From assembly GCA_002269645.1 (NCBI GenBank), contig NIVC01000504.1:206792-270791 (forward strand): 64,000 nucleotides of DNA, read 5' to 3'. Of this stretch, positions 1-64,000 are shown piece by piece. Both the position numbers and the translations under genes were made by a program. Each line of letters opens with the position of its first letter. Position 1 is the first letter of the stretch. The notes below the pieces were generated by a model. The model saw nothing but the letters and a program-made list of their open reading frames with translations. It ran no database searches and was not told the DNA's origin. This stretch comes from Macrostomum lignano (Eukaryota).

Positions 1-640
1 AATTTATTGACAAATAATTACTAAGATATAGCGCTACAAAAAATGACAGAAACTTTATCAAACGTCGTTAGGATTAAACTTTCCTATGAATGAACAACTA
101 ACCTTAAATTCTTGACAAATCAAATGAAAACAAGATAAAATTATTGATATTCTAATAAAAATCACTTGTGCCAGTTAGAATAAAATTCGTCAATATTATT
201 GATTCTTAAAGGTATATTTCATAATGAAAAGCATCATTAGACTCGGTAGCACAACAACTGCCTGCGGCGACAACTTTGTTCGTGCGTGTGTGTATTCCCT
301 GTTGCTTTTAAGTTAATAACTAAGTGAACCAATGTACTGTAGTATTAGCAAATAGTTTCTGTCTGCAAACTATTTGCATTGTAATCGATATTGTATTTTG
401 GGGGGGGGGGTGCTGGTCTGGGTTATACATTCTATTTAGACAAATGCGCGTTATCTTTGTAAAGGCTTTTTTGTTGTATTTTTGTTACTTTTACAAAAAA
501 TGAGATTATTGTTAAACATCTTTGTCCGTGACAATTTTACTCGAATAAGGTGATCTATACATGTAAAACTAAGGTAGCAATTGGTCAAGAAAGTGTGCTT
601 TATAATGGATTTGAATCAATAATTTTTGCTCCTTGCTTAT

Positions 641-673
641 TGCGCGCCCCGAAGGGGGGCACTAGATTGCTAG
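641..673 (+). mobile_element. Possible Helitron 3' terminus (GC hairpin followed by CTAG|T)
   Basis: gcgcgCCCC-GAA-GGGGggc hairpin at ~646-660, then CTAG at 662-665 and CTAG|T at 670-674; matching 5' end not identified. Confidence 0.3.
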
Positions 674-860
674 TCAATACACTAAAACCGGTTTTTATTT
701 CTCTGTTTGGTATTTTAAATTTTCTTTTTAACTAATAATAACTATGATGTTTCGCTCTGAGTTGCTGAACAAGGCAGTTGTCGCCGCAGGCAATTGTCGA
801 AGAACCTTAAAATAAGTATAAAAGCCTCACAAACACCGGAACAATTACAAGAAAACACAG

Positions 861-2043
861 TTAATTCGCCTTAGCTTTAGAGCTGGAAACACTGCCACGA
901 AATGGTAGCATAAACTGATCAACATTGCCCAACTTTTGCAAAGCCTCGTAAGCCGGATTAGGCAACACTGTTTTCAAGGCGATGAAACAGTACACAATTC
1001 TAGGCACGGCTACTAGCGACTCTTCAGCCAGGATGGCGGCCACAGCTCTGTCAGCAACATAGGCCGGGTCAAGCGACGGGAACAGCCATTCAATTGGCGA
1101 GTTGCAGCCTTGGAACATGCCGGTGCGGATTAGGTAGGGGCACAGGGTGGTCACCGGGATGCGAGCGTTCGGGTAGCAACTGCGCAGCTCGCTTTGAAGG
1201 GATTCGGCAAAGATCACATCGGCCGCTTTTGATGCGCAATAGTCTGAGAGGTGGCTGGCCCCGATCCAACCTGCACAGGAGGCCGTGTAGAACAGGTGGC
1301 CGCTGCCTCTGGACAGCATGTGCGGCAGGAGAGCCTTGGTGATCCAATAGTGACTGAGCAGGTTCACTCGGTACAGCTGCGGGTTGATGTTTGTGACTGT
1401 GCGAACTAGCACCACGCACTCTCCCGTCTGTCCCCATGTATGTTTAATCTGTCAACTATTTCGTTTTAAGTCATTTCAAGCTGGTACTCTGAAGAGTCAA
1501 CACTTACACCCTGGAGCACATTTTCTAAATTCAGAATCAAGAATCATATGTCCCATTCTCAACTATTTCCCATATTCACCTGGTCACCCAGGCCTCCCTC
1601 ACCTTCTCCGTCTTGTCATCGTCGGAGTCCAGCAGCTTCTTGCCCTGAACAATGCCCGCATTGTTAACCACAATGTCGACGCGGCCCATCCGGTTCAGGG
1701 TCTCCTTGGCAACCGAGTAGCAAGCCTCACGCGAGGCCACGTCGCAGATGAAGGACTCGAACTGGACGGAGCCGCTGCTGCCGCAGGCTTCGGCCACCAG
1801 ACGGCGGGTGGCCTCCAGGCCTTCGCTGCTGATGTCCCAGGCGGCCACACGACAGCCGAGGCGGGCGAGCCGAACGCAGATCAGCTGACCGATGCCTGCT
1901 CCGGCTCCCGTTACCATGGCAACCTGGCCGCGAATCGATTTGCGCTTCGGTACAACGCAGCGGTAGAAGAACTGGACCCAGCTGATGGCGAACCAGCAGG
2001 GCAGGCGGACAAGGAAAAACAGCACGTCCACGATGGGGTGCAT
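861..2043 (-). CDS. SDR16C5: Short-chain dehydrogenase/reductase, SDR16C family (epidermal retinol dehydrogenase 2 / RDH10 / HSD17B11-like), 2 exons, 318 aa
   Basis: Exons 2043-1603 and 1376-861 join in phase 0 (AAG|gtgagg ... ccgcag|CTG) to give KTEK-LYRVNLLSHYW. N-terminal hydrophobic anchor, TGAGAGIG, NNAG and YCASK (YxxxK) motifs present; gccgccATG Kozak context. Family call is secure, exact orthologue is not. Confidence 0.88.
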
Positions 2044-2082
2044 GGCGGCAGGAGCGGGGAGGTGAGCAGCTTGAGTGCCGTG

Positions 2083-2640
2083 GGATTGATGGGGCTTGGG
2101 ATTGATGGGGCTGGGACTGATGGGGCTGGGACTGATGGAGCTGGGATTGATGGAGCTGGGATTGATGGGACTGGGCCTGATGGGGCTGGGACTGATGGAG
2201 CTGGGATTGATGGAGCTGGGATTGATGGAGCTGGGATTGATGGAGCTGGGATTGATGGAGCTGGGATTGATGGAGCTGGGATTGGTGGAGCTGTAATTAA
2301 TGAAGCTGGGATTGATGGAGCTGGGGATGAAGAAGCTGGGATTGATGGAGTTGGGATTGATGGAGTTGGGATTATTGAAGCTGGGATTGATGGGACTGTG
2401 ACTGATGGAGCTGTGGTTGGATGAGCTGTAATTAATGAAGCTGGGATTGATGGGACTGTGACTGATGGAGCTGTGGTTGGATGAGCTGTAATTAATGAAG
2501 CTGGGATTGATGGAACTGGGGATGAAGAAGCTGGGATTAATGGAGTTGGGATTAATGAAGCTGGGATTGATGCAGCTGGGAGTGATGAGGCTGGTATTGA
2601 TGGAGCTGGCATTGATGGAGCTGGGACTAATGGGACTGAC
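2083..2640. repeat. 15-bp minisatellite (gatggagctgggatt)n immediately upstream of the SDR start codon
   Basis: Tandem 15-mers with variants; explains the GIDGA and PAPSI repeat ORFs. Confidence 0.95.
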
Positions 2641-3719
2641 ATTAACGTAGACAGATACTGGGACTGATGAAGCCGACTGAGGATTTTGGAGTCTGAGAAT
2701 TACTATCTACTAGGCTAGCAGAAAAAATACAGCACTAAGTATAGCCACATTTGAATATGTGCGATAGATATATATGTCGATGCAGGACGCGAAGCAGTAT
2801 ATTTATCGGATTAAACTTACTCGAAAGTACAACAGAAACGGACATATGCTAATGGCTATGCAGGGGTTAAGTTACAATCCAACTGTAACAACAGCAGCTC
2901 CGATATAGACATTCAGATTCAAAACCCTATTAAGTTAAAAAAACTATGAAATTAAGGACAAATTGAGGTGATAATCAAAAAACTTCTACAAAATCGTAGG
3001 TTTTAAAAGTGCTTTACTGAACTTACTACTGATCTAGTGGTTGCAAGTAGTATAGTAGTGGTATAAGACGAAAAAATCGATTATATCTAAATAAGTAGGT
3101 TACTTATAGAAGGCATCCATAATTAGTATAATCAGCTATACAGTTAAATTGGCTACTTTAAATAGTCACGCAAGCCAAATACTAGTAAAAATAACTATTG
3201 TTAAACAATTAGTTTATACAATGGGCTACGTAAAGGTAATTGAAAGCGCACAAGGATATGTACAGGTTTTCAACAAAAATAAAAACTAATTCTAATATAC
3301 AAAAAACGGCAAATCAAACATTCCAAACAAATAATTTATGCTTAACTTTGTTTCTAAAAAAGACCCTTTTATATTTTAACCCTTTTTTCCGCGTGTTAGA
3401 TTGCGCTTTGAAAAACAAACTACGCTACATATCGGTGTTTTAAGATTTAATCAATATGCATAAGAGAAAAAATAGGAAACAACTTAATAATCAATATACA
3501 GATATTTTTGGGATAAAATTGAAAAAAGATCACTATTTACAATGAGATCTACTGATAGTAATGAAGCGCCATCCAACTAAAAAACTTCAAAAACCAAATT
3601 AATAAACTGTGAATTAGGAGTAGCTCGTATCGATAAATGATAAAAAGGCATAAATAATAAGAAAAAAGTGCGAAGCGTTCGAATATTTACCTATATACTT
3701 TAAGGTAGCATAACATTGA

Positions 3720-4420
3720 TCTCTACCTATAAAAATCAAAACTCTGTGTGTGTGTGTGTGTGGACAATTTTGATCGCTATGGACTCCCAAACCGCTCAAC
3801 CAAATTACACCTAACTTTACACCCACCCTAAACTTACTACGGAGAATGTCTTAGGCTACCTTTTAATTTCCTAAATTTGAGTCTTCTTACCTAAAAGTAC
3901 AAAAAACTGCTCAAAATGCGCGATTTTTTCACTAAATCCTCCATAGCGCCGCTCCACTTCTACCGATTCTCTTCAAATTTGACAGAGACAATTTTCAACT
4001 ATTTTGACACAATCGTGTAAAATTTCAAATCTCAAAGTTGATCCTGACAGCCACTGTGCACTTTTAAAGTTTGGCTGTTTTTTTCAGCGAGGCAGCCACC
4101 CCAACCTCCACCCGTCTGCCTCTCTTTCCCGATCTGGGCAAAGGGTGCAAATAGGTTTTTAAATGACTAACTTTGGGCTGCCATAAGTTTGCTTCACGTG
4201 AAGCGATTGACTTCAAATTTGACACAATTCTTGATTGACCCATTCTCTATCTAAATGTAAAGTTTCAACTCTCTAACTCAATCAGAACAGAAACTGTAAG
4301 CATGTGAAGTTTGTCTGCTTTTTCTGTTGTTTGTTTCACTCACTCATTCCCCCAGAGCCAGACGAAGGGTCAGGCGATAGGGCTCAATGTACATACCGAA
4401 TGTACAGTGTTTTGGAATAA
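3720..4420 (+). mobile_element. Putative non-autonomous Helitron-like element
   Basis: A|TCTCTACCTATAAAAATC start, then (TG)9 at ~3745-3762, then ctcccaaaccgctcaacc and two internal ttcaaatttgaca copies (~3972, ~4212). Layout resembles known non-autonomous Helitrons; 3' CTRR end not found, so the end coordinate is approximate. Confidence 0.35.
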
Positions 4421-4929
4421 CTTTTTAATAATAGCCTTCTCTGTACCCCCGCGAGTGGAGAGGCGTGGAGAGGAGAGAGTTTAGCGAGAGATTCAATTTC
4501 AAACCACTGTCCTCTGAATAGACAAGTCTGCAGCAGTTAAACAAGGATGGCAAATCAAGGCGATGTGGGATGGTTTGTAAAAATATCGAAAAATTAATAA
4601 CTGATTACAATGCAATCCTACTAAATTAGTTACACCATGAAAATTTTGACATTAAGATTCGCATAAGGTACTTTAAAATTTAAATGGCCTTCTAAGAAAT
4701 GCGTATTTCCATGGTTGTTAGACTGCTGCAGACTGTGGTGGTGGAGCTGGAGATATACACATTCCTCTCAGGGCTGCTAATTGACCAGAAAGATGACGTG
4801 ATTAAAGCATGAGAAATGATAACAACCATGATAGTACTACGTCCCACAAACTGGCTTTCGAAGCAGGGATCGGCAGATTTTTATCTCAAGGCCAGATAAA
4901 GAATCCAGCTCATGGGTACGGGACAGATG

Positions 4930-6420
4930 AGAGTGAAAAGGAAAAGGAATAGACTATTAGAAAAGGAGGAGGGGCGAGAGGGAATAAAAGAAAAGATAGA
5001 AGATAACAGGAGAGACGTACGAGGAGGTTGAGGAGAGAGCAGAGAATATGGGACGAAGAAGCGAGAGGAGGGGAGAGAGAAGGGAGAGGAAATAGTAGAG
5101 GTGAGAAGATGGAGAGAGAAGAGGGGAGAGCTGAGACAGAGGATCGATGAGAGAGGAGAGTAGAGAAGAGTGAGAAGAGAATAGAGAATAGAGAACAGAG
5201 AGGAGATAGGAGGGGAGAGAGAGGGAGAGAGGAATGAGAAGAGAGAAGATAGAGATGAGAGAGAGAGAGTTAAGAAAGAAGAGAGGACAAAGGAGAGATG
5301 ATAGAGTAAAGGGAAGAGGAGGAGAGAGGAAAGAGATGAGATTGTAGAGATGAGTGAGATGAAAGGAAATATGAGAGAGTAGAGTAGAGATGAGAGATGA
5401 AGGAAGAGAGAGCAGAGTGCGGAGAGACGAGAAAAGAGAATAGAGGGGGAAGAGTATAGAAAAGGGAAGAGAAGAGAGGAGTAAGGAAAGAGAGGAGTCA
5501 GAAGAGGGGAAAGAGAAGAGTACACAGTAGAGAGGAGAGTAGAGATGACAGAAGAGAGAGGGAAATGAGAGAGCAAAGATGAGAGTGAACAGACGATATA
5601 AGAGAGGAGAGAGGAGAGTGAGAGAGAAGAGAGAAGACAAGAGAGGGAGAGAGTATAGAAGAGAGAAGAGAAGAGACGAGAAGAAAGAAGAAAGGATCGA
5701 GTCCTCCTGAGTCAAAAAGGGGAAAGAGAGGAGTACAAGGGGAGAGAGGTGAGAGAACATATGAGAGTAAAGATGACAGATAAGAGAGGGGAGATGAGAG
5801 AGCGGAAACGAGAGTAAACAGACGAGAGATGGGAGAGTAGAGAGAAAAGAGGAGAGATAAGAAATAAGGGATGAGAGGTGGAGACAAGGGAGAGATGAGA
5901 AGTGAGTGAGGAGAGAGGAGGGGAAGGGAGAGAATCGAGAGGACAGGGAAATTGGTGAAAAGGACGAGAGAGGAGAGGAAAGAGGGGAGAGAAGAGAGAG
6001 AAGAGAGATAGGATAGGAGAGAGCAGAGAGATGAGAGGAGAGAGTGGACAGAGGAGAGGAAAGAGTTGAGAGAAGAGAGGAAAAAGGAGAGAGTAGAGAT
6101 AAGGAAAGTGTTGAGAGAGGGTACAGTAAGGAGTGAGAAGAGAGGTGAGGGAAGAGAGAGCAGAGAGCAGAGGGAAGAGAGAGTAGAGAGCAGAAAGAAA
6201 TGAGAAAAGATAAAACAGGAGAAAGGAGATATGAGAGACCAGAGACCAGAGCGAAGAGAGAAGAGAGAGAAAAGAATAGAGGGGAGAGGGAAGAGATGAG
6301 AGAAGAGACGAGAGAGGAGAGAAGAAAGAAAAGATAAGAGGGGAGAGAGAGAAGAGACGAGAGAGAAGATAGGAAACAGAAAAGAAGATGGAAGTTTCAA
6401 AGGATGCAAAGGACATAGGG
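4930..6420 (+). repeat. ~1.5-kb aperiodic polypurine/polypyrimidine (GA-rich) low-complexity tract
   Basis: Plus strand is almost all A/G; generates the S/L/F-rich spurious minus-strand ORFs. Confidence 0.95.
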
Positions 6421-7174
6421 AGAGGCAGAGGTACGTAGAGGCCAGAGTTTGCCTGACATTCTGCGCAGCACCCCAGCCAACAATATCAATGTTTGCCTCA
6501 AATCCTAATTTTACATTAATTTACACTATTTTATGTTTAACTCTATCCTAACTATTAACAAGGGAACAAGTTTTTGTTTGAGTTTTACCTCAGATTTTAG
6601 AATACATGCAAAAATAATTCCGGGGATTTTGTTCCCCGGGTTCAAAATCCGCGGGTTTCAACAGCTTGTTTAGAATATATAAGAAAGAGCATTATTTTTC
6701 GTTTTTCACTTATAACTTTACCCTCCTAATTGCCAGTCTACTTTGAGTACAGCGATGCCGCTTTTGCCGATCTTTTCGATTGAGTTTTTATTCGCAAATT
6801 TTTTAAATTATCTGTGTTCTGTTTTAAAAGCCTAAAATATTGTCTGAAATAGTAATTCTAAGAGTGAGTACAGTTACTAACGTAAATACAAATTTAAAGA
6901 TTTGCAAACTATTAGCTGAAACTTCTGATAGATTCTGTAAATAAAGAAATTACAACTACTGTAAGTAATAAACGACAGTTTAGGTTAAATATGCTATTAC
7001 ACTTACACGGTATTGCAGAATATTTAACTGTCACTAAATGAATCGAATAAAAACGTCCTACAAACAGACTGATCAAAGAAAGTGACCAAAACGAGAAGCG
7101 CCACTGGAGAGACCTGCAGATTCTTGAAATCTCCATACACAGAACTAATCAAGAATAACTCTATAGACAGACTT

Positions 7175-7775
7175 GAGAATCATCCATAGAAAAACCATGA
7201 GAAACGCCTCATCGACAAACCATGAGAATTACGCTTCATTGACAAACCATGAGAATTACGCCTCATCGACAAACCATGAGAATTACGCTTCATTGACAAA
7301 CCATGAGAATCGGCCTGATAGACAAACGAAGAAAATCGCTTCATTGACAAACCATGAGAATCGGCCTACAGACAACCATGAGAATCGCCACATAGGCGAA
7401 CGATGAGAATCGCCCCATAGACAAATCATGAGAATCGCCCCGTAGACAAACCATGAGAATCGCCCAAAGACAAACCATCATGAGAATCGCCCATAGACAA
7501 ACCATGAGAATCGCCCCATAGACAAAGCATGAGAATCGCCCCATAGACAAACCATGAGAATCGTCCCCATAGACAAACCATGAGAATCGCCCCATAGACC
7601 AAGAGAATCGCTTCATAGACAAACCATGAGAATCGCCCCATAGACAAACCATGAGAATTAATCGCCCCACATACAAACCATGAGAATCACCCACATACAA
7701 ACCATGAGAATCACCCATAGACAAACCATGAGAATCGCCCACAGACAAACCATGAGAATCGCCCCATAGACAAAC
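7175..7775 (+). repeat. 24/25-bp minisatellite (catgagaatcgccccatagacaaac)n, left inverted arm
   Basis: Tandem units; reverse complement of the 8160-9388 array. Confidence 0.95.
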
Positions 7776-7834
7776 CAGAGATCAAGTCCAGCTGCAGTTT
7801 AGAATTGACCCTATCTATCACAGCTGAAAACAGT

Positions 7835-10762
7835 TTAGCTAGATTCCGGATCTTCATTAGCATCAGCGATTCGATCTCCGCGATAGCGGAGAAACGAAAC
7901 GGCGGCCGCGGCTGCCAGATTAGCCGAAGCGTCAGCAAACTGCTGCTGTTGCCGATTCTGCCGACTGCGGCTACCACCGTCGCCTGAGGCCGACGTCGGC
8001 GGCGCGACGGGTAGAAATGCCCGCAGCTCGTCCTCTTCTTCTTCGCTGCTCTCCTGGGTAATCTGGCGCTCGACTGCGGCTCTGATAAAGAGAAGAGCAA
8101 GATTATATAAAAATAATAGTCACCCGTGTGTTAGTTTTTAGAGCCAATCTCAGGTCCATGAAGCGATTCTCATGGTTTGTCTATGGGGCGATTCTCATGG
8201 TTTGTCTATGGGGCGATTCTCATCCTTTGTCTATGGAGTGATTCTCATGGTTCGTCTATGGAGTGATTCTCATGGTTTGTCTATGGGGTGATTCTCATGG
8301 TTTGTCTATGGCCTATGGGCCGATTCTCAATGTTTGTCTATGGCCTATGGGTTGATTCTCATGGTCTATGTCCTATGGGCCGATTCTCATGGTTTATCTA
8401 TGGCCTATGGGCGATTCTCATGGTTTGTCTATGGGGTGATTCTCATGGTTTGTCAATGAAGCGTAATTCTCATGGTTTGTCGATGAGGCGTTTCTTATGG
8501 TTTGTCTATGGATGATTCTCATGGTTTGTCTATGGGGTGATTCTCATGGTTTGTCTATGGGCGATTCTCATGGTTTGTCTATGGGGCGATTCTCATGCTT
8601 TGTCTATGGGGTGATTCTCATGCTTTGTCTATGGGGTGATTCTCATGCTTTGTCTATGGGCGATTCTCATGGTTTGTCTATGGGGTGATTCTCATGCTTT
8701 GTCTATGGGGCGATTCTCATGCTTTGTCTATGGGGTGATTCTCATGCTTTGTCTATGGGTGATTCTCATGGTTTGTCTATGGGGTGATTCTCATGGTTTG
8801 TCTATGGGGCGATTCTCATGCTTTGTCTATGGGGTGATTCTCATGCTTTGTCTATGGGCGATTCTCATGGTTTGTCTATGGGGCGATTCTCATGCTTTGT
8901 CTATGGGGTGATTCTCATGCTTTGTCTATGGGCGATTCTCATGGTTTGTCTATGGGGTGATTCTCATGGTATGTCTATGGGCGATTCTCATGGTTTTTCT
9001 ATGGGGTGATTCTCATGCTTTGTCTATGGGCGATTCTCATGGTTTGTCTATGGGGTGATTCTCATGCTATGTCTATGGGCGATTCTCATGGTTTTTCTAT
9101 GGGGTGATTCTCATGCTTTGTCAATGGGCGATTCTCATGCTTTGTCTATGGGGCGATTCTCATGGTTTGTCTATGGGGCGATTCTCATGCTTTGTCTATG
9201 GGGTGATTCTCATGGTTTGTCAATGAAGCGTAATTCTCATGGTTTGTCGATGAGGCGTTTCTCATGGTTTGTCTATGGATGATTCTCATGGTTTGTTTAT
9301 GGGCGATTCTCATGGTTTGTCTATGGGGCGATTCTCATGGTTTGTCTATGGGGCGATTCTCATGCTTTGTCTATGGGGTGATTCTCAGATCTGTTTACAC
9401 AAAATATTCACAGAACATAACCGAACTACTGACGTTGATTAAAAAGACAACTGTCTCACCTGATAGACGATGGCCTATCAATAAACTGAGTCTCCTCTCT
9501 GAGCACAACAGCATCGTCTTCCAGCTTGCCGTGCTCAGCCAGATAAGCATTTAACTGTTGCAGATATGGCAGAACAACCTGCGGCCAACGATAGACTTTA
9601 TAAGGCGGATAGAGCAGCAGGGACATCATTGCCACGTAGCCCAACAGCCAGCCGTGAAAGAAGGTTCCCAAATAGGCAATCAAAGCTGAGGTTGCGGAGG
9701 TGGTTAGAAAAAACCTCAGTCGACGATTTCGACGCTGCCGACGAGCCCAAGCGACGAGGGCGAATAGTCTGCGAACTCGTTCGTCAACCCATTGCGCTAC
9801 ATCCTGGATGGAGGCAAGATGAGCCTCAACTGGGACCCAGTCGTCTTCGCGATCGAATTCTTCGGGAACTATGAGGCGTATAACGGGTGGCTTTTTAAAT
9901 GTATGCCGATATGTATAGAAAAATATGACGCAGATATTAGTCCATTTTAATTTGCATTCTTAGGCCACTAACACTACTGATGTCATATTGATACTACTGA
10001 TGCCACATCAGATCCTACTCGTGCCATATCAGATACTACTGATGCCATATCAGATGCTACTGATGCCATATCAGATGCTACTGATGCCATATCAGATACT
10101 ACTGATGCTATATCAGATACTACTGATGCTATATCAGATACTACTGATGCCATATCAGATGCTACTGATGCCATATCAGATACTACTGATGCCACATCAG
10201 ATACTACTGATGCTACATCAGATACTACTGATGCTACATCAGATACTACTGATGCTACATCAGATACTACTGATGCCATATAAGATACTACTGATGCCAT
10301 ATCAGATACTACTGATGCCATATCAGATACTACTGATGCCATATCAGATACTACTGATGCCATATCAGATACTACTGATACCATATTGAGTCAACAAGTA
10401 TATTTTAGCTTCTAATTAAGTGTCCTATAGTCGGTTTAAGAAATCCTACACACTAAAAGTACACACAGGTTAAATCTAAACTCACCTTTAATCTCCTTCC
10501 AAATATAAGTTTTCCACATATCGGCTATCACCAGTAGTAGTAGTAGAAAACTTAGAATAGTCAGAGTGCCATGATTGCACAGGTAGCAATAGACAAAGGT
10601 GACATGAATAGCAACATAGAATGCTATTGATTTAGTTCCATCACGGAATATCAGCAGAGTTTGCAGTCGCATAAATGCTGGCTCCCACGGGCTGATGGCG
10701 TCTTGCAGGCATTTGCCAATACTGTCATGCCCAGACCAGTGCATTTGACCGCTTTTTGACAT
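7835..10762 (-). CDS. RETREG3: Reticulophagy regulator, RETREG3/FAM134C-like reticulon-homology protein, 3 exons, 310 aa
   Basis: Exons 10762-10486, 9868-9460 and 8081-7835, all GT-AG, phases 1 and 2 consistent. SPWEPAFMRLQTLLIF...DMWKTYIWKEIK|VPEEFDREDDW parallels RETREG3 as recalled (PYEPLLSRVQAALVW...DQWKNKIWPEIKVPRPD). Second hairpin YLGTFFHGWLLGYVAMMSLLLYP, then acidic ESSEEEEDELRAFLP. Confidence 0.82.
8160..9388 (-). repeat. 24/25-bp minisatellite (gtttgtctatggggcgattctcatg)n in RETREG intron 2, right inverted arm
   Basis: About 50 tandem units, inverted relative to 7175-7775. Confidence 0.95.
9975..10385. repeat. 21-bp minisatellite (atcagatactactgatgccat)n in RETREG intron 1
   Basis: About 19 tandem units; explains the MASVVSD repeat ORF. 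Confidence 0.95.
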
Positions 10763-11739
10763 GACTTGATAAAATTTATTCTTTGCAAATTGCCAGTAAG
10801 CTTTGCTTTATATAAACACATGAATTGAGGTTTAATTAAATAATTACCTAGTTATTTATAGGTCAACTTTTGAGTCTCTCTTCTCTGACCCACAGAAAAA
10901 TTTGCTGAGAAGTAAACAGACACAGTATTCACATCACAGATTACTAAACGCAAATTATACTACTTTCACTATACTACTGACAAGAAATATAGACGTAGAA
11001 AGGCGAATGTCAATATCTACTGTTATGAATGTACACTGCCTACTTTTAATTCTACTTTTCTACATATTTCTTGTCAATAGTATAATTTGCATTTAGTAGT
11101 ATAATTAACCATAGATAAAGCAGTCATGCAATAACAATAATCTCAATTGGTTATTAGAAGGTCAACTGCCGCTCTGACTTACGTAACCGCCAAAAACTTA
11201 TCTACTGTAATTAAGAACTGAAGGTCAAAGGCCTAGAAATAGAAAACTTTTCTAGAATTAAATAAAAAGGAAAGACTTGTTGCTTAAGTTAAAAATATAA
11301 TTAATAACGGAATTGTGTCACATTGCTAAATACATAACCAGATAGAGGAAAATATTTTTAAATTGACATATTGTGTTATAAATAAATTTTTCATTTATAG
11401 TTAGCCTAATCAGAAAGTCTAATATAGACATAAAATAAAATCCTGTGCAATAAAGACACGCAATTATAGACGCACAGCCAAGAATAACCGAAACAAGTAT
11501 AAACTTTTAGGAGGTCCAGCCGCCTTTTTAATCGATGCCAAAAATATAACAAAATAACAACAATTAGTAAAATTTGTCAAAAGAAATCCAAAGATAAAAA
11601 CGCAGCTATTTTATGTACAGTAGAAGTAGCCATAGCCTTTTGGATGAAGACAGACGGGGAGCAACAGGGAGGGGAGAATTTCCCAAAAAAACTTTTGTTG
11701 TTGACATTCTTGTTGATTTTGTTGCGGTTTTGTTGTTGA

Positions 11740-12600
11740 TGTTGTTTTTTGCCATTTTGTTGTGGTTTTCGTCATTCTGTATAGTTGATGTTGTTTTTTG
11801 CCATTTTGTTGTGGTTTTCGACATTCTGTATAGTTGATGTTGTTTTTTGCCATTTTGTTGTGGTTTTCGTCATTCTGTATAGTTGATGTTGTTTTTTGCC
11901 ATTTTGTTGTGGTTTTCGTCATTCTGTATAGTTGATGTTGTTTTTTGCCATTTTGTTGTGGTTTTCGTCATTCTGTATAGTTGATGTTGTTTTTTGCCAT
12001 TTTGTTGTGGTTTTCGACATTCTGTATAGTTGATGTTGTTTTTTGCCATTTTGTTGTGGTTTTCGTCATTCTGTATAGTTGATGTTGTTTTTTGCCATTT
12101 TGTTGTGGTTTTCGTCATTCTGTATAGTTGATGTTGTTTTTTGCCATTTTGTTGTGGTTTTCGTCATTCTGTATAGTTGATGTTGTTTTTTGCCATTTTG
12201 TTGTGGTTTTCGTCATTCTGTATAGTTGATGTTGTTTTTTGCCATTTTGTTGTGGTTTTCGTCATTCTGTATAGTTGATGTTGTTTTTTGCCATTTTGTT
12301 GTGGTTTTCGTCATTCTGTATAGTTGATGTTGTTTTTTGCCATTTTGTTGTGGTTTTCGTCATTCTGTATAGTTGATGTTGTTTTTTGCCATTTTGTTGT
12401 GGTTTTCGTCATTCTGTATAGTTGATGTTGTTTTTTGCCATTTTGTTGTGGTTTTCGTCATTCTGTATAGTTGATGTTGTTTTTTGCCATTTTGTTGTGG
12501 TTTTCGTCATTCTGTATAGTTGATGTTGTTTTTTCATTTTGTTGTTGTCGATGTTGTTTTTTGCCATTTTGTTGTTGTTGATGTTGTTGTTACTACTATT
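11740..12600. repeat. 49-bp minisatellite between C8orf34 and RETREG3
   Basis: agttgatgttgttttttgccattttgttgtggttttcgtcattctgtat repeated about 16 times nearly perfectly, with degenerate ends. Confidence 0.95.
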
Positions 12601-12799
12601 GTTGATTTGATATTATAACTTTTACTGGTATAGTGACAGAAGCTAATTAAGATCAATATCAAACTGAACGTAAAACGTAATTCTATTTTTAAGACAATTA
12701 AAATGTTAAAATGGACGGTAAAAAAGGTCCTTGATAAATGTCAGTAACACATTAATTCACAACAGAGTCGTTCGCATAATTGCTATTTTGCTAAGCAGT

Positions 12800-14493
12800 T
12801 CAATACTGCCGCACATCCTGCTGCAAATGTCGATCCCGTTCGGTCTCCTGATCGCTCAGGTCGGCCTCGGCTGCAGCGGCTGCAGCGGCGCCCCAACCGC
12901 CTCGACTGCCCTGACCCAGACTGACCGGCTGGTCCACGGATGCCACGCCAGCAACTGCATCGAATCCTCCTCTAGAAGCCGGGACGCCCCGATTCTAACG
13001 GAAGGGAATTGATGGAGCAAAATAAGGATGGCTCAGTTAATGTCTGATCAGCACTTTCCCTTTCAGCTTTGTTTGACCTCTGACAGTGATTCCCCTCGGA
13101 GCTGTGACATCTGACAGCAATTCCCCTCGGAGCTTTGACATCTGACAGCAATTCCCCTCGGAGCTTTGACATCTGACACCAATTCCCCTCGGAGCTTTGA
13201 CATCTGACAGCAATTCCCCTCGGGGCTTTGACATCTGACAGCAATTCCCCTCGGAGCTTTGAAATCTGACAGCAATTCCCCTCTGAGCTTTGACATCTGA
13301 CAGCAATTCCCCTCGGGGCTTTGACATCTGACAGCAATTCCCCTCGGAGCTTTGAAATCTGACAGCAATTCCCCTCTGAGCTTTGACATCTGACAGCAAT
13401 TCCCCTCGGAGCTTTGACATCTGACACCAATTCCCCTCGGAGATTTGACATCTGACAGCAATTCCCGTCGGAGAGTCGGAGATTTGACATCTGACAGCTC
13501 CCGTCGGAGCTTTGACATCTGACACCAATTCCCCTCGGAGATTTGACATCTGACAGCAATTCCCGTCGGAGCTTTGACATCTGACAGCAATTCCCCTCGG
13601 AGCTTCGACATCCGACAGCGATTCCCCTCGGAGCTGTGACATCTGACAGCAATTCCCCTCGGAGCTTTGACATCTGACAGCAATTCCCTCAAAGCTTTGA
13701 CATCTGACAGCAATTCCCCTCGGAGCTTTGACATCTGACACCAATTCCCCTCGGAGATTTGACATCTGACAGCGATTCCCCTCGGAGATTTGACATCTGA
13801 CAGTGATTCCCTCGGAGCTTTGACATCTGACACCAATTCCCCTCGGAGATTTGACATCTGACAGCAATTCCCCTCGGAGCTTTGACATCTGACAGCAATT
13901 CCCGTCGGAGCTTTGACATCTGACAGCAATTCCCCTCGGAGCTTTGACATCTGACAGCAATTCCCCTCGGAGCTTTGACATCTGACAGCAATTCCCTCGG
14001 AGCTTTGACATCTGACAGCAATTCCCGTCAGAGCTTTGACATCTGACAGCAATTCCCTCGGAGTTTGATAGCAATTTAAATTTTCATTTCCTTTAGCAAC
14101 TGAAGCCCTTTCGTAACTTTCATAACTCACAGAACTGGCAGATCCGGTCGAATCGCGATGCTCTCTAGTCGACCGCTTCTGTTTAGACGCGCCAGAACGG
14201 CCGGTGCCGCCGCCCCAAGACGGCCTGCGAGGCCCGGTGACCTGGGAGGCGCTTTCAATATCCGTCACCTCCGTCATCGTAGCGTTGGTGCGGCCCGTGT
14301 TCGGAGCTGCGACTGTCGGGGTGTCACATAACACACATATTATATGCAGATTTTTTAAAAAGGGCAGACAGACAGAAAGACAGACAGACAGGCAGACAGA
14401 CAGACAGGCAGGCAGACAGGCAGGCAGGCAGACAGACAGACAGACAGACAGACAGGCAGACAGACAGGCAGACAGACAGGAAGACAGACAGAA

Positions 14494-14530
<37 letters not shown>

Positions 14531-14573
14531 GGCAGGCAGACAGGCAGGCAGACAGGCAGGAAGACAGACACAC

Positions 14574-14636
<63 letters not shown>

Positions 14637-17600
14637 CACAGACAGACAAACACACAGACAGGCAGACAGACAGACAGGCAGACAGACAGACAGACAGGCA
14701 GACAGACAGACAGACAGGCAGACAGACAGACAGACAGACAGGCAGGCAGGCAGACAGACAGGCAGACAGGCAGACAGACAGGCAGACAGGCAGACATACA
14801 GGCAGACAGACAGACAGACAGACAGGCAGACAGACAGGCAGACAGACAGGCAGACAGGCACTTACACGGCTCCAAGTCATCGTCAAGCGTGTCGGCGCGA
14901 GCTTCGCGACCATCCGCAGCAAAAGCGTCGCCTTCGCCGCTGCTGTCGCCAGAAGGTGGAAGGAATCCAAATCCGCCGCCCACACCGCCGCCGACGCCGC
15001 CAGCGTCTCGAGCCGAGTCCGTTCGCGAGGTGACAGCGGCCATGGCGGCGGCTTCCTCGTCGGAGTTGATCATGGCGAAGCAGCGGCCGCAGAAGGTCAT
15101 GCGAACCTGCGGCTCGGGGCCATCAGGCTGGCCAGTGCCGGCCCGCTGGCGGCTGGTGGCCACGGCTCTGCCCACGCCGGCGCTGCGGCGGGAGACGCGA
15201 ACGCCTTCGGCGGCCAGAGCGTCGGCGTCCTCTGAATGATTGCAGCGGTTTTTAGTTGCAACGTTCAGGGTATATTTGTAACAGAAGCCAGCTTAGTCTT
15301 AGCAACAGAATCCCAATCTATGGCAACGCAAGCTACACCCTTAGCAACGGAATCCCAATCCATAGCAAAGCAAGCTACACCCTTAGCAACAGAATCCCAA
15401 TCCATAGCAACGTAAGCTACACTCTTAGCAACAGTATTCCAAATCATGGCAACGCAAGCTACACTCTTAGCAACAGTATTCAAAATCATGGCAACACAAG
15501 CTACACCCTTAGCAACAGTATCCCGACCCATGACAACGCAAGCTAAACCCTTAGCAACAGTATCCCGACCCATGACAACGCAAGCTACACCCTTAGCAAC
15601 AGTATCCCGACCCATGACAACGCAAGCTACACCCTTAGCAACAGTATCCCGACCCATGACAACGCAAGCTACATCCTTAGCAACAGTATCCCGATCCATG
15701 ACAACGCAAGCTACATACTTAGCAACAGTATCCTGACCCATGAAAACGCAAGCTAAACCCTTAGCAACAGTATCCCGACCCATGACAACGCAAGCTACAC
15801 CCTTAGCAACAGTATCCCGACCCATGACAACGCAAGCTACACCCTTAGCAACAGTATCCCGACCCATGACAACGCAAGCTACATCCTTAGCAACAGTATC
15901 CCGATCCATGACAACGCAAGCTACATCCTTAGCAACAGTATCCCGACCCATGACAACGCAAGCTACATCCTTAGCAACAGTATCCCGACCCATGACAACG
16001 CAAGCTACACCCTTAGCAACAGTATCCCGATCCATGACAACGCAAGCTACATCCTTAGCAACAGTATCCCGACCCATGACAACGCAAGCTACATCCTTAG
16101 CAACAGTATCCCGACCCATGACAACGCTAGCTACACCCTTAGCAACATAATCCCGACACATTGCAACACAAGCTACAGCCTTAGCAACGAATCCTGAACC
16201 ATAGCAACGCAAGCTACACCCTTAGCAACAGTATCCCGATCCATAGAAACGCAACCAGACGCTTTAGCAACAGAACTTCAACATATAGCAACAGACGCTA
16301 AGGCCTCGGCAACAACAACTAAAAAAAGTTTGAAAGAATAAAACCAGACTGAGAAAAAACACCACAATTAGTAAACGCGCACCCATAAGCAGAACTCCAT
16401 CAGCTTCAAAGTCGTCCTCATCAGCTCCGCTACCAATCGCTGAGTCTGTCGATTTGCCAGCAGCGGCAGCAGTAGTACTAGTCTCGGCTAACTGTCTCAT
16501 TCGAGCTTCTCTAGCAGCTTGTCTAGCAGCCATAGCACTTCGATGCCGAGATCCTCTAGCAGAGAGTACAGCATCTGTGTCTCCGACACTGGAACCCTGA
16601 TCTTTGTCAGCAGCGCCAGAGTTCGCATCTGGTGCTCCTCTAGCCAGACGGAATTCCGATCCGAGAATATCAGCTTCCGCCTCGGCTACTGCCGTCGCCG
16701 TTGTCGGCGCTTCAGCCGCAGAGGCAGCCTCCCCGGCTGACCATAAATAGTTGTTGCCAGCCGTAGCTGAGTTAAACGGGTCCGGCTGGGTCAGGGAGGC
16801 GCGAGGCTGCTTCTGCTGATGGCGCTGTCGCTGAATAGGTAGATTTGGGGCGATTCTCATAGGTAGGTTTGGAGCTATTCTCACAAGTAGATTTAGGGCG
16901 ATTCTTACAGGTAGAGTTGGGGCGATTCTCATAGGTAGATTTTAGGCGATTTTCACAAGTAGATTTGGGGCGATTCACACAGGTAGATTTGGAGCGATTC
17001 TCATAGGTAGATTTTAGGCGATTTTCACAGGTAGATTTGGGGCGATTCTCACAGGTAGATTTGGAGCGATTCTCATATGTAGATTTTAGGCGATTTTCAC
17101 AGGTAGATTTGGGGCGATTCTCACAGGTAGATTTGGAGCGATTCTCATAGGTAGATTTGGGGCGATTCTCATAGGTAGATTTGGGGCGATTCTCACAGGT
17201 AGATTTGGGGCGATTCTCACAGGTAGATTTGGAGCGATTCTCATAGGTAGATTTGGGGCGATTCTCATAGGTAGATTTGGGGCGATTCTCACAGGTAGAT
17301 TTGGGGCGATTCTCACAGGTCAGAGTTGGGGCGATTCTCACAGGTCAGAGTTGGGGCGATTCTCACAGGTCAGAGTTGGGGCGATTCTTAGAGGGTAGAG
17401 TTGGGGCGACTATCACAGGTAGATTTGGGGCGATTCTCACAGGTAGGTTTGGAGCGATTCCCACAAGTAGATTTAGGGCGATTCTTACAGGTAGAGTTGG
17501 GGCGATTCTCACAGGTAGAGTTGTGGCGATTCTTAAAGGGTAGAGTTGGGGCGATTCTCACAGGTAGATTTGGGGCGATTCTCACAGGTAGATTTGGGGC

Positions 17601-18673
17601 GATTCTTACAGGTTGATTTGGGGCGATACTAACAGGTTGATTTGGGGCGATTCTCACAGGTCAGAGTTGGGGCGATTCTCACAGGTCAGAGTTGGGGCGA
17701 TTCTCACAGGTCAGAGTTGGGGCGATTCTCACAGGTCAGAGTTGGGGCGATTCTTAGAGGGTAGAGTTGGGGCGACTATCACAGGTAGATTTGGGGCGAT
17801 TCTCACAGGTAGGTTTGGAGCGATTCCCACAAGTAGATTTAGGGCGATTCTTACAGGTAGAGTTGGGGCGATTCTCACAGGTAGAGTTGTGGCGATTCTT
17901 AAAGGGTAGAGTTGGGGCGATTCTCACAGGTAGATTTGGGGCGATTCTCACAGGTAGATTTGGGGCGATTCTTACAGGTTGATTTGGGGCGATACTAACA
18001 GGTTGATTTGGGGCGATTCTCACAGGTTGATTTGGGGCGATTCTCACAGGTTGATTTGGGGCGATTCTCACAGGTTGATTTGGGGCGATTCTCACAGGTA
18101 TATTTGGAGCGATTCTCACAGGTTGATTTGGGGCGATTCTCACAGGTAGGTTTGGAGCGATACTCACAAGTAGATTTAGGGCGATTCTTACAGGTAGAGT
18201 TGGGGCGATTCTCACAGGTAGATTTGGGGTGATTCTCACAGGTAGATTTGGGGCGATTCTCATAGATAGACTCTCACCTCAAAAGCGCTATAATCAGCCA
18301 TAGAGGCGGCCACATTGCCGGAGCTGGACTTTCTCATGCCGCCAGGCTTGCTACTACTAGTAGTCAGCCAAGGTTTATCATAGGATCTGGTGCCGCTCGA
18401 AGCGCCGACGCCTACAGTAGCCGACATCGATTTCGCCGGCGCCGCAGTCGACGGCCTGAGAGGCGCCGACATGGCCGGAGACGCGCTGAATTCCGACCCC
18501 TGTTTTAAAAGTCCCCGATCAGAGGCCTTGCGCTGCAGTGAACGCATCAGATGAAGCAGGGGCTCCTGCGGTTGATCGCGAATTAAACTAGCCATTAATT
18601 CTTCGAATAGGGCGCCAACTCGATGGTGTTGAAGGTAGGCTTGCGCGCTGGATTGTCTGACCGCCGAGCTCAT
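12800..18673 (-). CDS. C8orf34: C8orf34 (VEST1) orthologue with N-terminal RIIa/Dpy-30-like docking domain, 5 exons, 528 aa
   Basis: Exons 18673-18278, 16830-16383, 15231-14866, 14312-14131 and 12994-12800, all GT-AG, phases 0,1,1,0, summing to 1587 nt. [43 protein letters not shown] and EPQVRMTFCGRC match motifs recalled from human C8orf34 ([56 protein letters not shown]). Confidence 0.88.
13070..14065. repeat. 31-bp minisatellite (ctttgacatctgacagcaattcccctcggag)n in C8orf34 intron 4
   Basis: About 32 tandem units. Confidence 0.95.
14365..14860. repeat. (GACA/GGCA)n microsatellite filling C8orf34 intron 3
   Basis: Tetranucleotide array starting directly after the gtaagt donor. Confidence 0.95.
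15270..16290. repeat. 42-bp minisatellite in C8orf34 intron 2
   Basis: cttagcaacagtatcccgacccatgacaacgcaagctacacc units, degenerate at both ends. Confidence 0.95.
16836..18263. repeat. 24-bp minisatellite (aggtagatttggggcgattctcac)n filling C8orf34 intron 1
   Basis: About 59 units, including an internal ~366-bp block duplication (ORFs 17401 and 17767 are identical and 366 bp apart). Confidence 0.95.
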
Positions 18674-18849
18674 TGTCGGTTGTTATGGTTTATGATTGTA
18701 TAGGCAAACATGAAATTATTTATTAATGATCAACATATTGAATTTGATTTCAATAGTCATACAGTATTAGAATTTTTTAAATCCAGTTTTCACACCTCAA
18801 GATGTAGCAAATGAGCGATAATAAAACTTAAACTCCACCTCTTTAATTA

Positions 18850-21800
18850 GCAACGCAGCTATAATCATAAAACTTCCTCCTCCCCATATTTTCACACACC
18901 TGTACAATTAGCCTCAAAGCTATAATCATAAAACTTCGACCAACCCATATCTTCACACACCTGTACAATTAGCCTCAAAGCTATAATCATAAAACTTCCT
19001 CCTCCCCATATCTTCACACACCTGTACAATTAGCCTCAAAGCTATAATCATAAAACTTCGACCAACCCATATTTTCACACACCTGTACAATTAGCCTCAA
19101 AGCTATAATCATAAAACTTCGACCAACCCATATTTTCACACACCTGTACAATTAGCCTCAAAGCTATAATCATAAAACTTCGACCAACCCATATTTTCAC
19201 ACACCTGTATAATCAGCGTCAAAGCTATAATCATAAAACTTCATCCTCCCCATATTTTCACACACCTGTACAATTACCCTCAAAGCTATAATCATAAAAC
19301 TTCGACCAACCCATATTTTCACACACCTGTACAATTAGTCTCAAAGCTATAATCATAAAACTTCAATCAACCCATATTTTCACACACCTGTACATTTAGC
19401 CTCAAAGCTATAATCATAAAACTTCGACCAACCCATATTTTCACACACCTGTACAATTAGCCTCAAAGCTATAATCATAAAACTTCATCCTCCCCATATT
19501 TTCACACACCTGTACAATTACCCTCAAAGCTATAATCATAAAACTTCGACCAACCCATATTTTCACACACCTGTACAATTAGTCTCAAAGCTATAATCAT
19601 AAAACTTCGACCAACCCATATTTTCACACACCTGTACATTTAGCCTCAAAGCTATAATCATAAAACTTCGACCAACCCATATTTCACACACCTGTACAAT
19701 TAGCCTCAAAGCTATAATCATAAAACTTCGACCAACCCATATTTTCACACACCTGTACATTTAGCCTCAAAGCTATAATCATAAAACTTCAATCAACCCA
19801 TATTTTCACACACCTGTACAATTAGCCTCAAAGCTATAATCATAAAACTTCGACCAACCCATATTTTCACACACCTGTACATTTAGCCTCAAAGCTATAA
19901 TCATAAAACTTCGACCAACCCATATTTTCACACACCTGTACAATTAGCCTCAAAGCTATAATCATAAAACTTCGACCAACCCATATTTTCACACACCTGT
20001 ACAATTAGCCTCAAAGCTATAATCATAAAACTTCATCCTCCCCATATTTTCACACACCTGTACAATTACCTCAAAGCTATAATCATAAAACTTCGACCAA
20101 CCCATATTTTCACACACCTGTACAATTAGTCTCAAAGCTATAATCATAAAACTTCATCATCCCCATATTTTCACACACCTGTACAATTAGTCTCAAAGCT
20201 ATAATCATAAAACTTCGACCAACCCATATTTTCACACACCTGTATAATTAGCCTCAAAGCTATAATCATAAAACTTCGACCAACCCATATTTTCACACAC
20301 CTGTACATTTAGCCTCAAAGCTATAATCATAAAACTTCGACCAACCCATATTTTCACACACCTGTACAATTAGCCTCAAAGCTATAATCATAAAACTTCG
20401 ACCAACCCATATTTTCACACACCTGTATAATCAGCGTCAAAGCTATAATCATAAAACTTCGACCAAACCATATTTTCACACACCTGTACAATCAGCCTCA
20501 AAGCTACAATCATAAAACTTCGACCAACCCATATTTTCACACACCTGTACAATTAGCCTCAAAGCTACAATCATAAAACTTCGACCAAACCATATTTTCA
20601 CACACCTGTACAATCAGCCTCAAAGCTACAATCATAAAACTTCGACCAACCCATATTTTCACACACCTGTACAATTAGCCTCAAAGCTATAATCATAAAA
20701 CTTCATCCTCCCATATTTTCACACACCTGTACAATTACCTCAAAGCTATAATCATAAAACTTCGACCAACCCATATTTTCACACACCTGTACAATTAGTC
20801 TCAAAGCTATAATCATAAAACTTCGACCAACCCATATTTTCACACACCTGTACATTTAGCCTCAAAGCTATAATCATAAAACTTCGACCAACCCATATTT
20901 CACACACCTGTACAATTAGCCTCAAAGCTATAATCATAAAACTTCGACCAACCCATATTTTCACACACCTGTACATTTAGCCTCAAAGCTATAATCATAA
21001 AACTTCAATCAACCCATATTTTCACACACCTGTACAATTAGCCTCAAAGCTATAATCATAAAACTTCGACCAACCCATATTTTCACACACCTGTACATTT
21101 AGCCTCAAAGCTATAATCATAAAACTTCGACCAACCCATATTTTCACACACCTGTACAATTAGTCTCAAAGCTATAATCATAAAACTTCAATCAACCCAT
21201 ATTTTCACACACCTGTACAATTAGCCTCAAAGTTATAATCATAAAACTTCATCCTCCCCATATTTTCACACACCTGTACAATTACCCTCAAAGCTATAAT
21301 CATAAAACTTCGACCAACCCATATTTTCACACACCTGTACAATTAGTCTCAAAGCTATAATCATAAAACTTCGACCAACCCATATTTTCACACACCTGTA
21401 CATTTAGCCTCAAAGCTATAATCATAAAACTTCGACCAACCCATATCTTCACACACCTGTACAATTAGCCTCAAAGCTATAATCATAAAACTTCGACCAA
21501 CCCATATTTTCACACACCTGTACATTTAGCCTCAAAGCTATAATCATAAAACTTCAATCAACCCATATTTTCACACACCTGTACAATTAGCCTCAAAGCT
21601 ATAATCATAAAACTTCGACCAACCCATATTTTCACACACCTGTACATTTAGCCTCAAAGCTATAATCATAAAACTTCGACAAACCCATATTTTCACACAC
21701 CTGTACAATTAGCCTCAAAGCTATAATCATAAAACTTCGACCAACCCATATTTTCACACACCTGTACAATTAGCCTCAAAGCTATAATCATAAAACTTCA

Positions 21801-23650
21801 TCCTCCCATATTTTCACACACCTGTACAATTACCCTCAAAGCTATAATCATAAAACTTCGACCAACCCATATTTTCACACACCTGTACAATTAGTCTCAA
21901 AGCTATAATCATAAAACTTCAATCAACCCATATTTTCACACACCTGTACATTTAGCCTCAAAGCTATAATCATAAAACTTCGACCAACCCATATCTTCAC
22001 ACACCTGTACAATTAGCCTCAAAGCTATAATCATAAAACTTCGACCAACCCATATTTTCACACACCTGTACATTTAGCCTCAAAGCTATAATCATAAAAC
22101 TTCAATCAACCCATATTTTCACACACCTGTACAATTAGCCTCAAAGCTATAATCATAAAACTTCGACCAACCCATATTTTCACACACCTGTACATTTAGC
22201 CTCAAAGCTATAATCATAAAACTTCGACCAACCCATATTTTCACACACCTGTACAATTAGCCTCAAAGCTATAATCATAAAACTTCGACCAACCCATATT
22301 TTCACACACCTGTACAATTAGCCTCAAAGCTATAATCATAAAACTTCATCCTCCCATATTTTCACACACCTGTACAATTACCCTCAAAGCTATAATCATA
22401 AAACTTCGACCAACCCATATTTTCACACACCTGTACAATTAGTCTCAAAGCTATAATCATAAAACTTCATCATCCCCATATTTTCACACACCTGTACAAT
22501 TAGTCTCAAAGCTATAATCATAAAACTTCGACCAACCCATATTTTCACACACCTGTATAATTAGCCTCAAAGCTATAATCATAAAACTTCAATCAACCCA
22601 TATTTTCACACACCTGTACAATTAGCCTCAAAGCTATAATCATAAAACTTCGACCAACCCATATTTTCACACACCTGTACAATTAGCCTCAAAGCTATAA
22701 TCATAAAACTTCGACCAACCCATATTTTCACACACCTGTATAATCAGCGTCAAAGCTATAATCATAAAACTTCGACCAAACCATATTTTCACACACCTGT
22801 ACAATCAGCCTCAAAGCTACAATCATAAAACTTCGACCAACCCATATTTTCACACACCTGTACAATTAGCCTCAAAGCTACAATCATAAAACTTCGACCA
22901 AACCATATTTTCACACACCTGTACAATCAGCCTCAAAGCTACAATCATAAAACTTCGACCAAACCATATATTCACACACCTGTACAATTAGCCTCAAAGC
23001 TATAATCATAAAACTTCATCCTCCCCATATTTTCACACACCTGTACAATTACCCTCAAAGCTATAATCATAAAACTTCGACCAACCCATATTTTCACACA
23101 CCTGTACAATTAGTCTCAAAGCTATAATCATAAAACTTCGACCAACCCATATTTTCACACACCTGTACATTTAGCCTCAAAGCTATAATCATAAAACTTC
23201 GACCAACCCATATCTTCACACACCTGTACAATTAGCCTCAAAGCTATAATCATAAAACTTCGACCAACCCATATTTTCACACACCTGTACATTTAGCCTC
23301 AAAGCTATAATCATAAAACTTCAATCAACCCATATTTTCACACACCTGTACAATTAGCCTCAAAGCTATAATCATAAAACTTCGACCAACCCATATTTTC
23401 ACACACCTGTACATTTAGCCTCAAAGCTATAATCATAAAACTTCGACCAACCCATATTTTCACACACCTGTACAATTAGCCTCAAAGCTATAATCATAAA
23501 ACTTCGACCAACCCATATTTTCACACACCTGTACAATTAGCCTCAAAGCTATAATCATAAAACTTCGACCAACCCATATCTTCACACACCTGTACATTTA
23601 GCCTTTAAAGCTATAATCATAAAACTCCCCCCCATATTTTCACACACCAT
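18850..23650. repeat. 61-bp satellite array (~78 units) with higher-order structure
   Basis: Unit aaagctataatcataaaacttcgaccaacccatattttcacacacctgtacaattagcctc; period 61 is visible as a 1-nt shift per 60-nt line. Confidence 0.97.
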
Positions 23651-24224
23651 ATTTTCTCCTCCAACGGAGAAGTTCCACTCGTAAAGACTAAGTCTGCAGC
23701 AATCTTAGTTTTGAAACCAAAACTACGCCCGTCAATTAATTTTAAATAACTAACAACACAAACAAAACAGGTGATAACACGAACAATAAAAACGAAGCAA
23801 ACGATACGCTTGTATAATTTTTATTGCTAGGAGAAAAACGATTTTTTATCAACCGAGAAGACAAAAACGTACGCGGGAATAGAAATGAACTTTTTTTCTA
23901 TATTACGATTATTTTAACAGACTAACAACATTGAATCTGCTCAAAAAGTGATAAAAGAGGAAAACTTTTAAACGCGAACTGCAAAAAACGTACGCAACGA
24001 AACGCACAGAAAAATTATCGCATAATACTAAAAAACCGAACAAAACATTTGGAGATTGCGTTCAACAGATGATGCGGCATAATATAGGCAAACACAAAAT
24101 AATACGACAACTGTTAGTTAAAACACTGAAGCTCAGTATGCATTCATATTTGAAATTAGGCACTTATAATACATTGCCTAATTATCAAACATGCGTGTGC
24201 CATTATGAAAGTCTGATGGTTTAG

Positions 24225-24838
24225 CAACTGAGGATTTGGGAGGCTGGCTCAGCAACTGAGGACCAGGGAGGCTGGCCTAGCAACTGAGGACCAGGGAGGC
24301 TGGCCTAGCAACTGAGGATCTGGGAGGCTGGTGGCCCAGCAACTGAGGATCTGGGAGGCTGGTGGCCCAGCAACTGAGGATCTGGGAGGCTGGTGGCCCA
24401 GCAACTGAGGATCTGGGAGGCTGGTGGCCCAGCAACTGAGGACCAGGGAGGCTGGTGGCCCAGCAACTGAGGACCAGGGAGGCTGGCCTAGCAACTGAGG
24501 ATCTGGGAGGCTGGTGGCCCAGAAACTGAGGATCTGGGAGGCTGGTGGCCCAGCAACTGAGGATCTGGGAGGCTGGTGGCCCAGCAACTGAGGATCTGGG
24601 AGGCTGGTGGCCCAGCAACTGAGGATCTGGGAGGCTGGTGGCCCAGCAACTGAGGATCTGGGAGGCTGGTGGCCCAGCAACTGAGGATCTGGGAGGCTGG
24701 TGGCCCAGCAACTGAGGATCTGGGAGGCTGGTGGCCCAGCAACTGAGGATCTGGGAGGCTGGTGGCCCAGCAACTGAGGATCTGGGAGGCTGGTGGCCCA
24801 GCAACTGAGGATCTGGTAGGCTGGTGGCCCAGCAACTG
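24225..24838. repeat. 31-bp GC-rich minisatellite (cagcaactgaggatctgggaggctggtggcc)n
   Basis: About 19 tandem units; explains three repeat ORFs. Confidence 0.95.
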
Positions 24839-25409
24839 ACGATCATGGAGGCACAATGACGTCGCACTACAGTAGACAGTTTTTTTACTGGAAAAAAAGT
24901 AAAGTAGAAAAAATACACATTAATATCTTTTATTAAAAAACGCCACACAGAAGTATTGCAGCATACTAACTGTTGTTATAATGCATTGAAAAAAAACTTG
25001 AGTCATAAAACGCATTGAATTTTTAGTAGAAAACATTGATTCCAACGCTGGCTATTAGCTGGAGTGCTATGCATACTATATCAATATTTGATAAATACGG
25101 GAAAAATTGAAAAACAAACTTTCGAACAAACCGGGAATTAAAAACTGAAACAAAAATTATGAGCAAGGAATGACAGAGCAAGAACATACCGATCCACTCA
25201 CAAAATCAGTCAGTAACTTTTGGAGTAATAGTATACTAGAAAAGATATACTACCTCAGACATAATTGCTTATGAATCCAGTGTCAATTGCAACTGATTTT
25301 TTTCTGCGAGACTTTTCTGCTGATATTTTTAATAGCGTATCAATTAATCAATAGTCCTACATGCATCTAACAATGTCTCAACATTAAAGTCAATTAATTT
25401 ATCAGTATG

Positions 25410-25880
25410 TAGTCTATCAACTTATCAATCTTCTAGTTTATCAACTCATCAATATTCTAGTCTATCAACTCATCAATATTCTAGTTTATCAACTCATCAA
25501 TATTCTAGTTTATCAACTCATCAATATTCTAGTTTATCAACTCATCAATATTCTAGTTTATCAACTCATCAATATTCTAGTTTATCAACTCATCAATATT
25601 CTAGTTTATCAACTCATCAATATTCTAGTTTATCAACTCATCAATATTCTAGTTTATCAACTCATCAATATTCTAGTTTATCAACTCATCAATATTCTAG
25701 TTTATCAACTCATCAATCTTCTAGTTAACCAACTCATCAATATTCTAGTTTACCAACTCATCAATCTTTTAGTTATTAACCTATCAATCTTCTAGTTTAT
25801 CAATTCATCAATCTAGTTTATCAACTCATCAATATTCTAGTTTATCAACTCATTAATCTTTTAGTTTATCAACTTATTAA
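25410..25880. repeat. 24-bp AT-rich minisatellite (tcaactcatcaatattctagttta)n downstream of G6PD
   Basis: About 19 tandem units. Confidence 0.95.
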
Positions 25881-26035
25881 TCTTAATTTTCAAAAAAAAA
25901 ATAATCAAAGCGTTTATAAACTTACGGCCTTTTTTACCCTAACTGTGAAGTAATAAAATAAAGAGAATAATGATTTTAGCCAAAATTATTTAGCATTAGC
26001 TGTCAATCATTTAGAAACGGAAGGCTTCTTTTTCA

Positions 26036-29000
26036 TTACTTCTCACTGCAGCTGATCCGCGACTCCCTAGTAACGCTGAAAGTGCCAGAGAAGGTGAATC
26101 CCAGATTTCGCAGGAACTGATCCGCCTCAGGGGGCCCGTTCCTAGCGCCGTAGGCGTACGGCAGAGGTTTCACAGCTTTGGCATCTAACTCGTGCAGAAT
26201 CGGCGTGAATATGCGCCACGCTTCGCGCAGCTCATCGGTGCGAACGAAATTCACCTGAAAATTGAGCGCTTGTTTTCAGATTCAGATTTTTGAAAATACT
26301 AACTACTCTACTGCTAGTAGAATCGCATTATTTATTTCTTCAATTGAAAATTAAAACATGATAAAAAATGAGCTTAATTTGGCATGAACATCTGCTACAC
26401 CCTTTATGATCCTTCAGTGACCGTCTGCTTCACCCTTTATGAACCTTCAGTGATCGTCTGCTACACCTTTTATGATCCTTCAGTGACCGTCTGCTTCACC
26501 CTTTATGAACCTTCAGTGATCGTCTGCTACACCCTTTATGATCCTTCAGTGACCGTCTGCTTCACCCTTTATGAACCTTCAGTGACCATCTCCCACCCTT
26601 CTTTTCTTCATTTTCTTTAGTGATTCTTCAGTGACCTACTATCTGCAATCATTCTATGATCTTTCAGTGACAATTAGCTACCACCTCTATGATCCTTCAG
26701 TGACAATTAGCTACCACCTCTATGATCTTTCAGTGACAATTAGCTACCACCTCTATGATCCTTCAGTGACAATTAGCTACCACCTCAATGATCCTTCAGT
26801 GACCATTAGCTATCAACTCTATGATCCTTCAGTAACCATTAGCTATCACCTCTATGATCCTTCAGTAACCATTAGCTACCACCTCTATGATCCTTAAGTG
26901 ACAATTAGCTACCACCTCTATGATCCTTCAGTAACCATTAGCTATCACCTCTATGATCCTTCAGTAACCATTAGCTACCACCTCTATGATCCTTCAGTGA
27001 CAATTAGCTACCACCTCTATGATCTTTCAGTGACAATTAGCTACCACCTCTATGATCCTTCAGTGACTATTAGCTACCACCTCTATGATCCTTCAGTGAC
27101 AATTAGCTACCACCTCTATGATCCTTCAGTGACAATTAGCTACCACCTCTATGATCCTTCAGTGACTATTAGCTACCACCTCTATGATCCTTCAGTGACA
27201 ATTAGCTACCACCTCTATGATCCTTCAGTGACAATTAGCTACCACCTCTATGATCCTTCAGTAACCATTAGCTACCACCTCTATGATCCTTCAGTAACCA
27301 TTAGCTACCACCTCTATGATCTTTCAGTGACAATTAGCTACCACCTCTATGATCCTTCAGTGACAATTAGCTACCACCTCTATGATCCTTCAGTGACAAT
27401 TAGCTACCACCTCTATGATCCTTCAGTGACAATTAGCTACCACCTCTATGATCTTTCAGTGACCATCTATGGGCATACCAACCGCTATATATAAACTCTA
27501 TATATTCTATAATAGTATACAAAACTGTACATCTGTAGTATCCCAACTGGAATCATGTATTTTTAACCCCGTCCCAACTACAATACACAAACGCACCTGA
27601 GATCCGCACAGTACATCCAATAGCAATCGTTCGTAAGCATCCGGCAGCTTAACCTTAGAGAATCGTTTACTATAGGACAGGTCTAGTTCGGTCTCCTCCG
27701 CGCCGAAACCCATGCCTGGCCGCTTTGTCATGCACTTGATGTACACAGCTTCGTTCGGTTGCACTCGCATTACTAACTCGTTTCGGTGCACTACACCAGA
27801 CTCGAATATATCGCCGCTAACGTCTTTAAATTGGATTCGAACTTCGCATTTAGTCTCGTTGAGAGCTTTGCCAGCTCGGATAATGAATGGAACTCCGTCC
27901 CACCGTTCGTTCTTAATGTACAGCGCCGCCATGCCGTAGGTGGCCGCCAGCGACCCGGCTGGTACAGTGGCGTCGTCAAGGTAACCGGGTTTGCCTGTTT
28001 CCGAATTGGCAACGTATTGCCCGATGACGATGTCTTTGAGTTCGATTGGCCGAATACTTCTTAGTACCTTCACCTGCGTCAGGCATATGTTTTAAGTGTT
28101 TTTAGCTACCGATATGTTTCGAAATAATCATAATAAATGATAATATACTTTCCTAGAAGATGATAGGAAAGAAGGCACTTAGTAAGACTTTAATACACTA
28201 CCGATATGTTTGGAAAGGAGCAATAACCAAGTATTTTGAGAGAAGACTGATAAAGCAAAAACAATAGTTAGGTATAAGCCTAATAGACTACCGATATGTT
28301 TTGAAATGATTTTAATCAATGGCTAAATGCAGAACTAGTTATTTTAGAAAAAGAAAATTAGTAATGTTTTATTAGACTACCGATAAGTTTTGAAACTTCC
28401 AAACCTTTTCATCGCGAATATCATCGGCAGCCATTGACAGCGGCTTCTCCATAGCAATTAAGCTAAGCACCTGCAACAGGTGATTCTGCATCACGTCTCG
28501 AATAATGCCGAATTCGTCGAAATAACCGCCGCGGCCCTCCGTGCCAAAGTTTTCCTGCAAAATTTATTAGATTTTAATCAATATTTCAAGCGACCGATAG
28601 GGTGTCCAAGGTTCAAGTTAAGTTTAGGTTAACAATAAAGTCCAATGTGTATTATTTTTTGGCTGCTAAAGTTCAAGGTGTCCTATTGGCTGCTGAAGTT
28701 CAAGGTGTCCTATTGGCTGCTAAAGTTCAAGGTGTCCTATTGGCTGCTAAAGTTCAAGGTGTCCTATTGGCTGCTAAAGTTCAAGGTGTCCTATTGACTA
28801 ATAATTGTTCCATGTGTCTTATTGACTGATAAGTTCCATGTGTCCTATTGGCTGTAAAGTTTAATGTGTCCTATTGACCGATAAGTTTAATGTGTCCTAT
28901 TGACTAGTCACAAGGTGTCCTTTTGACTGGTAAGTTTAAGATGTCCTTTTATTGGCGAAAGTTCAAGATGTCTTTTTTGACTAAAGTGTAAGGTGTACTG

Positions 29001-30563
29001 ATTAAGTTCAAGATGTACTTTAGACTAAAGTTTAAGGTGTACTTTTGGCTAAAGTTTAAGATGTCCTATTGGCTTTTGGTTAGGTGTCCTTTTGAATTTG
29101 TCCTATTGTCTACTTAAGTTTAATGTGTCCTAAGTGCTAAACTTCATAGAAACCTAACTAATGGCTAAAGTTCACACTGAATGACTTACCTTAAACGTGA
29201 CCAACACGTTAGCAATATTATCCCTATTCCACAATGGCGCCAAAATCCGATTAGCAAACCGCAGCACCACCACATTCTGGACCATCTCCTTGCCCAGATA
29301 GTGATCAATGCGGTACACCTGATCCTCAGTGAACAGATTCGATAGGTGCTGGGACAGGATCTCGCTAGTGTGCAAATCTCTACCAAATGGTTTCTCAATG
29401 ATCACCCTTGACCAGCCCTGTTGATCAGGACTGAAGCACTCGGATTTCAAATGAGTGGCCACGTGCATGAACAAGGAAGGCGGTATGGCCAGGTAGTACA
29501 CTCGATTGCAACTGGCGTACTCTGTACTGCTGCGAATGTACTGCTCCAGTTTGGCGAAGTCTTCTCGCTTGTCGTAAGAGCCCTGGATTAAATAGGGCAC
29601 ACAGAGAGCTGCTTATTCAAAAACTAGCTTCACTGGTAAAGCTTATTGAAAAGAAAATAATGTTATAAACTCAAATATATTATCTCTCTGGTTTCAATAT
29701 CTGATCTGAATGACTTCTACCCCCGTCCTCTACCCTCCCCTACTGTCTTCTATCCTCCCCTACTGTCTTCTACCCTCCCCTACTGTCTTCTAGCCTCCCC
29801 TACTGTCTTCTACCCTCCCCTACTGTTTTCTAGCCTCCCCTACTGTCTTTTAGCCTCCCCTACTGTCTTCTACCCTCCCCTACTGTCTTCTAGCCTCCCC
29901 TACTGTCTTTTAGCCTCCCCTACTGTCTTCTAGCCTCCCCTACTGTCTTCTACCCTCCCCTACTGTCTTTTAGCCTCCCCTACTGTCTTCTACCCTCCCC
30001 TACTGTCTTTTAGCCTCCCCTACTGTCTTTTAGCCTCCCCTACTATCTTCTACCCTCCCCTACTGTCTTCTACTCTACCCTACCATCCCTTACTGCCTTC
30101 CAATCTCACTTAACTGTTTTCTAAATCAAACAAGTCTGAATTAATCCTTCACCTGCACATAGGAATTCCTAGCAAAGAAAGCATCCAATCGTTCTTGTTC
30201 GCCATCAACGGTGCGCAGATATGGCTTAGCATTGTCCCTGACCATTTGCACAGTCAGACTCGACCTAGAATAGCCAATAAAGAAAGTGTTTGGCGGCAAA
30301 AGCTTATCTTTGAATAGCCACCACAATGTCGGGTAGATTTTCTTCTTAGCCAAATCACCGGAAGCGCCAAATATTATAATAACAACATTTTTAGTGTCCT
30401 TCATGTGACTGAATTCGGCTTTAGACTCAGCTCTGAGCAGCTGCAGAGTCTGCTCAGACATTGAGACCAGATGAATGCGTTGCATATCTGGGTCCGGTTT
30501 TAAGTTTTGCAACTCTTTATAAGGATTGCAAACATCATCAGCTGCGTGATGCTGAGATGCCAT
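26036..30563 (-). CDS. G6PD: Glucose-6-phosphate 1-dehydrogenase, 5 exons, 549 aa
   Basis: Exons 30563-30153, 29582-29190, 28554-28405, 28073-27597 and 26254-26036, all phase 0 [53 protein letters not shown] and DAYERL motifs present. Confidence 0.97.
26390..27470. repeat. 33-bp minisatellite (two subtypes) in G6PD intron 4
   Basis: ctatgatccttcagtgacaattagctaccacct units; variant block at 26390-26590. Confidence 0.95.
28106..28395. repeat. Diverged ~90-bp tandem repeat with conserved 19-bp core in G6PD intron 3
   Basis: CTACCGATAWGTTTNGAAA at 28106, 28198, 28288 and 28377. Confidence 0.8.
28660..29130. repeat. 27-bp minisatellite (ggctgctaaagttcaaggtgtcctatt)n in G6PD intron 2
   Basis: About 5 near-perfect units, then decaying copies. 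Confidence 0.9.
29715..30085. repeat. 20-bp minisatellite (tactgtcttctaccctcccc)n in G6PD intron 1
   Basis: About 18 units; G-rich on the sense (minus) strand. Confidence 0.95.
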
Positions 30564-30944
30564 TATGATGACTGATGATGCCAGACAGAATCTATATCGA
30601 TTAACTTAACTATATTTTAGTATTAATTCTTGCCTTGGTTGGTTGATCATGAAAAATATTTATTTAGGTGAATTTTTTTTCATCACAATATCTTATAGAC
30701 ATCTTAATCTAAGAACTCTTACAATAGATTTTAAATCCATAGAATACTAATGTGTCCTACAAATATAAATATATAAGTAAATTATTCAAATAATGACATG
30801 TTTACTGCTTTTTTAAAAAATATTTAAATCTATTTTGCAACAAGGCACAAAACAATTGTTACTTTAGGGAGAATATTGCCATTTATCTAGCTTATTGTTG
30901 GTGGACTATATTGCACAGTGTTAAATTATAACATTGTTATAATA

Positions 30945-32750
30945 ACGGCGCCCCTAACGGCGCCCTCTGATTTTCCCATTAATGCCCTTAAAGCATGGGT
31001 ATTACTATTATTGTGCCATAGACATTTGTGTCCTTGACAAAGTGGGACAGAAAATACGAGTAGAAAGGGGGTGTGGGGGCGAAGCCCCCACCAAAAGCCA
31101 TAGACAAAACACGAAATAAGATTTTTAGCAGTAGTACAGTACTAACTTAAGCAGAGAAGAGAAGAGATTAGACTTATCACACCACATACTGCATAAGGTC
31201 TGACTAAGACAAACTAGATTTAGAAGCATGATCAACTATAGCGGTATCGCAGAGGGCGAGATAAGTGGATTGAATGCTGATGAATTGGAATTTGTAACTC
31301 ATCAATCTGCTGGACGCAGTCATGAATCGGCTGTCTCACAATACGACGAACTTCCATTGGTCGACTCGAGATGCATCAACGAGTTCCTTCTGAACGTGAC
31401 AGAGTTTCTTGAACTGGACGAGACGGACCTCTAGGAGATAACTAATCTGGAGAAGGCTGCCGTTGTAATTTATGCCAGTACCTGAGACTCTGGTTTTCTA
31501 CTGTACTGAAAGCTGATGGCTCTGCCTACAGTTGCAGCACGCTAGTTTGCATGAGGGCTGCTATTCACCTTTTTCTGCTGGCCAAGCGGGGTCTGTCTCT
31601 GATTGGGAATCCCGACTTCCTTGAACTAGAAAAAACCTTCAAGGCCGCTCTGACGTATTCACTTAAGCAGCCTACTTCCGTGGTTGATGGCGACGGTGGA
31701 TACCGAGCTATTGACGTCGTTGACTTGGCCAAGCTGTCTGCGTATTTCGACCGGACTGATCCTAAGAAGCTGCAACACGAGACGTTCTTCCTGATTGTGT
31801 ATCACTTCGGATTCAGGGGACGTGAGTGGATTCGATCTCTGGACAAAAATGATGAGGAAACAATGAAAATGATTGTGTATCCTCATTTAAAAAAAAATGA
31901 GGATTGTATTGACCTTGCGAAGGAAAAAAGGGAGAAGAACGTCTCGGCCAGAAGTGCAAGCACGAAGAAGGAGATTGGTATATTCCCGGTGGCGGACGAA
32001 GCCAAGTGTCCTGTTCAGGCAGTGATGCTCTACCTGTCTAAACTGCCGGAGGAGAATTTGAGCCTGTTTCCTAAGCCTCGAGCGAAATGGACCGACAGGG
32101 AGTGGTACTGCAAGAAAGAAGTCATCAGCAAGAACACCCTGGCCGAGCTAATGAAAGAAATATCTAAAGCTGCCGGCCTTTCCTACATGTACACTAATCA
32201 TTGCATCTGCTCGACAATGATCATGAACCTGTCGGAGCAAGGTTTCAATCTGGAGCAGATCCAGACCGTCTCCAGTCACAAGAAGGTTGAAAGCGTGCTT
32301 TGCTATACGAAACGAGTCTCGGTGGAACAGAAACGCAGTCTGTTGAGTGCAATGACATCCGGCTTGCATGGTCTGGACTCTGGAGGATGAAGTCCCACTG
32401 AAGCGCGCAAACTTGGATCTATTGCCTGCTTCTAGTGCGTCCAACGGCGAGTCCACACCTACTGTGTCGAATGAGCGTCAGGGGGACCTGACTGTCGTGT
32501 TGGAAAAAAATGGCCTAAAGGTGTCCATATTTATGTAGCAGATAAGTGTAACTGGTGGATTGAATTAAATTGACAATTGTTGTTTTGTTTTTGTTGCATT
32601 TATGTTCTAGTCTTCACATGTTTCATGCTGAGTTGTTCTACAAATAAAGCAGTTGTGTAACTGTCTGCAAATTAGCGGGCAGTTAATGTCATTATCTGCC
32701 CACTATTTGCAGGCATTTAATGTCATTAACTGCCCACTAATTTGCATTAA
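30945..32750 (+). mobile_element. Decayed Crypton-type tyrosine-recombinase DNA transposon (DUF3504 / ZMYM-KCTD1-related YR)
   Basis: ORF 31551-32390: FGFRGRE (Arg I), KNTL...ISKAAGL, YTNHCICST (HxxR changed to HxxC), VSSHKKVESVLCY (His/Tyr region). In-frame upstream LKADGSAYSCSTL..MRAAIH; broken N-terminal ORF 31228-31434; AATAAA at 32643. Boundaries approximate. Confidence 0.78.
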
Positions 32751-35700
32751 AGTAAGGTTGACATAGACTTTTTGTTCAATATTTCTTTCCTGCAAGCGGG
32801 CTTTAATGTAGTCTATGGCATTAAAAGGCAAGAATAAGTGCCCAGCGGGCACAAAGGTCATGGTACAATAGAAGTGGAATTCATTGCTAGCCAATGATGA
32901 CAATTAAAATTATTCTAAATTACAACTGGGGAACTAATTGATATAAAAATGTTATATATGTAAAAATGTTGCTTTTAAGCTTTATTTATTTACTAGGCCT
33001 ATAGAATCATTTTCGTCAAAAAAGTAAATTTTATTATTGAATGTATTGGCCCATAATATATATTAGCTCTCTCCTTTATGCTCAATAAAGCTTACCTTTT
33101 CTATTCTTATGTAAGGGGCATCTCAGTTCTATGTTTCTATGATTATAATACATTTGAATGTGCCAAAAACTAAGAAAAACAATTTGCTATAACATATATA
33201 TATATTTATAATATTTTACAAGTCTAATTTTTCTTAAAACCAACACAAAATTTAGTATAAATAGAAGCAAATCTCAGTGGAGGAAGTACCAACCTCACAC
33301 ATTGTGGTTCATTGAGAGAGAAAGCTAGTAGCCAATAATAAGAGTTCCAAGTAAATATAATTGAAGACTATTTTCTAAGATAATTCATTTTCTATTGAAG
33401 TGAAATAGGACAATATACTGTATATACTACTGAAAAGTAAAGAACCAGAAAGGAGAAATATGAAGTAGATCTTAGCAGTATATATAGAGTACTAGAAGCT
33501 ATGACCCTTTGATCCTGGAAATGCTCAGGATTGGAAAGATCATATATGTAGTACATATACCGAATAACAATAAGAATGCTACCAGAATAATAGTAAGAAT
33601 ACTACAAGAATAACAGTGGAATGCTACCAGAATATTAATAGAATGCTACCTATGAGAGTTAGCTAATACTTAGAACAATTCTCAGACTAATACTCAGACC
33701 TATGCTTAGATAAATACTCAGACCTATACTAAGAACTTTTCTCAGACTTATTCTAGGAAAATAAATTCATAATAGAATAGTCTTGGTGGCAGCAATAGAA
33801 CATTTAAGGGACAAAAGGAAAGCCTTGTACAACTTTGGTGGCAGCTTTTAGGATACTCACAAGGTGAAAAGCAGTATCCCTACTATAGCTAGGCCTAGTG
33901 GCAGTTGTGAGATTTCCTAGCATATAGGAAACATGCCTGTAACACTTATAACTTATTGTTAGCTATTTTTAAATCATTAAAAACCATAAATCATAGTTTA
34001 TAGATATAGATTAGCCATTGCTTGTATTGGCCATAGCTAGTCCATATAACTAATCTGAAAATGCTTTCTAATCCAATGCTTTTCTAGCACTAAGGAAAGC
34101 AGTCTCAAGAAATGAATAGACCTCTTTAGGCTGGATATATAGTGCCAAAGGGGTTAGGTCAATTGGCAAAGCAGTGCAATAGAAATTGTTTATGACTATT
34201 TTGTCATTCTAACAATTATTGTGGCTCAATGCCAAGGCAAATAGATTAATTGTGGCCTATTAGGAAATAAGAAGCTTATACTAACTAGAGTGCAACTGAC
34301 CAAGGATAGGCATTGATGATAGCTGAGGAGACACTTGGAGATATTGATAATAGGTATGCAAGCCAAAAACTAGGTTAAGTAAACATTCAATACTATCCTA
34401 TAATTATTTTAAATATATAATAATACTAAGAACATTGACTTCAATAGACAAATATTAAAGTTATAGCACTTTTACTTTAATTTTTCTTTACAAAAAGTGC
34501 TATATTTTATATGCATTAAAAATAAATAGGCCTAAAATGCTTCTTTATATCATAATAATATAACTTTCTTGATTACTTGATCAATTTCACAATTTTGTTT
34601 CTACATTCATAACATATCTAGGCCAAATAATTTTGCCTTGCAGCTAAGTCAAAGTCTAAAGGCTAAATAATTGAAATCATTAAAACTTGCAAAATATCTA
34701 AAAATAAAGATATATCTTATCATTGAAAATTTGCAAATAAATAACTTTGCAGTTGCGATGCAATTATATCAAAGAAAAGGAAATATAACTTTCTAAAAAA
34801 AGTATATGTTCTATAAAGCAAAAATTTAAAAAATATTTATCTACCCTTTATTTATTGGAATAATAAACCATATAGGCCTAGTCTTTTTCATTGAAAGACT
34901 TAGTGAAAACTGTGATACAAAAATAAAAGCTTTTGAATTTTGAAATTTATCAAAAAAGAAAGTTTTAAATTGGCCTAACATAAAACTAAAAGTAATTTTA
35001 AAATGCAACTTGGTAATTAAATTTTTTTTCAATTCTTAACCAATCTTCTTGGGTGCTGACTAATTTGGTAACAAACTAATTCTATGACAAAGATTCATAA
35101 TAGACATATTTGATGAATTTTTGGCAAATTTGGTGAAAGCAAGTTCAGCACAATCTAGGCAAATTTGGCAAAAATTAATGAAGGAAAAACAGTTGTATAT
35201 AGTTTTATTAATTTATTTAATATAAAGATATTAGTCAAAACGTAATAGCTATCTTTTTTTCAATTGAGTTTTTTTAATTTAATATTTATTGTTTTGCCTT
35301 TTCAATAGTGATTTCTAAGGAATGTTTGTTAATTTAAGGTCTGATCAAAGCAGCCTTGAAAGCAAAAACCTTTGGCTTTGAGAGTTAGGAAAAATGAGAA
35401 AATTACTTTTTTGTATACTTACTGTTTCTACTTACTAAAGGATCTACTAATCCTATGGCATATTTGTTATAATAAGTGACTAATTTAATGCATAAATTAA
35501 ACTTTGCAATTGAGAAATATACTTGGAACGATTGTAGACAAAAACCAAAAAAAGCTAGGCCTATAGCTTCTCACTTGTCATTTCTTTCTTTCATTCTAAA
35601 TGAAAACTACTTGACAGATATATTTTATTTATCAAAATTTGTAATACCTTTAATATTTTTTAATCTTATCTTATCTTGTCTTAAAATTTTTTGACTTTAG

Positions 35701-36773
35701 ACTTTTCTTGTCTCAAATCTTGTCTTGGTCTAAATCTTGATTTTTAAGAGCTCTAATCTTGAACAACTCTTCTAGATCATGGCTAGATGCCCTGCAGTAC
35801 TTATTAACATAAGCCCAGTTCATAGCCATGTATGGCACATCTAATGCCCTATTGGATACACTTAGATGAGTTTCTATAGTACTTTTGTTACCTAGGTAAC
35901 ACTTTTGGCACATTTTTCTAGGTGGTACACTACTATAATGTCTAATGCAATGACCAAATGTGACAACAAACTTGCTAACTATTGTTTAACTTTGTTAAAA
36001 CTTTGTTCAAAATTCCTTAAATTCAAAAACATAATTAAATGAAATGTTTATCCCCACAGTCCTATGCCAATAATTCTAATTTTATTCACATGGATCCATC
36101 TGTATTGATAATTTTTAATATATTTTTTGAATAAACTAGGCCTACAGAATACTAAATTAGTAAATAGTATTGAGTACTTTATTACTCTTTAGTACTTTAG
36201 TAGTTAAAGGAGTTAATTTGAAATATTTCCCTAGCTGCCAGCTTTGCTTAGAATGACTGAAGGACCCTGAAGATTAAGGTAAAAAAGACTTGCAAAATTC
36301 AAAATTTGATGGAGAATGAATGGGAAGTTAGCAAGATGTTAAAATGATAAGGAAGTCACACAATATTGAATAACAAGTACTTAAATAAGATTGGAATTGA
36401 TTGAAATTGAAAGAAAGATTGAAAAATAAGTTGAAAATTAGATAGGGGGACAGGCCTACACTACAGAAAGAGTTTTGCATTCTATTAACTGAACTCAGGA
36501 AAGTAAGATTTATTAAATGGAATAAAACATTGCTAGAAATACGCCATGTCCATGCGGAGGCCTACTTTCAAAATAAGGCCTATCATTGGAGAATGGAGTC
36601 AAGTAATGGATGGTTGCTGTAGGATCTAACTTTAGGGCCCTATGCTGCATAAAAATATGTTAAACTCAAGTTTAAAGGTTAGAAAATTCAATTTAGATTA
36701 AAAAAACTGTATATTTTGTATGTATTAGTTTTATATTTCGTAAATCTCATAGTGACTAGCTGTCTAGGCCTAC

Positions 36774-36890
36774 TTAACAACGTCTCAACTGTGTGCCGTC
36801 TGCCGCCTGATATCTCTCAACCCCTCTAAGCTAGCATTGTTCGACTTTTTTGCGATTCAAATTCGCACGGAAAGATTATTATTAAAACAT
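36774..36890 (-). other. Candidate non-coding first exon / promoter region of G6PD
   Basis: CpG density rises abruptly at ~36.78 kb; TTAA|gtaggc donor at 36773; acceptor catcag| 8 nt before the G6PD ATG (exon start 30571). Inference only. Confidence 0.3.
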
Positions 36891-37636
36891 TTGCGAAGAT
36901 AAGTAAACATCCTTACACAAACAACTTGGTCTACTAAAATTCAATAATTGTAAATGCTGTGGGATCAATTTCGGTTTCTTGGGTACATTTACAAGCGTTA
37001 GGCAAGACTATACTAAAGTAGTAGGACGCAACACTCCAAATCTATGGAAAATGTTTTGAAGGCCACTTTTCCAACAATTTCACTTTTGAATGAATGCACA
37101 TAGAAATGTCGTTTTTCGCTGAGAACTTCGACATTTATTCCCCTTTATGATAAAAGAGCATTCCGGCTTTAACATACTTTTTAGTTTTAATTCAAATTTT
37201 TAAGCCTAAATAATTTTTTATTTCACTTTTCTGAAGGCCAACCCCCATATTTTAACAAGGTTGCCTTGCTATCTGCCTATCTAAAATTAGTTACGGGCCT
37301 TAAACTTCATTTCTAACTCTTCGAAAAGTTCGATTAGCCATGTAGGATCTGAAAACAGTATAAATTAATGTTAATTGCAAAGCGTTAAATCCAGCAAATT
37401 ATTTATTTTAGGTGCCCTTCAAAACTTTTTTCCATGAAACGTGGGTGTCGCGTCGTGTACATTACATAGCTTTAGTTGTTCTTGGCATTAGGAAAACTCA
37501 GTGGGATGGTCCCAGGATAAACGAAAGCACAGCAGCATGCTGATTCGATTTCTGAGATACAAAAGGCTCACGGGTGTGGAGTTGCTGAGATTTTAAGGCT
37601 CACGGGGAATTGCTGAGATGCCAATACTCATAAATG

Positions 37637-40086
37637 TACGAGTATTGATTTACAACAAGTATGTTTCGCTATGCTATAAAAGACAAACTAGTGAATCAAC
37701 ATGACAATTAATCAACAAAACTTTGCGACCGCATAATGAACTCATAGTAACTCTAGCTAGTTGCCGCCAAGGTCAACGCACTTCTGCCAGCGGCGCACCC
37801 ACGCCTTAAAGGCACTGGGCAGGGCTTCAACCGCCAATGGCCAGATGTCGGAAAGCTGATGAAGCGCTGTTATTAGTTTGTTCCACTGAAGCAAAACGTT
37901 GACCACGAAGACTATCCTTCATTCTTGGAAAAACGTAGAAGTCCACCCGAAGCCAAGTCAGACGAATAACACGGCTGAGGCAGAACTTCCCAGTCCCAGA
38001 ACTCCAAGAGCTCTTCCACTCTTCTGGCGCAGTGCACAGGCGCATTGTCGTGATGAAAGATGACGCTTCTCTCCAGCAAGCCAGGTCGCTTCTTTCTGAT
38101 CGCCGGGATCGCAGTTTCTCCTGCAGAATCCATTTGTAATATTCGGCGTTCACCTGGTACCGACTGACACAGGCCAGTCCACCAGAATGCCATGGACGTC
38201 GAAGAAGATGATGTCCATCACCTTCGTTGAACTCTGCTTGCGCTGCACCTTCTCCGGGCTTGCTGATCCCCTTGGAAGCCAAGCCACTGTGCTGACTGCC
38301 GCTTCAGCTAAGGATCCCATTCGTAGGTCGAAGTCTCATCTCCTGTCACAATCCTGCTGCTGAGGAAGTCATTGCCTTCTCGATGAAATCGACAAAGGTG
38401 CACTCTGGACAGCCTCACCCGCTCCTCCATCTGCTCTTCTGTCAGCAGGTGGGGCACCCATTTGGCGAAGATCTGGCATTCTTTCGGATGACGATCACCT
38501 GAAAAGTGACGATCACCAATGTAAAAGTTCTGGGTAATTGAAATTGAAAGTAAGAAAGCGAGTCAAACAAATTGTCCAGAAATAAAAAACCCAACATTGG
38601 GGCTATCAGTCGTGAATCGTGTATTTCGTAGTAACCGCCACGTGTATTAAATCAATTTCGGATGGAATGATCGTCTTCCGAAACTACAGCTTGGCAATTC
38701 TAGAAAAAAATTAGTGTCTCAAAGTTTAACATCTAGTGAACGTAAGTCAGTTTCGGAAGACGATCATTTTAATATGAAGGTAGCCCTGAAATGATTGCGT
38801 TCCGAAAGTACAGAGTTTTTATTGTCTTAGGAGCAGTAATCATTGAATGAAGTGGCCCCATTGCACAGCTGCCTCCGCTTCAATGCCGTACATGGCGCGC
38901 AGTGAACTGTGGGTTATAATATGGATGCACCCCCCCTCAGTTTCGGAAGGCGATCATTCTTAATGTAATTTGTACATTGTAATGATCGTCAACCGAAAGT
39001 ACATGGCTTACCTTTGCGGAGTGTTCAGAAGATAACCAATGCAGTACCCAATGATGTCCATTGGATTCAGTTTAGAATTCTCGAAAAAAGTTCCCCTTCT
39101 AATGGAGACTCTTTTTTCATGTGCTCCAAATGGCGAACCAGCTCCCTTCTTGCACCGGAACACGACGCCGTCTGTCGAGCATGCCATAGTGAGTGCTACT
39201 GAAATATGAGAAAGAAAAGCTGTAGTTTCGGATCACGATCATTTGTATTCAAAAGTATCATTGAAATGATCGCATTCCGAAACTGATTATATACACGTCC
39301 ATGACAGAAATAATGCTATTGATGTTGCTGGTTTTAAATTGGAAAGTTTCTCTGTTTTTCTGTAGTTTCGGATCGCGATCCTTTCTATTCAAAACTTATA
39401 TTGAAATGATCGCCTTCCGAAACTAATTATATAGTTGCCGTTTTACCATGATTTCTACAGCACAGTATACCATTTTCATAGGTGATCGTCAACCGAAACT
39501 TGTAAGAAACGGAATGATCGTCATCCGAAAGAATGCCGAAGATCTTCTGCATGCCCAAGTTCTCAGTTAGGATGCGATGCACCGTGATGTGGGGGATGTC
39601 TAGAAGTTCCTCTCGAGCTCAGCGCAAGTCAGCCTGCTGTCCTCTGTCACCGCATCCTCCACACGCTTGGCATTTGCGTCGGTTGTTGCTGTTCTTGGCC
39701 TTTCGGAGCGCTCTCTATCTTCCATACACAGCCTCCCTCCCTGGACCTCACGAACCCACTTGCGCACTGTCTGAATTGATGGAGCTTCCTCTCTCAAAAC
39801 ATCTCCAAGCTCTGGAATAGCAGTTGCCGATTTTCCAGCCAAAACTCCAAACTTGATGATGTTCCGAACGCCAAACCGAGTGAACGAAGCTGACGTGGCC
39901 ATCTTTGCAAAAGTCTATTTGAATAAGGCGGTGATGCTCTGCGGCTTGTGAGCTTGACAGCACTCTGAAACTTGTATTCTCCTTTACCATAGACTATAGG
40001 TTAGTACATAGCTAGTGTCTCCTGTCCAATGTACTTTTAATAAATTTTGGAGAATAGCGAACCATACTTTTGGAATAGCCCTCGTA
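37637..40086 (-). mobile_element. Mariner (DD34D) transposon, degenerate, interrupted by a nested insertion
   Basis: HTH part 39538-39900 (VRKWVREVQGGR..EDRERSERP). After removing the insert it reads QKIFAKWVPHLL, IVTGDET, HDNAPVH, YSSDLA, DFYVFPRMKDSLRGQRF. TIR TACGAGGGCTATTCCAAAAGTATGGTTCGCTAT at 40086-40051 and a degenerate copy at 37637-37674. Net length about 1.38 kb. Confidence 0.9.
38475..39537. mobile_element. 1,063-bp non-autonomous DNA transposon (MITE / foldback-like) with perfect 23-bp TIR and 8-bp TSD
   Basis: TIR ggcattctttcggatgacgatca and its exact reverse complement; TSD gaagatct at 38467-38474 and 39538-39545; removal restores the mariner reading frame. Confidence 0.92.
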
Positions 40087-42824
40087 CTCCTACTCATAAC
40101 GGCTGAAATGATGTGGCTCATATGGAGGGGGTTTGCTGAGATGCTGAGGGCCAATTAGTTCGAAGTTGTCATTATTGTACGTGCAGCCGAAACCAAAGTT
40201 GGTAGATCAAAATGAGATTTAGGTTGAAGCAATGGCTAAAAGGGAGTTGATGAGGACGCACTTTTTTCCAAATCCCGCGCTAGCACATGGGTTCTAAACT
40301 TACTAGCCTACTAACAGCAGGCTATGGGCATTTTTATTATTTTCCTGCAAATTGTCATAGAATCTATACTAGATATAATGTTTGGTCATACTAGTAGTCA
40401 TAATAACATAGGCGCAGCTTTTTGGGTCATAAATCATCGCTTTCGAAGCTGATCTGACAGCCACCTGCGCCTCACTCAGTGTTAAGACTGGCGCCAGATG
40501 GTCTGAGGGGATGCAAATGATAGCTTTTTTCTCATCATTTTGACAGGCCATCAAGATTTATGAGGTCAGAGCCTATTGTTCGTGTTCACTCAAGCGTGTG
40601 AAAGCTTTGACAGCTATGCGTTTTACCCTTAAAAGTAATTTGGGATTAGCGATTAGCGATTTCTCTTCATTATCTTCACTTTCTATTTAATAAGAGCTTT
40701 CTAATGTATATTTTTTCATTAATTTCTGTCAATCCTACGCGAAAAGTCATAAATCATTTTGTTGCGAATTTGATTGATTTTTTGCCGCACCTGCCATGTT
40801 TTTACGACCCCGAGGGAACTGATAGGATCTCCCGGTCACGTGACTTTGGGTGGCAACAAGCTTAGCCAATCAGAAAATTCGACGCTCATTTTAACAAATC
40901 GGCTCAGCCAATCAGAATCGATGTGTTCCATTATAACAAACTGCGGTCCAGTTCGCGGCTATTTTAACCGGTGTTTTTGGCTCGCTCGAACTTCAACCGG
41001 TTCAACCCCTGCAAACCCTTTCTGGAGACCGGCCAGGAACTTGCTCTCTCTCTGGCCTGAGCGTCGTTTCTTGATCCCCGGATTGCGACTCCCCCCCTCA
41101 TCATCAAGGACGAATTCCCCCGTTCATCAGCAGTGAACATCAAAGTTAAGAGCATCACCTGCTAGCTATCTGCGAAGGTTGTGACATCAGCATCATCCCG
41201 GGTCTACAGCTGCGAAGCACTAATCCGATTCGGTCACTGTGGATTACCTGGTCTCCGGCTGTTGAGTTTCTGATTGGTTGGGTGAGAGGCTACCTAGACT
41301 TGCTTGATTGGGTGATTCCTTATCTGTCCCCTGTTTCAGTAGCTGGATTAGGCGCACACTTTTGCTCATTTTGTTCAGTAGTGCTGTTACTGAGGCAGAA
41401 ATCATTCAATAATACTGCTAGTAGTCTGAAGCTCCAATTTAATCTGAGGCGTGAAGTGGTTCAAGGAGAAGGTTAAATCTGACAGTTACTTTTATCGGCT
41501 TTATTTCTTTGTTCGCCGATGGCTCAGATGAGTGGCTAAGCTAGTAGGCGCCGGTCATAGTGGACCAATGGCAAGGCAGTTCTCAGTCGATCAATCTATC
41601 AAATCAGTTAGCAAAATTGCCAGTAGTGCAGAATCGGTGCCAGAGATGTACTCTGTGCACTCTAGGTTAGCCAAGCGGCTCAGGTAATGAATCATGCGGT
41701 CTCTGAGGTTCGAGTTAGTCTATCATCAGCGCTACGAGAGGCTGGTTGGCGCGTTGAAGGCCAAAAGTACAATTCCTCGTATTTAGCAATGTAATAGTAC
41801 ATGTAGCTACCCCATAGACTCGCCACTGCAAGAATCCCCTGCACAAGTCCCCTCTGTACCTGCATGGCCAATGCGATCTAGTCCCAGCAGTGTCCCTTAT
41901 CATCGGCTATGACTTCGAGATTGACAGCAAAAAGACACTAGTTGGCAGGTAAGTGCAAAGCCCCTTCTAGTCGGAAGCCAGATTTCGAAAGTTCCGGTTT
42001 GGTGAGCCAGAACGCACAGGCTGGTGGCAGCGAGTTAGCTAATCTGCAGATTAACTAATTTCTACCTTAAAAATTCTCCCTGCTTGTCTCTCGCTGTCCC
42101 TCTCTTAGCTATAGGACCTAGACTGCTCGCCACACGATCAAGCTACCATGGGGCTGACCATCTGACAGGAGGGGGGGCCAGGACTCTAATTGATTTATTT
42201 CTGAGACTTGAGGCTCGAAGGCTTCCCCACAAGGGGGCTGAAAGGTCGAAACCCATCAGGAGCCCTTGATGCCAAAGCTCACAGGGATGCTGATATCTTA
42301 GGCTAGATATTTGGCTTATATTCTTGAGATGATTTTTTGTTTTGATATCATTAACTTTCTTAGGACACCATGCACTATAGTGACTTGTACAAGGGTCAAG
42401 AAGCTACATGTACATGTAGTTTATTAAAAAAAATTATTTCATTCTTTGTTGCCGCAACAACGGAGGGAGCTGTTTTCTAGAATTGCAGCTCCCAAAGCAG
42501 CTTTTATATAGGATTCTGCAAAGCTGGAATACATTCGCAGTCGGCAACACTTACTGTAACTCATCAGCTAAGGTACATTGTATATGCATATGTTATAAAA
42601 AGCAAAATCATTTTAATTTATCCATGCATGCGTCCTTGGCAGTATGTACAATAAAATGTCAAGCTGGAGTAACATGTATGCTTGACAGCAAACAATTCTT
42701 GAAGTGTTTAAGTATTATTTAGCAAACTTTTACTGTCGGTCATATAAATTGATTGTTCGCATTTTCAGAGACTTTAAGCCGAATTGATCGGCATACATCG
42801 GCATTGTTGCGTATCCACTCTTCT

Positions 42825-44400
42825 TCAAGACGAATACGACTCTTCTTTTGGTAGTAAAAGCTGACCTTCATCGCTGGAAACAGCACTAACACGGCGCGTA
42901 GGTTCGACTTCACTATATTGGCTGTAGCTTTCTGCTCTCGCCTCTTCAAAGTCGACGTCATGTCCGTCGCTTTCATCGTCAACTACTCTATCAGCCGCCA
43001 TGTAGTCGCAATCATCATCAACTTCTGACAAACGCTTTACTAGTTGGACGCAAAAACAGCGATAATAAAGCATAGCCAGCGCTAACTCGACAAACATCAC
43101 CGCATAAACGATACGAAGATCATTCGACTTTCCGTACACTTGCGGGATGATAGGTCGATCTCTAGGGAACTTTGACATAATAAGTATTTTTAAACCAGTA
43201 ATGAAGCCGCTGATCGCCCAGACTGCAGACAGCAGACCCATGACAAAGCTTTTACTTGCAGCTTGTGCCACTCGGTACATCAGCTCGTAACCTGCAGCCA
43301 GTGCTAGAGCGTTGCTAATACCATATAGTACCGATGCGGTTCCGTAAACAGTGTGAATTAGTCGAGAGTCTAGAGGAGCCAAGCTTCTGACCCCTGCCCA
43401 GCTGTTCCAAACTATCATCGCACCGTTACAAAGTAATAATAGGGTAACTCCTGAGTAAAAGCGAGCATTAATGTGGCCTCGATCCTTGTTTTGTAAACAG
43501 CCGATGGAATAAGACATGGTTAATAGACCCACGGTAGCTAGTGTTGCCATGTTGTAGCCCACAAACACTTCTGCGCAACTGGTGTGGGTATGGCGTTTGC
43601 TAGTGTGATTTAAGTAGTAGTTAATTTCAAAGCAGTAATGGAAAAAACGAATTCCAAAAATGTTGTTCACTAAGAGCACAAGAGGCGCCAGTAGTAGGAA
43701 GTAGCGCAACAGACGAATCTTTGTCGGAAATTGGAATCCATCGACAAGCTGATGTTGAAAGCGACGTTGGTAGCTTCTCCAGTCGAGTCGAAGACGCAGA
43801 GAGAACACAATATAAACCAGTGGTGAGATGCAGAGGATCCAAATAAGATTTACGTAATGTCGTGTCAGCTTTATTAGCGTACCGATCAGTTCACCGAGCG
43901 ATGCCGACGCGTAGTACGCAATCAATCCAGGTGTTGGACTGCCGAGGTCGCCGTCCGAGATTTTCATAAACGATGCAATCATAAGTCCGAAACTGATGCC
44001 GTTCGCTAAGCAGTTTGGTACCAGACCGATAACGTACACTAGCTTGATGCAAATAACGCCAGCCATCTCCATTGCAGTAGTGTACACACCTGCCAATAAT
44101 AAAATTACTCCGGATATGCGCAGAAGGCGAAGCTCTCCAAACCACTTGTCAGCAATTAAACCACTTAGCGCAGTCAACAAAAATTCAATTACCGGTAGGT
44201 AAAAAAGATTAGAAAACTCGTCGCCCTTACCATGAAAGTAGCATTTTCTTGTTTTTTCGTCGAAAGAATAGTCAGAGGTGTGAATTTCTATAAAAAAAAT
44301 AGAAGCTGATTGATAGGCAGAGTCGCATGATAAACAAATTAGTCACTGTGCGGATCCAGGCCCACGAATTGTTCCTAGCAAAAAGTTCTTCCGAAGACAT
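42825..44400 (-). CDS. SLC15/POT(PTR2)-like MFS membrane protein, copy 1 (single +1 frameshift in an A8 run at ~44292-44299)
   Basis: ATG at 44400 (MSSEELFARNNSWAWIRT). Removing one base from the homopolymer joins it to ORF 42825-44180 for about 524 aa. SGLIADKWFG (PTR2-like) and GYELMYRVA..SKSFVMG (SLC15 TM10-11-like). Either a sequencing error or a young pseudogene. Confidence 0.6.
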
Positions 44401-46729
44401 CTCTGAAGCAGGGAATAAGGATGGTTTGATTGCATGTACGCATACGTCAAACGACGTAGATACATGTTAGCTACAATAAAAACTGTAAATAAATCTTTTA
44501 ACTTTTTACATCCTCACCGAAATGATTTTTATTTCGATCGTCAATAGACAACTGAGATGTGCGCTTCCGATTGCATATCCGACTTCGATAACAACTTATA
44601 TATGGCTCATTGGCGCCACATGGACTAGCATTAAATAGCAGAGCAAACAGTTGCGGATTTGCAGAAGAGGGAAATTTATGAAATATCAGTGTGGTATTTT
44701 TGCTATTTCTAAGCTTTTGAAATGCTTAAATATATGCGAGCATTGAAGTAGTACTGTAATCCGTATTTTATGCGTTTACACGAGACCAGTTATTTATTTT
44801 TAACAAATTTATCTACGTTAATCTGTACACTCAGGCTGTTGTTGCATTACGAGTATATTCTCTGCAGTAAGACCAATTAATAATGACATGTTTGATGCTT
44901 TTAGAATCGAGGGCTTTGCCTAATTGTGCATGTATTTCAGACGAGATATTCTTGAACAAAGATAAAAATACAGTAAGCATGCAGCCGCTAGTCCACTAGC
45001 TTATCTTACCCGTATTCAGTTGACCATTTGGATGGCAACTCAGAGTATCTCTTGCCACATCAATATCGAATTTTAGTTTTTCATAGCTTTACCTCTAAAC
45101 GACTACTGCGTTAGGCTGTAGCTCTCAAATAAAAAACTGCAGGTACATGCCTTAAGACTGAATAATCGGCATCTTGATTAATACTTGAAAACAAAACATT
45201 TTAAAGCTGCACTTTGGGGTATGTTAAGGACCAGTTTCTTAAAATTGGCAAGGACAGAACGCGAGGCTGTCACAAGAAACTGACAGATGGCTCGAAGTCC
45301 ATTGCAGTCCGCTTGTTTCGTTAGTTTAAATTTCAACTCTATGCATATAGTTTGTATATGCGTGCGCGTAATATACTCAATTACTCAAGTAAATTTGAAA
45401 GTGGGTCCGAACAAACTGTACATTGATTTGAGCAATCTTTGATCCGCAGAGCTACTAACGGTAAAGTATAAGCTGTCCTCAAGTTTAATCCTTGTTAATT
45501 TTGAAAAATCATGCAGTACATGTAGTTCTTAAAGGCTGTGAACTTTCGAACTTGTGAAATATGATGTTTCTGCGTTGTGAAATTTCCGGTCTCGTGAAAC
45601 CCCCTCCAAGAAAAGTCCTGGCGCATATAGATGTATAGTTAGTCACGTACGCATCGGGCTTTATTTGGAGCATATTGCATCATCGATCGTTGGAGGATAC
45701 ACTATTTGACTACTATGGGTTACCGTTCCTATATGCAATGTTAATCAGCCAACTTTGTATCAATTTAATTACGTGATAATGCAGTTCATTTATTTGTGCT
45801 TGATCAGTCATAACTACTTTTAAAATAATTATCGGTAAGAATATTCGAGCTAAGGCAGTGGAAATTTTTAGAAACAATTTTTAAGTATAAAAAGTTATTG
45901 AGAAAATTTTGCTCTCGTAAGCTAGCTCGTATATTATAGATTGAAATGAAGAAAAATAATTACAAGAGGCGCAGCAAACAATAAGCGAAAAAATATTTTA
46001 TACTTTGCGCTCGTATAGCAAAATTTATTACTCGTATATTCGTGGCACCTTGAACAAGGTCTAAATGCGATGAAGATATTTTACTTAAACATGTTAAATT
46101 TAGTTAAGCGCACGCATGGCGAACAAATTACGAGCGTAGAAATTTCTAGAAAATGACCCAACTTAGAAGTATGGAGACATACATGCGCAACCACGTCACG
46201 TGACTACTATTCCGTCTAATAGCGAATAGCCAAGCATGATAGAGAATTGAAAGTTTCAGGAATATGACAACTGTTTCCACAACATGTTAATCAGCATCTG
46301 GTTTTAGACGAAAAACTTCGAATTTTTAACAAACACGAAAAGTTTTTGATCAAATAATCAGCAAAAATCAGCACTGTTGTAAATTCACTGTTGTGAAAGC
46401 CATTTGCATTACTTCTAGCCACCCCCGTACACACCTTTTAATTGCACTGCTCCCACTGTCGGTCCCCACTCCTACGTCACGTCACGGCTGCATGGTTAAC
46501 CACCCCCTGCGCTTCTATCTGTCTTCGCCGGTCCAGAGTTTTGGGCGACACCACTCTATTGCTCAGCCTCCCTGCCCGCCAAGTTACATTAATGATGCAA
46601 TCATATTTTTCAATATAGATTTGTTCTGCAAAATTCTTCGGGTACTTATTGAGTTTTTACAAATTGACGCAAATTCGATAACCGGCCTTCAATTCCGAGA
46701 GCACCGTCGTTATAAGCTAGTAGTACATA

Positions 46730-48238
46730 TTAAATTATTGAAGCTTTAATAAGTGACTGTCGCTCCGAATTAGTGTTTCCATCGTCAGGAAGATCGACCA
46801 TCAGTTCGTGATTAGAGTCCGTATCCTGACCGATGCTGTCATAGCTTTCCTCTACTTCGAGTTCCACCATTCGCTTAGACAGCTTAACGTTCACGATGCC
46901 GTAGAACAGAATCATCATGCTTATTTCACAAACAATAATTACATAGGAAATGTAAAGCTTGTTCGACTTGCCCAGCGATGGTTTCAAAACTGGGTCATCA
47001 ACGGGATAGTGCAATAAAGCCAGCATCGTTCCACCGGCGATTGCAGCACCTACTGCCCAGATTGTGATCAGGAAGCCCATGACAAGATTCTTGCTTCCCG
47101 CTGGAGCGACACGGTACATGATTTCGTAGCCGGCCACCATGGATAAACCATTGGCAACTCCGTCTAAACAAGAAGAGGATGCGTAGACAGCGTGAACTAT
47201 CATCCCATCTGGAAGATCCTCGCCTCTACTAGCAGCCCAGTTGTTCCATGCGATCATTGCAGCTTTTGAAAGTAGCAGCAAGAAGGCTCCAGAGTAGAAG
47301 CGAGTGTTTATATGGCTTTTACTTTTGCTGATGTAGCCCATTCGATAGCATACGGCAAGTAAAATCAGTGTAGAAATTGTAGCTGAATGATAAGCGGTTG
47401 TAGACTCGGTGCAGCTGCTTTGCGAGCTGCTAAAATTTGTAGCATTACGATAGATACTTTTCTCTAGGCAGTAAAGAGCTCCAAATACACTGGCAAATAT
47501 GTTCACTAGCATAACAAGAGGTGCTAGTAGAAGAAAATAGCGAATCAAACGAGCTTGTGTCGGAAAAACGAAACCATCAGACATCTGGTGCCCGAAACGT
47601 CTTCGATAGCTGCTCCAGTCGGGGCGAAGCATGACAGATAAAGCAATGATGGGAAATGACCCAGTAATACAAATGTACCCGGTGAAAGCAGTGTTGGGTC
47701 CAAATAGTCTTGGTACCTGGCCTATAAGTCCACCCAAGCTTGCAGCAATGTAGTAGGTAATCAATCCAGGCAATTGGGTGCCAAACTGTCCGTGGGAGAT
47801 CTTCAAGGGTGCGGCCAGCAGGGGTGCCATTGCAATGCCGTTCGCAAAGCCACCGAGTATCACTCCAATGAGGTACAGCGACGGTAGGCAGATTAATTTA
47901 GCCTTCTCAACTGCCGCAATGTACACACCAGACACTAGATATATTACGCCTGAAATACACAGTACGAGCTTCTCGCTGAGCCCTCTGTCAGTTAAAAGGC
48001 CACCGAGAACAGGTAGAAAGAATTCCAGCAGATACAAGGGAATTTGGTAAACATTTGGCTCGCCTTCACTGTCTCTACTAAAGTAGCACTCTCCATTGCC
48101 TAGGTCCTGGATGTAGTCGCTTAAACGGATGTCGCTAATAGCTTGAAAGATCATCGTTGAGCACACTTTTATGACGAACAGAATCACTAGGCTAATTATC
48201 CATGAGCTGCTACCAAAACCAATGTGGTTTACAATCAT
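46730..48238 (-). CDS. SLC15/POT-like MFS membrane protein, copy 2, single coding exon, ~502 aa
   Basis: Uninterrupted ORF with roughly 11-12 hydrophobic segments; LGGLLTDR and GYEIMYRVAPAGSKNLVMG. Likely start is ATG 48238, downstream of a 5'UTR intron 48384-48264 (GAA|gtaagc ... tttcag|); the track's longer start at 48283 lies inside that intron. Confidence 0.75.
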   Translation of the reverse strand: MIVNHIGFGSSSWIISLVILFVIKVCSTMIFQAISDIRLSDYIQDLGNGECYFSRDSEGEPNVYQIPLYLLEFFLPVLGGLLTDRGLSEKLVLCISGVIYLVSGVYIAAVEKAKLICLPSLYLIGVILGGFANGIAMAPLLAAPLKISHGQFGTQLPGLITYYIAASLGGLIGQVPRLFGPNTAFTGYICITGSFPIIALSVMLRPDWSSYRRRFGHQMSDGFVFPTQARLIRYFLLLAPLVMLVNIFASVFGALYCLEKSIYRNATNFSSSQSSCTESTTAYHSATISTLILLAVCYRMGYISKSKSHINTRFYSGAFLLLLSKAAMIAWNNWAASRGEDLPDGMIVHAVYASSSCLDGVANGLSMVAGYEIMYRVAPAGSKNLVMGFLITIWAVGAAIAGGTMLALLHYPVDDPVLKPSLGKSNKLYISYVIIVCEISMMILFYGIVNVKLSKRMVELEVEESYDSIGQDTDSNHELMVDLPDDGNTNSERQSLIKASII

Positions 48239-48749
48239 TTCGACTTCTCTTAATTGATATTTCCTGAAAATCAATGATGACAAAGTATATTCAACCCAAA
48301 AAGCGAGTGAAAAAAATCCATTTTATTCGAGTCAATCAGTAGTTGGAAGGAACCATTTGGCCAAAAAGAATTAAATGTGCTTACTTCAGAGTGTTTTACG
48401 CTCGTGAATAGTTGACCACGCAGATCAAGGTGACGACTCAATTTAATAGGCACAAGCTAAGTTCAGAGCCCAACTGCAGCCGTGTAGCTCGTAGCTCAAT
48501 TTTTTATAAAATGCCGGAAAATGGAATAATTATACCTTTTATAGCAAAGACAAACTTGTCAGAAAAGTTTTTTTTTCGCGACGTACACTTAAATATGTCT
48601 ATGAGTACAATTTTCAGCCAAAGCTCGGATAGCTCGTAGTTTTCACCTGCCTCACTAGCCCAGCACAATGGAGCAAACTCTTAACATCATCACTGTACAA
48701 TAACTCAGCGTGGCCCTATGCGAGAAAGTCTTAACCAAAATTGACAATA

Positions 48750-51700
48750 AGAAAAACTTCTTCACCCGCCTGTACTCTGCTAGCCCGACTGATCGCGCCT
48801 CCTCCGAGCACGAGACTGGCTACGGAGATAATTAGGTGGACGAGCTTTGAGCAATCGGATTAGAGCTTGTCCAGTGTCAACTTCAACCATTCTCTAGCAG
48901 CCAACACGCCGCATCATGCTGTGGCTCCTGAAGACCGGTCCCCTTGGTTGGTGACGCCCAACGCGCACGGAGAACCGGACTGCAGGACACTGAACCCCTA
49001 TCTTGACTTTAAACCAGCGGTAAGATGCAGAGAATCCAAGTAAGATTTACATAAGGTCAAACGTTGTGTGGGAATTCGACGAAGACTACTGGAAGCTGAT
49101 TGCTGAGTCGGACTTGCATCAGTGGGGGTGCGAACCCCGCAGCTGTACCATCGCCACCTGAACGCTCCACGCAATCTGAAGGTCACTTTGAACCAACCCG
49201 GTATCTCGCAACCGTCTGCCTGAGCTTCAACTCACCAGCTGGCTGTCAACGGTCCAGCTGCAGGTACCGGCACGTCTGCAATTGCAAGCTGCCTGGCTGC
49301 GGCAAGCCGCATCCCGCCCAACTGCATCGTCAGAGTGGCGATGCGACGAAGGAGTAAAAAAACTAGATTTATTTTATAGCCACTATGCCTTTATCCCCCA
49401 CCCGCTCTCATCCCATTGTTTGCATCCCCTCACCCCTGCCCGTCACCCCGACCCGCCTCCCCCGCCGCATGGGGTGCTGTCTTCCGACATGAACCAGGCT
49501 TTTTGAAATCTTTTGCTACGCAACGACCCAGACGAGAAATTCCTCCGAAAAGGCCTTCATAACGGCTTCCGCCTCATCAACAAGCCTCCGTCTGCGTTCA
49601 CGCATTCTGCCAACTACCGTTCCGCTACTGACCATGCCGAGCAGGTTGACAAGCAACTCTCCGAAGAGCTCTGACTCGGCCGCTAAAAAAACTATGACGG
49701 ACGCGTCATGGTGAATGCTATCGGCGCGATCCCTAGGTCTGACGGAAGCGTTCGGATGATTCTCGATCTGTCCAGTCCTTCCGGCTCTTTGTTCAACGAC
49801 AGCTATGAGCAGGAGCTGAGTCTGAGATTCTCCTCCGTGCAGGATCGAATGCGTCACATTCGATCCGTGAATGGATCGATGCGTCAGGCCTCGTAAACGA
49901 GGCCTGGCTCGTTTATCGGCAAGGTCGATCTGAAGCAGGCCTACCGCTCTGTCGACATCCACCCGGACTATCAGGCGCTGACGAGCCTCAGCTGGCGTCT
50001 CGCAGTTGACACCGAATCCTCGGTGCTCATCGACACCCGGCTGCCATTCGGTGCCCGGGCCTATTGTTAGATCTTTCACCGTCTCTCACCCGCCATTCAT
50101 CACCACATGCTTAGGCAAGGCTTCCAAGCTATGGGTCAACTACCTGGACGACTGGGCGGTTGCCGGCGACTCTCAGGAAGCTGCTGAATGCGCTTACTAC
50201 TACCTGGTGCACCTCCTGCAGGACCTGGGCTTCACCATCAACTGGAGCAAGCCCACGGCCCCAACACAGCGGTTGGTCTTCCTCCGCGCTCAAATCGACA
50301 CAATTGACGGCACGCTGTCGCTGCCCACGGACAAGGCCGCCAGCACCAGGGATTTGCTGAAGGACTGCCTCTCCCGCGAGATCGTCAAGCTCAAGCAGCT
50401 GGAGAGGCTGGCCGGGAAGCTGTGCTGGTTGGGCCAGATCAACAAGCTGCTGCGTTCTCATCAGCGACGGTCGAGATCTCCGGCTGCCTCAAGAAGCTCG
50501 CGATCTGCTGCAATAGTGGCTGCAGGCAGTGGATTCGCTGCCACCTACGCCTCTGCACCCGCGCTTTCATCAATTGGTAGCCATCGAGTCCGACAGCAGC
50601 TCCGAAGGCGCCGCTGGCATCGTAAGCGGAACCCACTTCAACGACTGGGCGTACTTCAGCTGGGAGCACGACTTCGAGTCAGAGTTCAGAACCTCCACGT
50701 CAACCATAAGGAGCCCCTGGCTCCGCTCCTCACCATCCTGCGCTTCCACGAGCAGCTCAGCAACAGCCGGGTGGTGGTCTACTCCGACAGCACGGCTGCA
50801 GTCGGCAGGATCAACAAGCTGTCCTGCAGGCATCCATCGCTTATTCGAATCTACCAGACGGTGGCCCTCTTGTGCCTTGAGTCTGAGATCCAGCTGCAGG
50901 CGTTTCACCTTCCCGGTCACATGCAGCTCACTAGGGACTCGGCCTCGAGGGTGATGAGCTCAAAGCATGAGCTCGTGAACTTTTGCTGTCGCCACTGTGG
51001 CTCTCTGTGTGTCTATGCCACGGAGTTTGCCTCGCACACCATCTCTGCCGCGTCACGCACCACTCTTCTTTCACAGGTCGCAGCCGCGCTCCCCATCGCC
51101 CCGCCGTATCCGTGCCCATTCTGTGCCGCCTGTCGCTCGCACCCAGCACCCGGAAGTCGTATGCCAGCCACCTGAGGCTCTGGAGGGAGTTCTGTCGACA
51201 GCAGCGGGTTTCCCCCACAGCCGCATCGAAGTCGGACGTCTGCAACTTCACCGCCTTCCTCTTGGAGCGAGGCTGCGCCTCCTACTCAAGCGTGCAAACC
51301 AGCCTCAGCGCAGTGTCCTTCATCCACAGGGCGACGGCAGCACCAGACCCCACCAAGGACAACGCCCGACTGGCTCTCGTCTGCCGCGGAGCCCGACGCC
51401 AACTAAGCAGGCAGCCACGCGGGGCAGAGCTGCTGCAGCCGCATCATCTCCGCTTGCTCTGGAACAGCCCTCTGCTTCAGCAATTACTGCCCTGGCGCCT
51501 CTTCATGGCCTTCAAGGCTGCGCTGCTGGTCGCCTGGTGGGGCGTCCTTCGTCTGGGCACGCTGCTTCCGTCTACCGCTGGTTCTGCTTTGCGCTCTGGC
51601 GCGCTTTCGACCTGCCCCGGCGGCCTCCGCCTGACCATCGGCAAGTCCAAGACTTCCGCAGTGCACCTACTACCTGGTAGGTAGTAGGTGCACTGCGTAG

Positions 51701-52080
51701 GTGCACTGGTAGGTAGTTGCTCGTCTTCCTTCCGCAATGCCCCGACTACCCACCGATCTGCCCGGTCGCTGCCCTCGCCACTCATCTGTGTGAGAACCAG
51801 TTTGTCGAGCAGCAACAGCCTCTCTTCGCTGTCCTGGGCGCCCACAGAGTCCCGTTGGCTGCCTCGACCTTCATCCGCCTGCTTAAGCGGGGCCTGTCAA
51901 TATGCGGCATCCCTGAGGAAAACTTCTCAGGCCACAGTCTGCGCAGGGGCGGAGTCAGCGCCGCTACGCTGCCTTGGTGACTGGCACTCCGACTTCGTCT
52001 TCTTCTATTTCTCGGACGAGGTTAACCCTCCTGCGCTTCTCTTTCTCTCTTTGCTGGCCTTAGAGTCTTAGCTTAGAAAC
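48750..52080 (+). mobile_element. Decayed Ngaro/DIRS-group YR retrotransposon (gag Zn finger, RT, RNase H, tyrosine recombinase)
   Basis: CLSFNSPAGC..CRYRHVC..C..PHP (~49230-49330); DPDEKFLRKGLHNGFRL; GSVRMILDLS; KVDLKQAY; RLPFG; YLDD; YSDSTAA..HLPG; same-strand overlapping YR with GVLRLG, GKSKT, CPVAAL, GHSLRRGG. Several stops and frameshifts; ends approximate. Confidence 0.88.
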
Positions 52081-52189
52081 TCCCTGCGCCTATTCGACTG
52101 ATGCATGATTGATATTTATTCATCAGCAGCATATTAGGGTCTGTACACGAGCCTGGATTAGCGGGGATTTTCTCTGAGGTTCAACCGAG

Positions 52190-52635
52190 CGCATTAGACA
52201 TTACACACCAATTAATTGAGTGTGTGAAGCATGAAGTGAGAAATACGTACCCGAAAAGCAGCAAAAATACAGCGTTAAATTGATTATACAAGAATATTAT
52301 TTCCATATACATTTGGTGTCCAAAATTATTCTGTTTCTCGCACTTCTTGATTGTTACAAATTGATGCCTCCTAAACACAATCTTTTCGCACCAAATCCGA
52401 CAGCAGCCGTCCTTGTAAGCTAAAAGTACCAATTAAATTCTTGAAGTTTTAATAAGTGACTGTCGCTCCAAATTATCGTTGCCACTGACCGGATAGGGAA
52501 GATCGACCATTGGCTGGTGGTTAGAGTTCGTATCCTGGCCGATGCAGTCATAGTTTTCCTCTTCGAGTTCCATCATTCGCTTAGACAGCTTAACTTTCAC
52601 GATGCCGTAAAACAAAATCATCATGTTTATTTCAG
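52190..52635 (-). pseudogene. 3' fragment (last TM, tail and 3'UTR) of an SLC15-like paralogue close to copy 2
   Basis: MMILFYGIVKVKLSKRMMELEEENYDCIGQDTNSNH versus copy 2 MMILFYGIVNVKLSKRMVELEVEESYDSIGQDTDSNH; homology stops at ~52635. Confidence 0.85.
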
Positions 52636-52649
52636 GATTGTATTTCAGG

Positions 52650-53850
52650 ATTACTGCATCAATTAAAATTAGGAGACTGTGGTTTTCTTGCTGGCTGTTT
52701 TGAGATGGGGCCCGTCCCTGGCCAGGTGCCGGCTCGCTGCATACTGCGACAATGAGACGGCGTGTTGGATTCTAAGGCGAGGTGTCCTCAAGGACTCGCG
52801 GCTGATGTGACTGCTGCAGTCTGTTGCGTTGCTCTGTCTGCGTTTTGACGTGGACTTTGAGGTCATTCACGTTCCTGGTGCCTATCAGCTGTTTGCCAAT
52901 GCAGGGTCCCGCCTGCACTCATGTCATGAATTGCTTAATCTTATTTTCCGTGTTTATGGCTCTGTGCAAATTTGCCCTGCGGAGTTTTCGGATCACGCGT
53001 TTTCTGTCTTTGCCTCCCGTTTTTTATTTTCACTAGCCGCCTTCCGGCAACGCCGACCCTCGGCGCCGCCACCTCCGGCCTCCTCGCCGCAGCATACGCA
53101 CCGCAGTCACGCAGGGCGATCTCATCGGCCGTCCGGTCCTGGCACAGCTAATGAAACGAGACGAGAGCGGGACCAAACTAGCTCGATCCGACCAATCGGT
53201 GCTACTCAACTACCTGGCTCACCTGGTAGAATGCCGCCTGAGATCGCTCAACAGTCTGCATTTCCACGTCAGTGCACTGTCTAGCTGGTTCAAAGCCTGT
53301 GGTGCTGAGGACCTAACAAGACACCACCTGCTCTCACTGCTCATTCGCGGCGCTAGACGGAAGATGGGCCAGCGACCAAGACGGAAGCTGCGGATCTCGC
53401 CTGCGATGTTGCTGCTTGTGAAGAACCGGCTCAATTCGAGCAGTTTGCTTGATAGAGTCTGCTGGCTTGTGACGCTGATTGGTTGTTGGGGGATGTTTCG
53501 GCGCTCCAGTCTCCTGCCCAGCCAGCAGTCCGCTTCACCGATCTCTGTCTCAGCCTTTCAACGCCCCCCGAAGGCGGTTGTGTTCTCCGTCAGTTACATG
53601 TATGGCAAGACGAACCAGTTCGGCGCGATCAGAGGCTGCACCGAGTGTTGTTTCCAAGACTGAAAGAAGGACATCCGCGTTGCCCGTCGGTCGCGCTAGA
53701 GAGTCACCTCGGTGCCAACAAGCTTGGTGGCAGGCAACCTATGTTTTCCTATCAGTTGGCGAACAAAGTTTTGCTTCGGGTGCATCACCTAGCTTTTCGT
53801 TGCCTTGCCCTCGTCACATCCGGTTTGTCTTTGCCTCCCCTTCACTAATG
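52650..53850 (+). mobile_element. Second Ngaro/DIRS fragment (RNase H end plus tyrosine recombinase), truncated
   Basis: DFEVIHVPG..ANAGSR; ORF 53151-53663 with LLNYLAHL, HVSALSSWF, GARR, GCWGMFRRSSL, GKTNQFG; CPSVAL in a shifted frame. Confidence 0.8.
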
Positions 53851-54847
53851 CATCGGTTTGCGCGAGCCCGCGGGGGGGGGGGTGTTTGAGTGTTGGCTGT
53901 CTGGTAGGATTGTGGGTGCGTTGTACATGCAGTGTGTCTATTTAGGCTGCCAACTTTGTGACCACAATTTTTCTCACAATTTTATAAATTTGAAATCCTG
54001 TCTAATCGTTTTTCTCAACAATACACGAAAGAAATACTATCGACTGACTTTGGGTACATCGCCTTGCTTTTCGTTGCCTCGCCGCTGCCACACTCGGTTT
54101 TTCTTCTCCTCTCCATCACTAATTAGCTCGTAGAAGTTATATTCATCCTAAAGTCTGACAAAAAATATTCATATTACAAGAAAATAGCGAAACAATATGA
54201 TCACACGAATAACTTGGTCTACTAAGCTCAACAGTTGTAAACTATGGGAGATCTATTGACATTTCTGTCGTATCGCGTGACTCAGCGGGTGTACATTGAG
54301 TACATTCGCTGTTTTATTTTATCGATTGACTGACAATGCTTCATTGAGCGTGACTAGTGTGTGCGTTCTTTTAAAACCTTTGTGCTTTTATGCATCAATT
54401 ATTCTTACGTTCGCTTGTATCAAAAATATAAAAGTCGTCTAGAGAGCTCAGAGCTCAATACTTTTTGATTTCTCGCACTAACCACAATAGAGATGTTTTA
54501 ATTTCTATTTATATTTCCGAGGCATTCTGAGAAACATTAGAAACATTCTTAGAAAAATTTTCACAGGATAACGAAAAAAGATGCTCCTAAAAATCATAAA
54601 ATATTCTAAAAAGCCGGAACCCATTTCCAGTCGCCAAAACTATTCGCCGTAGCTCGCCAAAAAGGTATTCTAATAAGAAAAGCAAACTCATTTGAATTTC
54701 ATACATGCTGCATCTAAATGCAATACAATTTGTACAAGTTAATGATGTGTTGAGAGTTCAAATTTCTTGAATTATTGTGTTATAGAGTATCATTAGAAGA
54801 CTTCACTGACGTTATATTGAAATTGATTGTTGGCATTTGCAGAGATT

Positions 54848-56476
54848 TTAAACCGAATTGATCGGCATACATCGGCATTGTTGCGTATCCACTCTTCGTC
54901 CAGACGAATACGACTCTTCTTTTGGTAGTAAAAGCTGACCTTCATCGCCCGAAACGGCACTAGCACAGCTCGTGGGTCCGACTTCACTATTTTGTCTGTA
55001 GCTTTCTGCTCTCGCCTCTTCAAAGTCGACGTCATGTCCGTCGCTTTCATCGTCAACTACTCTATCAGCCGCCATGTAGTCGCAATCATCATCAACTTCT
55101 GACAAACGCTTTACTAGTTGGACGCAAAAACAGCGATAATAAAGCATAGCCAGCGCTAACTCGACAAACATCACCGCATAAACGATACGAAGATCATTCG
55201 ACTTTCCGTTCACTTGCGGGATGATAGGTCGATCTCTAGGGAACTTTGACATAATAAGTATTTTTAAACCAGTAATGAAGCCGCTGATCGCCCAGACTGC
55301 AGACAGCAGACCCATGACAAAGCTTTTACTTGCAGCTTGTGCCACTCGGTACATCAGCTCGTAACCTGCAGCCAGTGCTAGAGCGTTGCTAATACCATAT
55401 AGTACCGATGCGGTTCCGTAAACAGTGTGAATTAGTCGAGAGTCTAGAGGAGCCAAGCTTCTGACCCCTGCCCAGCTGTTCCAAACTATCATCGCACCGT
55501 TACAAAGTAATAATAGGGTAACTCCTGAGTAAAAGCGAGCATTAATGTGGCCTCGATCCTTGTTTTGTAAACAGCCGAGGGAATAGAACACGGTTAATAG
55601 ACCGAAGGTAGCTAGTGTTGCTATGTTGTAGCCCACAAACACTTCTGCGCAACTGGTGTGAGTAGTGTGTTTTTTCGTGCAATTTAGGTAGTAGTTAATC
55701 TCAAAGCAATAGTGGAAACCACGTACGCCCATACAATTGTTTACTAAGAGCACAAGAGGTGTCAGCAGTAGGAAGTAGCGCAACAGCCGAGTCTTTGTCG
55801 GAAATTGAAATCCATCGACAAGCTGATGTTGAAAGCGACGTTGGTAGCTTCTCCAGTCGAGTCGAAGACGCAGAGAGAACACAATATAAACCAGCGGTGA
55901 GATGCAGAGGATCCAAGTAAGATTAATGTAATGCCGCGTCAGCTTTATTAGCGTACCGATCAGCTCACCGAGCGACGCCGACGCGTAGTACGCAATCAAT
56001 CCAGGTGTTGGACTGCCGAGGTCGCCGTCCGAGATTTTCATAAACGATGCAATCATAAGTCCGAAACTGATGCCGTTCGCTAAGCAGTTTGGTACCAGAC
56101 CGATAACGTACACTAGCTTGATGCAAATAACGCCAGCCATCTCCATTGCAGTAGTGTACACACCTGCCAATAATAAAATTACTCCGGATATGCGCAGAAG
56201 GCGAAGCTCTCCAAACCACTTGTCAGCAATTAAACCACTTAGCGCGGTCAACAAAAATTCAACTAAGTATACAGGTATGTTAACAAAGTTTGAGAACTCG
56301 TCGCCTTCACCATGAAAGTAGCATTTTCCTGTTTTATCGTCAAAAAAATAATCGGAGATGTGGATATCTCTGAAAATATTGAAACTGATTGATAGACACA
56401 GTCGCATGATAAACAAATTAGTTATTGTGCGGATCCAGGCCAACGATTTACTGTTAACAAGTTCTTCAGAAGACAT
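54848..56476 (-). CDS. SLC15/POT-like MFS membrane protein, copy 3, single coding exon, ~542 aa
   Basis: Uninterrupted ORF; likely start MSSEELV at 56476 after the acceptor ttttttcag|agATG; near-identical to copy 1 over most of its length. Confidence 0.78.
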   Translation of the reverse strand: MSSEELVNSKSLAWIRTITNLFIMRLCLSISFNIFRDIHISDYFFDDKTGKCYFHGEGDEFSNFVNIPVYLVEFLLTALSGLIADKWFGELRLLRISGVILLLAGVYTTAMEMAGVICIKLVYVIGLVPNCLANGISFGLMIASFMKISDGDLGSPTPGLIAYYASASLGELIGTLIKLTRHYINLTWILCISPLVYIVFSLRLRLDWRSYQRRFQHQLVDGFQFPTKTRLLRYFLLLTPLVLLVNNCMGVRGFHYCFEINYYLNCTKKHTTHTSCAEVFVGYNIATLATFGLLTVFYSLGCLQNKDRGHINARFYSGVTLLLLCNGAMIVWNSWAGVRSLAPLDSRLIHTVYGTASVLYGISNALALAAGYELMYRVAQAASKSFVMGLLSAVWAISGFITGLKILIMSKFPRDRPIIPQVNGKSNDLRIVYAVMFVELALAMLYYRCFCVQLVKRLSEVDDDCDYMAADRVVDDESDGHDVDFEEARAESYRQNSEVGPTSCASAVSGDEGQLLLPKEESYSSGRRVDTQQCRCMPINSV

Positions 56477-57724
56477 CTCTGAAAAAAGAAAATAATGATG
56501 ATTTGATTGATGTACGTACATGTAAAGAACGTAGGTAGCGACAAAAAAATTAAAATAAATTCTGAAACTTCGTACATCTCACCGTTAGTAGTTTTTTAAT
56601 TTGATTATCAATAGTAGGCAGTAATTATGTGCGCTTCTGATTTCATGCCAGACTTCTACAAAGACTTATATAGGGCTCATTTTCGCTACATGAAGTTATA
56701 TAGATGTTGACTAGCATTAAATACAGCTGCACCGTTTATCTTCTGTACCGATTAGATTAGGCAAGTATATGGCAGACCAAACAACTGCGGTTGTATAGAG
56801 ATGAAAATTTATATACGTGCAATATCAGCTAGGGTGGTATTTTTGCCATTTCGAAACTTTTGCAATGCTTAAATTTATAAATACTACTGTAATCCGTATT
56901 TTTATGCGTTTACAGGAGGCCAGATAATTTTTTTAAAATAATAAACATTTACATGCACATAACATAGCTGCCGTTGCATTTTAATCTACAGCAAGATTAA
57001 TCAATAATAACACATAGGATGCTATTTTTGAAAACAAGATACGAAATAGCTGTGCTAACTTTAGTCACTAGCTTATCTTACCTGTACATTCAATTGTCAG
57101 TATCGGCATGAGTATCATTTCGGCTGAACGTCGGTGCAATGTAAAACAACAATTTTACAGCGAAGTTGAACACATCGACCGAAGCCGCTGACATTGAATA
57201 GCTGTACGGCGAAATGCTGTACATTTGTAAATCATTTGTAATATTATATTAAAAAATGCTATGTATGAGATCTTCATAGCTTAAGTTTTAACAGTTTAAT
57301 TATAGTAAAGTAAGGCCTTGGGTTATATTTTTCCTTCTAGACGATAGCAAAGACAAGTACTGGCGCCTATACGTGTAGTATAATAGCTTATCTACAGAAA
57401 CTAGGCACCAGTTGGAGCAGATGATGTAAATCTTTGAAGGATAAGCTCTATTGACTACTATGGGTTCCTAAACGTACTGTAAAAATCAGCTAACTTTGTA
57501 TTACTTAAATTTCTTGTATGTAACTATGCGTTCTGTGAATTCATGACACACAATTCATGCTTAATTAGTGAATATCAGAATTTATTTTACGATTGATAAA
57601 TTCAATACGATTGTCGGTAAAATTATCGAGAAAATGTGGTGGTAGTTTCTTTTCTAATGGTTATAAAAAATTCTTGATAAACTTTTTTAGCTTGAGATTT
57701 ATATTCATGAGCCTGAGCCTGAGA

Positions 57725-59450
57725 GCCTGAGTATGGACAGTCAGCTTTGCCTCGCGAGCACTGTCCGACACCGAGCGCCGCTACTCTGCGTCGGAAAAGG
57801 ATGCTGTGGCTTGCTTCTGGAGCTCCGAGCATTGGCACCTGTTGCTTTACGGTCGGAAGTTCAAGCTTCTCACCGACCATCAAGCGCTGTAGACCCTGCT
57901 GTCACCTCGAGGAGTCAGCCAACGACCTCTTTGGCTTCAGCGCAGGTGCCAGCGACTCTTCGTCTACGACTTCGACATCGAGTACGTCCCCGGAAAGCTC
58001 AACGTAAAGCCCGACTTTCTGTCTCGCTACGGCTACGACGGCAAGAGCGTAGCCAACGAGTCCAACGAGCAGCACCAGAGCGAGTCCGACATCAACCTGG
58101 TGCTGGCCAGAAGCGCCGAGCCGATCTCAGTCACTCAACTGGCCGATGCAACCAAGAGCGACAACCAACTGCAGCGAGTCATCGGGTACCTCCATCAACC
58201 GATGGCCAGCCGAAGTTCCAACCGACCTGAAGGGCTTCTACCAGGTGCAACACTAGCTATTTCTGTAGAACGATGGTTACTGCCTGACGAGAGGCGGCCG
58301 AGCCATCATCCCGACTGACCTCCGCGACCTTGTGCTGGCAGAGGCGCATTAAGGACATCTAGGCGTCGCCAAGGTCAATTCACGGTGCTGCGATACGGTC
58401 TGGTGGCCGGGAATTGACAGCGACGTGAAGGCCTTCGTGGGGAGTGGGGAACTGCAGCGCCTGCGTCCTGTCTGAGAAGGCGTTCAAGCAGATCAAGGTC
58501 CCATGGTCAGCGACGGAGCTACCGGCAGGTCTATGGCGGCAGCTGCAAGTCGATATCGTTGGAGAGCTGCCGGAAGCCAATGTGCCGCAGTCCCATCGAT
58601 TTTTCATCGTCGTTCTCGGTCTCTACTCCAAGTGGCCTGAGATCATCGCATCTTCATCCGTGACTTCCACTGCCTCCCTTCGCAGCCTGTTCGTCCGCTG
58701 GGGGCTTCCAGACGAAATTACCACGGACAACAGACCTCAGTTTGTGTCGACCGAGTTCACAGACTTCCTCAGCTCGCTCAGCATCAAGCACCATCGCACT
58801 CCGTTCTACTGCTCACGGCAGAATGGCGGAGTCGAGAAGTTCAATGGCTTCATCAAGACCTCACTGCGCGCACTACACGCCGACGGTGTGCCAGTGAAGC
58901 AGGCGGTTCAGGAGCTGCTGCTAGCGTATCGATCATCTGAGCACGCGCTGACCAAGAAGTCTCCGGCTGAACTGATGCTGGGACGGAAGCTCCGCCTGCC
59001 TCTCAGTCGTCTTCAACCAGCAAGCACCGAGTCAACGACGGACCAGGAGCTGCGGCGTAGCGTCACGGAGCGACAGCAGCAGGCCAAGAGCCGCCGCCGG
59101 ATGCGCAAGCAGAACCAGCCACTGACGGACGCAGCGTTGACTGTCGAGAGCCGCGTCCGCCGGCCGAGCCGTGGAAAGCCCAGCAGTGGCGTCTCCGAGC
59201 CTGTCGCGAGGGCAACACAATCACTCTGATCGATGGCAGTCGCTGGTACATCAGCCGCTGCATCCTGGATGACCACCACGGCTGGAGTGACGGGCCGACG
59301 ACACAGAGGCTCCGGGAAAGCTGGACGGCGGACAACCAGAGGCGGTTCAGCCAACGCCACCGCTGCACGCTCTGAGAGACTTCGTGCACCGCCTGAATGA
59401 TTCGGCGACGTTGTGACTCATGATTGACTGACTTGACTGACTGCTCATGC
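57725..59450 (+). mobile_element. Ty3/Gypsy pol fragment (RNase H plus integrase), decayed
   Basis: FASRALSDTERRYSASEK, LTDHQAL, FDIEYVPGKLN..DFLSR; Zn finger AH.GHLG..WWPG..C..C; LQVDIVG, ITTDNRPQF, QNGGVEKFN; in-frame stops and shifts. Confidence 0.92.
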
Positions 59451-62234
59451 ACCGAAAAATGTTCCATTGACATTGCTTGCTTTAATGCGTTGGCTTATCC
59501 CACCCCGTAATCTGTCATCTCTTTGCACGGGTGGATGATTTTGTGAATGTGCATGCTCAATGACAATATGTAATTTACGCGCACTGATGTACATCTACGA
59601 GTATCAGTCAAATAATATATATATATTGACTAGCTCACTAGCTGAGAGCTACCTCTGCTCTCCTCTCCTTCGTCTCAAGTGAATTGATTTTATTCATTTG
59701 GCCAGCGGCCACAACAGTGGCGCTTTCAGCATCCCCATTGGTGCTGAAGACTTACGCTCTATGTGCGCTGAGACATGACTTCCAGTTTCAAGCTTTGCTG
59801 AGATGCTGGTAGATGCTACTGTTTCTGCTTCGCTTCTTTGGCCATACAGTACAGAATTTGATGCACGATTCCAAGCATAATGCGAGTATACGATTACAGA
59901 TAATACATATACTACGGGCTGACCCAACAAACCATTTTATCGGACAGGAAGAACTCTAAGAACTCTATAAGAACTCTTGTGCCTTCACATCAGTGCTGAA
60001 AGTCCGGCCTCATAAAAATATCTCTTCAGTGAAGTCTTTGTAGCTTGAATGAACCTCGCAGTTTGTCCACTTCATCCTAATTTTACTGGAAGTGGTGGAA
60101 CAGCGTAAATATCTCACAATTTGTGAGAAAAGGAGCTACGTAACCTTGCCTTAAATCGCTCAGAGAGCATAAAATGGGAAAACCCCATGATGTCATGATT
60201 AGAATCAGAAGATGTGCGCACTTTTGGAAGTTGTCTGGAAGAGGCGCGGCACTCGTAAAATAGTCTGGCATGAGCGCGCACTATTAGTAGGGTCAAGACT
60301 GGCTTGAGGAAAGCAACCAGAGTTGTTCTGATGGCCAGCTCTTTTAGTCGTTGTATTGAATTTGAAATAGAGACGTCGATCTATTTTCCAAATAAGATGC
60401 CTGCGGCTGCGTCAGCGGTGTAAAGGTGCTTCATACAACAACAAAATAAAAAAAAAACGCGTATTAAGGCAGTCACGCGAGTCATGAGAGGCAAAAACAA
60501 CGTCACAGGGCGTTGATGGAATCATGGAATTCATGGAATTCATGGAATCGAATATTGAGCACTGCTGACTTTGGCTGCTGTCATTTGCCTGTGAATATTT
60601 CAAGAGTGGTGATCAGTAACTCAAAATTCCCACTTCCAGACCGTGAGTCTGGGAACAGAATTTAGTGTTCACTTACTATAGCGGGCTCCTCTTCAATTGT
60701 AATTCAAGCTGCAGTCGCGCACTGAGGGTACTCCTTGTCGATTCTGAAGTCGGCCGAATACGAGAGCAACTTTAATAATCGTAACAGTTTAATCCGCCGC
60801 CATTAAAGTGTTCCTTGTGATTAGTAATCAAAATCGTAGATGCGTCCTAATAATCAGTTTATAATAATATCAAGGTCCTCCGGAAAGGGGCGTCTTCATC
60901 TAGAAAAATCGGAATCGGAGTCGTGTGCCCTTATCTGTTAATCTAGGGTACCAAAATCAATCAAATCAATAATCGTCTAAGAGTGTCTGAATCGATCCCG
61001 TGGATCCCATCCAATCCCTTAGGAATAGGGAGGCCTCAAATTCAATTACTGAGTAGAAATAAACTTATCAATAACGGCCGGCAATGACTCAAGCTCTCGA
61101 TAATCAAATAACAAAGATGACGTCGAAGGCTTACCGATCGGTATGACTTTCCCTCGGAGATACACTGTATGGTCCTGATTGACTCGTCAGGTCGCTCTGA
61201 GTCTAGAGAAACTGCTTTGAGTCTCTTTGGGCCTCTCGAGTCTGAGATTTCAGCTCGGATTTTTGGCTCGTATTTATAGGTGAATCTTGCGAGAATAAGG
61301 TCATTTTTCGAGGAGGTGACGAGTTCAATTTTTTGGAATTTGACCATTTGACAGTTGAATCGAAATCAAGCGAATACAATAGATCTCCGGGCATTATTTA
61401 CCTTTTGGGGTCGTGATTCGTTGTATATATTTGAGGTAATATTCATTGGTTCATCTCTTGCGTTATAAATAGTATAGTATCATGCATGATTCAAGCTTTT
61501 AAATTCTACTCCAGTATTAGTCTTACTCTACTTACAGTAGCATTTTATGCACGTGTCTTTCTATACCTGCGTGCTTGTGCATAGCATAAGACTATTATAG
61601 ATGGACTTCAGTCTACTATAGCTGGTTTTGGTGGCACAGCCGCAAAGTTCGTGTTCGCTTTTTTAGGGCAATTCAACCGACTGAAGTATTGTAAATCATG
61701 CTTTTGTAGCTCGTACTTGAAAGCAATGCTTTGAAAAAAAGTGCCGAGCGCACATCTAATACGATCTCTGCGGGCTTCTTGCTTACTGTTTAAAATTCCA
61801 CAATAGAGACATTAATATCATTTGGCAGCAGTCAACTACTGTTCAGACTGTGACTAGGAAGCTCCCGCCTAGAACCTCTTGGCCTCTCGCTGAACAACAC
61901 GTCGTTACCGTGCCATCGAGAACGCAAAAAACGAAGTTGATAAAATGCGATTGAAGTTTTTTATACGCTTGTATCGTTGTTGATAATGTCTCGAATAACA
62001 TAAAAATGTATTAATGTGTCTAAGCAGCACTTTAGGAGACACGAGCCTATTATCATACCATCTAGAATCTAGAATCTAAAGTCATTTAGACTAATGAAGC
62101 AAGTTTTAGAAAACCAGAAAAAACGATCAAAATTACAAAGTTGGAAATAAGACATCGTGTGGTTAAAGTTATGTACGTCCTGCTTATTACTGTCAGATTG
62201 TAAGTCAAACTTGTCTCGAATGCCACAACTGAAC

Positions 62235-63758
62235 TTACAAACTGTTCGAACTTCTCTCGGGTGCTTCGTCAACCTCGTCACCATTAGCGCTGCTGACGTA
62301 GCGCTGGTAATCCAGGCCATTCAATTCCCTGCTGTCATTTTCGCTGTCACATTCGCTGGCTTCTTCACTGCAGTAGTCATCGAACTCAAGCATGCGTGCA
62401 GCTATTTTCGTGCTCACGCAACCGTAGTACAGAAGCAAAAAAACTGTCTCGACCACCATCACTACGTAGGACACCCAAAGATTGTTTGATTTACCCCAAA
62501 CTGGTTTAAGAATAGGCTGATTGTAAGGAATTTCCATCATAGATAATATAGTAACGCCAGCGATACTTGTGCCAACTGCCCAGATTGTGAATAGGAATCC
62601 CATGACTAAATTCTTGCTTCCAGCCGGTGCCACTCTGTACATGAGCTCGTAGCCCGCAACCAGAGCCAGAGCGTTGCTAATTCCATCCAGAGCGGATGCA
62701 GTTGCGTAGACGTTGTGAACCATTTGCGGATTCGGCGGCAAGAGATCATCTTCCATGGCAGCCCAGCAATTCCAGGCAATCAAAGCTACTCGGCAGAGTA
62801 GCAGCAAGAACACTCCAGAATAAAAACGGGCACTGATATGACCATTTTTGCTGTTCAAATAGCCAAGCTGAAAGCATACGACAAGCATAACCAGCGTAGA
62901 AATAGTTCCCGCATTGTATCCGATGAAAATCTCGGAGCAATTACTGCTGGTAGAGTTTTCTGTGGTACGATTCAAATAGAAATTTATCTCTTGACAGTAC
63001 AGACCACCGCGCACGAAACTGATAACGTTAACAAGTAGCACAAGCGGTGCTAGTAGCAAAAGTAGCGCAACAACGAGCTTTAGTAGGAAATAGGAAACCA
63101 TCAGACGCCTGGTGACGAACTCGGTGCAGATAGCTGCTCCAGTCGAGTCGAAGCAGAATGGATGCCGCTATTTGTACCAACGGCGGAATGCAGAATGCCC
63201 AGGTCAGATTGACAGAAGGTCGAATTATCCTCGGCAGTAAGCCAATTAACTCGCCAAGAGAAGCGGCTAGGTAATAAACTATCAGGCCGGGAATCGGACT
63301 ACCGATCTGTCCGAATGTGAGTTTCTGAGGCGCTGCAAGCATTGAAGCGACTCCGATACCATTGGCAAGACAGCCGGGCAGGAGACCGAAGAGGTACACC
63401 CACGTATGCAGATGAGTCCGGCCATCTCGACAGCGACAAAGTAAACAGCAGCTAGCAGTAATACGGCGCTAGAAATGCGCAGTAGAAGCAGCTCGCAAAG
63501 CCACTTATCAGCAACGAGACCGCCGAGAGCTGGCAGAAAGAATTCAATTATATACACTGAAATTAAGTATTTGTACATTTCTCCCTCGCTTCCTCCTTGG
63601 AAGTGACATCTTCCAGTCTCGGCGTCCTGCACGTAGTCGGTGATGCGAACGTCTCTCATGGCATTGAACGTTATGGTCGTGCACAATCGCATGATGAATA
63701 GTATTAGTAGGCTGTGCTTCCAAGTACACGAGGCGTTGTTAACAAAGTTGGAGATCAT
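62235..63758 (-). pseudogene. SLC15/POT-like copy 4, broken by two 1-nt deletions (or sequencing errors)
   Basis: Three consecutive ORFs (63758-63282, 63399-63028, 63101-62235) tile a full-length paralogue; frame shifts near 63405 (ICI-cg-WVYLFG) and 63075 (TKAR-tg-LRYF). Confidence 0.7.
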
Positions 63759-64000
63759 TTCGAGTTCCGGTGTTATGAATTAAACGGGCCTGAAAGAAGA
63801 AGTCTGTAATGTTTATACCCGTATGCATCAGCCGTAGCTACACAATACTGCTGGCTATATACTCGTAAGTGCATGTGTTGGAATCTCGTAGCAACCTTAA
63901 ATAAATAAAAATAACTTACCTACCTTCATAGATTTAAGCTGATTTCTCAGCTAAATTTCATGTGTTGACAGTGTCGTCTCTTGTGTTCAAATCTCGAAAA

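What the first reader, a model, noticed from the sequence alone, without database searches (positions are those of the whole stretch)
42825..63758. Tandem cluster of divergent SLC15/POT-like genes lacking the proton-coupling motif: possible transceptor or chemosensor family
Seen: four full-length paralogues and one fragment on one strand, each with a single coding exon, conserved extracellular Cys (KCYF/ECYF/RCHF; YCxE...SC/NC) and N-glycosylation sequons. Established: POT transporters use a TM1 ExxER/K motif, a TM4 Lys and a TM10 Glu for H+/peptide symport. Seen: TM1 reads LFIMRLC / LFVIKVC (no acidic residues), the TM4 region reads ANGISF / ANGIAM / ANGIGV (no Lys), while the TM10 Glu (GYE) is kept. 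Inference: a lineage-specific expansion that may have lost proton coupling and act as facilitators, scaffolds or ligand sensors, evolving by birth and death like receptor gene arrays.
Basis: partly seen in the sequence, partly recalled or inferred. Interest (0 to 1): 0.72.

Follow-up and report, generated by a model that had tools for sequence, protein, structure and literature searches.

The report
Divergent flatworm POT-like transporter gene cluster
A flatworm (Macrostomum lignano) contig carries a tandem array of single-exon genes for 12-helix membrane proteins; they descend from the peptide-transporter (POT/SLC15) family but have lost every charged residue that family uses to bind peptides and protons, so they probably carry something else, and nothing supports the suggested sensor role.

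Summary
The cluster is real. Four full-span copies and one C-terminal fragment lie on the minus strand at 42,825-63,758. Only B (46,730-48,238) and C (54,848-56,476) are open. A has one 1-nt indel and D has three, all in or beside T or G runs. These may be pseudogenes or residual PacBio errors.

The window is the last 64 kb of Macrostomum lignano contig NIVC01000504.1. Single sequences hit no Pfam family. A window-only profile scored against 1.84 billion representative proteins found only seven: five from M. lignano, one unnamed Logan contig, and one that is the window's own copy-D ORF. The 12-row family profile hits only POT/SLC15/NPF chains in the PDB (E down to 1.3e-6). hhalign gives 96.9% against E. 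coli DtpA-D and 0.2-2.2% against non-POT MFS.

Residue mapping confirms loss of ExxER and the TM4 Lys. Paralogue P0006 keeps NxxER-YY, KP and that Glu, so the loss is derived.

dN/dS is 0.2-0.36.

Best reading: a non-proton-coupled, non-peptide carrier, like plant NPF2a. The transceptor or chemosensor idea is untested. Novelty is moderate.

The parts
42825..44400 (-). Copy A: full-span paralogue, 92% aa and 86% nt identical to C. Disrupted as assembled by a +1 nt indel in a T8 run at 44,288-44,302. Also has a 6-nt in-frame deletion near 44,190 and a stop 17 codons earlier than C.
   Evidence: dN/dS to C = 0.36; 11 versus 4 assignable aa changes on the A versus C branch
44403..44413 (-). Polypyrimidine + CAG acceptor-like site 2 nt upstream of A's ATG
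46730..48238 (-). Copy B: intact ORF, 502 aa from Met 48,238, about 12 hydrophobic helices. It is the window copy closest to out-paralogues P0002 and P0003.
48264..48274 (-). Acceptor-like TTGATTTTCAG 25 nt upstream of B's ATG
52274..52634 (-). Fragment: B-like last 67 codons (52,436-52,633; 75% aa identity) plus 3' flank (77% nt identity to 46,583-46,928). The rest of the copy is replaced by retroelement sequence.
54848..56476 (-). Copy C: intact ORF, 542 aa from Met 56,476, about 12 hydrophobic helices
56479..56492 (-). Acceptor-like TTTTCTTTTTTCAG 2 nt upstream of C's ATG. Could be an SL trans-splice site or a 5'-UTR intron acceptor; this is inferred.
   Evidence: 38.8% of M. lignano genes are trans-spliced (PMC5730564)
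62235..63758 (-). Copy D: full-span paralogue, 48-50% aa identical to B and C. Read in three frames because of 1-nt deletions at about 63,400, about 63,072 and about 63,058. Lies 242 nt from the contig end.
63790..63799 (-). Acceptor-like CTTCTTTCAG 31 nt upstream of D's ATG

Best explanation
The locus is a DNA-level tandem array of single-coding-exon genes. They encode proteins of about 500 aa with 12 predicted helices. These proteins form the most derived branch of a small, very divergent offshoot of the POT/SLC15/NPF family, so far seen only in Macrostomum.

The proteins keep the parts of a POT that make the rocker-switch work:
- the TM2-3 'GGxxAD..G' motif;
- the TM5 'YYxxxxxG' motif;
- the TM10-11 'AGYE....AP..SK..VMG' gating segment, including the TM11 Lys.

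Every charged or polar residue that canonical POTs use to hold a peptide's two termini and to couple protons has been replaced (rat PepT2 numbering):
- E53 to R/K
- E56 to L/S/T
- R57 to S/T
- K161 to F/M/V
- N192 to S
- E622 to N

They therefore almost certainly do not perform H+/di-tripeptide symport. Most likely they are carriers (uniporters or exchangers) for a different small solute. Plant NPF2a members took the same route: they lost ExxER, sit in chromosomal clusters, and transport nitrate or chloride passively.

A positionally conserved C-terminal [DE]xxxL[LI] motif suggests adaptor-dependent sorting, for example to an endolysosomal membrane.

Shown: homology, residue losses, purifying selection, gene layout. 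Inferred: transport mode, substrate class, localisation, trans-splicing.
For: Homology to POT:
- Family profile A3 against PDB sequences: the best 23 hits are all POT/SLC15/NPF (4lep 1.3e-6, SLC15A4 1.7e-6, PepT2 5.2e-6, NRT1.1 5.6e-6).
- hhalign A3 against DtpA-D: 96.9%, E 1.7e-10 over 321 columns.
- Single DtpA-D sequences score 71-94%; LacY, GlpT, XylE and MdfA score 0.2-2.2%.

Derived loss: paralogue P0006 keeps 'NLLERSVYY' (TM1), 'GFCKP' (TM4) and Glu at the canonical TM10 position. P0006 alone hits NRT1.1 at 3.8e-5. P0003 keeps that Glu and the TM4 Pro.

Residue map: with residue roles taken from PMC8386928.

Constraint: dN/dS is 0.36 for A-C and about 0.2 for B-D; pN is about 0.3 against saturated pS. 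B and C are intact.

Topology: 12 hydrophobic segments. The conserved Cys residues and NxT sequons fall in the predicted outward loops TM1-2 and TM7-8.

Sorting motif: [DE]xxxL[LI] lies 5-15 residues from the C-terminus in A, B, P0003, P0004 and P0005. In C it is 26-32 residues from the end, because C's ORF runs 17 codons past A's stop.

Precedents: the NPF2a clade lacks ExxER, is clustered and transports passively (PMC6288477). MFSD1 is a POT-like-fold lysosomal uniporter without ExxER (PMC10990142).
Against: There are no functional, expression or localisation data.

Both AlphaFold2 attempts failed (pLDDT 38 and 34), so the fold and the cavity are not modelled.

No single sequence reaches Pfam's PTR2 threshold.

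TM7 and TM8 could not be aligned with confidence, so the equivalents of D317 and N348 are unknown.

Two of four copies are disrupted as assembled.

An acidic residue one helical turn before the lost TM10 Glu (D in B and D, Y in A and C), the new TM1 R/K, and a clade-specific TM2 Glu could together form an alternative coupling site.

The dileucine motif has a 3-47% chance of arising in any one shuffled tail.
Confidence: 0.6

Rival explanations
1. Non-transporting receptor, transceptor or scaffold. The POT fold would be kept as a ligand-gated conformational switch or an adaptor platform, as NRT1.1 senses nitrate, with the tandem array evolving like a chemoreceptor family.
For: Complete loss of the canonical binding dipole and coupling residues. 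A tandem array containing disrupted copies, a fragment and transposable elements. Long acidic cytoplasmic tails that could dock partners. NRT1.1 is described as a transceptor in the title and abstract of PMC3950950.
Against: The family is small: four copies here and about five other lineages in the genome. That is unlike chemoreceptor arrays. The gating motifs are conserved, which a pure scaffold would not need. There are no expression data. Known POT transceptors still transport.
Confidence: 0.12
2. Still an ion-coupled transporter, possibly even of peptides or amino-acid derivatives, using a rebuilt charge network. Candidate residues are the TM1 R/K at the E53 position, a TM2 Glu specific to the window clade, and the TM10 Asp one helical turn above the lost Glu.
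For: The basic residue at the E53 position is conserved in all members except P0006. An acidic residue at TM10 -4 is conserved in most members. 'VEF' occurs in TM2 of all window copies. E. coli DtpC and DtpD already deviate (QxxEY) yet are annotated as H+ symporters.
Against: R57, K161, N192 and E622 are each described as critical or strictly conserved for peptide binding (PMC8386928), and all four are gone. A and C also lack the TM10 -4 acid (Tyr).
Confidence: 0.1
3. A decaying, functionless gene cluster: pseudogenes or genes on the way out.
For: A and D are frameshifted as assembled and a fragment is present. The A branch carries more amino-acid changes than the C branch, 11 versus 4. The exact B and C protein sequences are absent from the public protein collection, so the genes may be unannotated. 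No canonical poly(A) signal lies within 200 nt of the stops.
Against: B and C are open over 502 and 542 codons. dN/dS is 0.2-0.36. Motifs, Cys residues and sequons are conserved across copies that are saturated at synonymous sites. All four indels lie in or beside T or G runs in a PacBio-based, Pilon-polished assembly.
Confidence: 0.08
4. Member of a different MFS family that merely resembles POT in a few motifs.
For: Pfam PTR2 is not reached. The only Pfam trace in a window copy is MFS_1 at E 0.97. UniProt labels relatives only as 'MFS domain-containing'.
Against: No non-POT MFS structure appears among the PDB hits, even at E up to 10. The hhalign controls are negative. P0006 carries three POT signature motifs in register.
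Confidence: 0.03

Closest known systems
Plant NPF2a / NPF7 subfamilies of the NPF (POT) family
   Same: POT-fold proteins that lost the chargeable residues of ExxER/K. NPF2a genes are clustered on one chromosome by recent duplication, and characterised members are passive nitrate or chloride transporters (PMC6288477).
   Different: The plant proteins mostly keep the TM4 Lys - TM10 Glu pair and are recognisable by Pfam PTR2. The flatworm proteins have also lost K161, N192 and E622, carry a basic residue at the first Glu position, are about 100 aa shorter, and are undetectable by Pfam.
SLC15A3 / SLC15A4 (endolysosomal animal POTs)
   Same: Among the best PDB matches (SLC15A4 8cni, E 1.7e-6). They share the TM10-11 'AG(L/Y)E...AP..(K)..MG' segment and the TM2-3 GGxxAD motif. 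The flatworm tails carry a dileucine-type sorting motif. That SLC15A3/4 are endolysosomal and use dileucine signals is from my own knowledge, not tested here.
   Different: SLC15A3 and SLC15A4 are canonical proton-coupled POTs; that they keep ExxER and the TM4 Lys is from my own knowledge. In the SLC15A4 alignment the chain has Glu at the canonical TM10 position, where the window copies have Asn.
SLC15A1 / SLC15A2 (PepT1 / PepT2) and bacterial POTs (PepTSo2, DtpA-D)
   Same: Homologous over TM1-TM6 and TM10-TM12 (PepT2 7nqk residues 42-234 aligned at E 5.2e-6; 4lep at 1.3e-6; DtpA-D hhalign 96.9%).
   Different: The flatworm proteins have no extracellular Ig-like domain between TM9 and TM10 (PepT1/2) and no HA/HB helices (bacterial POTs). 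Their TM6-7 linker is about 28 aa. All peptide-binding and proton-coupling residues are replaced.
MFSD1 (lysosomal dipeptide uniporter)
   Same: A 12-TM protein with a POT-like fold, no ExxERFxYY, no HA/HB helices, and uniport (PMC10990142). It is an example of what a POT-like cavity does without proton coupling.
   Different: Not detectably related by sequence here: no MFSD1 chain appears among the PDB hits at E up to 10.

Membership tests
POT / PTR2 / SLC15 / NPF (Pfam PF00854) | Statistically significant and specific sequence-profile similarity to POT proteins | tested here: met
   A3 profile against PDB: the best 23 hits are all POT, E 1.3e-6 to 0.04. hhalign against DtpA-D: 96.9%, E 1.7e-10. 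Non-POT MFS controls: 0.2-2.2%.
POT / PTR2 / SLC15 / NPF (Pfam PF00854) | Single sequence passes Pfam PTR2 gathering score (27 bits) | tested here: not met
   No PTR2 hit for any window copy. The best among relatives is P0006 at 15.2 bits, E 0.0099.
POT / PTR2 / SLC15 / NPF (Pfam PF00854) | TM1 ExxER/K(F)xYY motif | tested here: not met
   Aligned to PepT2 E53-F-C-E56-R57, the window copies read R-L-C-L-S (C), K-V-C-S-T (B) and R-L-C-T-T (D). YY becomes FN or FQ. P0006 keeps N-L-L-E-R-S-V-Y-Y. Only 62% of plant NPFs keep the motif, so it defines function rather than ancestry.
POT / PTR2 / SLC15 / NPF (Pfam PF00854) | TM4 Lys (GxGxxKP; PepT2 K161) | tested here: not met
   ANGISFG, ANGIAMA and ANGIGVA against GNGLFKP (4lep) and GTGGIKP (7nqk). 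There is no basic residue for 11 positions after the Gly. P0006 has GFCKP.
POT / PTR2 / SLC15 / NPF (Pfam PF00854) | PTR2_2 motif FYxxINxG on TM5 (Tyr188, Asn192) | tested here: inconclusive
   YYASASLGE, YYIAASLGG and YYLAASLGE. The Tyr and Gly are kept; the Asn is replaced by Ser.
POT / PTR2 / SLC15 / NPF (Pfam PF00854) | Canonical TM10 Glu (PepT2 E622 / NRT1.1 'GIGEAL'), 16 residues before the Pro of the AP motif | tested here: not met
Asn in all four window copies (GISNAL, GVANGL). Glu is kept in P0003 and P0006.
POT / PTR2 / SLC15 / NPF (Pfam PF00854) | TM2-3 loop motif GGxxADxxxG | tested here: met
   LSGLIADKWFG, LGGLLTDRGLS and LGGLVADKWLC aligned to GGWVGDKILG, GAAIADSWLG and GGFIADTFLG.
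POT / PTR2 / SLC15 / NPF (Pfam PF00854) | Proton-coupled di/tripeptide (or nitrate) transport | not testable with these tools
   Needs an uptake or electrophysiology assay.
Major facilitator superfamily (12-TM, two 6-helix bundles) | 12 transmembrane helices in a 6+6 arrangement with an MFS fold | tested here: inconclusive
   12 hydrophobic segments or helices by hydropathy and by DSSP of low-confidence models. AF2 pLDDT was 34-38, so the fold is not established. Pfam MFS_1 gives E 0.97. UniProt tags P0002, P0004 and P0006 as 'MFS domain-containing'.
   An exhaustive search of 1.84 billion representatives found seven proteins in all, about six lineages, all of the named ones from M. lignano. 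The window holds four copies and one fragment.
   No expression data are reachable. The gene IDs of relatives are absent from the searchable literature.

The most novel reading that the evidence does not exclude
An animal-lineage POT-fold clade has been stripped of its entire peptide and proton site and re-armed with a new intramembrane charge pair (TM1 Arg/Lys plus TM2 Glu). It works either as a carrier for a new substrate class or as a non-transporting sensor or scaffold in a flatworm-specific cell type.
Probability: 0.12. Interest if true: 0.6.

Novelty: new variant of a known kind. Interest (0 to 1): 0.36.

Why it matters
POT/SLC15 transporters are usually regarded as conserved proton/peptide symporters. 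The well-studied exceptions that lost proton coupling are plant NPFs.

Here an animal lineage shows a graded series within one genome. P0006 still carries xxxER, KP and the TM10 Glu. P0003 keeps only part of that set. The window copies have none. This is a natural experiment in how the POT binding site can be dismantled while the gating scaffold stays under selection.

The genes are too divergent for Pfam, and the exact B and C proteins are missing from the public protein collection. They also illustrate annotation blind spots in flatworm genomes.

The practical impact is modest unless a substrate or phenotype is found.

Tried and rejected
1. Pfam on single copies gave nothing. phmmer of copy C against PDB gave only noise, PLK4 at E 0.3.

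2. The search for homologous proteins was run three times: with C, with alignment A3, and with trimmed P0006. It returned nothing except the window's own ORF. It did not even return proteins that were rows of the query alignment. This is a limit of its word index, not evidence of absence, and it also prevented building a deeper alignment that AlphaFold would be allowed to use.

pLDDT was 38 and 34, so no Foldseek search was run.

4. hhalign could not place TM7-TM8 with confidence because of the bacterial HA/HB insertion. The D317 and N348 equivalents are left open.

5. Retroposition as the origin of the A/C duplicate is rejected. The 86% nt identity extends about 330-460 bp upstream of the ATG, past the acceptor-like site, and about 85-130 bp downstream.

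6. No canonical AATAAA or ATTAAA lies within 200 nt of any stop. This is uninformative.

7. Literature searches for Macrostomum plus peptide transporter, for SLC15 plus flatworm, and for the relatives' gene IDs found nothing relevant.

8. tblastn with P0002-P0007 found no further hidden family members in the window.


Full report
**What is there.**

ORF listing and tblastn with the two longest ORFs show five related pieces.
- Copy A: 42,825-44,400.
- Copy B: 46,730-48,238.
- A C-terminal fragment: 52,436-52,633. Its nucleotide similarity to B's 3' flank runs on to 52,274.
- Copy C: 54,848-56,476.
- Copy D: 62,235-63,758.

B (502 aa from the first Met) and C (542 aa) are uninterrupted.

A is 92% identical to C in protein. 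It is 86% identical in DNA over about 2.2 kb that includes several hundred bp upstream of the ATG. It changes frame once, at an extra base in a T8 run at 44,288-44,302.

D must be read in three frames. It has single-base deletions at about 63,400 (in GGG), about 63,072 and about 63,058 (in TTTT).

All four indels lie in or next to T or G runs. The assembly is PacBio/Canu polished with Pilon (PMC5730564). I therefore cannot tell pseudogenes from residual assembly errors.

So 'four full-length paralogues' is only partly right: two are open as assembled.

**The copies are real, constrained genes.**

B, D and the A/C pair are 41-50% identical in protein and saturated at synonymous sites. pN is about 0.3. 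dN/dS is about 0.2 for B-D and 0.36 for the young A-C pair.

Hydropathy, and the helices of the otherwise unusable AlphaFold models, give 12 membrane segments.

They fall in the TM1-2 and TM7-8 loops. For an MFS protein with its N-terminus inside the cell, these loops face outward or into a lumen.

Each copy has a polypyrimidine tract plus CAG 2-31 nt upstream of its ATG. 38.8% of M. lignano genes are SL trans-spliced and the average gene has 4.9 introns. I read these sites as trans-splice or 5'-UTR acceptors in front of an unusual single coding exon. That is an inference.

The A/C similarity runs past this acceptor, so that duplication happened at the DNA level and not by retroposition.

**Where it comes from.**

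The 288-aa ORF of copy D is on record on contig NIVC01000504.1 of GCA_002269645.1, and the window ends at the contig end. NIVC is the Mlig_3_7 assembly of the flatworm Macrostomum lignano. The array may continue beyond the contig.

**Relatives.**

No window copy hits any Pfam family.

An exhaustive HMMER search was run with a profile built from the window copies alone, against 1.84 billion representative proteins. It found only seven proteins:
- D's own ORF.
- Five M. lignano proteins: P0002-P0006, 469-736 aa, E 4e-34 to 3e-8. They are named only 'hypothetical', 'uncharacterized' or 'MFS domain-containing'.
- One unnamed Logan contig (P0007).

These relatives are 17-26% identical to the window copies. 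The exact B and C protein sequences are not in the collection. No paper in the searchable library mentions these genes or flatworm SLC15-like expansions.

**Family assignment.**

The window-only profile hit PDB sequences only weakly, but those weak hits were POT proteins: NRT1.1 at E 0.024, plus SLC15A4 and SLC15A3.

Adding the five M. lignano paralogues and P0007 (alignment A3) sharpened the result:
- The best 23 PDB sequences are all POT/SLC15/NPF proteins: PepTSo2 1.3e-6, SLC15A4 1.7e-6, PepT2 5.2e-6, NRT1.1 5.6e-6, plus YePEPT, DtpA, SLC15A3 and PepT1.
- No other MFS family appears, even at E up to 10.
- hhalign against an alignment of E. coli DtpA-D gives 96.9% probability and E 1.7e-10 over 321 columns.
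- Against single sequences, DtpA-D score 71-94%. LacY, GlpT, XylE and MdfA score 0.2-2.2%.

**Residue map.** Residue roles are taken from the rat PepT2 structure paper, PMC8386928.

- *TM1.* This segment aligns to PepT2 residues 42-64 with high posterior probability.
  - E53-F-C-E56-R57 corresponds to R-L-C-L-S in C, K-V-C-S-T in B and R-L-C-T-T in D.
  - Both Glu residues and the peptide-C-terminus-binding Arg are gone.
  - The first Glu is replaced by a conserved basic residue.
- *TM4.* GNGLFKP (PepTSo2) and GTGGIKP (PepT2) correspond to ANGISFG, ANGIAMA and ANGIGVA. There is no Lys.
- *TM5.* FYxxINxG corresponds to YYxxxSLG. The Asn has become Ser.
- *TM10.* The alignments to NRT1.1 and SLC15A4 and the P0006-to-NRT1.1 alignment all agree.
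  - They put the canonical Glu ('GIGEAL', 'FSEIF') opposite Asn in GISNAL/GVANGL.
  - The fixed 16-residue spacing from the canonical Glu to the Pro of the 'AP' motif fits this register.
- *Retained.* The GGxxAD motif, the 'AP..SK..VMG' segment with the TM11 Lys, and the TM5 Tyr and Gly.

**The loss is derived.**

P0006 reads 'NLLERSVYY' in TM1, 'GFCKP' in TM4 and 'AAAEAL' in TM10. On its own it hits NRT1.1 at 3.8e-5, PepTSo2 at 6e-4 and PepT2 at 1.5e-3. P0003 keeps the TM10 Glu and the TM4 Pro.

The clade therefore started from a canonical POT site. The window copies are the most stripped branch.

**Mechanism.**

R57, K161, N192 and E622 make the dipole and hydrogen bonds that hold a peptide's termini. 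The ExxER Glu residues carry the coupling proton. With all of them replaced, H+/peptide symport is very unlikely.

The scaffold is under purifying selection and keeps its gating motifs. I therefore favour a working carrier for another solute, without canonical proton coupling.

The closest precedent is plant NPF2a: no chargeable ExxER residues, genes clustered by recent duplication, passive nitrate or chloride transport (PMC6288477). MFSD1 shows that a POT-like fold without ExxER can act as a lysosomal uniporter (PMC10990142).

A [DE]xxxL[LI] motif sits 5-15 residues from the C-terminus in A, B, P0003, P0004 and P0005, in tails that are otherwise unalignable. In C the same motif lies 26-32 residues from the end, because its ORF runs 17 codons past A's stop. 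This hints at adaptor-mediated sorting. The per-tail chance of the motif is 3-47%, so it is only a lead.

The transceptor or chemosensor idea is not excluded. Its only support is the loss of transport residues, and the family is small.

**What failed.**
- The word-indexed homologue search returned nothing useful in three tries.
- TM7-8 could not be aligned reliably.

**Verdict.**

This is a real, lineage-restricted and strongly diverged POT-derived gene cluster. The function is unknown; it is most likely a non-proton-coupled carrier.

It is a new variant of a known kind and of moderate interest.

Noticed in passing
window 2,081-27,463: About 25 kb is almost entirely minisatellite arrays with periods of 15-61 nt. 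One example is 18,857-23,648, a 61-nt unit repeated 79 times at 94% identity. The arrays have strong strand composition skew and produce long spurious ORFs. This fits the 15% tandem-repeat content reported for M. lignano.
   Followed up: partly
window 27,507-30,563 (-): Exons of a glucose-6-phosphate dehydrogenase gene (G6PD_C, E 1e-50). A 20-nt tandem repeat lies in an intron at 29,725-30,083.
   Followed up: partly
window 861-2,043 (-): Exons of a short-chain dehydrogenase/reductase gene (adh_short, E 1e-15).
   Followed up: partly
window 31,551-32,390 (+): A 279-aa ORF with Phage_integrase and DUF3504 matches: a Crypton- or DIRS-like tyrosine recombinase.
   Followed up: partly
window 49,516-53,663: GC-rich block (up to 61% GC) between copies B and C. 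It carries overlapping plus-strand ORFs, one with a Phage_int_SAM_4 domain (50,983-51,684), and looks like the remnant of a tyrosine-recombinase retroelement. It abuts the B-like gene fragment and probably destroyed that copy.
   Followed up: partly
window 57,733-59,229 (+): Retroviral-type integrase core (rve, E 1e-7) in a 55% GC block between copies C and D: a piece of an LTR retrotransposon.
   Followed up: no
window 54,848-54,898 and 42,825-42,827: C's ORF runs 17 codons (GRRVDTQQCRCMPINSV) past the point where A has TGA (GGA in C). Either C gained a tail by losing its stop, or A gained a premature stop.
   Followed up: no
copies A-D, TM2 (e.g. C residue E73, 'LVEFLL'): A membrane-embedded Glu in TM2 is conserved in all four window copies and absent from P0002-P0006 (A, R, R, A, G). 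Together with the TM1 Arg/Lys at the former E53 position it could form a new charge pair specific to this clade.
   Followed up: no
window 37,827-38,282 (-): A 151-aa ORF whose sequence looks, by eye, like a degraded mariner/Tc1-type transposase C-terminus. No profile search was run on it.
   Followed up: no
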